From assembly GCF_964213995.1 (NCBI RefSeq), contig NC_135808.1, positions 50,654,001 through 50,718,000 of the forward strand: a DNA stretch of 64,000 bases, in the 5' to 3' direction. A program made the translations under genes and the position numbers. Below the pieces are notes generated by a model. It was given only the letters and a program-made list of their open reading frames with translations. It made no database searches and had not been told where the DNA came from. The stretch is from Mustelus asterias. Its lineage: Eukaryota. This document shows, piece by piece, positions 1-64,000 of the stretch (position 1 is the stretch's first letter; each line of letters starts with the position of its first letter).

Positions 1-1272
1 GAGGTCGTGCCTGACAAACCTGTTAGAGTTCTTTGAAGAGATAACAAATAGGTTAGACCAAGGAGAGCCAATGGATGTTATCTATCTTGACTTCCAAAAG
101 GCCTTTGACAAGGTGCCTCACGGGAGACTGCTGAGTAAAATAAGGGCCCATGGTATTCGAGGCAAGGTACTAACATGGATTGATGATTGGCTGTCAGACA
201 GAAGGCAGAGAGTTGGGATAAAAGGTTCTTTCTCAGAATGGCAACCGGTGACAAGTGGTGTCCCGCAGGGTTCAGTGTTGGGGCCACAGCTGTTCTCTTT
301 ATATATTAACGATCTAGATGACGGGACTGGGGGCATTCTGGCCAAGTTTGCCGATGATACAAAGATAGGTGGAGGGGCAGGTAGTATTGAGGAGGTGGGG
401 AGGCTGCAGAAAGATTTAGACAGTTTAGGAGAGTGGTCCAAGAAGTGCCTGATGAAATTCAACGTGGGCAAGTGCGAGGTCGTGCACTTTGGAAAAAAGA
501 ATAGAGGCATGGACTATTTTCTAAAGGGTGACAAAATTCATAATGCTAAAGTGCAAAGGGACTTGGGAGTCCTAGTCCAGGATTCTCTAAAGGTAAACTT
601 GCAGGTTGAGTCCGTAATTAAGAAAGCAAATGTAATGTTGTCATTTATCTCAAGAGGCTTGGAATACAAAAGCAGGGATGTACTTCTGAGGCTTTATAAA
701 GCACTGGTTAGGCCCCATTTGGAGTACTGTGAGCAATTTTGGGCCCCACACCTCAGGAAGGACATACTGGCACTGGAGCGGGTCCAGCGGAGATTCGCAC
801 GGATGATCCCAGGAATGGTAGGCCTGACATACGATGAACGTCTGAGGATCGTGGGATTATATTCATTGGAGTTTAGGAGGTTGAGGGGAGATCTGATAGA
901 AACTTACAAGATAATGAACGGCTTAGATAGGATGGACGTAGGGAAGTTGTTTCCATTAGCAGGGGAGACTAGGACGCGGGGGCACAGCCTTAGAATAAAA
1001 GGGAGTCACTTTAGAACAGAGATGAGGAGAAATTTCTTCAGCCAGAGAGTGGTAGGTCTGTGGAATTCATTGCCACAGAGGGCTGTGGAGGCCGAGACGT
1101 TGAGCGTCTTCAAGACAGAAATTGATAAATTCTTGATTTCTCGAGGAATTAAGGGCTATGGGGAGAGAGCGGGTAAATGGAGTTGAAATCAACCATGATT
1201 GAATGGTGGAGTGGACTCGATGGGCCGAATGGCCTTACTTCCGCTCCTATGTCTTATGGTCTTATGGTCTTA
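1..1272 (+). mobile_element. CR1 LINE, 3' part of ORF2 (RT) and tail
   Basis: ORF 71-1186 with YLDFQKAFDKV, GVPQGSVLGP, KFADD, LVRPHLEY; tandem TCTTATGG tail. Confidence 0.95.
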
Positions 1273-2789
1273 TGGAAAGCTCACACACACAAATTCTTCA
1301 TTGTACACAAACACACACAAATAGAAAGATATGTATATTTCCATTCTGATAACAATTATATGAACAACATTAAACTTTCAGACTCAAAACAAAGCTACAA
1401 GTAGTAGTGGAGGGGGTGGGAGGAATCTTGGAGACTTCCACCGACAGGAACAATCTAAACAGCCGAAGCTCCCATTTCCTCAGTCCCTGCCTGTCACTGC
1501 TCAAGGACGCCCCGAGGGGAACCCTCTCGGTCTGTCACTCACTTGCCCTCTCTCATGCTCTCGCTCCCTCTCTCTCTCTCTCTGTGTCTCTCACGATCTC
1601 TCTCTCTCTCTCCTGGATGAAAGCTTTAGCGATTTGCAGCAAATGAATTCATTTTCACCTTTTTAATTGTTTGAAACAATTCAGTGAGTGACATTTTGAG
1701 TCCCCAATCTAAATTTTTCCCTCTCACTCACTACACTTGACACCAGGAAACGGTTAATACCATTTTACTGCACTATGTCTCTCACTACACCTGTCACTAG
1801 GAAACGGTCAATACTGTTTTACTGCACTGTGTCTTCTCACTGCACCTGAAGTGGGGTGAATGAAATGATTTTACTGAGATTGAAGTTAAAACATTCATTA
1901 TTAGCTAGAGAATGGACAAATGTAGAGATGAAGGCATGATGGGAAATTGAGCCAATGTTATTGGAATGAACAAGGTCACTGAATCTTCAAATCCCAGCCC
2001 AGCCCTTCAGGGATGAGATCAGGAAACACTTCGTCACTTGGAGACTGGTGGAAATCTGGAACTTTCTCCCTGAAAAAAAGCTGTTGAGGCTGCGGGGGAG
2101 CCAATTGAAAATGTTCAAACTGAGCTTCCTCCATCTGTCTCTACTATCCCCAAGTCTTTGCCTCTTCGCTCCCTGTTTGTGAAAACTCTCCTGTGTAGTC
2201 AGCTCATTCCGATTCCCGGGGGACGAGGCTGGTCTTTGTGATGTGGAGGATATGGGGGGTCAGATCGGGGTCAAAGATGAGGCCAATGTTGTAGAGAGTC
2301 TGGTTGAGCAGCAGACAGTGCTCAGGGGGAGGGATGGAGTTTGTATCGGGAGCTGAAGACCAATGGCTTTGAACTTCCCAATGTGTTTCCCAGTGAGCCT
2401 GGCTCCTCAGTCCTGACTGCTCTGAGCTGCTGTTCTTTTCACTGATTGGACAGTTATTGTTAGAGATTCAGACCACAGCACAAATCCCCAGTGTCAAAAA
2501 TAACTGCAAAGACTGTCAGATCGGAAGATTGAAACGTAACCAACAGAGGAAGTGAAAGAAGGAGCTCAGAGCAGCTGGATGTTTGTTACTGAGACGGGAG
2601 AAAATGGTGAACCATGTCCACTACCTCCAATCTCCCAGCACAGAAGGCACAGTGGGATACAGTCAGGAGGGAGTTATCCTGGGAATCCTCAACAACAATT
2701 CCAGACTCCATGTAGTCTCTCAGTACATGTCAAACATGGACAAGGAAACTAAATAGCGTAACCCCCTCAGCTGATGAATCAGTTCTCCT

Positions 2790-5150
2790 CCATGTTGAAC
2801 AGCACTTGGAGGAAGCACTGAGGGTGGCAAGGACACAGAGTGTACTCTGGGTGGGGACTTCAATGTCCATCACCAAGAGTTACTCGGTAGCACCACCACA
2901 CACCGAGCTGGCCGGGTCCTAAAGGACATAGCTGCTAGACTGGGACTGCAGCAGGTGGTGAGGGAACCAACAAGAGGGAGAAACATACTCGACCTCATCC
3001 TCACCAACCTGCCTGCCGCAGATGCATCTGTCCATGACAGTATCGGTAGGAGTGACCACTGCACAGTCCTTGTGGAGATAAAATCCCATCTTCACATTGA
3101 GGGTACCCTCCATCGTGTTGTGTGGCACTGCCACCGTGCTAAATGGGATAGATTTCAAACAGATCTAGCAACTCAAAACTGGCATCCATGAGGCACTGTG
3201 GGCCATCGGCAGCAGCAGAATTGTACTCAACCACAATCTGTAACCTCATGGCCCGGCATATCCCCCACTCTACCATTACCACCCAGCCTGGGGATCAACC
3301 CTGGTTCAATGAAGAGTGCAGGAGGGCATGGCAGGAGCAACAACAGATGTACTGAAAAATGAGGTGTTAACCTGGTGAAGCTACAACACAGGACTGTGTG
3401 TCAAACAGCAGAAGCAGCAAGTGATAGGCAGAGCTAAACCATCCCACAACCAATGGATCAGATCTAAGCTCTGCAGTCCTGCCACATCCAGCCGTGAATG
3501 GTGGTGGACAATTAAACAACTCACTGGAGGAGGAGGCTCCACAAATATCCCCATCCTTAATGATGGTGGAACCCAGCACATTAGTGGAAAAGATAAGGCT
3601 GATACTGCAATGACTCTGGGTCCCGATAATAATCCAGCAATAGTCCTGAAGACTTGTGCTCCAGAACTTCCCTTGCTCCTAGCCAAGCTGTTCCAGTACA
3701 GCTACAACACTGGCATCTACCCGGCAATGTGGAAAATTGTACAGGTATGATCTGTATACCAAAAAACAGGACAAATCTATTCTGGCCAATTCCCGCCCCA
3801 TCAGTCTACTCTGCATCATCAGCAAAGAGATTGATAGAACTGTCGATGACACATTCTAACAGCTGTAATCAGCAATAACCTGCTCACTGACACTCAGTCT
3901 GGGTTCCACCAGGTTCACTCAGCTCCTGACCTCATTACAGCCTTGGTTCAAACATGGACAAAAGAGCTGAACCCCAGAGGTGAGGTGAGAGTGACTGCCC
4001 TTGACATCAAGGCAGCATTTGACCGAGTGTGGCATCAAGGAGCCCTCGCAAAACTGGAGTCAATGGGAATCAGGGGGAAACTCTCCACTGGTTGGAGTCA
4101 CACCCAGCACAATGGTAGATGGTTGTGGTTCTAGGATTTCAATCTGAGATTGCCCCAGGACATCACTGCAGGAGTTCCTCAGGGTAGTGTCCTCAGCCCA
4201 ACCATCTTCAGCTGCTTCATCAATGACCTTCCCTCCATCATAAGGTCAGAAATGGGGATGTTCGCTGATGACTGCACAATGTTCAGCACCATTCACAACT
4301 CCTCAGATCCTGAAGCAGTCTATGTCCAAATGCAGCAAGATCTGGACAATATCCAGGCTTGGGGTGACAAGTGGAAAGTAACAATCACACCTCGCAAGTG
4401 CCAGGCAAGGACCATCTCCAACAAGAGAGAATTTTAACATCTCCCCTTGACATTAACTGTCATTACCATCGCTGAATTCCCCCACTATTAACATCCTGGT
4501 TGTTATGATTGACCAAAAACTGAACAGGAAAAGCCATATAAATACTGTGGTTACAAGAGCAGGTGAGTAGTTAAGAATACTGTGGAGAGTAACTCACCTC
4601 ATGGCTCCCCAAAGCCTGCCCACCATCTACAGAGCACAAGTCAGGAGTGTGATGGAATACTCTCGACTTCCCAGGATGAGTGCAGCTCCAACAACACTCA
4701 AGAAGCTCAACATCATTCAGGACAAAGCAGCCTCGCTTGATTGATTCCCCTTCCACTAACATTCAATTCCTTCACCACTGTCGAACAGTGGCAGCCGTGT
4801 GTACCATCTACAAGATGCCCTGCATGAACTCACCAAGGTTCCTGAGGCAGCACCTTCCAAACCCACAACCACTACTAACTGGAAAGATGCAGATCACTGG
4901 GAACACAACCACCCGGAGATTCCCCTCCAAGTCCCTCACCATCCTGACTTGGAAATATAGTGCCATTCCTTCACTGTCGCTGGGTCAAAATCCTGGAACT
5001 GCCTCCCTAACAGCACTGTGGTTGTGCCTACACCTCATGGACTGCAGCGGTTCAAGAAGGCAGCTCACCACCATCTCCTCAGGGCAATTAAGGATGGGCA
5101 ATAAATGCTGGTGTAGCCAGTGACACCAACTTCCCGTGAATGAATAAATT
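2790..5150 (+). mobile_element. Degenerate APE-RT non-LTR retrotransposon (L2/Jockey-group-like, distinct from the CR1s)
   Basis: GDFNVHH and LDLILTN...GRSDH endonuclease motifs; LDIKAAFDRVWH, GVPQGSVL, FADD; frameshifted; TGAATGAATAAA tail. Confidence 0.85.
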
Positions 5151-5639
5151 ATTAAAAAGTTCTACAATGTCTCATTCTGTGTGTTGAACTCTGGAACCTG
5201 TCGGCAGGATATTTGACTGCAGGAGCCTTCACCAGTGTCCAATTCTCACCCCAACCGAAATCCACACAGAACCTGAATTTATATAGCACCTTCGTGTACA
5301 ACACAGCCCAAGATGTGTCACAGAGCGGCAGTAAGGAACGGGGGTGGGAGAGGGTGGGGGTGGAGGAACGTGAAGAGGAGAGATTGAAGACTTGGGTGAA
5401 AGGATGGAGCTTGATGGGGAGAGAGGCTTGGAGAGGGGGAGGGATTAGGGGTGGGAGGTCAGAGTGCAGGGCCTGGATGTCTGAAGGCTCTGCAGTCAAT
5501 GGTGGGATGAAGGAAGCAGCGATGGGCAGGAGAGCAGAGTCAGAAGATGGAAGGTGAGGGAGGGAATGTGAGTCTGCAGAGGTAGGGAGGAGTGAGGCCA
5601 TGGAGGGAATTGGAGGGCAGTGAGGTCAGGGGTAACAGG

Positions 5640-5965
5640 AGAGATTAAGTTAGTTAGGATTATATTCACTGAAGTTTGAGGATAAAGGGTAAACCTTTTA
5701 GAACTGAGGTGAGGAGAAATTTCTTCACCCAGAGGGTGGAGAATGTGTGGAATGCACTTTGACAGAATGGGGTTGAGGCCAAAACTTTGTCTGATTTCAA
5801 GAAGAAATTAGATATAGCTCTTGGGGCTAAAGGGATCAAGGGATATGAGAGGAAGGGGCCGGATCAGGATATTAAATTCGATGATCAGTCATGATCAAAA
5901 TGAATGGTGGAGAAGGCTTGAAGGGCCGAATGGCCTACTCTTGCTTCAAGATTCTATATTCCTAT
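5640..5965 (+). mobile_element. CR1 3' fragment, cluster 1 arm only
   Basis: FRTEVRRNFFTQRV-like C-terminus plus 3' UTR; absent at the paralogous site near 53550. Confidence 0.8.
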
Positions 5966-6280
5966 GTCACTGAGGTCAAGGGTAACATGTCAGTGAGGTC
6001 AGGGGTGATGGGTCAGTGAGGTCAGAGGTAGTGTTGGAACGACACTTGGTGTGAGACAGGATCCAGACTCACTGCGTTTGGGACAAGTTCGGGTTTATGG
6101 AGTGTAGATGAAGGGAGCCGGGAGAGGATATCGGAATAATAGAGTTAGGAGGAGTGAGAAGCAGGGATAAGAGTCTCTGCGCTCATGGGGCTGATGTAGT
6201 GTAGAGACGGACAATGTTGTAGAGATGGAAATAAGAGGCCTACGTGATGGATAGGATGTGGAGTTTGAAGCTCAGCTACT

Positions 6281-6428
6281 GGAAGCTACAGTGGGAAGGA
6301 GGCCCATGTCTACTGGTCCCTATTGGAGGCTCCAGTGGGGAGGAAGCCCATGTTTACTGGTCCCTATTGGAGGCTCCAGTGGGAAGGAGGCCCATGTTTA
6401 CTGGTCCCTATTGGAGGGTCCAGTGGGA
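6281..6428 (+). repeat. 44-bp minisatellite, ~3 copies
   Basis: GGAGGCTCCAGTGGGAAGGAGGCCCATGTTTACTGGTCCCTATT units. Confidence 0.9.
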
Positions 6429-6724
6429 CATGGACACCATGGTGGATGTGGAGCAGTTTCTTTATGTTATAAATGTGTGATTGTTCACTTTTGAGGAAGT
6501 CACAAAGTGGGTGAAGGGAACTTGTAGATGTGATATATAGGGAATTCCAAAAGGTATTTGATAAATTGCCACATCAAATCTTGCTACACAAGATACGAGC
6601 TGATGGTGTGTGGGTAACATATTAGCATTAAAAGAGGATTGGTTAGCGAACAGAGACCAGAGAGAGGGGTAAATGATTGTTTTGGGGTTGGGAAGTTGTA
6701 ATTAGTGGAATTCTGGAACAATCA

Positions 6725-8319
6725 AAGAACAAAGAACAAAGAACAAAGAACAATACAGCACAGGAACAGGCCCTTCGGCCCTCCAAGCCCGCGCCGCTCC
6801 CCGGTCCAGGATTGAATCCTGAATCCAGGATCCCCGCCCAATTTTCCAGCCTATCTACATACCAATATCCTATCCACCGAGCTGTCCCTCACAGCTACGA
6901 TGCTTTGTTCATTACAACCTATTAACTTACCCCCACCCCCCCATTCCAGACCATGTGATCTCCAGGGAGAGGCGAAAACCCAGAGTGAAAAACCCCAGGG
7001 CCAATATGGGGAAAAGAAAATCTGGGAAATTCCTCTCCGACCCCCTGAGGCGATCGAAACGAGTCCTGGAGATCACAATGGCCCCGATCGGAAAATGCTT
7101 CCCAACCCTAGTCATTTCCACTTCCACGAACACCATATGAATCCCCTGCCCCCGAGACAGGTTCCCAACTATCCGCAGTCTCACTCTGTACTGGCACCAG
7201 TAAGATGATCGTAGAATGAAGCCTTGAAACGAGAAACCAGGAACAATTAGCCCGCGCCGCTCCCTGGTCCAAACTAGATCACTCTTTTGTATCCCTCCAT
7301 TCCCACTCCGTTCATATAGCTGTCTAGATAAACGTTCCCAGTGTGTCCGCCTCCACCACCTTGCCCGGCAACACATTCCAGGCCCCCACGACCCTCTGTG
7401 TGAAATATGTCCTTCTGATATCTGTGTTAAACCTCCCCCCCTTCACCTTGAACCTATGACCCCTCGTGAACGTCACCACCGACCCGGGGAAAAGCTTCCC
7501 ACCGTTCACCCTATCTATGCCTTTCATAATTTTATACACCTCTATTAAGTCTCCCCTCATCCTCCGTCTTTCCAAGGAGAACAACCCCAGTTTCCCCAAT
7601 CTCTCCTCATAACCAAGCCCCTCCATACCAGGCAACATCCTGGTAAACCTCCTCTGTACTCTCTCCAAAGCCTCCACGTCCTTCTGGTAGTGTGGCGACC
7701 AGAACTGGACGCAGTATTCCAAATGCGGCCGAACCAACGTTCTATACATCTGCAACATCAGACCCCAACTTTTATACTCTATGCCCCGTCCTATAAAGGC
7801 AAGCATGCCATATGCCTTCTTCACCACCTTCTCCACCTGTGACGTCACCTTCAAAGATCTGTGGACTTGCACACCCAGGTCCCTCTGCGTCTCTACACCC
7901 TTTATGGTTCTTCCATTTATCGTGTAGCTCCTCCCTACATTATTCCCACCAAAATGCATCACTTCGCATTTATCAGGATTGAACTCCATCTGCCATTTCC
8001 TTGCCCAAATTTCCAGCCTATCTATATCCTTCTGTAGCCTCTGACAATGTTCCTCACTATCTGCAAGTCCTGCCAGTTTTGTGTCGTCCGCAAACTTACT
8101 GATCACCCCAGTTACTCCTTCTTCCAGATCATTTATATAAATCACAAACAGCAGAGGTCCCAATACAGAGCCCTGCGGTACACCACTAGTCACAGGCCTC
8201 CAGCCGGAAAAAGACCCTTCCACTACCACCCTCTGTCTTCTATGACCAAGCCAGTTCTCCACCCATCTAGCCACCTCCCCCTTTATCCCATGGGATCCAA
8301 CCTTTTTCACTAGCCTACC
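6725..8319 (-). mobile_element. 5'-truncated young CR1 with an extended 3' UTR, cluster 1 arm only
   Basis: RT ORF 7324-8409, (GTTCTTT)n tail, ATCA duplicated at 6721 and 8320, empty site GGAACAATCAGTGCTGG at ~51895-51912. Confidence 0.92.
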
Positions 8320-8323
8320 ATCA

Positions 8324-9060
8324 GTGCTGGGACCACAACTATTCACAATCCATATCAATGACTTGGATGAAGGGAGTGAATGGAGCTGATGTCCCAATGA
8401 CAGCAGCATGGTCAGTGCAGGCTTAGAGGGTCGAAGGGCCTGTTCCTGTGCTGTAATTTTCTTTGTTTTTTGACACTAAGATAGTTGGGGAAAGTAAGTT
8501 ATCAAGAGGAGATAGAGAGTCTGCAAACAGATGGAAACAAGGGAAGTGAGTGGCTAAACATTTGGAATATAACTGCGTAAATGTGAAGGTGTCCACTTTG
8601 GCAGGAAGAAGAGAACAGCAGTAAACTATTGAAATGGAGAGAGATTGCACAACTCGGTGCTACAGAGGGATCTGGCTGTCCTGGGACATGAATCACAACA
8701 AGTTAGTCTGCAGCTACAGCAAGTGATTAGGAAGACAAATGGAATATTGGTGTTTATTACAAGGAGAATGGAATATAAAAATAGGGAAGTTTTACTGCAG
8801 CTGTACAGTGTCTCGGTGAGACCACATCTGGAATACTGTACATTTTGGTCTCCTTATTTGAAAAAGGATATCATTGTGTTAGAAGCAGTTCAGAGAAGAT
8901 TCACTCGACACATTCCAGGGGTGAGGGGTTATCTTATGAAGAAAAGTTGGACAGGTTGGGCCTGAACCCATTGGAGTTTAGAAGAATGAGAGGTGATCTT
9001 ATTGAAACATATCAGATTGTGAGGGGACTGACAGAGTGGATACCAGGAGGGTGGTGCCTC
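8324..9060 (+). mobile_element. Old degenerate CR1 shared by both arms (also 6430-6720; mirror ~51215-52200)
   Basis: Frameshifted RT C-terminus (RPHLEYC, EAVQRRFTR). Confidence 0.8.
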
Positions 9061-9330
9061 TTCTGGGGCAGAGTGAGATGAGTGGACAGACGGATAGAAG
9101 TGCTGGAGAGAAAGTGATGGAGAAGGAGAGCTGAATTGAGGAAGGGAGAGGGAGAGAATGACAAGAGAGAAAGAATGAGTGAAGGAGAGGGCAAAGAAGG
9201 AGAATAAGACAGGAACAACAAGAGAGAGAGACCGAGAGAGGGGGATCAGAGAGAGGGGGAACAGAGAAGAGGGAATAGAGAGAGCGGGAGCAGAGACTGA
9301 GGGACAGAGACTGAGGGAGGGAGAGAGAAG

Positions 9331-9430
9331 AAGAGGAAGTGAAAGGTGCTGACGTGGTTTCTCTGGGTCAGACCATTTACAAACTGAGGAACAGGCAGTG
9401 AGACTCTGACAGGCTGCAGCTTTATAAAGC
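9331..9430 (+). promoter_or_regulatory. V promoter, cluster 1: EICE, CRE-like site, octamer-like site, TATA
   Basis: GGAAGTGAAA 9335-9344, TGACGT 9350-9355, ATTTACAA 9375-9382, TATAAA 9423-9428; all conserved in cluster 2. Confidence 0.7.
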
Positions 9431-9488
9431 AGAGCCCAGTGAAGGGAGAGTTTATCAGTAACCAGGCACAGGGACACGACCACACACC

Positions 9489-9537
9489 ATGATTTCAGCC
9501 ATCCAGCTGCTCTGGCCTCTGGCATTCTGCATCGCAG
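9489..9537 (+). CDS. Ig light chain leader exon L1, cluster 1 (MISAIQLLWPLAFCIA-G)
   Basis: ATG at 9489, hydrophobic signal peptide, phase-1 donor G|GTACA at 9537/9538, TATA box ~65 bp upstream; identical copy in cluster 2. Confidence 0.93.
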
Positions 9538-9723
9538 GTACAAATCTCTCTCCTTCCACCTTGAATATTTTCCTGCTCTCCATTTCAATCCAATTCTCCT
9601 GACTTGTGATTGAAGGGAAAATGCTGAAAGGAGAGGAACAGTCAGTGTCTCCAACAATATGTCATTGTACAGCGTCTTTCTGTGACAGTTCTTACTTCAC
9701 TCTGTTTCTCTATTACCCCTCAG

Positions 9724-10021
9724 GTATCAGTGGAGACATCATCATGACCCAGTCTCCCCCGGTGCTGTCAGTGAGCCTGGGCCAGACCGCCACCATCACC
9801 TGCACGGCCAGTCAATCTGTTAGCAGTTACGTGAGTTGGTATCAACAGCGAGAAGGACAGAAACCGGCTCTGCTGATCTATGCTGCATCAAGTCGATTCA
9901 CAGGAATATCCGACCGATTCACCGGCAGTGGATCTGGGACACAATACACCCTGACAATCAGCAATGTACAGAATGAGGATGTCGCTGATTATTACTGTCA
10001 GTACGGTTACAGCTCCTCCTA
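9724..10021 (+). CDS. IGKV: Ig kappa-type (type III/NS4-like) V exon, cluster 1
   Basis: Acceptor CCCCTCAG| at 9723; encodes [27 protein letters not shown]...WYQQ...LLIY...DVADYYC with canonical Cys/Trp/Cys; followed by a 12-RSS (kappa configuration); strongly resembles nurse shark NS4 as recalled, not searched. Confidence 0.95.
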
Positions 10022-10049
10022 CACAGTGATACAGAGCCTTACAAAAACC
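10022..10049 (+). promoter_or_regulatory. V recombination signal, 12-bp spacer (cluster 1)
   Basis: CACAGTG (10022-10028) + ATACAGAGCCTT (12 nt) + ACAAAAACC (10041-10049); perfect consensus. Confidence 0.98.
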
Positions 10050-10053
10050 CCAA

Positions 10054-10965
10054 CACACACAGCACCACCTCCTGTACTGACACATCCCACAGTTTTATAT
10101 AATATATAATAATGGACACACAGTCCCACCTCCTGTACTGACACATTCCACAGTTTTATATAATATATAATAATGGACACACAGTCCCACCTCCTGTACT
10201 GACACATCCCGCAGTTTTATATAATATATAATAATGGACACACAGCATCACCCCCTGTACTGACACATCCCACAGTTTAATATAATATATAATAATGGAC
10301 ACACAGTCCCACCTCCTGTACTGACACATCCCACAGTTTTATATAATATATAATAATGGACACACAGTCCCACCTCCTGTACTGACACATCCCACAGTTT
10401 TATATAATATATAATAATGGACACACAGTCCCACCTCCTGTACTGACACATCCCACAGTGTTATATAATATATAATAATGGACACACAGTCCCACCTCCT
10501 GTACTGACACATCCCACAGTTTTATATAATATATAATAATGGACACACAGTCCCACCTCCTGTACTGACACATCCCACAGTTTTATATAATATATAATAA
10601 TGGACACACAGTCCCACCTCCTGTACTGACACATCCCACAGTTTTATATAATATATAATAATGGACACACAGTCCCACCTCCTGTACTGACACATCCCAC
10701 AGTTTTATATAATATATAATAATGGACACACAGTCCCACCTCCTGTACTGACACATCCCACAGTTTTATATAATATATAATAATGGACACACAGTCCCAC
10801 CTCCTGTACTGACACATCCCACAGTTTTATATAATATATAATAATGGACACACAGTCCCACCTCCTGTACTGACACATCCCACAGTTTTATATAATATAT
10901 AATAATGGACACACAGTCCCACCTCCTGTACTGACACATCCCACAGTTTTATATAATATATAATA
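10054..10965 (+). repeat. 61-bp minisatellite, ~15 copies, in the V-J interval
   Basis: Unit ACACAGTCCCACCTCCTGTACTGACACATCCCACAGTTTTATATAATATATAATAATGGAC; CCTGTACTGA recurs every 61 bp from 10071 to 10925. Confidence 0.97.
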
Positions 10966-11143
10966 AAGACAAGAAAGGAAACTGGACAAATTATTTGCAC
11001 TGTCCACTACACACTCCAGTCCCTGTGGTGTCCACCGCTCGCTGAAGGCCTCGAGTTTCCCGCTTACTCTCCATGTCCACATATGAAGAGCAGCTGAAAG
11101 ATTCATCATCTCAAATTAGAATTCTCAACTCTCCCGACAAAAC

Positions 11144-11427
11144 NNNNNNNNNNNNNNNNNNNNNNNNNNNNNNNNNNNNNNNNNNNNNNNNNNNNNNNNN
11201 NNNNNNNNNNNNNNNNNNNNNNNNNNNNNNNNNNNNNNNNNNNNNNNNNNNNNNNNNNNNNNNNNNNNNNNNNNNNNNNNNNNNNNNNNNNNNNNNNNNN
11301 NNNNNNNNNNNNNNNNNNNNNNNNNNNNNNNNNNNNNNNNNNNNNNNNNNNNNNNNNNNNNNNNNNNNNNNNNNNNNNNNNNNNNNNNNNNNNNNNNNNN
11401 NNNNNNNNNNNNNNNNNNNNNNNNNNN
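11144..11427. other. Assembly gap (284 N)
   Basis: Run of N. Confidence 1.
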
Positions 11428-11445
11428 AGTGAGGCAGAGAGCAGA

Positions 11446-11484
11446 GGTTTTTGTACAGCTCCTGCACTGGAAGCTGTCAGTGTG
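11446..11484 (-). promoter_or_regulatory. J recombination signal, 23-bp spacer (cluster 1)
   Basis: GGTTTTTGT (11446-11454) + 23 nt + CAGTGTG (11478-11484; one mismatch to CACTGTG, CAC end intact). Confidence 0.95.
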
Positions 11485-11519
11485 CCTTACGTTCGGTAAA
11501 GGAACCAAACTCAGACTGA
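11485..11519 (+). CDS. IGKJ: Ig light chain J segment, cluster 1 (LTFGKGTKLRL)
   Basis: FGxG motif, preceded by the 23-RSS and followed by donor A|GTAAGT at 11519/11520. Confidence 0.95.
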
Positions 11520-12349
11520 GTAAGTAAAGCCCAATCCTCCGTTATTAACCCTTTCAATGCTGAAACTTTCTCAAACACAAATGCTGAATAGTTGAAGGTG
11601 TTGGTGAGGAAGCTGCAGTCAATGAAATGGTTGATTGAAGAACATTGTGTGGAACAGGGAGCCCAGCTGTATTTCTTTCCTTCCATTCCCCCCTTTAAGC
11701 AGCAAGATATAAGTAAGCAGCTTTTACCCACCGTGTGGAGGAGATCTGGACGTTTGCAGACTGTGCTCACATTCCTGCAGCATGGAGTGAAATCACTCTC
11801 TAGGCTCCTGTCAGTCTCAGTGTGACACACACAGGCAGAGTTTGATGTGAAGTCGGACTCCCTGTCACACTCTCTGATATAACTGGTCACAGCACCAGCA
11901 CAGTGAGACACCGAGGTGCCACCTCCCCCAGCTTTCACTCTGCTCTCTCCACTCCCTGCTTATCTCTTGCTAAAGTTCTGATGACAAACAGCTACAGCAG
12001 GGCCCACAATCCAGTGGCTTCAGTGTTCCAGGCTTTTGGAGAGACTCTCAGTTACTTTCTCTCTGGGACGATTTCAGTCCGATATTTATCCCGGATCCAA
12101 CATCACTGAAAATGCTGATTGTTCTCATTGCTGTGAGTGGGATCTTGCTGTGTACATGTTGTGACCAGTCCTCAGACAAGGTCCCTCGTTTGTTAACTTC
12201 CTGAACTCGATCCCAATTTTGTTTTGCTCCTGGGTGAGGAGTAATCAGCTGGAATCCCGCACTCGATTGGTCTCAACAGGGTTCATTTAAAATGGATCCC
12301 TTCACCCGTGGAAACCTTACACAGTCCACATAGTCCTTTATTAGCCTTT

Positions 12350-12560
12350 GAATCTCTACAGTGCAGAAGGAGGCTATTCAGTCCATCGAATCTGTACCAA
12401 CTCTCTGAAAGAGCTTCTTACCCAGGCTCCCCACCCTATCCCTGTAACCCTGCGCATTTACCATTGCTAATCCACCTAAAGGACACACTAGGGGTAATTT
12501 AGCATGGCCAATCCATCTGACCTGCAGATCTTTGGACTGTGGGAGGAAACTGGACCATCC
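12350..12560 (-). mobile_element. Truncated V-SINE (HE1-like); mirror 47365-47580
   Basis: CCTCCCACAGTCCAAAG...GTTAGGTGGATTGGCCATGCTAAATT core with a CR1-like tail. Confidence 0.75.
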
Positions 12561-12999
12561 GGAGGAATGTCTCAACTCACATTCTGTCACACCCGCACCA
12601 GTACACACAGCTCAGGTGTGCAGTTGGATTTTTAACCCATTTCCCTGTTGTTTCCTGAAAGGTAACAAACAAACATGTCTTTCACCCCAGTGTCAGTTTA
12701 CTTTGAACTCAGACCATTTCCACATTCTGAGGTATAACTCAACAGCAGGTGGGTTTTGAATGTCTGCTGAGATGTGACAATCAGTCTCCATTGTTTCCGT
12801 AACAAAAGGAGATTAAAGTTTAGTCTGAGACATTTTTTCTATCTCCATTTCTATTTCCTGTTTGATGAAATCCCTGACATCTTTCAGGTGTGACATTCCA
12901 TCTTCTCTCAGGACAATCAGTCAAATATAACCCACATCGGAATTTTCCAGAAGCTGGTCACTTTACATTCTCGGCCATCTTGGCTCAGTCATCGTCTCA

Positions 13000-14140
13000 T
13001 AGAAATTTACTGCACAGAAAGAGGCCCTTCAGCCCATCCTGTCTCTGCCGGCCATTAAGCACCCAACTATTCTAATCCCATTTTCCAGCACTTGGTCCAT
13101 AGCCTTGTATGGTTTGGAATTTCAAATGCTCATCTAAATACTTCTTAAATGTTGTGAGGGTTCCTGTATCTACCATTGTTTCAGGCAGTGAGTTCCAGAT
13201 TCCCAACAGCCTCTGAGTGAAAAAGTTTTTCCTCCAATCCCTCAAAATCTTCTGCTTCTGAGATTAAATCTATGCTCCCTGGTTTTTGAATCTGCTGCTA
13301 AAAGGGGAAAAGTTTCTTCATATCTGCTCTATGTCTTCATAATTCTGACCTGCTGCGGTTATACAGGGCCTTGGTGAGGCCGCACTGGGAATATTGTGCG
13401 CAGTTTTGGTCTCCCTATCTCAGGAAAGATATTTTTGCTCCAGAGGGAGTGCAGAGAAGGTATCCCAGACTGATTCCTGTTATAATGGGACTGATGAATG
13501 AGGAGACATTGAGTTGGTTAAGACTTATATTCACTGGAGTTCAGAGTCAACTCATGGAGACCTATAAAATTCTAACAGGTGAGGGGGATTAGTGAGGTAA
13601 ATACATGGGGTTATGGGGTAAGAGTCGATGCAGACTCGATGGACCGAATGGCCTCTGCCTGCACTTTAGGGATTCTATTGTCCATGTCTGTGCCGGCCAC
13701 CAAGCACCTATCTATTCCAATCCCATTTTCCAGCACTTGGTCCGTTGCCTTGTTTGCTTTGGAATTTCAAGCGCTTATCTAAATGTTTCTTAAATGTTGT
13801 GAGTGCTCCCACCTCCACCACCCTTTCAGGCAGTGAGTTCCAGATTCCCAGCACCCTCTGGGTGAAAAGATTTCCCTCAAGTCCCTCAAAATCTGCTGCC
13901 TCTGTGATTAAGGGGAAAAGTTTCCTCATATCTACCCTATCTCTGTCCCTCGTAATTCTGTCTTTCTGCAGTTATACAGGACCTTGGTGAGGCCACACTG
14001 GGAATAATGTGTACAGTTTTACTCTCCTTATCTGAGGAAGGACGTTTTTGCGACAGAGGGAGTGCAGCAAAGGTTTACTGGAATGATTTCTGCGATAGTG
14101 GGATTGATGTAGGAGGAGAGATTGTGTTGGTTAAGATTAT
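13000..14140. mobile_element. Nest of old CR1 3' fragments in the J-C intron, shared with 45780-46930
   Basis: VRPHWEYCAQFWSPYL and TQRVLGIWNSLP fragments in both orientations. Confidence 0.75.
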
Positions 14141-14144
14141 ATTT

Positions 14145-14452
14145 TTTTAAAGTTTATTTATTAGTCACAAATAGGCTTACATTTACACTGCAATGAAGTC
14201 ACTGTGAAAATCCCCATGTGGCCACATTCCGGTGCCTGTTCGGGGATACTGAGGGAGTATTTAGCGTGGCCAATTCACCTAACCTGCACACCTTTTGGAC
14301 TGTGAGAGGAATCTGGAGCACCTGGAGGAAACCCACACAGACATGGAGAGAATGTGCAAACTCCATTCAGACAGTGACCCAAGCTGGCAATTGAACCTGG
14401 GTCCCTGGCACTGTGAGGCAGCAGTGCTAACCACTGTGCCACCGTGCTGCCC
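14145..14452 (-). mobile_element. tRNA-derived V-SINE (HE1-like); mirror 45505-45775
   Basis: GGCAGCACGGTGGCACAGTGGTTAGCAC A box, GGTTCAATT B box, GGAGTTTGCAC V-domain. Confidence 0.88.
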
Positions 14453-14483
14453 CCACTGCAGTTCAGAAGAATGAGGGGGGAAT

Positions 14484-15575
14484 CAACAAAGAACAAAGAA
14501 CAGTACAGCACAGGAAACAGGCCCTTCGGCCCTCCAAGCCTGTGCCGCTCCTTGGTCCAACTCGACCAATCGTTTGTATCCCTCCATTCCCAGGCTGCTC
14601 ATGTGACTATCCAGGTAAGTCTTAAACGATGTCAGCGTGCCTGCCTCCACCACCCTACTTGGCAGCGCATTCCAGGCCCCCACCACCCTCTGTGTAAAAA
14701 ACCTCCCTCTGATGTCTGAGTTATACTTCGCCCCTCTCAGCTTGAGCCCGTGACCCCTCGTGATCGTCACCTCCGACCTGGGAAAAAGCTTCCCACTGTT
14801 CACCCTATCTATACCCTTCATAATCTTGTACACCTCTATTAGATCTCCCCTCATTCTCCGTCTTTCCAAGGAGAACAACCCCAGTCTACCCAATCTCTCC
14901 TCATAGCTAAGACCCTCCATACCAGGCAACATCCTGGTAAACCTTCTCTGCACTCTCTCTAACGCCTCCACATCCTTCTGGTAGTGCGGCGACCAGAACT
15001 GGACGCAGTACTCCAAATGTGGCCTAACCAGCGTTTTATACAGCTGCATCATCGGACTCCAGCTTTTATACTCTATACCCCGTCCTATAAAGGCAAGCAT
15101 ACCATATGCCTTCTTCACCACCTTCTCCACCTGTGTTGCCACCTTCAAGGATTTGTGGACTTGCACACCTAGGTCCCTCTGTGTTTCTATACTCCTGATG
15201 ACTCTGCCATTTATTGTATAACGCCTCCCTACATTATTTCTTCCAAAATGCATCACTTCGCATTTATCCAGATTAAACTCCATCTGCCACCTCTCCGCCC
15301 AATTTTCCAGCCTATTTATATCCTGCTGTATTGCCCGACAATGCTCTTCGCTATCCGCAATTCCAGCCATCTTCGTGTCATCCGTAAACTTGCTGATTAC
15401 ACCAGTTACACCTTCTTCCAAATCATTTATATATATCACAAATAGCAGAGGTCCCAGTACAGAGCCCTGCGGAACACCACTGGTCACAGACCTCCAGCCG
15501 GGAAAAGACCCTTCGACCACTACCCTCTGTCTCCTATGGCTAAGCCAGTTCTCCACCCATCTAGCCACTTCTCCT
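14484..15575 (-). mobile_element. Young 5'-truncated CR1 in the cluster 1 J-C intron
   Basis: Intact RT C-terminal frame (ORF 14483-15754) and GTTCTTT tail; not present in cluster 2. Confidence 0.92.
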
Positions 15576-16068
15576 TGAGACGTGTATTGTCTCCAGACAG
15601 GACAGCGAGTGAGATTTTGCACATCCAGGCAGGTTGTGGGGGTTACAGATAGTGTGACATGAACCCAAGTTCCCGGTTGAGGCCGTCCCCATGCGTGCGG
15701 AACCTGGCTATCATTTTGGCAAATCCCAGTTTCGTGAAATTGGCCTTTTCCCAATTTAAAATGTTTACTCTCAATCGCTCTTTCCCCTTTTCCATAACAA
15801 CTCTAAATCTAACTGTATTATGATCACTATTACCCAAATGCTCTCCCACTGATACACCTTCCACAAGCCGAGATTCATTCTATAAAACTGCCCAAAACTG
15901 CCCCTTCTCTTGTTGGGATTGTTCCGTGCTGGTTAAAAAAATTCCCCCGGAATGGATTTGCAGAATTGTGTAACGTTGAAACATTGACACTGATTTGATC
16001 CCAGTCAATATTCGGGAAGTTGAAAGCCTGAAATGGCAGTGATTAAAATTCCTTCTCTTCTCTTTCAG

Positions 16069-16397
16069 CCCGTGAGAATTCACAACCCACGCTGACCCTG
16101 CTGCCCCCCTCCCCGGAGGAGGTCAAGACCAAGGGCACTGCCACCCTGGTGTGCCTTGCCGATCACTTCTATCCCGATCAGGTGGAGGTGAAATGGAAGA
16201 AGGATGGTGCAGCCATTTCCAACGGGGTTCAGACCAGCAACTACCTGCGAGCTTCAGACAACACCTACAGCGTCAGCAGCCTGCTGACCCTCTCTGGCTC
16301 CGACTGGGAGTCCAACGCCCGCTTCTCCTGTGCCCTCACCCACGTGAGCCTCTCCTCTCCCCTCAGCAAGAGCGTCAGGAGATCAGAATGTGCCTAG
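16069..16397 (+). CDS. IGKC: Ig kappa-type light chain constant exon, cluster 1
   Basis: Polypyrimidine acceptor TCTCTTTCAG| at 16068; phase matches J; (T)RENSQPTLTLLPPSPEEVKTKGTATLVCLADHFYPD...WKKDG...YSVSSLL...FSCALTH...SECA*; C1-set Ig domain with penultimate Cys. Confidence 0.96.
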
Positions 16398-16671
16398 AGT
16401 GTTAGAGACAGTCCACAGAGGAGACACAACATGGAATAGAACAGGGGTGAGCTGGGAGGGCAAAGGTCATTGTCAGCACTGAGTTACAACTCTCTTCCTT
16501 CTCGGGACTGAGTCTGAGACACTTCTGAGGGTCAGAGGTTAAAGCACGTTATTGGGATAGTGTAGAGGGAGCTTTACTCTATATCTAACCCCGTGCTGTT
16601 CCTGTCCTGACAGTGTCGACTCGTGATAACAAGTATAACCTCTGGAAGATGCTGAAGAGTGTCAGCTGTAC

Positions 16672-16902
16672 AATAAAAATGTGACCCTGTGAAGTGTCTG
16701 CTTCAGTAAACCAGACCTCCTTCCTGCTCACCCTGCAGTTACAATTGAAGCTTTAGTCACTGTTTAAAGGGACAGGATTCTCATGTTATTGAGAAAATCT
16801 CCACAAGTGTTTTAATAAACCTCCATTCTCCCTGTGAATTTCTCCAGCTTCCTCTGGCTGGGCTGTTTTTTCTGTCAATGTCAATGTGTAAAAGGTAATA
16901 AA
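16672..16902 (+). terminator. Candidate polyadenylation signals, cluster 1
   Basis: AATAAA at 16672, 16814 and 16897; the last is followed by a GT/T-rich stretch; the distal two are conserved in cluster 2. Confidence 0.6.
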
Positions 16903-18239
16903 CATTAAGAATATTCCGTTTCTGTCTGGTGAGTGCTTTGGAAATGTCCCACCTCCCCATCAGCTGATTGGCTGCATTTCACCAAATGATTGTCCGGATT
17001 GGCTGCTTGGCCTGTCAATCAAAGACACATCTGCAGAAGATTGGATTCAAAGCCAATGATCATTCATTTGAAAATGATCAGTTTGATCTGGAATCTCTTG
17101 AGTGACAAGATTGAAAACAGAGAAGAAACTGAAAGTTGCTGGGATTAAACCATCACAATCACAATTCTCCACCCCATATTCACCACCTGCCTCTTGACCT
17201 TAACCATCTCACGTGGTCTCACTGCTCCCATAGTTTCAATCAGAGATAAGACCATCTCTGATTACTTCCTTGTATCACTCCCCAGCCACATCCCCCTTCC
17301 ACACCCCCAACCCTACCCCCTTCTGTATCCATCCCTGCAAAAACCTATTCCCCAATTCACTTACAACGCACTTTCCAAATTCCAACTATCTTAAATTTCA
17401 TTTTACCAGAAGCCAGTTGATTCTCAGACTAGCTGAGCAGAGAGACAACCCCTTTGTTTCTCCACACCCAACTCTTCCAGCTGTGTCCATTGATCATTGA
17501 GCCAATGATCATCACTTGTCTTTATCAATCTAATTGGATGAACAATATAAATATCAAAGGTTGCAATTGCTAGCGCATTGACAAGGGCTGAGTTGGTGAA
17601 AATGCCAGTTTGGAAACAGGGAGGGATGGGAGCACAGTAAGAATGTTACAGGACTGTTAATCCTGAGGGTTTTTCTGGGAGGTATGGGTTCAAATCCCAT
17701 TATGGCACTGGGAGGAATTTGAATTCTTTCCATTTCAGGATACTGGTGTTCGACAAGGCAATATGCTGTGGTCCTCAAACTGTTGAGAAAGTGTAATATC
17801 TTCAGCCCGCTTTCTTTAAAGAGAACACATTTAAATGAACCAAAACCATCATAAATCCTGCATTGACACAAAGCAAAACATGTCTTTTTCCTTTATAACA
17901 TCCCAACATAATTTGTAATTTCTAGGAACAGACATGTTTATCTGTAAAGCAGTTTGATAATTAGTGACTTGTGTTAAGTCTTTGTATCTTTGAGATCTCC
18001 CTTCTCTTGAACATTGTGTTTCTGTGAACGAAATCTATTCTTGGCCTTTTTCAGCTGCATTATCTTGGAGAGGACATTATCCCACAGAGATCACTGAGTG
18101 CTTTTCACAACTCTTTTACTCTTCTTGGATTCTCAAACTAAAGTGTAACATTTCGTATTCTTTCCCACCAAGAATCTGATGAACCCTGCGCTGCTCAAAA
18201 ACCGACCCAGAAGATTGGCATATGAAGCATCACTAAATC

Positions 18240-19560
18240 TTACATAGAAACATGGAAACTAGGAGGAGGAGGGGGCCATTCGGCCCTTCGAGCCTGCTCC
18301 ACCATTCATTATGATCATGGCTGATCATCCAACTCAACAGCCTTCCCCTGTGTATCCTTTGATTCCCCCTCCAACTCAAATGCTTTATCTAACTGAACCA
18401 GGAACAATACAGCACAGGAACAGGCCCTTCAGCCCACCAAGCCTGCGCCGATCACATTGTCCTATCTAGACCAAGCCCCTATATCCCTCTATACCCCACC
18501 TGTTCATGTTTCTATCTAGGAAAGTATTAAATATCGCTAACGTAACTGCCTTAACCATCTCACTTGGCAGTGCATTCCAGGCCACCACCACCCTCTGTGT
18601 AAAAATACTTCCCCTGCACATCTCTACTGAACCTTTCCCCCCTGACCCTGAACTTGTGCCCCTTGTAATTGTCATTTCTACCCAGGGAAAAAGCTTCCAA
18701 CTCTTCACCTTATCTATGCCCCTCATTATTGTATAAACTTCTATCAGGTCCCCCTCAACCTCCATCTTTCCTGGGAGAACAGTCCCAGTTTATTCAATCT
18801 CTCCTCAAAGCTAATGCCCTCCATACCAGGCAACATACTGGTAAACCTTGTCTGTCCTCCCCCGAAAGCCACCATGAACTTCCAGTAGTGTGGCAACCAG
18901 AATTGAACAGAGTATTCCCAATGTGACCTAACCAACATTTTCTATAACTGGAACATAATTTGCCAACTTTTATCCTCGATGCCCCAGCCGATGAAGGCAA
19001 GCACGTCATATGCTTTCTTCATCAGATTTCCACCTGTGCTGCCACTTTTAAGGATCTGTGGACCTGTACTCCCAGATCTCTCTGTGTGTCTCTGCTCCTG
19101 ATGGTTCTGCCATTTATTTTATAGCTCCCACCTGAATTGCATCTACCAAAATGCATCATCTTGCATTGGGCTGGATTAAATTCTACCTGTCAATTCTCCA
19201 CCCAATTTTCCAGCCTATCTGTATCCTGCTGTTTTCTCTGACAATCTTCATCACTATCCGCAACTCCAGCAATCTTAATATCATCAGCAAACTTGTTAAT
19301 CAGACCAACTATATTTTCTTGCAAGTCACTTGTATATATTACAAACAATAGAAGTCCCAGCACTAATCCCTGTTCAAGACCACTAGTTACAGACTGCTTC
19401 TTGAAAGCATGCAACGTTTTGGCCTCAACTGCTTTCTGTGGTAGCAAATTCCACAGGCTGACCACGCTCTGGGTGAAGAAATTTCTCCTCATCTCTGTCC
19501 TAAACGCTCCATCCTTAATCCACAGACTATAAGCCCTGGTTCTAGACACCATCGGGTATA
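18240..19560 (-). mobile_element. Nested degenerate CR1 fragments
   Basis: ORFs 18466-18765, 18744-18938 and 19190-19552 with CR1 RT motifs; two different tails. Confidence 0.8.
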
Positions 19561-20145
19561 TCCTTCCTGCATCTTACCAATCTCATATCATCTGGTTCAC
19601 CCAGGGTTGGGAACTTGAGTGTGCATTTCGCCAAGTTTAGTTCCTTCAATGTTTTGTTTGCTCTCAGAGCTTCCCCTCTCTCCTGCCATGCTTCATCATG
19701 TACTCTGCTCCAACACCTCACAACTGGCATCAGGTCTGGTCTGAGTACACAACCAGGTCAACTGTCCAATCAAACTTCTCCAAGGATCCGTTTCTTCCTT
19801 GGACACTGGATCCTCTTTTTGTGAGGATCTGACCCGATTTATTGGATGGGATTATCATTTCCCAAATGATTGTCGGTTCAATGTCACACCTGACTTCTTT
19901 TGCTTCATGTTTTAACCGATGTGTTTAAAATCTCCTGAAGCCTGGCTTCCAACCTGGAATTCCTTCTTGATTTCATTGATTATCCATTGATCAAATTCAA
20001 CAAAACCTCCCCACAGAAAATCACCCACATTGATGATAAAGATTCCTGCTGCTCTCTCCTTGTGACACCAATAGAACATCGCAGAGTCTGCTTTCATCTG
20101 GAAACAACCCATTTTCAACAGGGCCGACCTCAGAGAGAAATACCA

Positions 20146-20965
20146 AGAACAAAGAAATTACATCACAGGAACAGGCCCTTCAACCCTCCAAGCCCGCACC
20201 GACCATGCTGCCCGACTTAACTAAAACCCCTCCCCTTCCGGGGACCATATCCCTCTATTCCCATCCTATTCATGTACTTGTCAAGACGCCCCTTAAAAGT
20301 CACTACCATATCCGCTTCCACTCCCTCCCCCGGCAACGGGTTCCAGGCACCCACCACTCACTGTGTAAAAAATCTGCTTCGTACATCTCCTTTAAACCTT
20401 GCCCCTCGCACTTTAAACCTGAGTATTTTACTCTTTTATCCTGGGAAAAACCTTCTGAATATCAACTCTGTCCATGCCTCTCATAATCTTGTAGACTTCT
20501 ATCAGGTCTCCCCTCAACCTCCGTCGCTCCATGAGAGCAAACCAAGTTTCTCCAACCTCTCCTCATAGCTAATGCCCTCCATACCAGGCAACATCCTGGT
20601 AAATCTTTTCTGTATCCTCTCCAAAGCCTCCACATCCTTCTGGTGGTGTGGCAACCAGAATTAAACATGAAATTCCAAGTGCGACCTCACTAAGGTTCTA
20701 TAAAGCTGCAACATGACTTGCCAATTTTTTAACTCAATACCCCGGCCGATGAAGGCAAGCATGCCGTATGCCTTCTTGATTACCTTCTCCACCTGCATTG
20801 CCACTTTCAGTGACCTGTGTACCTGTACACCCAGATCCCTTTGCCTATCAATACTCTTAAGGGTTCTGCCATTTACTGTATATTTCCTATCTGTATTAGA
20901 CCTTCCAAAATGCATTACCTCACATTTGTCCGGATTAAACTCCAACTGCCATCTCATATTCATAA
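20146..20965 (-). mobile_element. CR1 3' fragment
   Basis: ORF 20661-20963 (EFNPDKCEVMHFG) and CR1 tail. Confidence 0.85.
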
Positions 20966-21149
20966 TGCGGACGACACAAAGGTTGGTGGATTTGTGGATA
21001 GTTCATAATCCCCTATTCATAATACATCATTCAATCCATAAACACCTGTTTAATTTCACAATTTTCTTTCTCGTTAACAGGCTTCTTTAGATGCTTCAAA
21101 ATATTTCCCTTTGAAATTTCTCACCCCACAAAAATGCTGCATTTAAATC

Positions 21150-21505
21150 TTAGAATCCCTACAGTGCAGAAAGAGGCCATTCAGCCCATTGAGTCTGCAC
21201 TGACTCTCCGAAAGAGCATCTTATCCAGGCCCACCCCTCTAACCCTATCCCCATAACCCCATACATTTACTATGGCTAAATGACCAAACCTGCACATCTT
21301 TGGACACCAAGGGCAATTTAGCATGACCAATCCACCAAACCTGCATATTTTCGGACTGTGGGAGGAAACCAGAGCATCCGGGGGAAATCCACGCAGACAT
21401 AGGAAGAACGTGCAAACTTCGCACAGAGGGTGACCCAAGACCGGAATGGAACCCAGGTCCCTGGCGCTGTGAGGCACCAGTGCAAACCAATGTGCCACAG
21501 TCCCA
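21150..21505 (-). mobile_element. V-SINE (HE1-like)
   Basis: tRNA-like head, V-domain, CR1-like tail. Confidence 0.85.
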
Positions 21506-22253
21506 TCTCAATCTGCACTTCCAGGAGTATGTCACTAAAGTGGCGAAAAATATCTTCAAGCTTACTTTCCCGACAGTTGGGGATTCCACCCTGAGAATTT
21601 GATCCACAAGTCTCTCCTCAAATTCCCGAGTTCCCAGTCTAGCTTTAGCCTTTCAAGTGTTGTTAGGGAGAGATGTTTCTGTACATATCCACTGTGAGTC
21701 AAGTCTGACTGTCTCCTATCTGATATTTTAGTGGAAACTTCAAATTCTCTCCAACTCCTTTTGTTTTGCTTCCTTTATCAACTTATCTTTCAATTGATTA
21801 GCAACTATTAAAACCTTTCTATACGGAAGGCTTCTGCTTCTGGTGACATTCAAACTTAATCCACAGTTCCTTTTCTTATCATGCTCTGACCTCTACTCTT
21901 CCCCTCTCTCTATCTGGCACATATAGGCAATTCTGTGGATGCGAAAGAGACTCCAGGATGGTATGTTGCCTCACTGGTGCCAGGGTCCAGGATATCTTTG
22001 AACGGGCAGGGAGCATTCTGAAGGAGGAGGCTGAACAACCAGAGGTCGTGGTACATATTGTAACTGACGACATAGGTAGTGACATAGTCACGATGACTAT
22101 GGGTCAAATCATCTTTCCCACATGTGATCAGATTCCTGATTCCAAGTTCATGATCTTTTCCTGGGATCACGACCTCTTTCTGTTTCAGAACTTACAGTGA
22201 GCTTCCTGGCTTTTCCCATCCTGACCTTATTTCCCAATCCACTGCCCGGATTT

Positions 22254-22680
22254 AGAACAAAGAACAAAAGAAAATTACAGCACAGGAACAGACTCTTCGG
22301 CCCTCCAAGCCTGCACCGACCATGCTGCCGTCTGAACTAAAACCCCCTACCCTTCTTGGGACCATATCCCTCTATTCCCATTCTATTCATGTATTTGTCA
22401 AGACCCTTAAAAGTCACTATCGTATCTGCTTCCACTCCATCCCCCAGTAGCGAGTTCCAGGCATCCACCACCCTCTGTTTAAAAAAAGTTGCCTCGAACA
22501 TCTCCTTTAAACCTTGCCCCTTGCACCTTAAACCTATGCCCCCTAGTAATTGACACTTCCACCTTGGGAAAAAGCTTCTGACTAATCATTCTGCCCATGC
22601 CCCTCATAATCTTGTAGACTTCTATCAGGTCGCCCTCAACCTCTGTCGTTCCAATGAGAACAAACCACGGTCCTCCAATC
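22254..22680 (-). mobile_element. CR1 3' fragment
   Basis: GTTCTTT tail at 22254-22270 and RT C-terminal remnant. Confidence 0.8.
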
Positions 22681-23069
22681 CAAGCTCGAAGTTCATCTGC
22701 CTTACCCGTTACACATCTCGCATTGAAACAAATGCTCTTCAGTTCACCAGACCCTCTTTGATCAGCAACCCCACCCTGCCCCCTCTTTCACTGAGTCTCA
22801 CTGGCCCGACTCTCTCATTCCCCTTCGGTCAATTCACCTTTGCTTCAGTACCCCCCCCCCCCCCAGCCCCCCCCCCCCCGCCCCCCCCCCCCCCCCGCCC
22901 CCCCCACCCACCCCCCCTCCCACGTGGCACTCGCAAACCTACAGGCCAGAATATTTACACCCCTCCAGTTTAGACGCAACCCGTCCTTCTTGTACTGGTC
23001 ACACCTGTCCTGGAAGAGATCCCAATGGTCCAGATATCTGAAACTCTCCCTCCTACACCAGCTGTTCAG

Positions 23070-24799
23070 CTGCGTGGAGCCTGAAGAGATAGGAGAGGCG
23101 CTAAATGAATATTTTTCATCAGTATTCACGCAGGAAAAAGACAATGTTGTCGAGGAGAATACTGAGATACAGGCTGTTGGACTGGACGGGATTGAGGTTA
23201 ATAAGGAGGAGGTGTTAGCAATTCTGGAAAGTGTGAAAATAGATAGGTCCCCTGCGCCGGATGGGATTTATCCCAGGATTCTCTGGGAGACTAGGGAAGA
23301 GATTGCAGAGCCTTTGGCTTTGATCTTTATGTCGTCATTGTCTACAGGAATAGTGCCAGAAGACTGGAAGATAGCAAATGTTTTCCCCTTGTTCAAGAAG
23401 GGGAGTAGAGACAACCCTGGTAATTATAGACCAGTGAGCCTTACTTCTGTTGTGGGCAAAGTTTTGGAAAGGATTATAAGAGATAGGATTTATAATCATC
23501 TAGAAAGGAATAATTTGATTAGGGATAGTCAGCACGGTTTTGTGAAGGGTAGGTCGTGCCTCACAAACCTTATTGAGTTCTTTGAGAAGGTGACCAAAGA
23601 GGTGGATGAGGGCAAAGCAGTTGATGTGGTGTATATGGATTTCAGTAAAGCATTTGATAAGGTTCCCCATGGTAAGCTTTTGCAGAAGATACGGAGGCAT
23701 GGGATTGAGGGTGATTTCGTGGTTTGGATCAGGAATTGGCGAGCTGTAAGAAGACAGAGGGTGGTGGTTGATGGAAAATGTTCATCCTGGAGTTCAGTTA
23801 CTAGTGGTGTACCGCAAGGATCTGTTTTGGGGCCACTGCTGTTTGTCATTTTTATAAATGACCTGGATGAGGGCGTAGAAGGATGGGTTAGTAAATTTGT
23901 GGACGACACTAAAGTTGGTGGAGTTGTGGACAGTGCGGAAGGTTGTTGCAGGTTACAGAGGGACATAGATAAGCTGCAGAGCTGGGCTGAGAGGTGGCAA
24001 ATAGAGTTCAATGCAGAAAAGTGTGAGGTGATTCACTTTGAAAGGAGTAACAGGGTTACAGAGTACTGGGCTAATGGTAAGATACTTGGTAGTGTGGATG
24101 AACAGAGAGATCTGGGTGTCCATGTGCATAGATCCCTGAAAGTTGGCACCCAGGTTGATAGGGTTGTTAAGAAGGCGTACGGAGTGTTAGCTTTTATTGG
24201 TAGAGGGATTGAGTTTCAGAGCCAGGAGGTCATGTTGCAGCTGTACAAAAGTCTGGTGCGGCCGCACTTGGTGTATTGCATACAGTTCTGGTCACCGCAT
24301 TATAGGAAGGATGTGGAAGCATTGGAAAGGGTGCAGAGGAGATTTACGAGGATGTTGCCTGGTATGGTGGGAAGGTCTTATGAGGAAAGGCTGAGGGACT
24401 TGAGGTTGTTCTCGTTAGAGAGAAGAAGGTTAAGAGGTGACTTAATAGAGGCATACAAGATGATCAGAGGATTAGATAGGGTGGATGGTGAGAGCCTTTT
24501 TCCCCGGATGGTGATGGCTAGCATGAGGGGACATAGCTTTAAATTGAGGGGTGATAGATACAGGACAGATGTCAGAGGTAGATTCTTTACTCAGAGAGTA
24601 GTAAGGGCATGGAATGCCCTGCCTGCAGCAGTAGTGGACTTGCCAACATTAAGGGCATTTAAATGGTCATTGGATAAACATATGGATGATATTGGAATAG
24701 TGTAGGTCAGATTGGCTTTAGATTGGTTTCATTGGTCGGCGCAACATCGAGGGCCGAAGGGCCTGTACTGCGCTGTAATGTTCTATGTTCTATGTTCTA
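23070..24799 (+). mobile_element. Young 5'-truncated CR1 with open RT frame
   Basis: ORF to 24705 with PDGIYPR, NYRPVSLTS, YMDFSKAFDKV, KFVDD; (GTTCTAT)n tail. Confidence 0.95.
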
Positions 24800-25530
24800 C
24801 GTGTTGAGCTGTACTATCTTCCTATTTCTAGCTTCACTGGCACATGGCACAGGGAGTAATCCTGAGATTACAACCCTCGGGACCCTGCTTTTTAACTTTC
24901 TACCTAACTCCCTAAACTGCTGCTGCAGGACCTCGTCACTCTTCCTGCCGATGTCGTTAGTACCAATACGTACCACAACCTCTGGTTGTTCAGCCCCTCC
25001 CTTCAGAATGCTCTCTCCCGTTCAAAGATATCCTGACCCTGGCACCAGGGAGGCAACATACCATCCTGGAGTCTCTTTTACGTCCACAGAATTGCCTATC
25101 CGTACCCCTAACTATAGCGTCCCCGATAACTATTGCTCTCGTGTTCTTTATCCCTCCCTGCCTAGCAACAGAGCCAGCCATGGTGCCACTGCTCTGGCTG
25201 CTGCTGCTGTTATCCCTGATAGGCCATCCCCCCAACAATATCCAAAATGGCAGACTTGTTAGAGAGGGGATCGACCACAGGGAATTCCTGCACTGAATGC
25301 CTGCCCCTTCTAGCGGTCACCCATCTATCTGCCTGCACCTTGGGTGTCACCACATCATTAAAACTCCTGCCTATGATGCTTTCCGCCATCTTCATGCTCC
25401 TAAGTGCATCCAACTGCTGCTCCAACCTATCCATGTGGTCTGTGAGGAGCTGCAATTGGGTGCACTTCCAGCAGATGTAGTCGTCCGAGACGCTGGAAGC
25501 CTCACGGATCTCCCACATCTCCCAAGTGCC
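24800..25530 (-). mobile_element. Older CR1 ORF1 (zinc finger plus SGNH esterase), continuing at 22920-23065
   Basis: YICWKC, IVIGDAIVR, MVCCLPGARV and DGLRLNWRG motifs; split by the young CR1. Confidence 0.8.
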
Positions 25531-25849
25531 AGCATTTGACCGACATTTCTATCACCAATTAAATTATTGAAGAAAATTTATTAAACTCTGACCTTCACTT
25601 CTCACATGAGGTTGGTCTTCTTGTTACTTACTTTCCCAGGATACTCTCTGGATTTCTCCCTGCAGAATAACAGTTACGAAGCAAGAAGAAAGAAAACAGA
25701 ACAGAAAGGGAAAACAGCATCTCCTCCCACTCTGCACTGAATTACCGCACTGTTCCAAATGGCCAAGTTTCAATCCCACTCTGGCTGCCTCAGTCACGCT
25801 GTCTCCCATTTCAAGTGCGCAAAGCTCTGATTTCCGGACCTTCCCTTTT

Positions 25850-26468
25850 GAATTCATTTTTACATGATGTGGGGATCGCTGGCTTGGCCAACATTTATTA
25901 CCCATCCCTATTTGCCCGTGAGCTGCCTTCTTGAACCGCTGCAGTCCATGAGGTGTAGGTACATCCACAATGCTGTTAGGGAGGGAGTTTGAGGATTTTG
26001 ACCCAGTGACAGTGAAGAAAGGGCGATATATTTCCAAGTCAGGATGGTGAATGAGTTGGTGGGGAATCTCCAGGTGATGGTGTCCCAGGTGTCTGCTGCC
26101 CTTGTCCTTCTAGGTGGTAGTGCTTGTGTGTTTGGAAGGTGCTGTCGAAGGAGACTTGGTGAGTTCCTGCAGTGTATCTTGTAGATGGTACACACGGCTG
26201 TCACTGTTCATTGGTGGTGGAGGGTTTGTGGAAGGGGTAACAATCAAGCGGGGCTGCTTTGTCCTGATGGTGTCTAGTTTCTAGAGTGTTGTTGGAGCTG
26301 CATTCATCGAGACAAGTGGAGAGTTTCCTTCACACTTGTGTCTTGTAGATGGTGGACAGGCCTTGGGGGTCAGGAGGTGAGCATCTCACTGCAGGATTCC
26401 TAGTCTCTGACCTGTTCTTGGAGCCACAGTTTTTCTATGGCTCACCCAGTTCAGTATCTGGTCAATGA
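25850..26468 (-). mobile_element. 3' fragment of the L2/Jockey-group-like LINE; host of the ERV
   Basis: Homologous to 4500-5130. Confidence 0.8.
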
Positions 26469-27144
26469 TGAAGTCGGGAATGGGTTAATGAACTTCAATA
26501 CTCGAAGTGTCACAGTGACCTCTGTGATATTTAGAGCTTGTGTGAGAAATACTGTGGTACTCATGTTTACGTTAGGGTTTTCATGCTCATGTTTCCAGAA
26601 CAGATAAGAGCACAGCTGTTGTATGTATTTCTGTTCAAGAATGTGGCTAATCCGCCATTTTGTATTCTTTAATTATGTATTGCTGTGTAACAATGGACGC
26701 CTATATCTCTGCCTTTTGTGACGTATTATGATACCTTCATATATATTCATCATAACCTGTACCGATATACATTATACAAGTACCTACGAACGTATATGAA
26801 TTGTTGTATGCCAATTAACTTGTTTGTGCGAAGACTGTAACTTTGTACGTTAGTAAGATACCCCACCTGTGCTCACAGAGAACAACAACACTCACGGCCT
26901 TGGGATAACCGTGAAGAAAACACCAAGGCAGCAAGGTTCACACAGGAAGATGTGCAACCGCCTGGGAACCTGTGAGCCTGGGAAACTGCGGACGTGCAAG
27001 GTGGGGTATAAATGTATGTGTTTAGCCTGTATTTGCTGAGACATCTGAGGCCATGTTAGGCATCGGACGGTCTCCCACAATTGTGCAAATAAACCAAAGT
27101 ATTTTGACCTACGAATAGACTCAGAGGTATCTTTACCTGCGGCA
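26469..27144 (+). mobile_element. ERV 5' LTR
   Basis: TG...CA ends, TATAAA ~27008, AATAAA ~27088, followed directly by a PBS; homologous from end to end with the solo LTR at 62721-63672. Confidence 0.85.
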
Positions 27145-27146
27145 AA

Positions 27147-27164
27147 TGGTGCCGAAACCCGGGA
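27147..27164 (+). promoter_or_regulatory. Primer-binding site, tRNA-Phe
   Basis: TGGTGCCGAAACCCGGGA is the 18-nt complement of the vertebrate tRNA-Phe(GAA) 3' end. Confidence 0.92.
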
Positions 27165-27656
27165 TTGTTTACGGGACCAGTCGAATGGCCACGAATGGGA
27201 GACCGGAATAGTTACTGAACTTGATGAAGTGGGTCAAAATACATTGGGTGACCATCTGTGATGAGAGAGTGTCTGAACTGATGAAAGACGTCTGAACTGA
27301 GCACATACGGACAAGGAGGCAATTGGCTCTGACACCCTGCCGTAAACTGACTGTTAAGAGGAGGAATCTCCCACGCTGATGTTCGGATTTGAAATGGGTG
27401 TCAGGGTTGCCTGAGGTGTGATGTTCAGACGTGAGTGATGAGTGATAGATAGAGACTATCTGAGTGGTCCCGGAGTGGAAGGAAAAGCCTTCATGTGAAA
27501 GCCAGCTGAATAAAAATATTGTGTAAGTGGTGGTACGGAGGGATCTGATCACCCCTGACAGGTATCACCGAACTCAGATAAGAGAAACCTGGGAGGGAGA
27601 GAGCGAGAAAGGAGATTAGAAGACTCCAAGGTGGTGAGTATGACCTTATCAATGAT

Positions 27657-28648
27657 ATGGCGGGACAAGGACAGTGGGGCCCGGGGTCCCTGATACCTGA
27701 ATATATAATTAAGAGGGACAAACTCATTAAACAGATGATAAAAGGGGGATGGGATTTAGACCACCCACTCGACCAACAACGAAAGTGGTTGGAAAAAGAA
27801 AAGAAAGACAGAACTAAGAAAATTGGGGTTCTCTTAGTTCACCAATTGGCTGGATTAATTGGACAGGTCGCAGTCTCGAGTAAGAAATGGGCTGACGACA
27901 AAGCAAAAATTAAAATGTTGGAAACACGCAATAGCAAATGAGAGAAGCGGAACCAACTTTTAGAGGACCCTGTCGGGGGATTCTTGCCTCCCTATGGGCC
28001 GGCCGTACAACCCACGGCACCAGTGGGAGACCCTGATGAGGAAGAGGTCCATGATCTCGCTCCCATAACTCGGACCGGGACGTTACAGCATCCCACTGCC
28101 CGATATAAAACCTTTACCCCAGGTGAATGATGACAGATTTTGGCACCCCTGGGAAGGCTCCAGCCAAGGATTAAACAACAAAGGGGTGAAGGAGCCTCTG
28201 AATTTGGAGAGCGACTCTTTAGAGTATACCAAGAACGTTCGGGAATACCCGAACAGATAGAGCCTTTTTACAAGCATTTAAAGATGGGCTATTGCCAGCT
28301 CACCAGAAAATCCTTAAAATGGGAGTTCTCAATACCCAGGCTTATGATGAATTAGTAGAATGGGCATCTGGAATTAGAGATGGACCAGATGAGAAACCAT
28401 ACCCACGAATAAAACAGGAAACAGTTAGTGCAAACAGTGGGGGGGCTAAACCCAAGGGTGCGTGCTATAATTGTGGGAAACCGGGTCACTTTGCCAGAGG
28501 CTGTAGAGCTCCAAAGGGGGGCGGTAGAAAAGCCCCTACCTGCCTGTTTTGTAATAAGGTTGGCCACACTGAGGCCACCTGTTGGAGCAAGCACGGCAGA
28601 CCGAGTCAACTGCTTCGCCCTCCACTCATTGACGAGGGAGGGAATTGA
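27657..28648 (+). pseudogene. gag: ERV gag, disrupted
   Basis: LPPY, MHR-like KQQRGEGASEFGERL, two CCHC knuckles (CYNCGKPGHFARGC, CLFCNKVGHTEATC); stops and frameshifts. Confidence 0.85.
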
Positions 28649-31600
28649 CGGGAGGCAGCCCCCACAAGCCTGGGCACAAAAGAGGGTAGAATCTACGTGT
28701 CTGCACTAGTCGGGGGAAGGCAATGTGAAATGCTGGTGGACACGGGAGCCTCCATATCTATCACTGATCTACCCTTACCCACCGCCAATAAAATGATCTA
28801 TATAAGGGGTGTTAACGGACAGAAGACCCCTGCCTACTTAAGTGAAACCACCCTAGTAGAAATTAATAACCTGTATATACCTATGCGATTTTACGTATGT
28901 AGAAATAATGAAGGAACTATTATGGGAAATGACCTAATGAAGGAATACAAAGTCTGAATAGATTGTGGGAAAGGTGAATTGATTTGGCCCCGCCCCAATG
29001 GGAGAAAAGACAGGGTAGGAACATATGTAAACCATTTAGGGACCATCCATGCAGCATCTGCAACGGGATGCGACTGGCAGTTAGACGGTTCTGGATTTGG
29101 CGCCATCTGCGCCTCCGTCCCCGGTGTGTGGGCGGAAACGAAACTAGATACTGGATTCGTCAAAATTGACCCTATAATAGTGGTAGGGCCAGAACATAAA
29201 CCACATCGGCAAAACCCGATTAAGCCCAAAGCCAAAAAGGCAGTGGAGGAAATTGCGACGGGATTGGTAAAGAGAGGGATCCTACGGGAAACCAGTCGTA
29301 CCACCAACTCCCCCACCTGGCCCGGTGTCTATACCGGACGGGAGCTATAGATTAACCATTGATTATACAGCTTTAAATAAAGTGACCCCCAAGCTGCACC
29401 CCATCGTGGCCTCGCCCCTCCACCATTTTAAATGGGTTGTCACCATCCCATGGAATCTTCACGGGATTGGATATCGCCAACGGTTTGTCGTCCATTCCCC
29501 TGGACCCTAATTCGCAAGATAAATTTGCATTTACCGTGGGCGATAAGCAGTGCACATGGACTAGGCTCCCGCAAGGCTTCCATAACAGCCCGGCTATATT
29601 TCACCGGGTAATGAGTAAGATATTAGAACAGGTGGAAGTCCCAAAAGGGAGCACAATTCTGCAGTATGTAGATGATATCTTAATAGCCTCCGAAACTAGA
29701 GCAGAACATCAGACGGTGCTATACTCAGTCTTGAAACACTTAGAAGAACAGGGACTAAAGGCGAGCCCCAGGAAAGCCCAAATAGGGAAAGAGCAGGTGT
29801 TATATTTGGGACACCTGATATCCCAGGGGACCAAAGAAATGCCATTGGACAGGAAAACGGCCATTCAGCAAATGCCAAGACCAGTAACCGTCCGAGGGGT
29901 CAGGAAGGTTTTGGGACTGTTTAACTACAGTCGCAACTTTATACTGGAATTTGCCAGGCGAGCCGAACCAATACAAAGGCTAGTAAAAGGGGGGAAACCC
30001 GCTCTTGAGGTTATAGAGTGGGGATCAGAACAGGAAGATGCATCTCGTAAACTAAAAGCAGAACTAATGACAGCTCCGGGACTTGGACTGCCCAACGCTA
30101 ATAAAGATTTTCACATCTATTGTAATAATGAGGGGGGTTTTATTCGGCAGTAGTTACACAGGTCCATGGGGACAAGCAGCGGCCAGTGGGTTATTATTCC
30201 ACAGCGGAGGGCCCCGCAGTAGCCGGGTTACCCAGATGTATAGCCGCACTGGATTGAGCGGCATGGGCAGTAAGGGTCAGTGAGCCCATCATAATGACGG
30301 GGAATATTGTTTTGCTCACCAAACACACCTTAGTGGAAATGCTGAACACAGGAAAATTGCGGTCTGTCTCAAATGTGAGAAGGGTAAAGTGGGAGGCAGT
30401 GCTTCTCCCACCCACTAAGTCCATCACCATTGTACGAGACATGGGAACGAACCCCGCAGAAGGAATGTTAGGTGAAGGGGACCCACACAACTGTGGGGAC
30501 GTAGATGAGGATGTAGACGAAGGTAGAATAAAAGATGTGTCCCTGGAGGCACCAGATATGGTCCTATTTGTGGATGGATCACGGAAATATGTAGATGGGT
30601 CACCACGAACAGGATGGGCGACAGTGAATGTGGATTTACAAATTGTTCAAGCAGGAAGAATAGAGGGAGGCATGTCAGCGCAAGTAGCGGAACTGGTAGC
30701 CTTGACTCAGGCTTTTACAGAGGCTGCGGGGAAAAGGGTCAACATTCACACCGATAGTAGATATGCGTTTGGAGTTATACATGACTATATGACAGTTTGG
30801 GGGAGAAGGGGATTTATCACAATGGGAGGCACTCCAATTAAACATGGCCAGATAATAACAACCTTATTGGGAGCCAGCGAGCTCCCATCGGAAGCCGCAG
30901 TATTGAAGGTAAAAGCACACCACAAGGAACCAGATAAGCAAAGTCCTGAGTGGTATATGTTTAAGGGAAACCAGGCAGCCGACAGAGCGGCACGAGCTGC
31001 CTTGGAAACAGGGGAAGTGCCGGCCTTGCCAGCTGCCTCGAGTAAAATCAAAACCCCGATAGACATCTCACAGCTCCATGCTGATACCCCTGAAGAAGAA
31101 CGTCTGAGGGGGAAAACTCAAAAGGAGCTACACCTGATGGAGGGGGGTGGATGGAGATTAAATGATAAAGTCCGAGCCCCGGAATGTATCCAGCATACTC
31201 TGATGCGGTTACATCATGGGCTGTCGCATGTGGGGAGGGATGCCACGGTGACCAGTGTGGGGAAGGAATGGTGGTGGAAAGGAATGGGAGGGGACATTGC
31301 CCGATATTGTCACCGGTGCATAACCTGTGCACGGTATAACCCTGGAAGACCCGTAAAAATCAAGATGGGGCACCAGCCTCGCCCTAAGGGTCCCTGGGAA
31401 CACCTGCAAGTTGACTTTACAGGACCTCTCCCGCAGTCACACGGGAGAACCTGCTGCTTGGTAATTATTGACCAATTCACCAGATGGGTAGAAGCATTCC
31501 CGACGAAAAATTGTACTGTCACTACAGTGGCCAGAATACTAGCTGAGGAAGTTATCCCAAGATGGGGGGTGCCTTTGCAAATAGACTCCGTTCAAGGCAC

Positions 31601-32240
31601 GCACTTTACGGGGAAGGTTGTAAAAACCACATGTCAACTGATGGGGATAAGACAGATATTTCACATACCCTACCACCCTCAAAGCTCGGGGATGGTGGAA
31701 CGTATGAATAGGACACTTACGATCTCCTAGGCAAAGGCCATGCAGGAATCAGGAAAGAGATGGACAGAAGTATTACCCGCCATATTAATGGAACTCAGAG
31801 CCACCACAAATCGGACCACTGGGCTGACACCATGTGAGCTAATGCCCGGAAGGGCTATGCAACTGCCCGAGTCCATCATTACCGGGGGGACAGATGGAGG
31901 CCCATTACGGGACAAGATTAGACGATATGTATTAGAATTAAGCTCCCAATTAGAAGATATGCGGAAAAAAGTACGGGACAAACAAATAGCGGTCGATGAG
32001 TACAATGAACTAGAGCAGACCCCGGAGATACCCCCGGCAGGCAGCAAGGTTACGGTAAAAACCTTACCCGAAAAACCTGGATTCGCCCCCGAAGGGAAAA
32101 GCCCCTATGAGGTTATCATTAGTGGAGACACCTGTGCCTGTATAGATATGCAAGGCAGAGGCGTCTGGAAACACTGGACCCAGTTGAAAGAATACACTGG
32201 CACCAATCGGAAAACATGTAATGGACAACAAAACAGTTAA
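28649..32240 (+). pseudogene. pol: ERV pro-pol (protease, RT, tether, RNase H, integrase), disrupted
   Basis: LVDTGAS; LPQGFHNSP, YVDD; FVDGS, AQVAEL, TDSRY; HHCC, DFTG, IDS.QG.HF, ERMNRTL. Confidence 0.93.
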
Positions 32241-33477
32241 GAGGGGAGTAAAGGGTTAAACACCAGCAGGCTGAGAGTTTCTCTCTCTCTTGACAAGGGA
32301 AAGAGACAGAGAGAGAGAGGGGTGAAAGTGTGCGATCGAGAGCCACATGTGGTGGAAGAGGGTATCGCAGATCAATGTTTAATAAACTATTCTCCCCAGT
32401 TGAAATTTTACAGTCGTGCATTACATTACAGCTGAAGAGTTGTAAGGAGAGCTAACCATTTAAGAGAAATAATTAATTATGCGCTCATCTTGAGCTTAAC
32501 TGGAGAGTCTGTAAGAAAGTATAAACGTCTTAATAAGTAGAGATATTTAAAAAGTGACAAAAATAAATGGATTTTTTGGATCAGGCTTTTGTTACAAAAT
32601 GTACTCTTGATAGAATTGACAATGAAAAGATAAATGGAAAGAATTATTCCTGCGTATTTGAAGTGATGATTAATCACTTGTTTATGTTCAGCTGAGGGAA
32701 CTTACCCCTCCGGCTCTCTGCTGAAACGAGCAGAGAACTAATCCATCCTTTCCACCACAGGAAATTCATGTTATAAGACTTGCAGTAATCTTAAGATCTG
32801 GAGTCAAAACTTAAGAGAGAAGGGAGTTACAGAAGGTAGAATGGGAGTGTGTGTGTGTAATGCTGGGAATCATTATACGGCCATAATGCATTCTAATTAA
32901 AATGTGTTACACGGATCAACCATGAAACTGTATTAAATGCCAGACAGGCTAAAAGGGAGTGCCTGCCTATAATACCAAATTGGCAAATCCATATAATTGA
33001 GATAAGAAAATGCTGGGAAAGTGTTTCTTACAAACTGTTCGAAATTAAAGTGATGAGATTTCTTGAATTTACTTCTGTTTTGAGTTGAATTACAGTTTGG
33101 AAAACAGCAGAATAAAAGTGACTGTTAATCAACATTCAGTTTTCTTCAATGTTTTATTTTCATCCCAGTTTAAGATGTTAAGTCTGAATAAATGTTGGAA
33201 GCTTCCATGTGTATCTGTGTGTTTAACAACGTGATTGCGTGAATGTTTTGTTGGTGTTCGCTTGAATGTTTTAATGTTGAGAAAGGAGTTAAACCTTGGA
33301 AGGACCATGTGCTCTTTCCTTGTCTTGAAGTTGAAATTATAAGAGTGTAGTTGAGAAGTTAAAAGAAAGGTAACTTTGTGAAAACAAAGAAAAGCAGGAA
33401 CAAAAGAATAAGATGAATATACTGTCTCTGAGTCAGTTTAAAGTGTATCAAATCAGTGAAATGAATTCCTGACACAA

Positions 33478-35000
33478 TATGTGGATAGGCCGACAAGAGG
33501 TGAGGCCACATTGGATTTGGTGCTGGGAAATGAACCAGGCCAAGTGTTAGATTTGGTTGTGGGAGAGCACTTTGGAGATAGTGACCAACAATTCGGTGTC
33601 TTTTGTTATTGCAATGGAGAGGGATAGGGCCATATGGCAGGGCAAGGTTTACAATTGGGGGAGAGGTAATTATGATGCGATTAGGCAAGAATTAGGGGGC
33701 ATAAGATGGGAACAGAAACTGTCAGGGAAAGGCACTAATGAAAAGTGGAACTTTTTGAAGGAACAAATACTGGGTGTCCTTGATAGGTATGTCCCTGTCA
33801 GGCAGGGAGGAAATGGCTGAGTGATGTCATATACATGGATTTTAGTAAGGCGTTTGATAAGGTCCCCCATGGTCGGCTTATGATGAAAGTAAGGAGGTGT
33901 GGGATAGAGGGAAAGTTGGCCGATTGGATAGGTAACTGGCTATCTGATCGAAGACAGAGGGTGGTGGTGGATGGAAAATTTTCGGACTGGAGGCAGGTTG
34001 CTAGCGGAGTGCCGAAGGGATCAGTGCTTGGCCCTCTGCTCTTTGCGATTTTTATTAATGACTTAGAGGAGGGGGCTGAAGGGTGGATCAGTAAATTTGC
34101 TGATGACACCAAGATTGGTGGAGTAGTGGATGAGGTGGAGGGCTGTTGTAGGCTGCAAAGAGACGTAGATAGGATGCAAAGCTGGGCTGAAAAATGGCAA
34201 ATGGAGTTTAACCCTGATAAATGTGAGGTGATTCATTTTTCTAGGACTAATTTAAATGTGGATTACAGGGTCAAAGGTAGGGTTCTGAAGAATGTGGAGG
34301 AACAGAGAGATCTTGGGGTCCATATCCACAGATCTCTAAAGGTTGCCACTCAAGTGGATAGAGCTGTGAAGAAGGCCTATAGTGTGTTAGCTTTTATTAA
34401 CAGGGGGTTGGAGTTTAAGAGCCGTGGGGTTATGCTGCAACTGTACAGGACCTTGGTGAGACCACATTTGGAATATTGTGTGCAGTTCTGGTCACCTCAC
34501 TATAAGAAGGATGTGGAAGCGCTGGAAAGAGTGCAGAGGAGATTTACCAGGATGCTGCCTGGTTTGGAGGGTAGGTCTTATGAGGAAAGGTTGAGGGAGC
34601 TCGGGCTGTTCTCTCTGGAGCGGAGGAGGCTGAGCGGAGACTTAATAGAGGTTTGTAAAATGATGAAGGGGATAGATAGAGTGAACGTTCAAAGACTATT
34701 TCCTCGGGTGGATGGAGCTATTACAAGGGGGCATAACTATAGGGTTCATGGTGGGAGATATAGGAAGGATATCAGAGGTAGGTTCTTTACGCAGAGAGTG
34801 GTTGGGGTGTGGAATGGACTGCCTGCAGTGACAGTGGAGTCAGACACTTTAGGAACATTTAAGCGGTTATTGGATAGGCACATGGAGCACACCAGGATGA
34901 TGGGGAGTGGGATAGCTTGATCTTGGTTTCAGATAAAGCTCGGCACAACATTGTGGGCCAAAGGGCCTGTTCTGTGCTGTACTGTTCTATGTTCTATGTT
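33478..35000 (+). mobile_element. CR1 with an internal deletion (EN region fused to RT at ~33821)
   Basis: LDLVLGNEPG/SD piece followed by ORF 33835-34920; GTTCTAT tail. Confidence 0.9.
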
Positions 35001-35984
35001 TAATCGTAGTTCTGATTACCCCAAGTTACAGCAGGAGATTAACCTCAGTTGTTAATACAAATAAAGATGTTGTCCTTGAGTATTTTTGAACACCATGAAT
35101 TGTTGGAACTTGTGTTACCAGTTAGTTATTTTTAAATGACATGATTAATAATATGAAATTTGTGATGTTCCGATAACATGCAACAAATTACATAATTTAA
35201 ACCATCTCACATTGATGATAGTTCTGTAAAATTATATACTGCCGTTGGAATTGCGTGTGCCATCTATTGTTCAAGGTTTTCCAGATGTAAAAACACTGCA
35301 AAGCTTAAAACCTAGCCAGCTTGGAATCAAACCAAAACATTTCTAATCAAGTAACAATTGTTATTGTTATATGTATTGTGCTTGTTATTGTTCTAAAATG
35401 CAGGGATTCTGATCTGGAGCAGTTCAAAAATAAAAACGACTTAAATTAAGAGGGTTTGGATATACCCAAGAGAATCAAATCCTGGAGAGCCTTAACCAAT
35501 TTTATATGTTGATATATATTGTGTATTGATACAACATAATTCTGTGGAAGAAAAGGCTATTTATTCCAAACATTTAACCATTCTTTGCCATAATTTGTAA
35601 TAATTTGCACAATTAACATTAACATGAGAGGAAGTGAAACCGGATTACAAGGGAAAGAGAGAGAGAGAGAGAAAGAGTTGGTGACTGGCCTTACAACCAG
35701 ACTCAAAAATCTTGCAGCATTCGACTGGACACAACAGATAGCTCATTCGGTTATCTGTGTTTTTAAAGAGCTGTGTCTGGCTCAGTGACCACGTAACACT
35801 GTTGTTTACCTCATGAGACAATCTGTCTATAGAGGGATCATTTCTGCTCAAACAAATGATCATATTAGATATAATGTAAGATACATCATACAAAGATCGG
35901 AGCTGTATAGTATATGATTTTAAGTACACTAAGCTCTCTATGCAAGGGGGGTATGTAGTTAAATGTATAATGCACTGGCTTTTG

Positions 35985-36420
35985 TGGCCAAAGGTATTGC
36001 CCACCATACTAATGAGATTAAGGGTTGCCACAAACCAAACAACCGGATTAACCCCTTATAAGCTAATGACAGGACAGGCGATGCAATTACTAGAAAGCAC
36101 CATAACAGGTGGGACTGATGTAGGTCCACTAAAAGATAAAATCAGGAGATATGTTTTGGAACTAAGCACCCAACTAAAAGGGATGCGTAAATTGGTAAAA
36201 GACAATTAGGAGATAAGAGACACACAGAGAGAGAGCTTGAAATGCTCCCTGACATCCCAACAGCGGGACGTCCGAGTGAAAACACTACCTGACAAATCAG
36301 GGTTTGTACTAAAATGGGATGAGCCGTATGAAGTTATAATTAGTGAAGATACCTGTGCCTGCATAGACATAAGGGGGAAAGGTCATTAAACTCAGTTGAA
36401 AGAATATGCTGAAACTAATT
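35985..36420 (+). pseudogene. Second, diverged ERV integrase C-terminal fragment
   Basis: VLPTILMRLR..TNQTTGLTPY.LMTG.AMQL...GGTDVGPLKDKIRRYVLELS aligns to 31760-32200. Confidence 0.85.
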
Positions 36421-36567
36421 GGGAAATTATGTGATATCCTCCCATTGCAGGAATGTACAGACAATAACCAACCTCCAAGCAAGCTGAACTGGTGCGCGGT
36501 GTTTCGCGCGGGCGGTAGCCTTTGGACCGTTGTATAACGGTCGCGCGGGTTATTAGTAAGTGATAAG

Positions 36568-36864
36568 ATGTTTTTCATGTTACTTCTCACGACCCTGGCC
36601 CTGTTAGCTATAGTGGGAAAGTATAGATGGAATTATGAGAATTTGGGGATGGGACACAGTGAACATCTCTGTGACGATGACTCTGTCTATTGTATGAACA
36701 CCTTTGTGTATATATCTTATCTCTATGCATCACAATCGAATTTGAGCAAGTGCTGGGTCTGTTCACACATTCCCACGCACGGAGGAAAGGGAGGAATTCC
36801 TTTATTCCCTATCCCTTTATCAGCTCCAGATACACAATATCGGGACCTCTCAGGCCAGTTCTGA
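36568..36864 (+). pseudogene. env: ERV env N-terminal fragment (gamma-type)
   Basis: Signal-peptide-like MFFMLLLTTLALLAIVG, then NLSKCWVCSHIP (CxxC), just downstream of an IN end. Confidence 0.7.
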
Positions 36865-37604
36865 CGTTATCAGTAAAAACAGAACTGTTATACATTTTCT
36901 TAATCTGATTCTCCGCCTTACATTAGTTTAAAATTAATTTCATTTAATGTCCATATGTTAACATAAATTATTGCCAAATGCCTCAGCTAACCACTTAGTA
37001 CTTTCCAGCATGATGGTTTCTCATTCGTCCATTACAACCGGACATTACTCACTTGTTGGCTAAAGCTATTTCCCTGTTGCCTGGATGCGGTAGATGCTAC
37101 CGTAAGGGTCAAAGTGGAGGTTCCTACCAGCTCACTGCCAAGCTGAATAGACATGTGTTGCTGCATCCAGGGTCATGTCTATTCTATGTCTGGGCTGTGA
37201 ATTGATTTAAACATTATGTTGCACAATGTGTTCCCTCATCGGGATCTCCCAGATATGAGTTTGCAAACTAATGGGTTCCCAGGCCTTTGGCTCGAAACAT
37301 TTTACCTTTCCCACCATACCTTTCAGTACCTTGCATTGGCCAAAGTGTACAATCACAGTAAAATACTTGAAATACATTCAGAATATCAACTTCTATGTCT
37401 TAAAATCATAGTTGTTTTAATTCTCTTACTGCGCTCACATGTGGGTACGTTATCATTTAACTCCTTACTGTTCGCTCTGCCAGTGCTTGTACTCTCTCTA
37501 AAAATGAAGTGAAATGTAAAATAATCCCTTTCATCTCCCCATGGGGCTTGGTCTCAGATTGTTCTTGTGAAGCACGTGAATACAAGTTGTATTATATTGG
37601 CAGT

Positions 37605-38270
37605 TGTGTGTGTGGTGTGTGTGATGCCTCCCATGTTTGATGAGCTGGGAATTGTGTGTGTGTGTGTGTTTTCGTGTGTGTGTGTGTTTTCGTGTGTGTG
37701 TGTTTTCGTGTGTGTGTGTTTTCGTGTGTGTGTGTGTTTTCGTGTGTGTGTGTGTTTTCGTGTGTGTGTGTGCGTCTGGGTGTGTGTGTGTTTTCGTGTG
37801 TCTGGGTGTGTGTGTGTGTTTTCGTGTGTGTGTGTGTTTTCGTGTGTGTGTGTGTTTTCATGTGTGTGTGTGTTTTCGTGTGTGTGTGTGTTTTCGTGCG
37901 TGTGTGTGTGCGTCTGGGTGTGTGTGTGTTTTCGTGTGTCTGGGTGTGTGTGTGTGTTTTCGTGTGTGTGTGTGTTTTCGTGTGTGTGTGTGTTTTCGTG
38001 TGTGTGTGTGTTTTTGTGCGTGTGTGTGTGTGTGTGCGTCTGGGTGTGTGTGTGTTTTCGTGTGTCTGGGTGTGTGTGTGTGTTTTCGTGTGTGTGTGTG
38101 TTTTGTGTGTGTGTGTACGTCTGTGGGTGTGTGTGTGCGTGTGTGTTTTCGTGTGTGTGTGTGTTCATATGTGAGTGTGTGTGTGATGCCACCTGTTGTT
38201 GATGAGCTGGGAGTTGTGATGCCTCCTACGATCGATGAGCTAGGAATTGTGTGTGTGTGTGTGTGGTGCC
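37605..38270. repeat. Compound (GT)n-TTTTC microsatellite
   Basis: (GT)4-7 TTTTC blocks with GCGTCTGG variants, bracketed by repeated GATGCC...GATGAGCTGGGA motifs. Confidence 0.97.
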
Positions 38271-38833
38271 TCCTGTGATTGATGAGGCAAATGCTTTCGG
38301 GGGTAAGGGGGGGTAAGATGGCACGGGGGTGGGTGAGGGTTCGGATGCATTGTGGCTTGGGGTGAGTTTGAGATTGGGGGATATTGTGAAGGGCAGGTCA
38401 GGTCACGGGGTGGTTGGTGTTTTGGTGCTGCCAATCGGTCAGGTGGGTATTCAGGAAGGTGAGGGGATCAGACAGGGGACATGTTTCAGTTTTACACTGA
38501 CCCCGGTGTTGGAACTGCTCTGAATCGTTCTAACTTTTCCTGGGTAACTATCCTGGGCAGTAAGTCAGAAACATCTGAATTCTCCAGATTTCAGTCCGAG
38601 ATTCAGAGAGTTCCAGACTCAGGGGAATTCCCCATATAGATCCGGGATACGACCATCCGGAGATTGGAAGTTCTGGGTCAGGAGCTCAGACCAACCAAAG
38701 ATGAGATAAAGAGGTGGACAATGAGAGTTTGAAAGGATCAAAGTGAGTTGGAGAGGTGGAGGGGGTTATGGAGGGAATTCCAGAGCTTGGAACCCAGGCA
38801 GCTGAAGGCTTGGCCACCAATGGTGGAGACATT

Positions 38834-40140
38834 GGGCCTGATTTTACCATTTTCATTCCAAGTGCTGAATCTGGGCGCAATTCAGATCCGACTGAGAAAT
38901 CTGCTTTCAGGCGCCCCCCATACACACCCAGCTTGATTAAAAAAACCGCGGGTCCCATTCGTGGTGTGTGCGGGGCTTAGCGCGCCCGAAACGATCGGAG
39001 CTCTGAACTGCGCATGCGCAGTTGGAAACAAATGTGAAAAAGTGTGCCCAAGTCAGATCGCTCCCGGACCGCAGAAAGCGGAGAAAGTGGCTCGGGAGCG
39101 AAAAGAGGGAGCGTTGGCCCCCACAGACATCACTGTCCCCCTTATCAACCCCCCCCCACTACCCAGACCGATCGTGACTCCTGCCCTCTTCCCCCCCCCC
39201 ACCGATCACCCGCAGAGTGGCAGCGGACTCCCCTGCCCCCCTCCCCTGCCCCACCAGAGATCCATCTGCGCCCCCCCCTGACCAGTGCCCCCCCCTGACC
39301 AGTGAGCGATCGGGCCTCCCCCCCCCTCTTCACCAGAGACACATCTTACCCGCCTCCCTCCTCCCCCCCCATCTCAGCGAATGATCAGGCCTCACTCCCC
39401 CCACCCAGAGGAACATCTGACCCGCCTCCTCCTCCCTCCCCACCAGACAATGATCAGCCCTCCCCGCCCTCCCCACCACCAGACAACGATCGGGCCTCCC
39501 TCCACCCCCTCCCCATCTCCCCACCAGAGATACATCTGACCCGCCTCCTCCTCCTTCCACCCCCCCTCCCCCCCGCCAAACCAGACAACGATTGGGCCTC
39601 CCTCCCCCCCACCCCGCCCCCCACTCCCCACCAGAGATACATCTGACCCATGTCCTCCTCCTGCGCCCCCTCCCCACCCCCCACCCCCAACCAGACAACG
39701 ATCTGGCCTCACTCCCCTCCCCCCACCCCCCCAACCAGAGAATGTTCTGACCTGCCTCCCTCCTCCCCCCCACCACCGATCTGAGTCAGGGAGCCGCTGG
39801 AAGCTCTGAACTCGCTCTTCAGCAGCTGGAGCGCCCGATTCAGACTTTTATTCAGCATGTCCGTTTCGGCGCGATTCCGGGTCGGCGAACGTGGCGGTAA
39901 AGGGGGAAATGCTGATAAAGGTGGGCGGGCAGTTCATTAATTCAATTGAAATACATGCAAATACATTTAAATCACCGTTGTGCCCATTTCGGGTGCGAAG
40001 CGGATTGCCACCATTCCCGGGTTTCGGTAAAGTAGCCATCTGCGCGGGCGCGGGCGTGGATCGCGTTAATGGCCTCACACCCGACTTTACCACGTTTTCC
40101 CACCCAAAAACGGGCGCGACGCAATGGTAAAATAGGGCCC
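38834..40140. mobile_element. Non-autonomous PIF/Harbinger-like DNA transposon
   Basis: 18-bp TIRs GGGCCTGATTTTACCATT / AATGGTAAAATAGGGCCC (16/18 match), 3-bp TSD ATT at 38831 and 40141, inserted in a LINE remnant. Confidence 0.8.
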
Positions 40141-41750
40141 ATTATGATCAGGAATGTACAAGAGGCCAGGATTAGAGGAACACAGATATCTCGAAGGGTT
40201 GTGGGGCTAGAGGAGATTCCAGAGAGAGGGAGGGAGTGAGGACATGGAGGGATTTGAAAACAAGGATGAGAAGTTTAAAATCAAGACATTGCTTGATCAG
40301 GAGCCAGTGTAGGCCAGTGAGCACAGGGGGTGATAGGGGAACGGGACTTGGTGTGAGTTCAGACTGGGACAGCAGAGTTTGGGATGAGCTGATGTGTGCG
40401 GAGGGTGGAATGTGGGAGAACGGCCAGGAGTGTATTGGGATAGTCATGTCTAGAGGAACAAAGGCTTTTTCAGCAGCAGATGGACTGAGAACAGCAGGTA
40501 GCTCTCATGGACAAGATGAGCTCAGAGAAGCCATGAGGGGGGATTGGAGAGAAACTAGAGAAAGATTTGAGTTCAGGGCTCGGGCGGGGGAGGGGGGGGG
40601 GGATGGTGGGGTGCGTGGGGGCGGGGGAGGTAGAATTAGAGGATGTTTGTCCAGATGGTGAGAGGAAGGAAGGGACGTGGCAGAGGCAGCTGATTGGATT
40701 GTCTCAATCTTAGTCACAAAGACCTCGGTGAGATCCTCACACTTGTTGCTGGAGGTGAGGGGGGAGGGGACAGGGGAGAGGGGTTTAAGAAGTTGGTCTG
40801 CAGTTGGGAAAAGAAGCCGGAGCTTATCTTCTCATTCCAGGATGATCCTGGAATAGTCAGCAGTTTTAGCAGATGAGAGTAGGAGCCGGAAGTGTTTGAA
40901 GTGCTCCAGCCAGATCAGCCAGTGGATGGATGAACCAGTTGTCCACCAGATCCTTTCAAGTCTGTGTCCCTGGGATGAAGTGAGTGGAGATGAGGCCGGA
41001 GCAGGGGGAACGGCCGGGGGGAGAGGGAATCATGGTTTTATTGGGGATTAGGATATCAAAGGTGGGGGTGAGGGGGAGCCAATCAGTCGCTGCAGAAATG
41101 TTGTGGTGATCGGAGGGCCAGAGACTCGATAGTTGGGATTTGGAAAGTGCGGTTGTAAGTGAATGGACACAGCTGGAAGAGTTGGGTGAGGAGAAACAAA
41201 GGGGTTGCCTCCCCACAGAGCTGGTCTGAGAATCAACTGGCTTCTGGTAAAATGAAATTTAAGATAGATGGAACTTGGAAAGTGCGGTTGTAAGTGGATT
41301 GGGGAATAGGTTTTTGCAGGGATGGATACAGAAGGGGGTAGGGTTGGGGTGTGGAAGGGGGATGTGGCTGGGGAGTGATACAAGGAAGTGATCAGAGATG
41401 GTCTGATCTCTGATTGAAACTATGGGAGCAGTGAGACCACGTGAGATGGTTAAGGTCAAGGGGGAGGTGGTGAATATGGGGTGGAGAATTGTGATTGTGA
41501 TGGTTTAATCCCAGCAACTTTCAGTTTCTTTTCTGTTTTCAATCTTGTCACTCAAGAGATTCCAGATCAAACTGATCATTTTCAAATGAATGATCATTGG
41601 CTTTGAATCCAATCTTCTGCAGATGTGTCATTGATTGACAGACCAAGCAGCCAATCAGGACAATCACTTGGTGAAATGCAGCCAATCAGCTGATGGGGAG
41701 GTGGGACGTTTCCAAAGCACTCACCAGACAGAAACGGAATATTCTTAATG

Positions 41751-41839
41751 TTTATTACCTTTTACACATTGACATTGACAGAAAAAACAGCCCAGCCAGA
41801 GGAAGCTGGAGAAATTCACAGGGAGAATGGAGGTTTATT
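41751..41839 (-). terminator. Candidate polyadenylation signals, cluster 2
   Basis: TTTATT at 41751 and 41834; the proximal cluster 1 signal reads AATAAT here. Confidence 0.6.
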
Positions 41840-42271
41840 AAAACACTTGTGGAGATTTTCTCAATAACATGAGAATCCTGTCCCTTTAAACAGTGACTAA
41901 AGCTTCAATTGTAACTGCAGGGTGAGCAGGAAGGAGGTCTGGTTTACTGAAGCAGACACTTCACAGGGTCACATTATTATTGTACAGCTGACACTCTTCA
42001 GCATCTTCCAGAGGTTGTACTTGTTATCACGAGTCTGCACTGTCCCCATCAAACTCTCCCAGGACAGTAACACCACAGGGTTAAATACAAAGTAAAGCTT
42101 CCTCTACACTATACCAATAACGTGCTTTAACCCCTGACCCTCAGAAGTGTCTCAGACCCAGTCCCGAGGAGGAAGAGAGTTGTAATTCAATGCTGATAAT
42201 GACCTTTGCCCTCCCAGCTCACCCCTGTTCTATTTCAAGTTGTGCCTCCTCTGTGGACTGTCTCTAACACT

Positions 42272-42600
42272 CTAGGCACATTCTGATCTACTGACGCTCT
42301 TGCTGAGGGGCGAGGAGAGGCTGACGTGGGTGAGGGCACAGGAGAAGCGGGCGTTGGACTCCCAGTCGGAGCCAGAGAGGGTCAGCAGGCTGCTGACGCT
42401 GTAGGTGTTGTCTGAAGCTCGCAGGTAGTTGCTGGTCTGAACCCCGTTGGAAATGGCTGCACCATCCTTCTTCCACTTCACCTCCACCTCATCGGGATAG
42501 AAGTGATTGGCAAGGCACACCAGGGTGGCAGTGCCCTTGGTCTTGACCTCCTCCGGGGAGGGGGGCAGCAGGGTCAGCGTGGGTTGTGAATTATCACGGG
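42272..42600 (-). CDS. IGKC: Ig kappa-type light chain constant exon, cluster 2
   Basis: 329 nt like C1; (T)RDNSQPTLTL...CLANHFYPDEVEV...KSVSRSECA*; 4 aa differences from C1. Confidence 0.96.
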
Positions 42601-42759
42601 CTGAAAGAGAAGAGAAGGAATTTTAATCACTGCCATTTTCAGGCTTTCAACTTCCCGAATATTGACTGGGATCAAATCAGTGTCAATGTTTTAACCAGCA
42701 CGGAACAATCCCAACAAGAGAAGGGGCAGTTTTGGGCAGTTTTATAGAATGAATCTCGG

Positions 42760-43405
42760 CATGTGGAAGGTGTATCAGTGGGAGAGCATTTGGGTAATAG
42801 TGATCATAATACAGTTAGATTTAGAGTAGTTACGGAAAAGGGGAAAGATCGATCAAGAGTAAACGTTTTAAATTGGGAAAAGGCCAATTTCACTCAACTG
42901 GGATTTGCCAAAATGGAGAGGAAACAGCGACTTGAAGGGAAATCAGTGTCAGAGCAGTGGGAGGATATTCGAGCTGGAGATAGAGTTCAGAACAAATATG
43001 TTCACACAAAGCAATAGCGTGGGACATTGCAAGGAGGATAACTAAGGAATGAATAGGGCTGATTGGAGAGCAAAAAGATAACTTGTGTGTGGAGGGAGAA
43101 GACACGGTGATGGTTCTTCATGAATAATTTACATCAGATATCACAAATGAGAGGGATAAAGCTAACATTGTCGTTCAGGAGGAGAGGGATTGTGAAATAA
43201 TCAATGGGATAATGATAGTGAGAGAGGAGGTATTAATGTGCTTATCATCTTTGAAAGTGGAGAAATTCCCAGGCCCGGGTGAAATGTATCCCAGGATGCG
43301 AAGGGAAGCACGGGAAGAAAAAGCAGAGACTCTGACCATTATTTTCCAATCCTCTCTGGCCACAGGTGTGGTGTGGGAGGACTGGAGGACGGATAATGCT
43401 GTTTA
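42760..43405 (+). mobile_element. Old CR1 EN/linker fragment in the cluster 2 J-C intron (partly shared with 15716-15865)
   Basis: GEHLGNSDHN and PGPGEMYPR motifs. Confidence 0.8.
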
Positions 43406-43954
43406 AAATTACAGGCTGATGGGATTCAAGGGAAAGTGGCACGTTCGATTTCAAATTAGTTCAGTGTCTGGGGGTAAAGGTTTGATTTGAAGCTGGTTAA
43501 ATCATTTTGCATATATAAAGAAAGTTACAACAAATTCAGCACTGAAATGGTTAATAGTGAGAGTATTTAAAGACACAGTGTCCCTTTAAGAGACTGTTAA
43601 CCAGTCAGGAAGCTGGAACTATTGCTCAGTCTGTCTGGGGGAAACAGGTTGAGCATCAACAAACCTCAGATCACACACAGATCAGGAGAACTTTATCCCA
43701 GAACATTGCAGCAGACTTGGATCAACACACTTCACACAGGATTCTGATTGGCTGTCAGTGTAGAAGCTTCCAGATTTCATTTCAAATCTTACCCTCAGCA
43801 CTTGGCCGAGGTCAAGGGTGAGGTTAGAATTCGTCTCAGTGTCCAGGGGTCAGACAGGGTCAATGCTCCGAATGACCCCATGAACTCTGGAGGATGTGAG
43901 TGTGTGAATAATGAGTGAGGGTTAGGATCAGGAATCTCCAACCTCAAAGACAGA

Positions 43955-44270
43955 ATTACATTTCTATAGCACCTGTCACCACCTCAGAATGTCCCAAAGT
44001 GTTTTACAGCTCATTGTGCACAGCAAGATCCCAGGGAGCAGAGTGAGAATGAACAGATAAGCAGATTTGTAGTGATGTTGATTGAGGGATAAATATTGAC
44101 CAGTACATCGGGGTGAACTCCCCTGCTCTTCTTCCAATGGTACCATGGGATCTTTCACACCCCCTGAGAGGACAGATATCAGTTTGTCTCATCTGAAAGA
44201 CGGCACCTCTGACAGTGCAGCACTCGCTCAATACTGCACTGGATCTCAGCCTGGATGATGTGGGATTTGA
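43955..44270 (-). mobile_element. DeuSINE (SacSINE1/AmnSINE1-type)
   Basis: Reverse complement GCACTGTCAGAGGTGCCGTCTTTCAGATGAGA...AAGATCCCATGG...AATATTTATCCCTCAA matches the Deu domain as recalled. Confidence 0.75.
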
Positions 44271-44669
44271 GGTATCAGTCTGTTTCTGTGGATTCTCTGC
44301 TGCTTTCAGTTCAATGAAGAGTGCAGGAGGACATGCCAGGAGCAACAGCAGACATACTGAAAAATGAGGAATGAGGCCACTTGGGGAGGGTGGAGCTGTT
44401 CCCCAGCCAGAGAGAGTGTCTTCAGGAGAGAGATGGAGAGCAGATTATGGGAGGCCTGTAGTCTAGAGGGGGGACATTTAACCAGTCGCTGACAGGTGCT
44501 GAGCCCTTTCCCCATGAGGATTTTGGAAGTGGATGCGGAAAGTGGGAGGTGAACTAGAGAAATGTCTTTGTTGCTGCTGAAACTCTTGCTATCTGCTCAG
44601 TCACATCTAATAAACACACAGACAAATCAGACAAACATCAGTCTGTTTCTGTGGATTCTCTGCTGCTTT

Positions 44670-45490
44670 CAGTTCAATGAAGAGTGCAGGAGGGCATGGC
44701 AGGAGCAACAGCAGACATACTGAAAAATGAGGTGTTAACCTGGTGAAGCTACAACACAGGACTGTGTGTCAAACAGCAGAAGCAGCAAGTGATAGACAGA
44801 GCTAAACCATCCCACAACTAATGGATCAGATCTAAGCTCTGCAGTCCTGCCACATCCAGCCGTGAATGGTGGTGGACAATTAAACAACTCACTGGAGGAG
44901 GAGCTCCACAAATATCCCCATCATCAATGATGGAGGAACCCAGAACATTAGTGCAAAAGATAAGGCTGAAGCATTTGCAGCAATCTTCAGCCAGAAGTGC
45001 CGAGTGGATGATCCATCTCTGGAGGTCCTGAAGACGTGTGCTCCAGAACTTCCAGCGTCCCTCGCCAAGCTGTTCCAGTACATCTACAACACTGGCATCA
45101 ACCCAACGTTGTGATAAATTACCCGGTTATGAACTGTGCACAAAAAACAGGACAAATCCAATCCGCACAATAACCGCCCCATCAGTCTACTCTCGATCAT
45201 CAGCAATGTGATCTGAACATATCCAGAGCGATACCAAGCAGCACTTACTCAGCAATAACCTGCTCACTGACACTCAGTTAGTGTTCCACCAGGATCACTC
45301 AGCTCCTGACCTCATTACAGCCTTGGTTCAAACATGGACAAAAGAGCTGAACTCCAGAGGTGAGGTGAGAGTGACTGCCCTTGACATCAAGGCAGCATTT
45401 GAGCAAGTGTAGCATCAAGGAGCCCTCGCAAAACTGGAGCACATGGGAATCAGGGGAAAACTATCCACTGGTTGGAGTTATACCCAGCAC
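44670..45490 (+). mobile_element. Fragment of the L2/Jockey-group-like LINE, cluster 2 intron only
   Basis: Homologous to 3300-4110. Confidence 0.8.
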
Positions 45491-48412
45491 AAAGTTATAC
45501 CCAGTTATACGCCAGGGACCCAAGTTCAATTGCCAGCTTGGGTCACTGTCTGTGTGGAGTTTGCACATTCTCCCCATGTCTGTGTGGGTTTCCACCAGGT
45601 GCTCCGGTTTCCTCCCACAGTTCAAAACGTGTGCAGGCTAGGTGAATTGGCCAAGCTAAATTCTCCCTCAGTATACCCGAACAGGCACCGGAATGTGACC
45701 ACATGGGGATTTTCACAGTGACTTCATTGCAGTGTGAATGTAAGCCTACTTGTGACTGATAAATAAACTTTAAAAAAAAAAAAATCTTAACCAACGCAAT
45801 CTCTCCCCCTACATCAATCCCACTATCGCAGAAATCATTCCAGTAAACCTTTGCTGCACTCCCTCTGTCGCAAAAACATCCTTCCTCAGATAAGGAGAGT
45901 AAAACTGTACACATTATTCCCAGTGTGGCCTCACCAAGGCACTGTATAACTGCAGAAAGACCGAATTACGAGGGACAGAGATAGGGTAGATATGAGGAAA
46001 CTTTTCCCCTTCATCACAGAGGCAGCAGATTTTGAGGGACTTGAGGGAAATCTTTCCACCCAGAGGGTGCTGGGAATCTGGAACTCACTGCCTGAAAGGG
46101 TGGTGAAGGTGGGATCCTTCGCAACATTTAAGAAGCATTTAGATGAGCACTTGAAATTCCAAACCATACAAGGCAACGGACCAAATGCTGGAAAATGGGA
46201 TTGGAATAGATAGGTGCTTGGTGGCCGGCACAGACATGGACAATAGAATCCCTAAAGTGCAGGCGGAGGCCATTCGGCCCATCGAGTCTGCATCGACTCT
46301 TACCCCATAACCCCAGGTATTTACCTCACTAATCCCCCGAACCTGTTAGAATTTCATAGGTCTCCATGAGTTGCCTCCTTATTCGTCTGAACTCCAGTGA
46401 ATATAAGTCTTAACCAACTCAATGTCTCCTCATTCATCAGTCCCATTATAACAGGAATCAGTCTGGGATACCTTCTCTGCACTCCCTCTGGAGAAAAAAT
46501 ATCTTTCCTGAGATAGGGAGACCAAAACTGCGCACAATATCCCCAGTGCGGCCTCACCAAGGCCCTGTATAACCGCAGCAGGTCAGAATTATGAAGACAT
46601 AGAGCAGATACGAAGAAACTTTTCCCCTTTTAGCAGCAGATTCAAAAACCAGGGAGCATAGATTCAATCTCAGAGGCAGAAGATTTTGAGGGATTGGAGG
46701 AAAAACTTTTTCACTCAGAGGCTGTTGGGAATCTGGAACTCACTGCCTGAAAGGGTGGGAGACACAGGAACCCTCACAACATTTAAGAAGTATTGAGATG
46801 AGCATTTGAAATTCCGAACCATACAAGGCTACGGACCAAGTGCTGGAAAATGGGATTAGAATAGTTGGGTGCTTAATGGCCGGCAGAGACAGGATGGGCT
46901 GAAGGGCCTCTTTCTGTGCAGTAAATTTCTATGAGACGATGACTGAGCCAAGATGGCCGAGAATGTAAAGTGACCAGCTTCTGGAAAATTCCAATGTGGG
47001 TTATATTTGACTGACCAGTCCCAAGACTAGTTAGAATGTCACACCTGAAGGGTGTCAGGGACTTCTTCAAACAGGAAATAGAAATGGAGATAGAAAAAAT
47101 GTCTCAGACTAAACTTTAATCTCCTTTTGTTACGGAAACAATGGAGACTGATTGTCACATCTCAGCAGACATTCAAAACCCATCTGCTGTTGAGTTATAC
47201 CTCAGAATGTGGAAATGGTCTGAGTTCAAAGTAAACTGACTCTGGGGTGAAAGACATGTTTGTTTGTTACCTTTCAGGAAACAACAGGGAAATGGGTTAA
47301 AAATCCAACTGCACACCTGAGCTGTGTGTACTGGTGCGGGTGTGACAGAATGTGAGTTGAGACATTCCTCCGGATGGTCTAGTTACCTCCCACAGTCCAA
47401 AGGTCAACAGGTTAGATGGATTGGCCATGCTAAGTTATCCCAAATGTGTCCTTTAGGTGGATTAGCAATGGTAAATGCGCAGGGTTACAGGGATAGGGTG
47501 GGGAGCCTGGGTAAGAAGCTCTTTCAGAGAGTTGGTACAGATTCGATGGACTGAATAGCCTCCTTCTGCACTGTAGAGATTCAAAGGCTAATAAAGGACT
47601 ACGTGGACTGTGTAAGGTTTCCACGGGTGAAGGGATCCATTTTAAATGAACCCTGTTGTGACCGATCGAGTGCGGGGTTCCAGCTGATTACTCCTCACCC
47701 AGGAGCAAAACAAAATTGGGATCCAGTTCAGGAAATTAACAAATGAGGGACCTTGTCTGAGGACTGGTCACAACGTGGACACAGCAAGATCCCACACACA
47801 GCAATGAGAACAATCAGCATTTTCAGTGATGTTGGATCCGGGATAAATATTGGACTGAACTCGTCCCAGAGAGAAAGTAACTGAGAGTCTCCCCAAAAGC
47901 CTGGAACACTGAAGCCACTGGATTGTGGGCCCTGCTGTAGCTGTTTGTCATCAGAACTTTAGCAAGAGATAAGCAGGGAGTGGAGAGAGCAGAGTGAAAG
48001 CTGGGGGAGGTGGCACCTCGGTGTCTCACTGTGCTGGTGCTGTGATCAGTTATATCAGAGAGTGTGACAGGGAGTCCGACTTCACATCAAACTCTGCCTG
48101 TGTGTGTCACACTGAGACTGACAGGAGTCGAGAGAGTGATTTCACTCCATGCTGCAGGAATGTGAGCACAGCCAGCAAACGTCCAGATCTCCTCCACACG
48201 GTGGGTAAAAGCTGCTTACTTATATCTTGCTGCTTAAAGGGGGGAATGGAAGGAAAGAAATACAGCTGGGCTCCCTGTTCCACACAATGTTCTTCAATCA
48301 ACCATTTCATTGACTGCAGCTTCCTCACCAACACCTTCAACTATTCAACATTTGTGTTTGAGAAAGTTTCAGCATTGAAAGGGTTAATAACGGAGGATTG
48401 GGCTTTACTTAC

Positions 48413-48447
48413 TCAGTCTGAGTTTGGTTCCTTTACCGAACGTAAGG
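48413..48447 (-). CDS. IGKJ: Ig light chain J segment, cluster 2
   Basis: Identical to J1 (LTFGKGTKLRL); GTAAGT donor at 48412. Confidence 0.95.
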
Positions 48448-48486
48448 CACACTGACAGCTTCCAGTGCAGGAGCTGTACAAAAACC
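48448..48486 (+). promoter_or_regulatory. J recombination signal, 23-bp spacer (cluster 2)
   Basis: CACACTG (48448-48454) + 23 nt + ACAAAAACC (48478-48486). Confidence 0.95.
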
Positions 48487-48520
48487 TCTGCTCTCTGCCT
48501 CACTCACTCACTCACTCATC

Positions 48521-48708
48521 NNNNNNNNNNNNNNNNNNNNNNNNNNNNNNNNNNNNNNNNNNNNNNNNNNNNNNNNNNNNNNNNNNNNNNNNNNNNNNNN
48601 NNNNNNNNNNNNNNNNNNNNNNNNNNNNNNNNNNNNNNNNNNNNNNNNNNNNNNNNNNNNNNNNNNNNNNNNNNNNNNNNNNNNNNNNNNNNNNNNNNNN
48701 NNNNNNNN
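48521..48708. other. Assembly gap (188 N), paralogous position to the first gap
   Basis: Run of N next to a (TCAC)n microsatellite at ~48500-48518. Confidence 1.
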
Positions 48709-48886
48709 GTTTTGTTGGGAGAGTTGAGAATTCTAATTTGAGATGATAAATCTTTCAGCTGCTCTTCATATGTGGACATGGAGAGTAAGAGGGAAACTCG
48801 AGGCCTTCAGCGAGCGGTGGACACCACAGGGACTGGAGTGTGTAGTGGACACTGCAAATAATTTGTCCAGTTTCCTTTCTTGTCTT

Positions 48887-49127
48887 TATTATATATTATA
48901 TAAAACTGTGGGATGTGTCAGTACAGGAGGTGGGACTGTGTGTCCATTATTATATATTATATAAAACTGTGGGATGTGTCAGTACAGGAGGTGGGACTGT
49001 GTGTCCATTATTATATATTATATAAAACTGTGGGATGTGTCAGTACAGGAGGTGGGACTGTGTGTCCATTATTATATATTATATAAAACTGTGGGATGTG
49101 TCAGTACAGGAGGTGGTGCTGTGTGTA
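48887..49127 (-). repeat. 61-bp minisatellite, ~4 copies, in the cluster 2 V-J interval
   Basis: Same unit as 10054-10965, reverse complement. Confidence 0.95.
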
Positions 49128-49131
49128 TTGG

Positions 49132-49159
49132 GGTTTTTGTAAGGCTCTGTATCACTGTG
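49132..49159 (-). promoter_or_regulatory. V recombination signal, 12-bp spacer (cluster 2)
   Basis: Read on +: GGTTTTTGT (49132-49140) + 12 nt + CACTGTG (49153-49159). Confidence 0.98.
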
Positions 49160-49457
49160 CTGGAGGAGCTGTAACCGTACTGACAGTAATAATCAGCGAC
49201 ATCCTCATTCTGTACATTGCTGATTGTCAGGGTGAATCTTGTCCCAGATCCACTGCCGGTGAATCGGTCGGATATTCCTGTGAATCGATTTGTTGCATAG
49301 TAGATCAGCAGAGCCGGTTTCTGTCCTTCTCGCTGTTGATACCAATGCACGTTATTGCTAGCAGATTGACTGGCCGTACAGGTGATGGTGGCGGTCTGGC
49401 CCAGGCTCACTGACAGCACCGGGGGAGACTGGGTCATGATGATGTCTCCACTGATAC
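49160..49457 (-). CDS. IGKV: Ig kappa-type V exon, cluster 2
   Basis: 298 nt like V1; [38 protein letters not shown]...YYATNRF...[10 protein letters not shown]; intact acceptor and RSS. Confidence 0.95.
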
Positions 49458-49643
49458 CTGAGGAGTAATAGAGAAACAGAGTGAAGTAAGAACTGTCACA
49501 GAAAGACGCTGTACAATGAGATATTGTTGGAGACACTGACTGTTCCTCTCCTTTCAGCATTTTCCCTTCAATCACAAGTCAGGAGAATTGGATTGAAATG
49601 GAGAGCAGGAAAATATTCAAGGTGGAAGGAGAGAGATTTGTAC

Positions 49644-49692
49644 CTGCGATGCAGAATGCCAGAGGCCAGAGCAGCTGGATGGCTGAAATCAT
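49644..49692 (-). CDS. Ig light chain leader exon L1, cluster 2
   Basis: Reverse complement of the cluster 1 leader; ATG at 49692, donor at 49643. Confidence 0.93.
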
Positions 49693-49750
49693 GGTGTGTG
49701 GTCGTGTCCCTGTGCCTGGTTACTGATAAACTCTCCCTTCACTGGGCTCT

Positions 49751-49850
49751 GCTTTATAAAGCTGCAGCCTGTCAGAGTCTCACTGCCTGTTCCTCAGTTT
49801 GTAAATGGTCTGACCCAGAGAAACCACGTCAGCACCTTTCACTTCCTCTT
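49751..49850 (-). promoter_or_regulatory. V promoter, cluster 2
   Basis: TATAAA (reverse complement) at 49753-49758, octamer-like site 49799-49806, EICE TTTCACTTCC 49837-49846. Confidence 0.7.
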
Positions 49851-50184
49851 CTTCTCTCTCCCTCCCTCAGTCTCTGTCCCTCAGTCTCTGTCCCTCAGTC
49901 TCTGTCTCTCGATATCTCTCCCTCACTCATTGTCTTGCTCTCTCTCTCTCAATATTTGTCCCTCAGTCTGTCTCCCTCACTCTATTAATATCTCCCTCAT
50001 TGTTGTCTCTTTCACTCTCTGAGTAACTCTCCATTAGTCTCTGTTTCTATCCACCACACTCTCGCTGTCTCCCTTTCTTGTCCTTCCCATCTCACACTCC
50101 TTGTTTACCCTCTCATTCACTCTTTCTTTCTCTCTTCTCATTCTCCCTCCCTCTCTTCCTCTCAGTTTCTCCATCACTTTATCT

Positions 50185-51195
50185 CATAGAGTCATAGAGT
50201 CATAGAGGTTTACAGCATAGAAACAGGCCCTTCAGCCCAACTTGTCCATGCCGCCCTTTTTTTAAAAACCCCTAACCCCAATTGCTGCATTTGGCCCATA
50301 TCCCTCTATACCCATCTTACCCATGTAACTGTCTAAATGCTTTTTAAAAGACAAAATTGTACCCGCCTCTGTTACTATCTCTGGCAGCTTGTTCCAGACA
50401 CTCACCACCCTGTGTGAAAAAATTGCCCATTTGGACACTTTTGTATCTCTCCCCTCTCGCCTTAAACCTCTGCCCTCGAGTTTTAGACTCCCCTACCTTT
50501 GGGAAAAGATATTGACTATCTCGTTGATCTATGCCCCTCATTATTTTATAGACCTCTATAAGATCACCCCTCAGCCTTCTACGCTCCAGAGAAAAAAGTC
50601 CCAGCCGATCCAGCCTCTCCTTATAACCCAAACCATCAAGTCCCGGTAGCATCCTAGTAAATCTTTTCTGCACTCTTTCTAGTTTAATAATATCCTTTCT
50701 ATAACAGGGTGACCAGAACTGTACACAGTATTCCAAGTGTGGCCTTACCAATGTCTTGTACAACTTCAACAAAACGTCCTAACTCCAGAATTCAATGTTC
50801 TGACCAATGAAACCAAGCATGCCGAATGTCTTCTTCACCACTCTGTCCACCTGTGACTCCACTTTCAAGTAGCTATGAACCTGTACCCCTAGATCTCTTT
50901 GTTCTGTAACTCTCCCCAGTGCTCTACCATTAACTGAGTAAGTCCTGCCCGGTTCAATCAACCAAAATGCATCACCTCGCATTTATCTAAATTAAACTCC
51001 AGCCACTATTCGTCATCCCACTGGCCCAATTCCGGTTGGAATCGGAGATTACCTTCTTCACTGTCCACTATGCCACCAATCTTGGTGTAATCTGCAAACT
51101 TACTCACCATACCTCCTATATTCTCATCCAAATCATTAACAAAAATGACAAATAACAGTGGACCCAGCATCGATCCCTGTGGCACACCGCTCATT
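50185..51195 (-). mobile_element. CR1, cluster 2 arm only, ~350 bp upstream of the V2 promoter
   Basis: ORFs 50344-50772, 50779-50982 and 51006-51194; (CTATGACT)n tail. Confidence 0.88.
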
Positions 51196-52209
51196 CTCTT
51201 TGTTCCTCTGTATTCTCAGCTCACTCTGCCCCAGAAGAGACACCATCCTCCTGGTATCCACTCTGTCAGTCCCCTCACAATCTGATATGTTTCAATAAGA
51301 TCACCTCTCATTCTTCGAAACTCCAATGGGTTCAGGCCCAGCCTGTCCAACTTTTCTTCATAAGATAACCCTTCACCCCAGGAATGTGTCGAGTGAATCT
51401 TCTCTGAACTGCTTCGAACACAATGATACCCTTTTCCAAATAAGGAGACCTAAACTGTACACAGTATTCCAGATGTGGTCTCACCGAGACTCTGTACAGT
51501 TGCAGTAAACTTCCCTATTTTTATATTCCATTCTCCTTGTAATAAACACCAACATTCCATTTGTCTTCCTAATCACTTGCTGTAGCTGCAGACTAACTTG
51601 TTGTGGTTCATGTCCCAGGACAGCCAGATCCCTCTGTAGCACCGAGTTGTGCAATCTCTCTCCATTTCAATAGTTTACTGCTGTTCTATTCTTCCTGCCA
51701 AAGTGGACACCTTCACATTTACCCAGGATATACTCCAGATGTTTAGCCACTCACTTCCCCTGTCCCTATCCCTTTGCAGACTCTCTACCTCCTCTTGATA
51801 ACTTACTTTCCCACCTATCTTAGTGTCATTGGGACATCAGCTCCATTCACTCCCTTCATCCAAGTCATTGATATGGATTGTGAATAGTTGTGGTCCCAGC
51901 ACTGATTGTTCCAGAATTCCACTAATTACAGCTTCCCAACCCCAAAACAATCATTTATCCCCTCCCTCTTGTTTCTGTTAGCTAACCAATCCCCTATCAA
52001 TGCTAATAGGTTACCCACACACCATCTTCTTACCCACACACCATTGTATCTTGTGTAGTAACATTTGATGTGGCAATTTATCAAATACCTTTTCGAATTC
52101 CCTGTACATCACAGCTACAAGTTCCCTTTTATCCATTTTGTGACCTCCGCAAAGGTGGACAATGACATATGTACAACAGAAAGAAACTGCTCCACATCGA
52201 CCATGATGT

Positions 52210-52708
52210 CCCACTGGAGCCTCCAATAGGGAGCAGTAAACATGGGCCTCCTTCCCACTGGAGCCTCCAATAGGGACCAGTAAACATGGCCTCCTTCCCA
52301 CTGGAGCCTCCAATAGGGACCAGTAAACATGGCCTCCTTCCCACTGGAGCCTCCAGTAGGGAACAGTAAACATGGGCCTCGTTCCCACTGGAGCCTCCAG
52401 TAGGGACCAGTAAACATGGCCTCCTTCCCACTGGAGCCTCCAATAGGGACCAGTAAAAATGGCCTCCTTCCCACTGGAGCCTCCAATAGGGACCAGTAAA
52501 AATGGCCTCCTTCCCACTGGAGCCTCCAATAGGGACCAGTAAACATGGGCCTCGTTCCCACCGGAGCCTCCAGTAGGGACCAGTAAACATGGGCCTCGTT
52601 CCCACTGGAGCCTCCAGTAGGGACCAGTAAACATGGGCCTCGTTCCCACTGGAGCCTCCAATAGGGAGCAGTAAACATGGGCCTCGTTCCCACTGGAGCC
52701 TCCAGTAG
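52210..52708 (-). repeat. 43/44-bp minisatellite, ~11 copies
   Basis: Paralog of 6281-6428, expanded. Confidence 0.93.
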
Positions 52709-52943
52709 CTGAGCTTCAAACTCCACATCCTCTCCATCACTACGGCCTCTTATTTCCACAACATTGTCCGTCTCCACACTACATCAGTCCCTTAAGTACA
52801 GAAACCCTTATCCCTGCATGTCCCGCCTACTAACTCCATTATTCCGATATCCTCACCCAGCTCCCCACATCCATAAACCCCAACTTGTCCCAAATGCAGT
52901 GGGTCCGGATCCTGTCTCACACCAAGTGTCGTTCCAACACCAC

Positions 52944-53550
52944 CCCTGACCTCAGTGATCTATCACCCCTGATCTCAGTGATCTATCACCCCTGACCTCA
53001 GTGATCTATCACCCCTGACCGCAGTGATCTATCACCCCTGACCTCAGTGATCTATCACCCCTGACCTCAGTGATCTATCACCCCTGACCTCAGTGATCTA
53101 TCACCCCTGACCTCAGTGATCTATCGCCCCTGACCTCAGTGATCTATCGCCCCTGACCTCAGTGATCTATCGCCCCTGACCTCAGTGATCTATCGCCCCT
53201 GACCTCAGTGATCTATCGCCCCTGACCTCAGTGATCTATCGCCCCTGACCTCAGTGATCTATCGCCCCTGACCTCAGTGATCTATCGCCCCTGACCTCAG
53301 TGATCTATCGCCCCTGACCTCAGTGATCTATCGCCCCTGACCTCAGTGATCTATCGCCCCTGACCTCAGTGATCTATCGCCCCTGACCTCAGTGATCTAT
53401 CGCCCCTGACCTCAGTGATCTATCACCCCTGACCTCAGTGACCTATCACCCCTGACCTCAGTGATCTATCACCCCTGACCTCAGTGATCTATCACCCCTG
53501 ACCTCAGTGATCTATCGCCCCTGACCTCAGTGATCTATCGCCCCTGACTT
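52944..53550. repeat. 23-bp minisatellite, ~26 copies
   Basis: Unit CCCTGACCTCAGTGATCTATC(A/G)C. Confidence 0.95.
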
Positions 53551-54079
53551 CATTTACCAGTTACCGCTGGCCTCACTGACCTGTTGCCCCTGACCTCACT
53601 GCCCTCCAATTCCCTCCATGGCCTCACTCCTCCCTACCCTGCGTTCCTGCTCCAGACTCACATTTCTCCCTCACCTTCCATCTGCTGACTCTGCTCCCCG
53701 GCCCATCGCTGCTTCCTTCATCCCACCATTGACAGCAGAGCCTTCAGACGCCCAGGCCCTGCTCTCTGACCTCCCACCCTTAATCCCTCCCCCTCTCCAA
53801 GTCTCTCTCCCCATCAAACTCCACCCTTTCACCCAAGCCTTCGATCTCTCTTCCTAAACTACCCCCAGCCCCTCCCCCATTCCTCTTACGCTGCTCTGTG
53901 AAACATAATGGGCTATGTTGTACACTAAGGTGCAATATAAATTCAGGTTCTGTGTGGATTTTGGTTGGGGACAGAATTAGACACAGTGGTGAAGGCTCTT
54001 GCAGTCAAATATCCTGCTGACAGGATCCAGACTTTAACAGATCGAATGGGACATTGTGTAAAGTAGGAATTATTAAAAA

Positions 54080-56730
54080 TGTATTCATTGACGGGGTGTG
54101 GGTGTCACTGGTTATACCAGCATTTATTGCCCATCCCTAATTGTCCTTGAGAAGGTGGTGATGAGCTGCCTTCTTGAGCTGCTGCAGTCCATGAGGTGTA
54201 CATACACCCACAGTGCTGTTAGGGAGCGTTTTCAGGATTCTGACCCAGCGACAGTGCATGAATGGAGATGTATTTCCACGTCAGAATGGCGTGTGGCTTG
54301 GAGGGGAATCTCCTGGTGGTGTTGATCCCAGGGATCTGCTACATTTGTCTTCCCAGATGATAGTGGTCATGGTATTCGAAGGTGCTGCCTCAGGAACCTT
54401 GGTGAGTTCATGCAGGGCATCTTATAGATGGCACACACTGCTGCTGCTGTTCGACAGTGGTGGAGGGATTTAATGTTTGTAAATGGGTGCCAATCAACTG
54501 GGGCTGCTTTGTCCTGGATGGTGTTGAGCTTCTTGAGTGCTGCTGGAGCTCTACTCATCCAGACAAGTGGAGAGTATTCCATCACACTCCGGACTTGTGC
54601 CTTGTAGATGGTGGACAGGCTTTGGAGAGTCAGGATGTGAGTTACTCACCGCAGGATTCCTATCCACTGACCTGCTCTTGTAGCCACAGTATTTATAGGC
54701 TGGTCCAGTTGGGTTTCTGGTCAATCATATCCAACAGGATTTTACAGTGGGGGATTCAGCAATGGTAATGACATTGAATGTCAAGGGGAGATGTTAAAAT
54801 TCTCTCTTGTTGGAGATGGTGATTCCGTGGCACTTGTGTGGCACGAATGTTCCTGCTTCAATATCTGAGGAGTTGTGAATGGTGCTGAGCATTGTGCAAT
54901 CATCAGTGAACATCCCCACTTCTGAAGGTTATTAATGAAGCAGCTGAAGATGGTTGTGTCTCAGACACTCCCCTGAGGAACTCCTGCAGTGATGTCCCAA
55001 GGCAATCTCAGATTGCAATCCGCTAACCACAACCATTTTCTCATCATATTGGGTGGCACGGTGACACACTCGTTAACACTACTGCCTCACAGCGCCAAGG
55101 ACCCGGGTTCAATTCCTGGCATGGGGCACTGTCTGTGTGGAGTTTGCATGCTCTCCCCGTGTCTGCTTGCGTTTCCTCCGGGTGTTCCGGTTTCCTCCCA
55201 CAGTCCGAAAGACCTGCTGGTTAAATACATTGGTCATGCTAAATTCTCCCTCAGTGTACCCGAATAGGCGCCGGAGTGTGGTGACTAAGGGATTTTCCTG
55301 GTAACTTCATTGCCGTGTTAATGTAAGCCTACTTGTGACACGAATACTGACACTTCAACTTAAAAGTCCAATAACCACAACCATCTTCCTTTGTGCTGGG
55401 TGTGACTCCAGCCAGTGGAGAGTTACCCCCTGATTTCCATTGGTTCCAGTTTTGCGAGGGCTCCTTGATGCCACACTCGGTCAAATGCTGCCTTGATGTC
55501 AAGGGCAGTCACTCTCACCTCACCTCTGGAGTTCAGCTCTTTTGTCCATGTTTGAACCAAGGCTGTAATGAGGTCAGGAGCTGAGTGATCCTGGCGGAAC
55601 CCTAACTGAGTGTCACTGAGCAGGTTGTTGCTAGTAAGTGCCGCTTGATAGAACTGTCAACAATTTAAATCACTTTACTGATGATTCAGAGTAGATTGAT
55701 GGGGCGGTAAGAGGCCAGAATAGAATTATCCTGTTTTTTGGGATTCAGGACATGTCTGGGCAATTTTCCACATTGCCGGGTAGATGCCAGTGTTGTAGCT
55801 GCACTGGAACAGCTTGGCTAAGGGCGCGGCAAGTTCTGGAGCACAAGTTTTCAGGACTATTGCTGGATTATTGTCAGGAGACAGAGTCATTGCTGTATCC
55901 AGTTGTAAATGTATCAGCCTTTTCTTTTCACTGATGAGCTGGGCTCCTCCATCATTGAGGATGGGGATATTTGTGTTGCCTCCTCCTCCAGTGAGTTGTT
56001 TAATTGTCCACCACCATTCACGGCTGGATGTGGCAGGACTGCAGAGCTTAGATCTGATCCATTGTTTGTGGGATGGTTTAGCTCTGTCTGTCACTTGCTG
56101 CTTCTGCTGTTTGGCACACAGTCCTGTGTTGTAGCTTCACCAGGTTAACACCTCATTTTTCAGTATGTCTGCTGTTGTTCCTGCCATGCCCTCCTGCACT
56201 CTTCATTGAACCAGGGTTGATCCCCAGGCTGGGTGGTAATGGTAGAGTGGGGGATATGCCGGGCCATGAGGTTACAGATTGTGGTTGAGTACAATTCTGC
56301 TGCTGCTGATGGCCCACAGTGCCTCATGGATGCCCAGCTTTGAGTTGCTAGATCTGTTTGAAATCGATCCCATTTAGCACGGTGGCAGTGCCACACAACA
56401 CGATGGAGGGTATCCTCAATGTGAAGATGGGATTTTATCTCCACAAGGACTGTGCGGTGGTCACTCCTACCGATACTGTCATGGACAGATGCATCTGCGG
56501 CAGGCAGGTTGGTGAGGATGAGGTCGAGTATGTTTCTCCCTCTTGTTGGTTCCCTCCCCACCTGCCGCAGTCCCAGTCTAGCAGCTATGTCCTTTAGGAC
56601 CCGGCCAGCTCGGTGTGTGGTGGTGCTACCGAGTAACTCTTGGTGATGGACATTGAAGTCCCCACCCAGAGTACACTCTGTGTCCTTGCCACCCTCAGTG
56701 CTTCCTCCAAGTGCTGTTCAACATCGAGGA
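54080..56730 (-). mobile_element. Paralogous copy of the 2790-5150 LINE (contains a V-SINE)
   Basis: Mirrored ORFs 56160-56561 and 55726-56094. Confidence 0.85.
55050..55345 (+). mobile_element. V-SINE, cluster 2 arm only
   Basis: tRNA-like head and V-domain; AACCACAACCAT duplicated on both sides; absent near 4120. Confidence 0.85.
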
Positions 56731-59229
56731 GAACTGATTCATCAGCTGAGGGGGTTATGGTATTTAGTTTCCTTGTCCATGTTTGACATGTACTGAGAGA
56801 CTACATGGAGTCTGGAATGTTGTTGAGGATTCCCAGGATAACTCCCTCCTGACTGTATCCCACTGTGCCTTCTGTGCTGGGAGATTAGAGGTAGTGGACA
56901 CGGTTCACCATTTTCTCCCGTCTCAGTAACAAACATCCAGCTGCTCTGAGCTCCTTCTTTCACTTCCTCTGTTGGTTACGTTTCAATCTTCCGATCTGAC
57001 AGTCTTTGCAGTTATTTTTGACACTGGGGCTTTGTGCTGTGGTCTGAATCTCTAACAATAACTGTCCAATCAGTGAAAAGAACAGCAGCTCAGAGCAGTC
57101 AGGACTGAGGAGCCAGGCTCACTGGGAAACACATTGGGAAGATCAAAGCCATTGGTCTTCAGCTCCCGATACAAACTCCATCCCTCCCCCTGAGCACTGT
57201 CTGCTGCTCAACCAGACTCTCTACAACATTGGCCTCATCTTTGACGCCGATCTGACCCTCCAAATCCTCCACATCACAAAGTTTACTCTGCTCTCTCTTT
57301 CTTAGATCCAAAGTGGATGTTTTCACATTCTCCACATTGAACTCTATCTTCCATTGTCTTCAGACCCCATCACAAACTCTGTTCCCTCAACACTGATTCC
57401 ATCCCTTCCCCATTGGAGTGTCTGACACTGAACCACACACTCCACAGCCATGGTGTCCTATTTGACCCTGAGATGAGTTTCCCACCACATCATCCACTCC
57501 ATCACTAAGACCACCTAGTTCCACCTCAGTAACATCTCCCGAGTCCCCCTGCCTCACATCATCTCCTGCTGAAAATCTCATCCGTATCTTTGTTACCTCT
57601 GAACGTTACTATTCCAATGCTGTCCTGGCCGACCTCACACCCACCACCCTCCGTTATCATCAGCTCACCCAGAACTCTGCTGCCCGGATCTGAACTCACA
57701 CCAAATCCCGTTCACCCGTCACCCCCTGTGTTCACTGACCTACACTGACCCCCGGTCCAGCCATGCCCCGATTTTAACATAAACATCCTGCCTCTCAAAT
57801 CCCTCCCTATCCTGCACCCTCCCTATCTCTGTAACCTCCTCTATGCTGCCTCACTTAGTGTGCTCAGTAATCTTGGATATGTGTCTCTCTATTCCTTCAT
57901 CCAAGTCATTGACAAATATAGTGAAAAGCTGAGGCTTCAGCACAGATCCCTGGGGACATCACTATTCACAGCTTGCTGATTGGAATACACACACATTATC
58001 CCTACTCTCTGTCTCCTACCACTGAACCAATTCCTTATCTATGGCAAAAGCTTTCCTCAAATTCCATACGCTTCCATTTTTATTCACAGCCTCTCATGTG
58101 GCACCTGCCCGAATGTCTTCTGGAAATGCATAGAAATAACATCCAGAGACATTCCTTTATCGAACACATTAGTGGCTCATTCACAAATGTAAGCGGCTGA
58201 GTTGAACATGTCTGACTCTTTTGAAATCCGTGTTGACTCTCTCTGATCCGTTCATGTTTCTCACTCGTTCTGCCTCTAAAAAAACATTCCAGTCACTTTC
58301 CCACAACACACATTAAACTGAGCTGTTAGTTGTGAATGACTCTAATAAAACAGCTAGTACAGACATGAAGAGTTGAATGGCCTCCTCCTGTGTTATAGAC
58401 CTATCTGAGTCCTTGACTGAAACATCTGGATTGGAACAGGAGGTGGGCTGGAGGTTAAACAATGAGTTGAAGGTAGACGGAGTGTTATTAGAGGGTCATG
58501 TCCAATGTACATTGTGTCCATCACTCTCTCCAAAAGATGGGGGCAAATTTCCCAGAAAATAATGTGCCATCGGGGCGGAAAAATGGGAGATTTTCCTGCC
58601 GTTTTCTGGGTGTATTTAGTTGAATTTCCAGCACTCGGTGTTTCACAAAATCCGTCAGGGATTTACACCAGTGGACGGGGTTAATCCCACCCGTGAGGAC
58701 TGGATCAGCAGCCCCGCATCCCTGCCTCGCGATGGTTTCCCCAACCTAATTCCCCACTCCCCTGATCACAGCCCCCGACCCCCCCACCCCCACGTCCCCT
58801 TCCCGAATAGACTGGCCTCCTGATGGCTTCCCCACCCACCCCTCCAATTGCCGGCCCCGACACCCCCACTCCCTGATCACCAGCCTCCTAATGGCTTCCT
58901 CAACTGGAAGGTTCCTGCTGAACTCAGCAACAATTCTGGTTCCCCCCCTCCCCACACCAGCTTCTAAACAAACATCAGCGATGGAATTGGGGAGAAGCGC
59001 AGAAAGAAACTTTAGTAAAAGTCAAACCAGCTTCACAATCATCATCATTGCTCGTGCACTTTGACCCGAGCAAACCATTCGGAATCACTTGTGACGCCTC
59101 GCCATACTTTGCAGGGGGATGGGACACACTGTAGATGTACAGTTTGGAGTGAGATTCAGTCAGATATAGAAGGAAAACTCAGTCAGTCCAGCAGGCAGAG
59201 AAGACTTGGGCATGATAAGGTACATGGGA

Positions 59230-59870
59230 GGATTGGAAGGCTAAACTGCATCTATTTTAATACAAGGAGCCTGTCTGGTCAGGCAGATGAACTTAGAGAG
59301 TTAGTCAGCACGTGGAAATATGAGATTGTTGCAGTCACTGAGACATGGTTGAAAGAAGGGCAGGACTGGCAGCTCGATACTCCAGGGTATAGAAGTTTCA
59401 GGCGTGATGGGGGTTGGGGGGGAGGGGGGTATGTAAGAGAGGAGGGGACATTGTTTTATTGATTAAAGAGACCAAGCCTGCAGTAATGAGGGAGGAGGTA
59501 TTGGAACGCTCTTCAAATGAGGCCATATGGGTGGAGCTGAGAAATATAAAGGGCGATCATTGTGCTGGGATTATACTATAGGCCTCCCAACACTCAGAGG
59601 GAGATGGAGGAGCAGATATGGAGGCAAATCACAGAGAGAGGTGTGAGAGGAATAGGTCTGCAGTAGTCGGGGATTTCAACCTCACCAATATTAATGGAAT
59701 CACCTCAGTGTGAAAGGATTAGACAGGGTGGAATTTTTGAAGTGATTCCAGGAGAGCTTTTTATGTCAGTAGATAGATAATCCAACTTGGGATGGCCCGT
59801 GCTCGAACTAATCCTCGGGAATGAAGCTGGGTAAGTTGTTGAAGTATCAGTGAGTGAGCATTTTGGGGAT
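59230..59870 (+). mobile_element. Old CR1 endonuclease region
   Basis: CIYFNTRSL, VAVTETWL, YYRPP and VVGDFN motifs. Confidence 0.8.
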
Positions 59871-60632
59871 AAGAACAAAGAACAAAGAACAATACAGCAC
59901 AGGAACAGGCCCTTCGGCCCTCCAAGCCCGCGCCGCTCCCCGGTCCAGGATTGAATCCTGAATCCAGGATCCCCGCCCAATTTTCCAGCCTATCTACATC
60001 CTAATATCCTATCCACCGAGCTGTCCCTCACAGCTACGATGCTTTGTTCATCACAACCTATTAACTCACCCCCACCCCCCCATTCCAGACCATGTGATCT
60101 CCAGGGAGAGGCGAAAACCCAGAGTGAAAACCCCAGGGCCAATATGGGGAAAAGAAAATCTGGGAAATTCCTCTCCGACCCCCTGAGGCGATCGAAACGA
60201 GTCCAGGAGATCACACTGGCCCTGATCAGAAAATGCTTCCCAACCCTATTCATTTCCACTTCTGCTTTACGAACACCATCTGAATTCCCTGCCTCCGAGA
60301 CAGGTTCCCAACTATCCGCAGTCTCGCTCTGTACTGGCACCAGCAAGATGATCATAGAATGAAGCCTTGAAACGAGAAACAAAGAACAATTAGCCCGCGC
60401 CGCTCCCTGGTCCAAACTAGACCACTCTTTTGTATCCCTCCATTCCCACTCCGTTCATATAGCTGTCTAGATAAGTCTTAAACGTTCCCAGTGTGTCCGC
60501 CTCCACCACCTTGCCCGACAACACATTCCAGGCCCCCACGACCCTCTGTGTAAAATATGTCCTTCTGATATCTGTGTTAAACCTCCCCCCCTTCACCTTG
60601 AACCTATGACCCCTCGTGAACGTCACCACCGA
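59871..60632 (-). mobile_element. CR1 3' end with an extended 3' UTR
   Basis: Near-copy of 6725-7480. Confidence 0.9.
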
Positions 60633-60822
60633 TGGGGAAGGTGGACAGAGCAATGAAACGTGGAATTTAATCCTGATAAGTGTGAGGGGAGATTTAATAA
60701 AGGTTGGATATACAAAATGAATGGTAGGTCCCGAGGGAGAATTGAAGAACAAAGGGACTTTGGTGTACAAGTCCATGAATCCCTGAGGGATAGTGCGATG
60801 AAGAAGGCAATTGGAATACTTA

Positions 60823-61615
60823 GAGTTCAATCCTGATAAATGCGAAGTGATGCATTTTGGTAGAACTAATGTAGGGAGGAGCTATACGATAAATGGCAGA
60901 ACCATAAAGGGCGTAGATGCGCAGAGGGACCTGGGTGTGCAAGTCCACAGATCCTTGAAGGTGACGTCACAGGTGGAGAAGGTGGTGAAGAAGGCATATG
61001 GCATGCTTGCCTTTATAGGACGGGGCATAGAGTATAAAAGTTGGGGTCTGATGTTGCAGATGTATAGAACGTTGGTTCGGCCGCATTTGGAATACTGCGT
61101 CCAGTTCTGTTCGCCACACTACCAGAAGGATGTGGAGGCTTTGGAGAGAGTACAGAGGAGGTTTACCAGGATGTTGCCTGGTATGGAGGGGCTTAGTTAT
61201 GAGGAGAGATTGGGTAAACTGGGGTTGTTCTCCCTGGAAAGACGGAGGATGAGGGGAGACTTAATAGAGGTGTATAAAATTATGAAAGGCATAGATAGGG
61301 TGAACGGTGAGAAGCTTTTCCCCAGGTCGGTGGTGACGTTCACAAGGGGTCATAGGTTCAAGGTGAAGGGGGAGGTTTAACACAGATATCAGAAGGACAT
61401 ATTTTACACAGAGGGTGGTGGGGGCCTGGAATGCGCTGCCAGGCAAGGCGGTGGAGGCGGACACACTGGGAACGTTTAAGACTTATCTAGATAGCCACAT
61501 GAACGGAGTGGGAATGGAGGGATACAAAAGAATGGTCTAGTTTGGACCAGGGAGCGGCACGGGCTTGGAGGGCCGAAGGGCCTGTTCCTGTGCTGTATTG
61601 TTCTTTGTTCTTTGT
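60823..61615 (+). mobile_element. CR1 3' part, short-UTR form
   Basis: ORF 60811-61380 and GTTCTTT tail. Confidence 0.92.
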
Positions 61616-61740
61616 TGTTTGTATTAGCCGGGGTTCAAATATGGGAGCAGGTAAATGGGATTAGTATAGATTGGTTTGGATGGCCAGCATAGACATGGTG
61701 GGCCGAAGGACCTGTTTCTGTGCTGTGTGACTGTATGACG

Positions 61741-64000
61741 CTATATGGAGTTGGAGCAGTTCTATCCCATAGACTGGCAGATGGGACGGAGAGGCTAAAT
61801 TCATTTGCTTTGAGGACTTTGTCAGACGTTGAGAAAATGTACTCACAAATCGACAAAGAAAGCCGAGCAGTTATCTACACAGTGAGGAATTTCACCAATA
61901 CGTCTATGGGCGGCATTTCACCATCGTGTCAGACCGTAAGCCATTGTTGGGGCTATTCCGGGAGGATAAGCCAGTGCCACCTATTGTCTCTGCCAGGGGG
62001 CAGAGATGGGCATTGCTGCTGGCACTAAACATCTAAACCTTCCAGCTTAGGCCAGGAACACAGCTCTCAAATGCAGATGCATTGAGCCGCCTGCCACTAC
62101 CCCAGACCATACCGTCACCGCCTGTTCCACAGGAGATAGTATTGGCTCTGCATTATTTGGACACCCTGCCTGTCTCAGCAGCCCACACTCAGACGTGGAC
62201 AGATAGGGAGCCGGTGTTAGCAAAGGGCAAGAAAATGGTACTGACCGGGTGGCACTTGGACAAGGCAGAGCAAATGAAGCTGTATTTACATTGCAGGGAC
62301 CAGATACCCTGCGAAGATGGGGTGCTATTGTCGGGGGGTCTGTGTCAGCGTACCACCCCCTTGTGCAATGGCCACTGCTCCAAGAGTTACATGATACCCA
62401 AACTGGCCAGAGCAGAATGAAAGTGTTGGCCAGAAGTTATGTCTGGTGGCCTGGCATTGACAGAGACATTGAACAAACGGTTGGGCAGTGTGAGAGTTGT
62501 CTGACTCAGCAAGCGTTACCTCCACCAGCGAACATGCTCCCTTGGGATGTCCGGCCCGTCTGTGGAAAAGGTTTCATGTAGATTTGGCTGGACATTTTTG
62601 GGGGCAGATGTTCCTGATGTCAGTCGATGCCCATTCCAAGTGGCTGGACGATCAGCTCATGAGACCCATCACAGCTCCATTTACCATCGATAAACTGAGG
62701 CAGATCTTTGTGATCCATGGTGAAGACGGGAATGGGTTCATGAACTTTGTAACACTTAAGCATTGAGACCCGAACTCTGTAATACTTAGAGATTTGTGAG
62801 ACTCACTGTGGAGCTCATTGTTTTTGTGTCTGTAGAACTTGTTTTCGTCACCCAGATAAGGGAAGCAGCTGCTGTGTACAAGTTCATGATTTTTCCCAGC
62901 TAATTGTATGTCAGGAATGTGGCTAACCCAGCTGGTATAAGCTAAGCTAGACTCCATTTTATGTTCAGTTATATTATGTATCTTTGTTTTACACGGTGGA
63001 GCTGACATGTATGCCTTCTGTGACCGTATAATCATAGATTCATATATATTCATTATATACTATTCATCCTCACCGATATAAAGTGTTATATAGGCCCCTG
63101 TACATCAGTTAACTTGTTTGTGCAAACTTATAATCTAAACAACCCACAGGAGTCAAAGAACAAAGAACAAAGAACAATACAGCACAGGAAACAGGCCCTT
63201 CGGCCCTCCAAGCCTGTGCCGCTCCTTGGTCCAACTAGACCAATCGTTTGTATCCCTCCATTCCCAGGCTGCTCATGTGACTATCCAGGTAAGTCTTAAA
63301 CGATGTCAGCGTGCCTGCCTCCACCACCCTACTTGGCAGCGCATTCCAGGCCCCCACCACCCTCTGTGTAAAAATAACTGTGTAATATAACTGAACATAA
63401 AATGTCCACATAGAGACGACAAAACAGACAGCCTTGAGATGGCCATGATTACGCGGACTATGTGAAGGATGGAATCGCTGAGGCAGCAATAATCATGGGA
63501 AGATGCGGACGTGACCAGGGACGAAAATATATGTATAAATATTTGATCTTAACTCATATTCGGTGTGAAGTCTGGAGACCGCGTTAGGGATCGGACTTCT
63601 CCCACAATTGTGAAAATAAACCACTGCACTTTGACTCACGACTAGTCTCAAAGGTATTATTTACCTCCAACAATGGTCTTCCTGAAGTGTTGCTATCAGA
63701 CAGCGGAGCAGCATTCACGCTGATGAATTTCAGACTTTGGTCAAGTTTAATGACATTTGTCCTGTCAGGTCAGCCCCCGACCATCCTGCCTCGAATGGGT
63801 TGGCGGAGCGAGCCATGCTGACGTTCAAGGCTTCATGTGAAGCAGGTTCAAATGGCCGTTCCATTGTGATTGGGCAGTTATTTGCTGTCATACAACACTA
63901 CACCTCACGCCATCACTGGGGTCATGCCGAGGTCACACCTGCAGAGTTGTTAATGGGTCGGTGCCTGTGTACCTGTTTAGATTTAGTGTCTCCAAATTTG
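61741..64000 (+). mobile_element. Degenerate Ty3/Gypsy pol (RNase H and integrase); its 5' part lies at ~58960-59110
   Basis: LLVHFDPSKP..TCDASPY (59050-59107) continues as YGVGAVLSH, YSQIDKE, NADALSRLP, LARSYVWWPGID, HVDLAG, VDAHSKW, IHG|LPEVLLSD, HPASNGLAER. Confidence 0.9.
62721..63672 (+). mobile_element. Solo ERV LTR inside the Gypsy integrase, itself holding a CR1 tail (63154-63374, minus)
   Basis: TG...CA ends, 4-bp TSD ATGG (62717-62720, 63673-63676); removing it restores IHGLPEV. Confidence 0.88.

Follow-up and report, generated by a model that had tools for sequence, protein, structure and literature searches.

In reviews of shark immunoglobulin genes, V(D)J joining is described as confined to the cluster, a restriction tied to loci that are distant from one another and face the same direction (PMC5192425, PMC12227049, PMC8355894). 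At shark IgH, where 120 kb or more separate the loci, 96 of 97 partial rearrangements lay within a minilocus (PMC2435157). RAG activity in germ cells is established for the kappa isotype of the nurse shark (PMC2193156), and it has been proposed that D segments could arise from signal joints between clusters (PMC2193153); the shark evidence listed there consists of coding and hybrid joints only. One inversion between IgL clusters in zebrafish spans 81 kb (PMC3014032), and mouse kappa undergoes long-range inversional joining when its signals are strong (PMC11153149).

We analyzed a stretch of 64,000 nucleotides from Mustelus asterias (the window) that contains two facing L-V-J-C clusters (Table 1). 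An earlier note on this DNA had called both clusters intact, and we found L, V, J and C open in each. The four recombination signals are also where it had placed them, with the V1 12-RSS and J2 23-RSS both on the plus strand and the V2 and J1 signals both on the minus strand; J1 and J2 are identical as claimed, in our comparison over 41 nt, and the peptide markers quoted for V and C are present. A scan at the stringency of these signals returned four in the window and zero in each of 200 shuffles.

Table 1. Features of the two facing kappa clusters, in window positions.
Feature	Position	Strand	Remark
Leader exon, cluster 1 (K14 of array)	9489..9537	+	followed by 186-bp intron
V1 exon, open	9724..10021	+	Pfam V-set E 9e-18
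12-RSS of V1, full consensus, CACAGTG-12-ACAAAAACC	10022..10049	+	
61-bp minisatellite, ~15 units, in V-J interval of cluster 1	10055..10966	+	
23-RSS of J1, heptamer CACACTG	11446..11484	-	
J1, identical to J2	11485..11519	+	
C1 exon through stop codon	16069..16397	+	Pfam C1-set E 1e-23
Tail-to-tail spacer, ~26 kb, with retroelement remains	16398..42271	.	collinear with spacers of six other pairs
C2 exon through stop codon	42272..42600	-	RDN in no other C of 22
J2	48413..48447	-	
23-RSS of J2, CACACTG-23-ACAAAAACC	48448..48486	+	CAC at 48448
61-bp minisatellite, ~4 units, cluster 2	48886..49126	-	
12-RSS of V2, full consensus	49132..49159	-	
V2 exon, open	49160..49457	-	
Leader exon, cluster 2 (K15 of array)	49644..49692	-	

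Each cluster forms an L-V-J-C unit that contains a single V-set exon and a single C1-set exon; it is split in the germline and has a 12-RSS on V and a 23-RSS on J. This is the layout of shark Ig kappa (nurse shark NS4, horn shark type III), with a single V, a single J and a single C per unit, and a leader intron of 186 bp is shared with NS4 (PMC2193156). Primers for NS4 from the same study match at 16/18, 16/17 and 17/18, and kinship to NS4 is read from these primers and the leader intron; PDB searches matched only mammalian antibodies and UrIg2 and gave no isotype call. Unlike NS4, in which about 10% of genes are joined in the germline, the array to which this pair belongs holds no joined VJ: 21/21 J keep their 23-RSS and 18/18 V their 12-RSS. 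The present locus further differs from NS4/type III in that linkage is resolved, over 22 mostly alternating units, and in that a minisatellite widens the V-J interval. Each V-J interval of the window also contains a masked run.

The pair represents units 14 and 15 (K14 and K15) of a 920-kb array that comprises 22 kappa (NS4-like) units, and every V, C and J copy falls within C8:50.17-51.09 Mb. There are 18 V (83-100% identity), 22 C (96-100%, in 19 distinct forms) and 21 J, all identical; the recombination signals are nearly identical too, and three clusters that lack a V retain J-C. Units lie 26-69 kb apart and switch strand at 19 of the 21 steps between neighbors; they alternate across the first 16 (K1-K16), and the pattern is broken at K16-K18. 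A binomial figure for this alternation was dropped, as the copies are not independent. The spacers among K1-K16 are collinear (tail-to-tail 7/7, head-to-head 8/8), and a scaffolding error is an unlikely source of the inverted layout because the tail-to-tail spacer recurs, 95-99% alike, in all seven such pairs. Apart from masked runs the array has no gaps.

Within the window, the arms around the genes are inverted copies of 95.6-97.3% identity, and across the array whole blocks are nearly identical (52.8 kb at 99.6%, 41 kb at 99.5%, 34 kb at 98.3%). The array likely grew as an inverted two-cluster block was copied in tandem, which would make alternation a by-product of duplication. The 99.5% blocks may instead be haplotype copies set in tandem by the assembler; the unit count would then be lower, and the timing argument for K7 given below weaker. 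The arms also exchange sequence without RAG, since K14 carries a minus-type J-C stretch and K16 switches ancestry inside its V-J interval without any joint, and homologous exchange is common in the array.

The earlier note had proposed that K14 and K15 form a two-cluster invertible cassette, in which RAG inverts the DNA between V1 and J2. The geometry it relied on stands: V1-RSS and J2-RSS are 38,426 bp apart and those of V2 and J1 37,675 bp (within clusters, V and J signals are separated by 1,463 bp in cluster 1 and 712 bp in cluster 2), the signals are near consensus, and same-direction 12/23 pairs in different clusters are present within about 80 kb. No inversion product was found in the assembly. 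The pairing itself fared worse. On the other side of both clusters lie opposite-strand neighbors that are equally close or closer (28-36 kb), K14 is far closer in sequence to K8 than to K15, and four alignments revealed no special partnership between the two. The four V/C combinations that the cassette was to give mean little when only 7 nt and 4 residues separate C1 from C2 and the J do not differ; a V1-J2-C2 product would add almost nothing, given one J sequence in all 21 copies and C exons that agree at 96-100%. The markers suggested for following such products are confounded, with only RDN of the eight C markers unique to one of the 22 C exons, the C1 protein identical to the C of K8, and SVSSYVS, offered as a V1 marker, present in 4 of 18 V.

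Joining in somatic cells would be mostly local, each V normally using its own J, since that J is 0.6-4 kb away and the nearest foreign J 28-46 kb; published support for local joining comes from IgH, that is, from other loci with wider spacing. Inversion between facing clusters is permitted by the same chemistry, though neither shown nor needed here. We consider it unlikely that B cells use facing clusters for inversional V-J joining at a meaningful rate and that the alternating order has been kept for it. The signals and their orientation would allow such joining: 190 of the 378 V-J pairings in the array are inversional, the nearest of them at distances below the zebrafish 81 kb (PMC3014032), and strong kappa signals support inversion in mouse (PMC11153149). 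The J-C of the V-less clusters could be used only by a foreign V, and a joint in K7, described below, suggests that RAG is able to pair signals of different clusters here. Set against this are the lack of any inverted spacer among K1-K16 (15/15 hold one orientation) and of the reciprocal coding joint that inversion is expected to leave on the chromosome, the nil gain in diversity, the explanation of alternation by block duplication together with its interruption at K16-K18, and the long same-strand runs of another light-chain array, on C13.

Both precedents for inversion resemble this locus in part. Zebrafish IgL shares closely linked clusters, kappa-type 12/23 signals and opposite-strand V segments within tens of kilobases, but there V is often inverted within its cluster and joins are seen in cDNA (PMC3014032), whereas here inversion concerns whole clusters, with each V facing the J of its own unit, and the array is known from genomic sequence. 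Mammalian Igk likewise has near-consensus 12/23 signals and about half of its possible pairings inversional; the mouse locus, however, has a single J-C unit and CTCF-based Cer/Sis folding (PMC11153149), while every V here has a competing local J.

The signal joint retained on the chromosome that the earlier note looked to as a sign of inversion does exist in this array, in K7, about 250 kb left of the window, although its flanks indicate same-strand partners. K7 has the layout V-12...23|12...23-J, and at C8:50402777/8 the heptamers of a 23-RSS and a 12-RSS are fused head-to-head with 0 bases lost or added; an ApaLI site (GTGCAC) arises at the fusion. It is the sole match in the assembly (two genome-wide pattern searches gave one match, the reversed control 0). 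The flanks switch ancestry at the joint. A 19.4-kb block 99.6% identical to K11 and K13 begins there; on this V side K7 has 2/5000 differences to K11 and 12/5000 to K13, and its first V-J interval equals that of K11 across all 628 nt. On the J side there are about 136/5000 differences to K11 (ten 500-bp tiles), where K11 and K13 differ from each other at 25/5999, and no other cluster is a close match; the second interval, of 1,425 nt, has its own repeat variants. This side reads as a mosaic and not as a cleanly foreign cluster, because about 3 kb around C are only 23/3000 from K11 and K13. As judged from these differences K7 is the derived form: it is nearer to K11 than K13 is, and K11 and K13 both lack the joint.

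The likely source of the joint is a rare event in which RAG joined two different same-strand clusters, probably by deletion and not inversion. RAG would have brought together the J signal of a K11-like cluster and the V signal of a same-strand cluster further on, either the next one or a later one; the chromosome would have kept the joined signal ends, and the coding joint would have gone with the lost DNA; alternatively, the same exchange could have taken place between chromatids. The product would still be a complete cluster, V-12...23|12...23-J-C, which amounts to V-D-J with a zero-length D, the arrangement that had been put forward for how D segments arose. Same-strand partners are indicated because both spacers flanking K7 have the standard orientation. 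An origin by inversion was rejected for that reason and because the assembly, in which all 21 J still have their 23-RSS, contains no coding joint, so that a second, reversing event would be needed. Duplication via chromatid exchange was rejected as the C side of K7 holds no K11-like V. Re-entry of a simple V-J circle was rejected as a sole cause, since both flanks should then share one ancestry, which they do not. No intact donor cluster for the second interval was found, and a reconstruction of the event from its two parents is therefore out of reach.

A homologous crossover near an older joint formed within one cluster could mimic the K7 chimera. The joint would then have arisen through re-entry of an excision circle by homology or through sister-chromatid exchange, with the V side replaced later and joining between clusters never involved. 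Exchange of the kind seen in K14 and K16 makes this conceivable, as does the closeness of the C-proximal 3 kb of K7 to K11, but this requires a crossover within the final tens of bases ahead of the joint, given that the first interval matches K11 in full and the 99.6% block starts right at the joint, and the two intervals of K7 are unlike (628 vs 1,425 nt). We regard it as quite unlikely. An inherited joint is itself a premise: sharks rearrange Ig genes of this type in blood and spleen cells, the joint is known from one assembly, and the array contains near-identical blocks of 20-53 kb, so the sequence could have picked up the joint from a lymphocyte read or from a misjoin made where repeats are hard to assemble. 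A base-exact heptamer fusion is atypical of a misjoin, however, the array is gapless outside masked runs, and the V side carries 47 private sites in 19.4 kb next to a J side unlike other clusters; a somatic read would, moreover, still show joining between clusters. We judge this origin very unlikely. In public data, four contig sets, all from one study, were the runs with at least half of the query words among the 20 listed; joint-bridging contigs were found in 0/4, but at a depth too low, and in organisms of too uncertain a kinship, to bear on inheritance (summed depth at the K7 signals was 14-46 over ~20 paralogues, with 0 on the 12-RSS side in one set). No RNA run among those listed exceeded 0.17 of the query words.

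Our favored account, which we hold to be reasonably probable as a whole, is a mostly alternating duplicated array in which each V would normally join its own J and the K7 joint stems from rare RAG joining between same-strand clusters. A bolder version would make the kappa locus one recombining array, with RAG pairing signals across clusters in germ and B cells alike, through both inversion and deletion. K7 would then be a recently formed, inherited V-(empty D)-J cluster, the predicted intermediate in the origin of D, able to rearrange in two steps via its internal joint; we find this version doubtful. Known germline RAG products of sharks (joined VJ or VDJ and one hybrid joint) share with K7 a precise RAG-type junction in a genomic Ig cluster, but K7 differs in being a signal joint with flanks from two clusters.

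The K7 joint speaks for one exception or more to rearrangement within clusters. If it is an inherited joint between clusters, that exception is a physical one, and the route to new D segments put forward in PMC2193153 gains an actual example. Should the joint prove not to be inherited, and joining to be local, what remains is an ordinary duplicated kappa array. In the part of the literature covered we found neither alternation in a shark kappa array nor a germline signal joint at a shark Ig locus reported, and the coordinate table of PMC12227049 may list the locus. The close packing and alternation of the units make the within-cluster rule directly testable here, and array and joint together bear on how cluster loci could become translocons.

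The window holds two complete leader-V-J-C light-chain clusters in tail-to-tail arrangement, the plus-strand V1-J1-C1 cluster (K14) and the minus-strand V2-J2-C2 cluster (K15), both with open reading frames and with identical J1 and J2 sequences. An RSS scan recovered all four recombination signals where the earlier note had placed them, and returned 0 signals in 200 shuffles of the window. Domain calls were V-set and C1-set, three nurse-shark NS4 primers matched at 16/18, 16/17 and 17/18 positions, and the 186-bp leader intron has the NS4 length (PMC2193156). As NS4 is reported to be kappa (PMC5192425), the kappa assignment is upheld, and so is the RSS geometry. Masked runs are present in both V-J intervals, and the window spacer contains retroelement reading frames (22795-24702, 29386-31727 and 33787-34917), with reverse transcriptase at three sites and RNase H and integrase at 30258-31727.

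Recombination signals of the window clusters and the signal joint of unit K7 (C8, contig NC_135808.1; L028, a numbered stretch of array DNA)
Feature	Position	Strand	Basis or structure
V1 12-RSS	10022	+	RSS scan
J2 23-RSS	48448	+	RSS scan
V2 12-RSS	49159	-	RSS scan
J1 23-RSS	11484	-	RSS scan
K7 signal joint	L028:2738-2816; C8:50402777/8		Exact 23/12 fusion within the K7 V-J interval

Searches of the 3.68-Gb genome, in which the window occupies C8:50,654,001-50,718,000, yielded close matches for at least 18 V and 22 C exons, plus at least 21 J segments (lower bounds), all inside C8:50.17-51.09 Mb. We read the 1.05 Mb surrounding them and named its units K1-K22, the two window clusters being K14 and K15. 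Strands alternate strictly through K1-K16, with gaps of 26-33 kb between units, and then run +, +, -, + (a lone C), -, +. The lone C exon (L080:7573-7897; C8:50977573) is intact and preceded by ~440 bp of intron-homologous sequence, and neither a J nor a V nor a leader was found with it. All 21 J segments are one identical sequence and the 22 C exons represent 19 alleles and 12 proteins, C14 and C15 differing at 7 nt and 4 residues. Three units, K4, K10 and K12 (L016:2258-3420, L046:2665-4070 and C8:50507935-50509090), have leader, J and C but neither V nor 12-RSS; in the two that were read, the point at which the leader intron passes directly into the minisatellite is the same. Only a foreign V could use their J-C, so they offer a clean reporter of inter-cluster joining. 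The V exons of K2 and K16 carry a cysteine-containing CDR1, GISNDCD, and have F rather than Y following the conserved W. Large satellite blocks lie directly left of the array (C8:50124300-50134900) and between K21 and K22 (C8:51042100-51071500).

Direct copies within the array span 52.8 kb at 99.6%, 41 kb at 99.5% and 26 kb at 99.5%, although blocks at 99.5% could be haplotype copies, and a further direct copy, 34 kb at 98.3%, is shared by K8-K9 and the window pair. Probing K1-K16 with the window's own spacers, we found 7/7 tail-to-tail and 8/8 head-to-head spacers collinear, which argues against a local scaffolding error at the window and indicates that no adjacent pair among these units is fixed in an inverted state. 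On the simplest reading, a single old inverted duplication would have produced a two-cluster block, and tandem copying of that block would have generated the alternating array.

K7, some 250 kb to the left of the window, has the layout V-12-(628 nt)-23/12-(1,425 nt)-23-J, in which a 23-RSS heptamer abuts a 12-RSS heptamer head-to-head with 0 bases lost or added, generating GTGCAC and satisfying the 12/23 rule on both sides. Two whole-assembly pattern searches, one tolerating up to 12 inserted bases, found no other signal joint, the patterns being exact-match and blind to variant signals. The flanks of the joint differ in ancestry. A 19,432-bp block matching K11 and K13 at 99.6% starts at the joint; the first 5,000 bases of the V side show 2 differences from K11 and 12 from K13, and the first V-J interval is identical to that of K11 across all 628 nt. 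The J side differs from K11 at 136 sites over ten 500-bp tiles, and K11 and K13 differ there at 25/5,999 positions. K7 lies closer to K11 than does K13, and neither K11 nor K13 has the joint, so K7 is the derived form, a chimera of recent origin. Counting against a clean chimera, the C-proximal 3 kb of K7 differs from K11 and K13 at only 23/3000 positions, and none of the clusters is a full-length match to the J side. Of four contig sets, all of insufficient depth and uncertain kinship, 0 bridged the joint. We conclude from the sequence of one assembly that the joint is likely a record of RAG joining between clusters.

Such joining fits same-strand partners: a K11-like cluster would supply the J signal and a same-strand cluster farther downstream the V signal; the chromosome would keep the joined signal ends and lose the coding joint along with the intervening piece, preserving alternation. 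RAG activity at NS4 is established in shark germ cells (PMC2193156), and D segments have been proposed to arise through intercluster signal joints (PMC2193153), a proposal that cites shark evidence for coding and hybrid joints only; K7 matches this layout, its D having zero length. An inversion also predicts the K7 layout, but together with a reversed spacer and, at its other end, a joined VJ. We rejected it, as both K7 spacers are in standard orientation, no joined VJ was found, and every V and J in the array retains its RSS.

It is improbable, in our estimation, that the joint arose by a RAG event within one cluster and that an ordinary crossover later replaced the V side; we retain this reading mainly because arms do exchange sequence by non-RAG routes. 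In K14 and K8, a minus-strand-type J-to-C stretch is flanked by plus-type sequence (window 11485-16900 is nearest to K7, K11 and K13), likely reflecting arm-to-arm conversion. K16, whose two signals are intact, joins a K2-like V side to a minus-type J-C side. Relative to the remainder of the array, the K16-K18 units and spacers lie in inverted orientation (C8:50731000-50860000; L056-L068), with a left break inside the K16 V-J interval and a right break that was not located; a partner cluster is absent between K16 and K17 and between K17 and K18. Germline reshuffling of V and C across opposite arms thus occurs, probably by homologous exchange.

The earlier note proposed that the window pair could act as an invertible cassette giving four V/C combinations. 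The proposal is supported in part: the geometry permits it, V1-J2 being an inversional pairing 38.4 kb apart, but this is one of 378 possible pairings (18 V x 21 J). Of these, 18 are local and 190 inversional, while deletional pairings comprise 80 that retain the coding joint and 90 that retain the signal joint. Head-to-head neighbors offer inversional partners at 28-36 kb, and each V has its own J only 0.6-4 kb distant. Nor is the pair a privileged unit, as K14 diverges by 0.1-0.3% from K8 but by 2.4-5.3% from K15 (J intron, C region, V). The window contains ordinary kappa clusters inside an unusual, tightly packed alternating array.

In nurse-shark IgH, 96/97 partial rearrangements were inside a minilocus (PMC2435157) and horn-shark cDNA is likewise intracluster (PMC2191167), but the loci in those studies lie at least 120 kb apart. 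Inversional joining spans 81 kb in zebrafish (PMC3014032), and strong kappa signals permit inversional capture in mouse (PMC11153149). By analogy, somatic inversion between the clusters here may be feasible, with little gain since J is identical and C nearly so. Among the peptide markers suggested for linking V to C, AASS, SASNNVH, YATN and RDN proved unique, but PDQ is common to K8 and K14, and REN, ANH, PDE, VRR, ADH, VSR and SVSSYVS each occur in 4 to 21 units. A second light-chain-like array (C13:60.05-61.42 Mb) has ~28 C-like exons, 41-48% to the window C, in long same-strand runs with no alternation.
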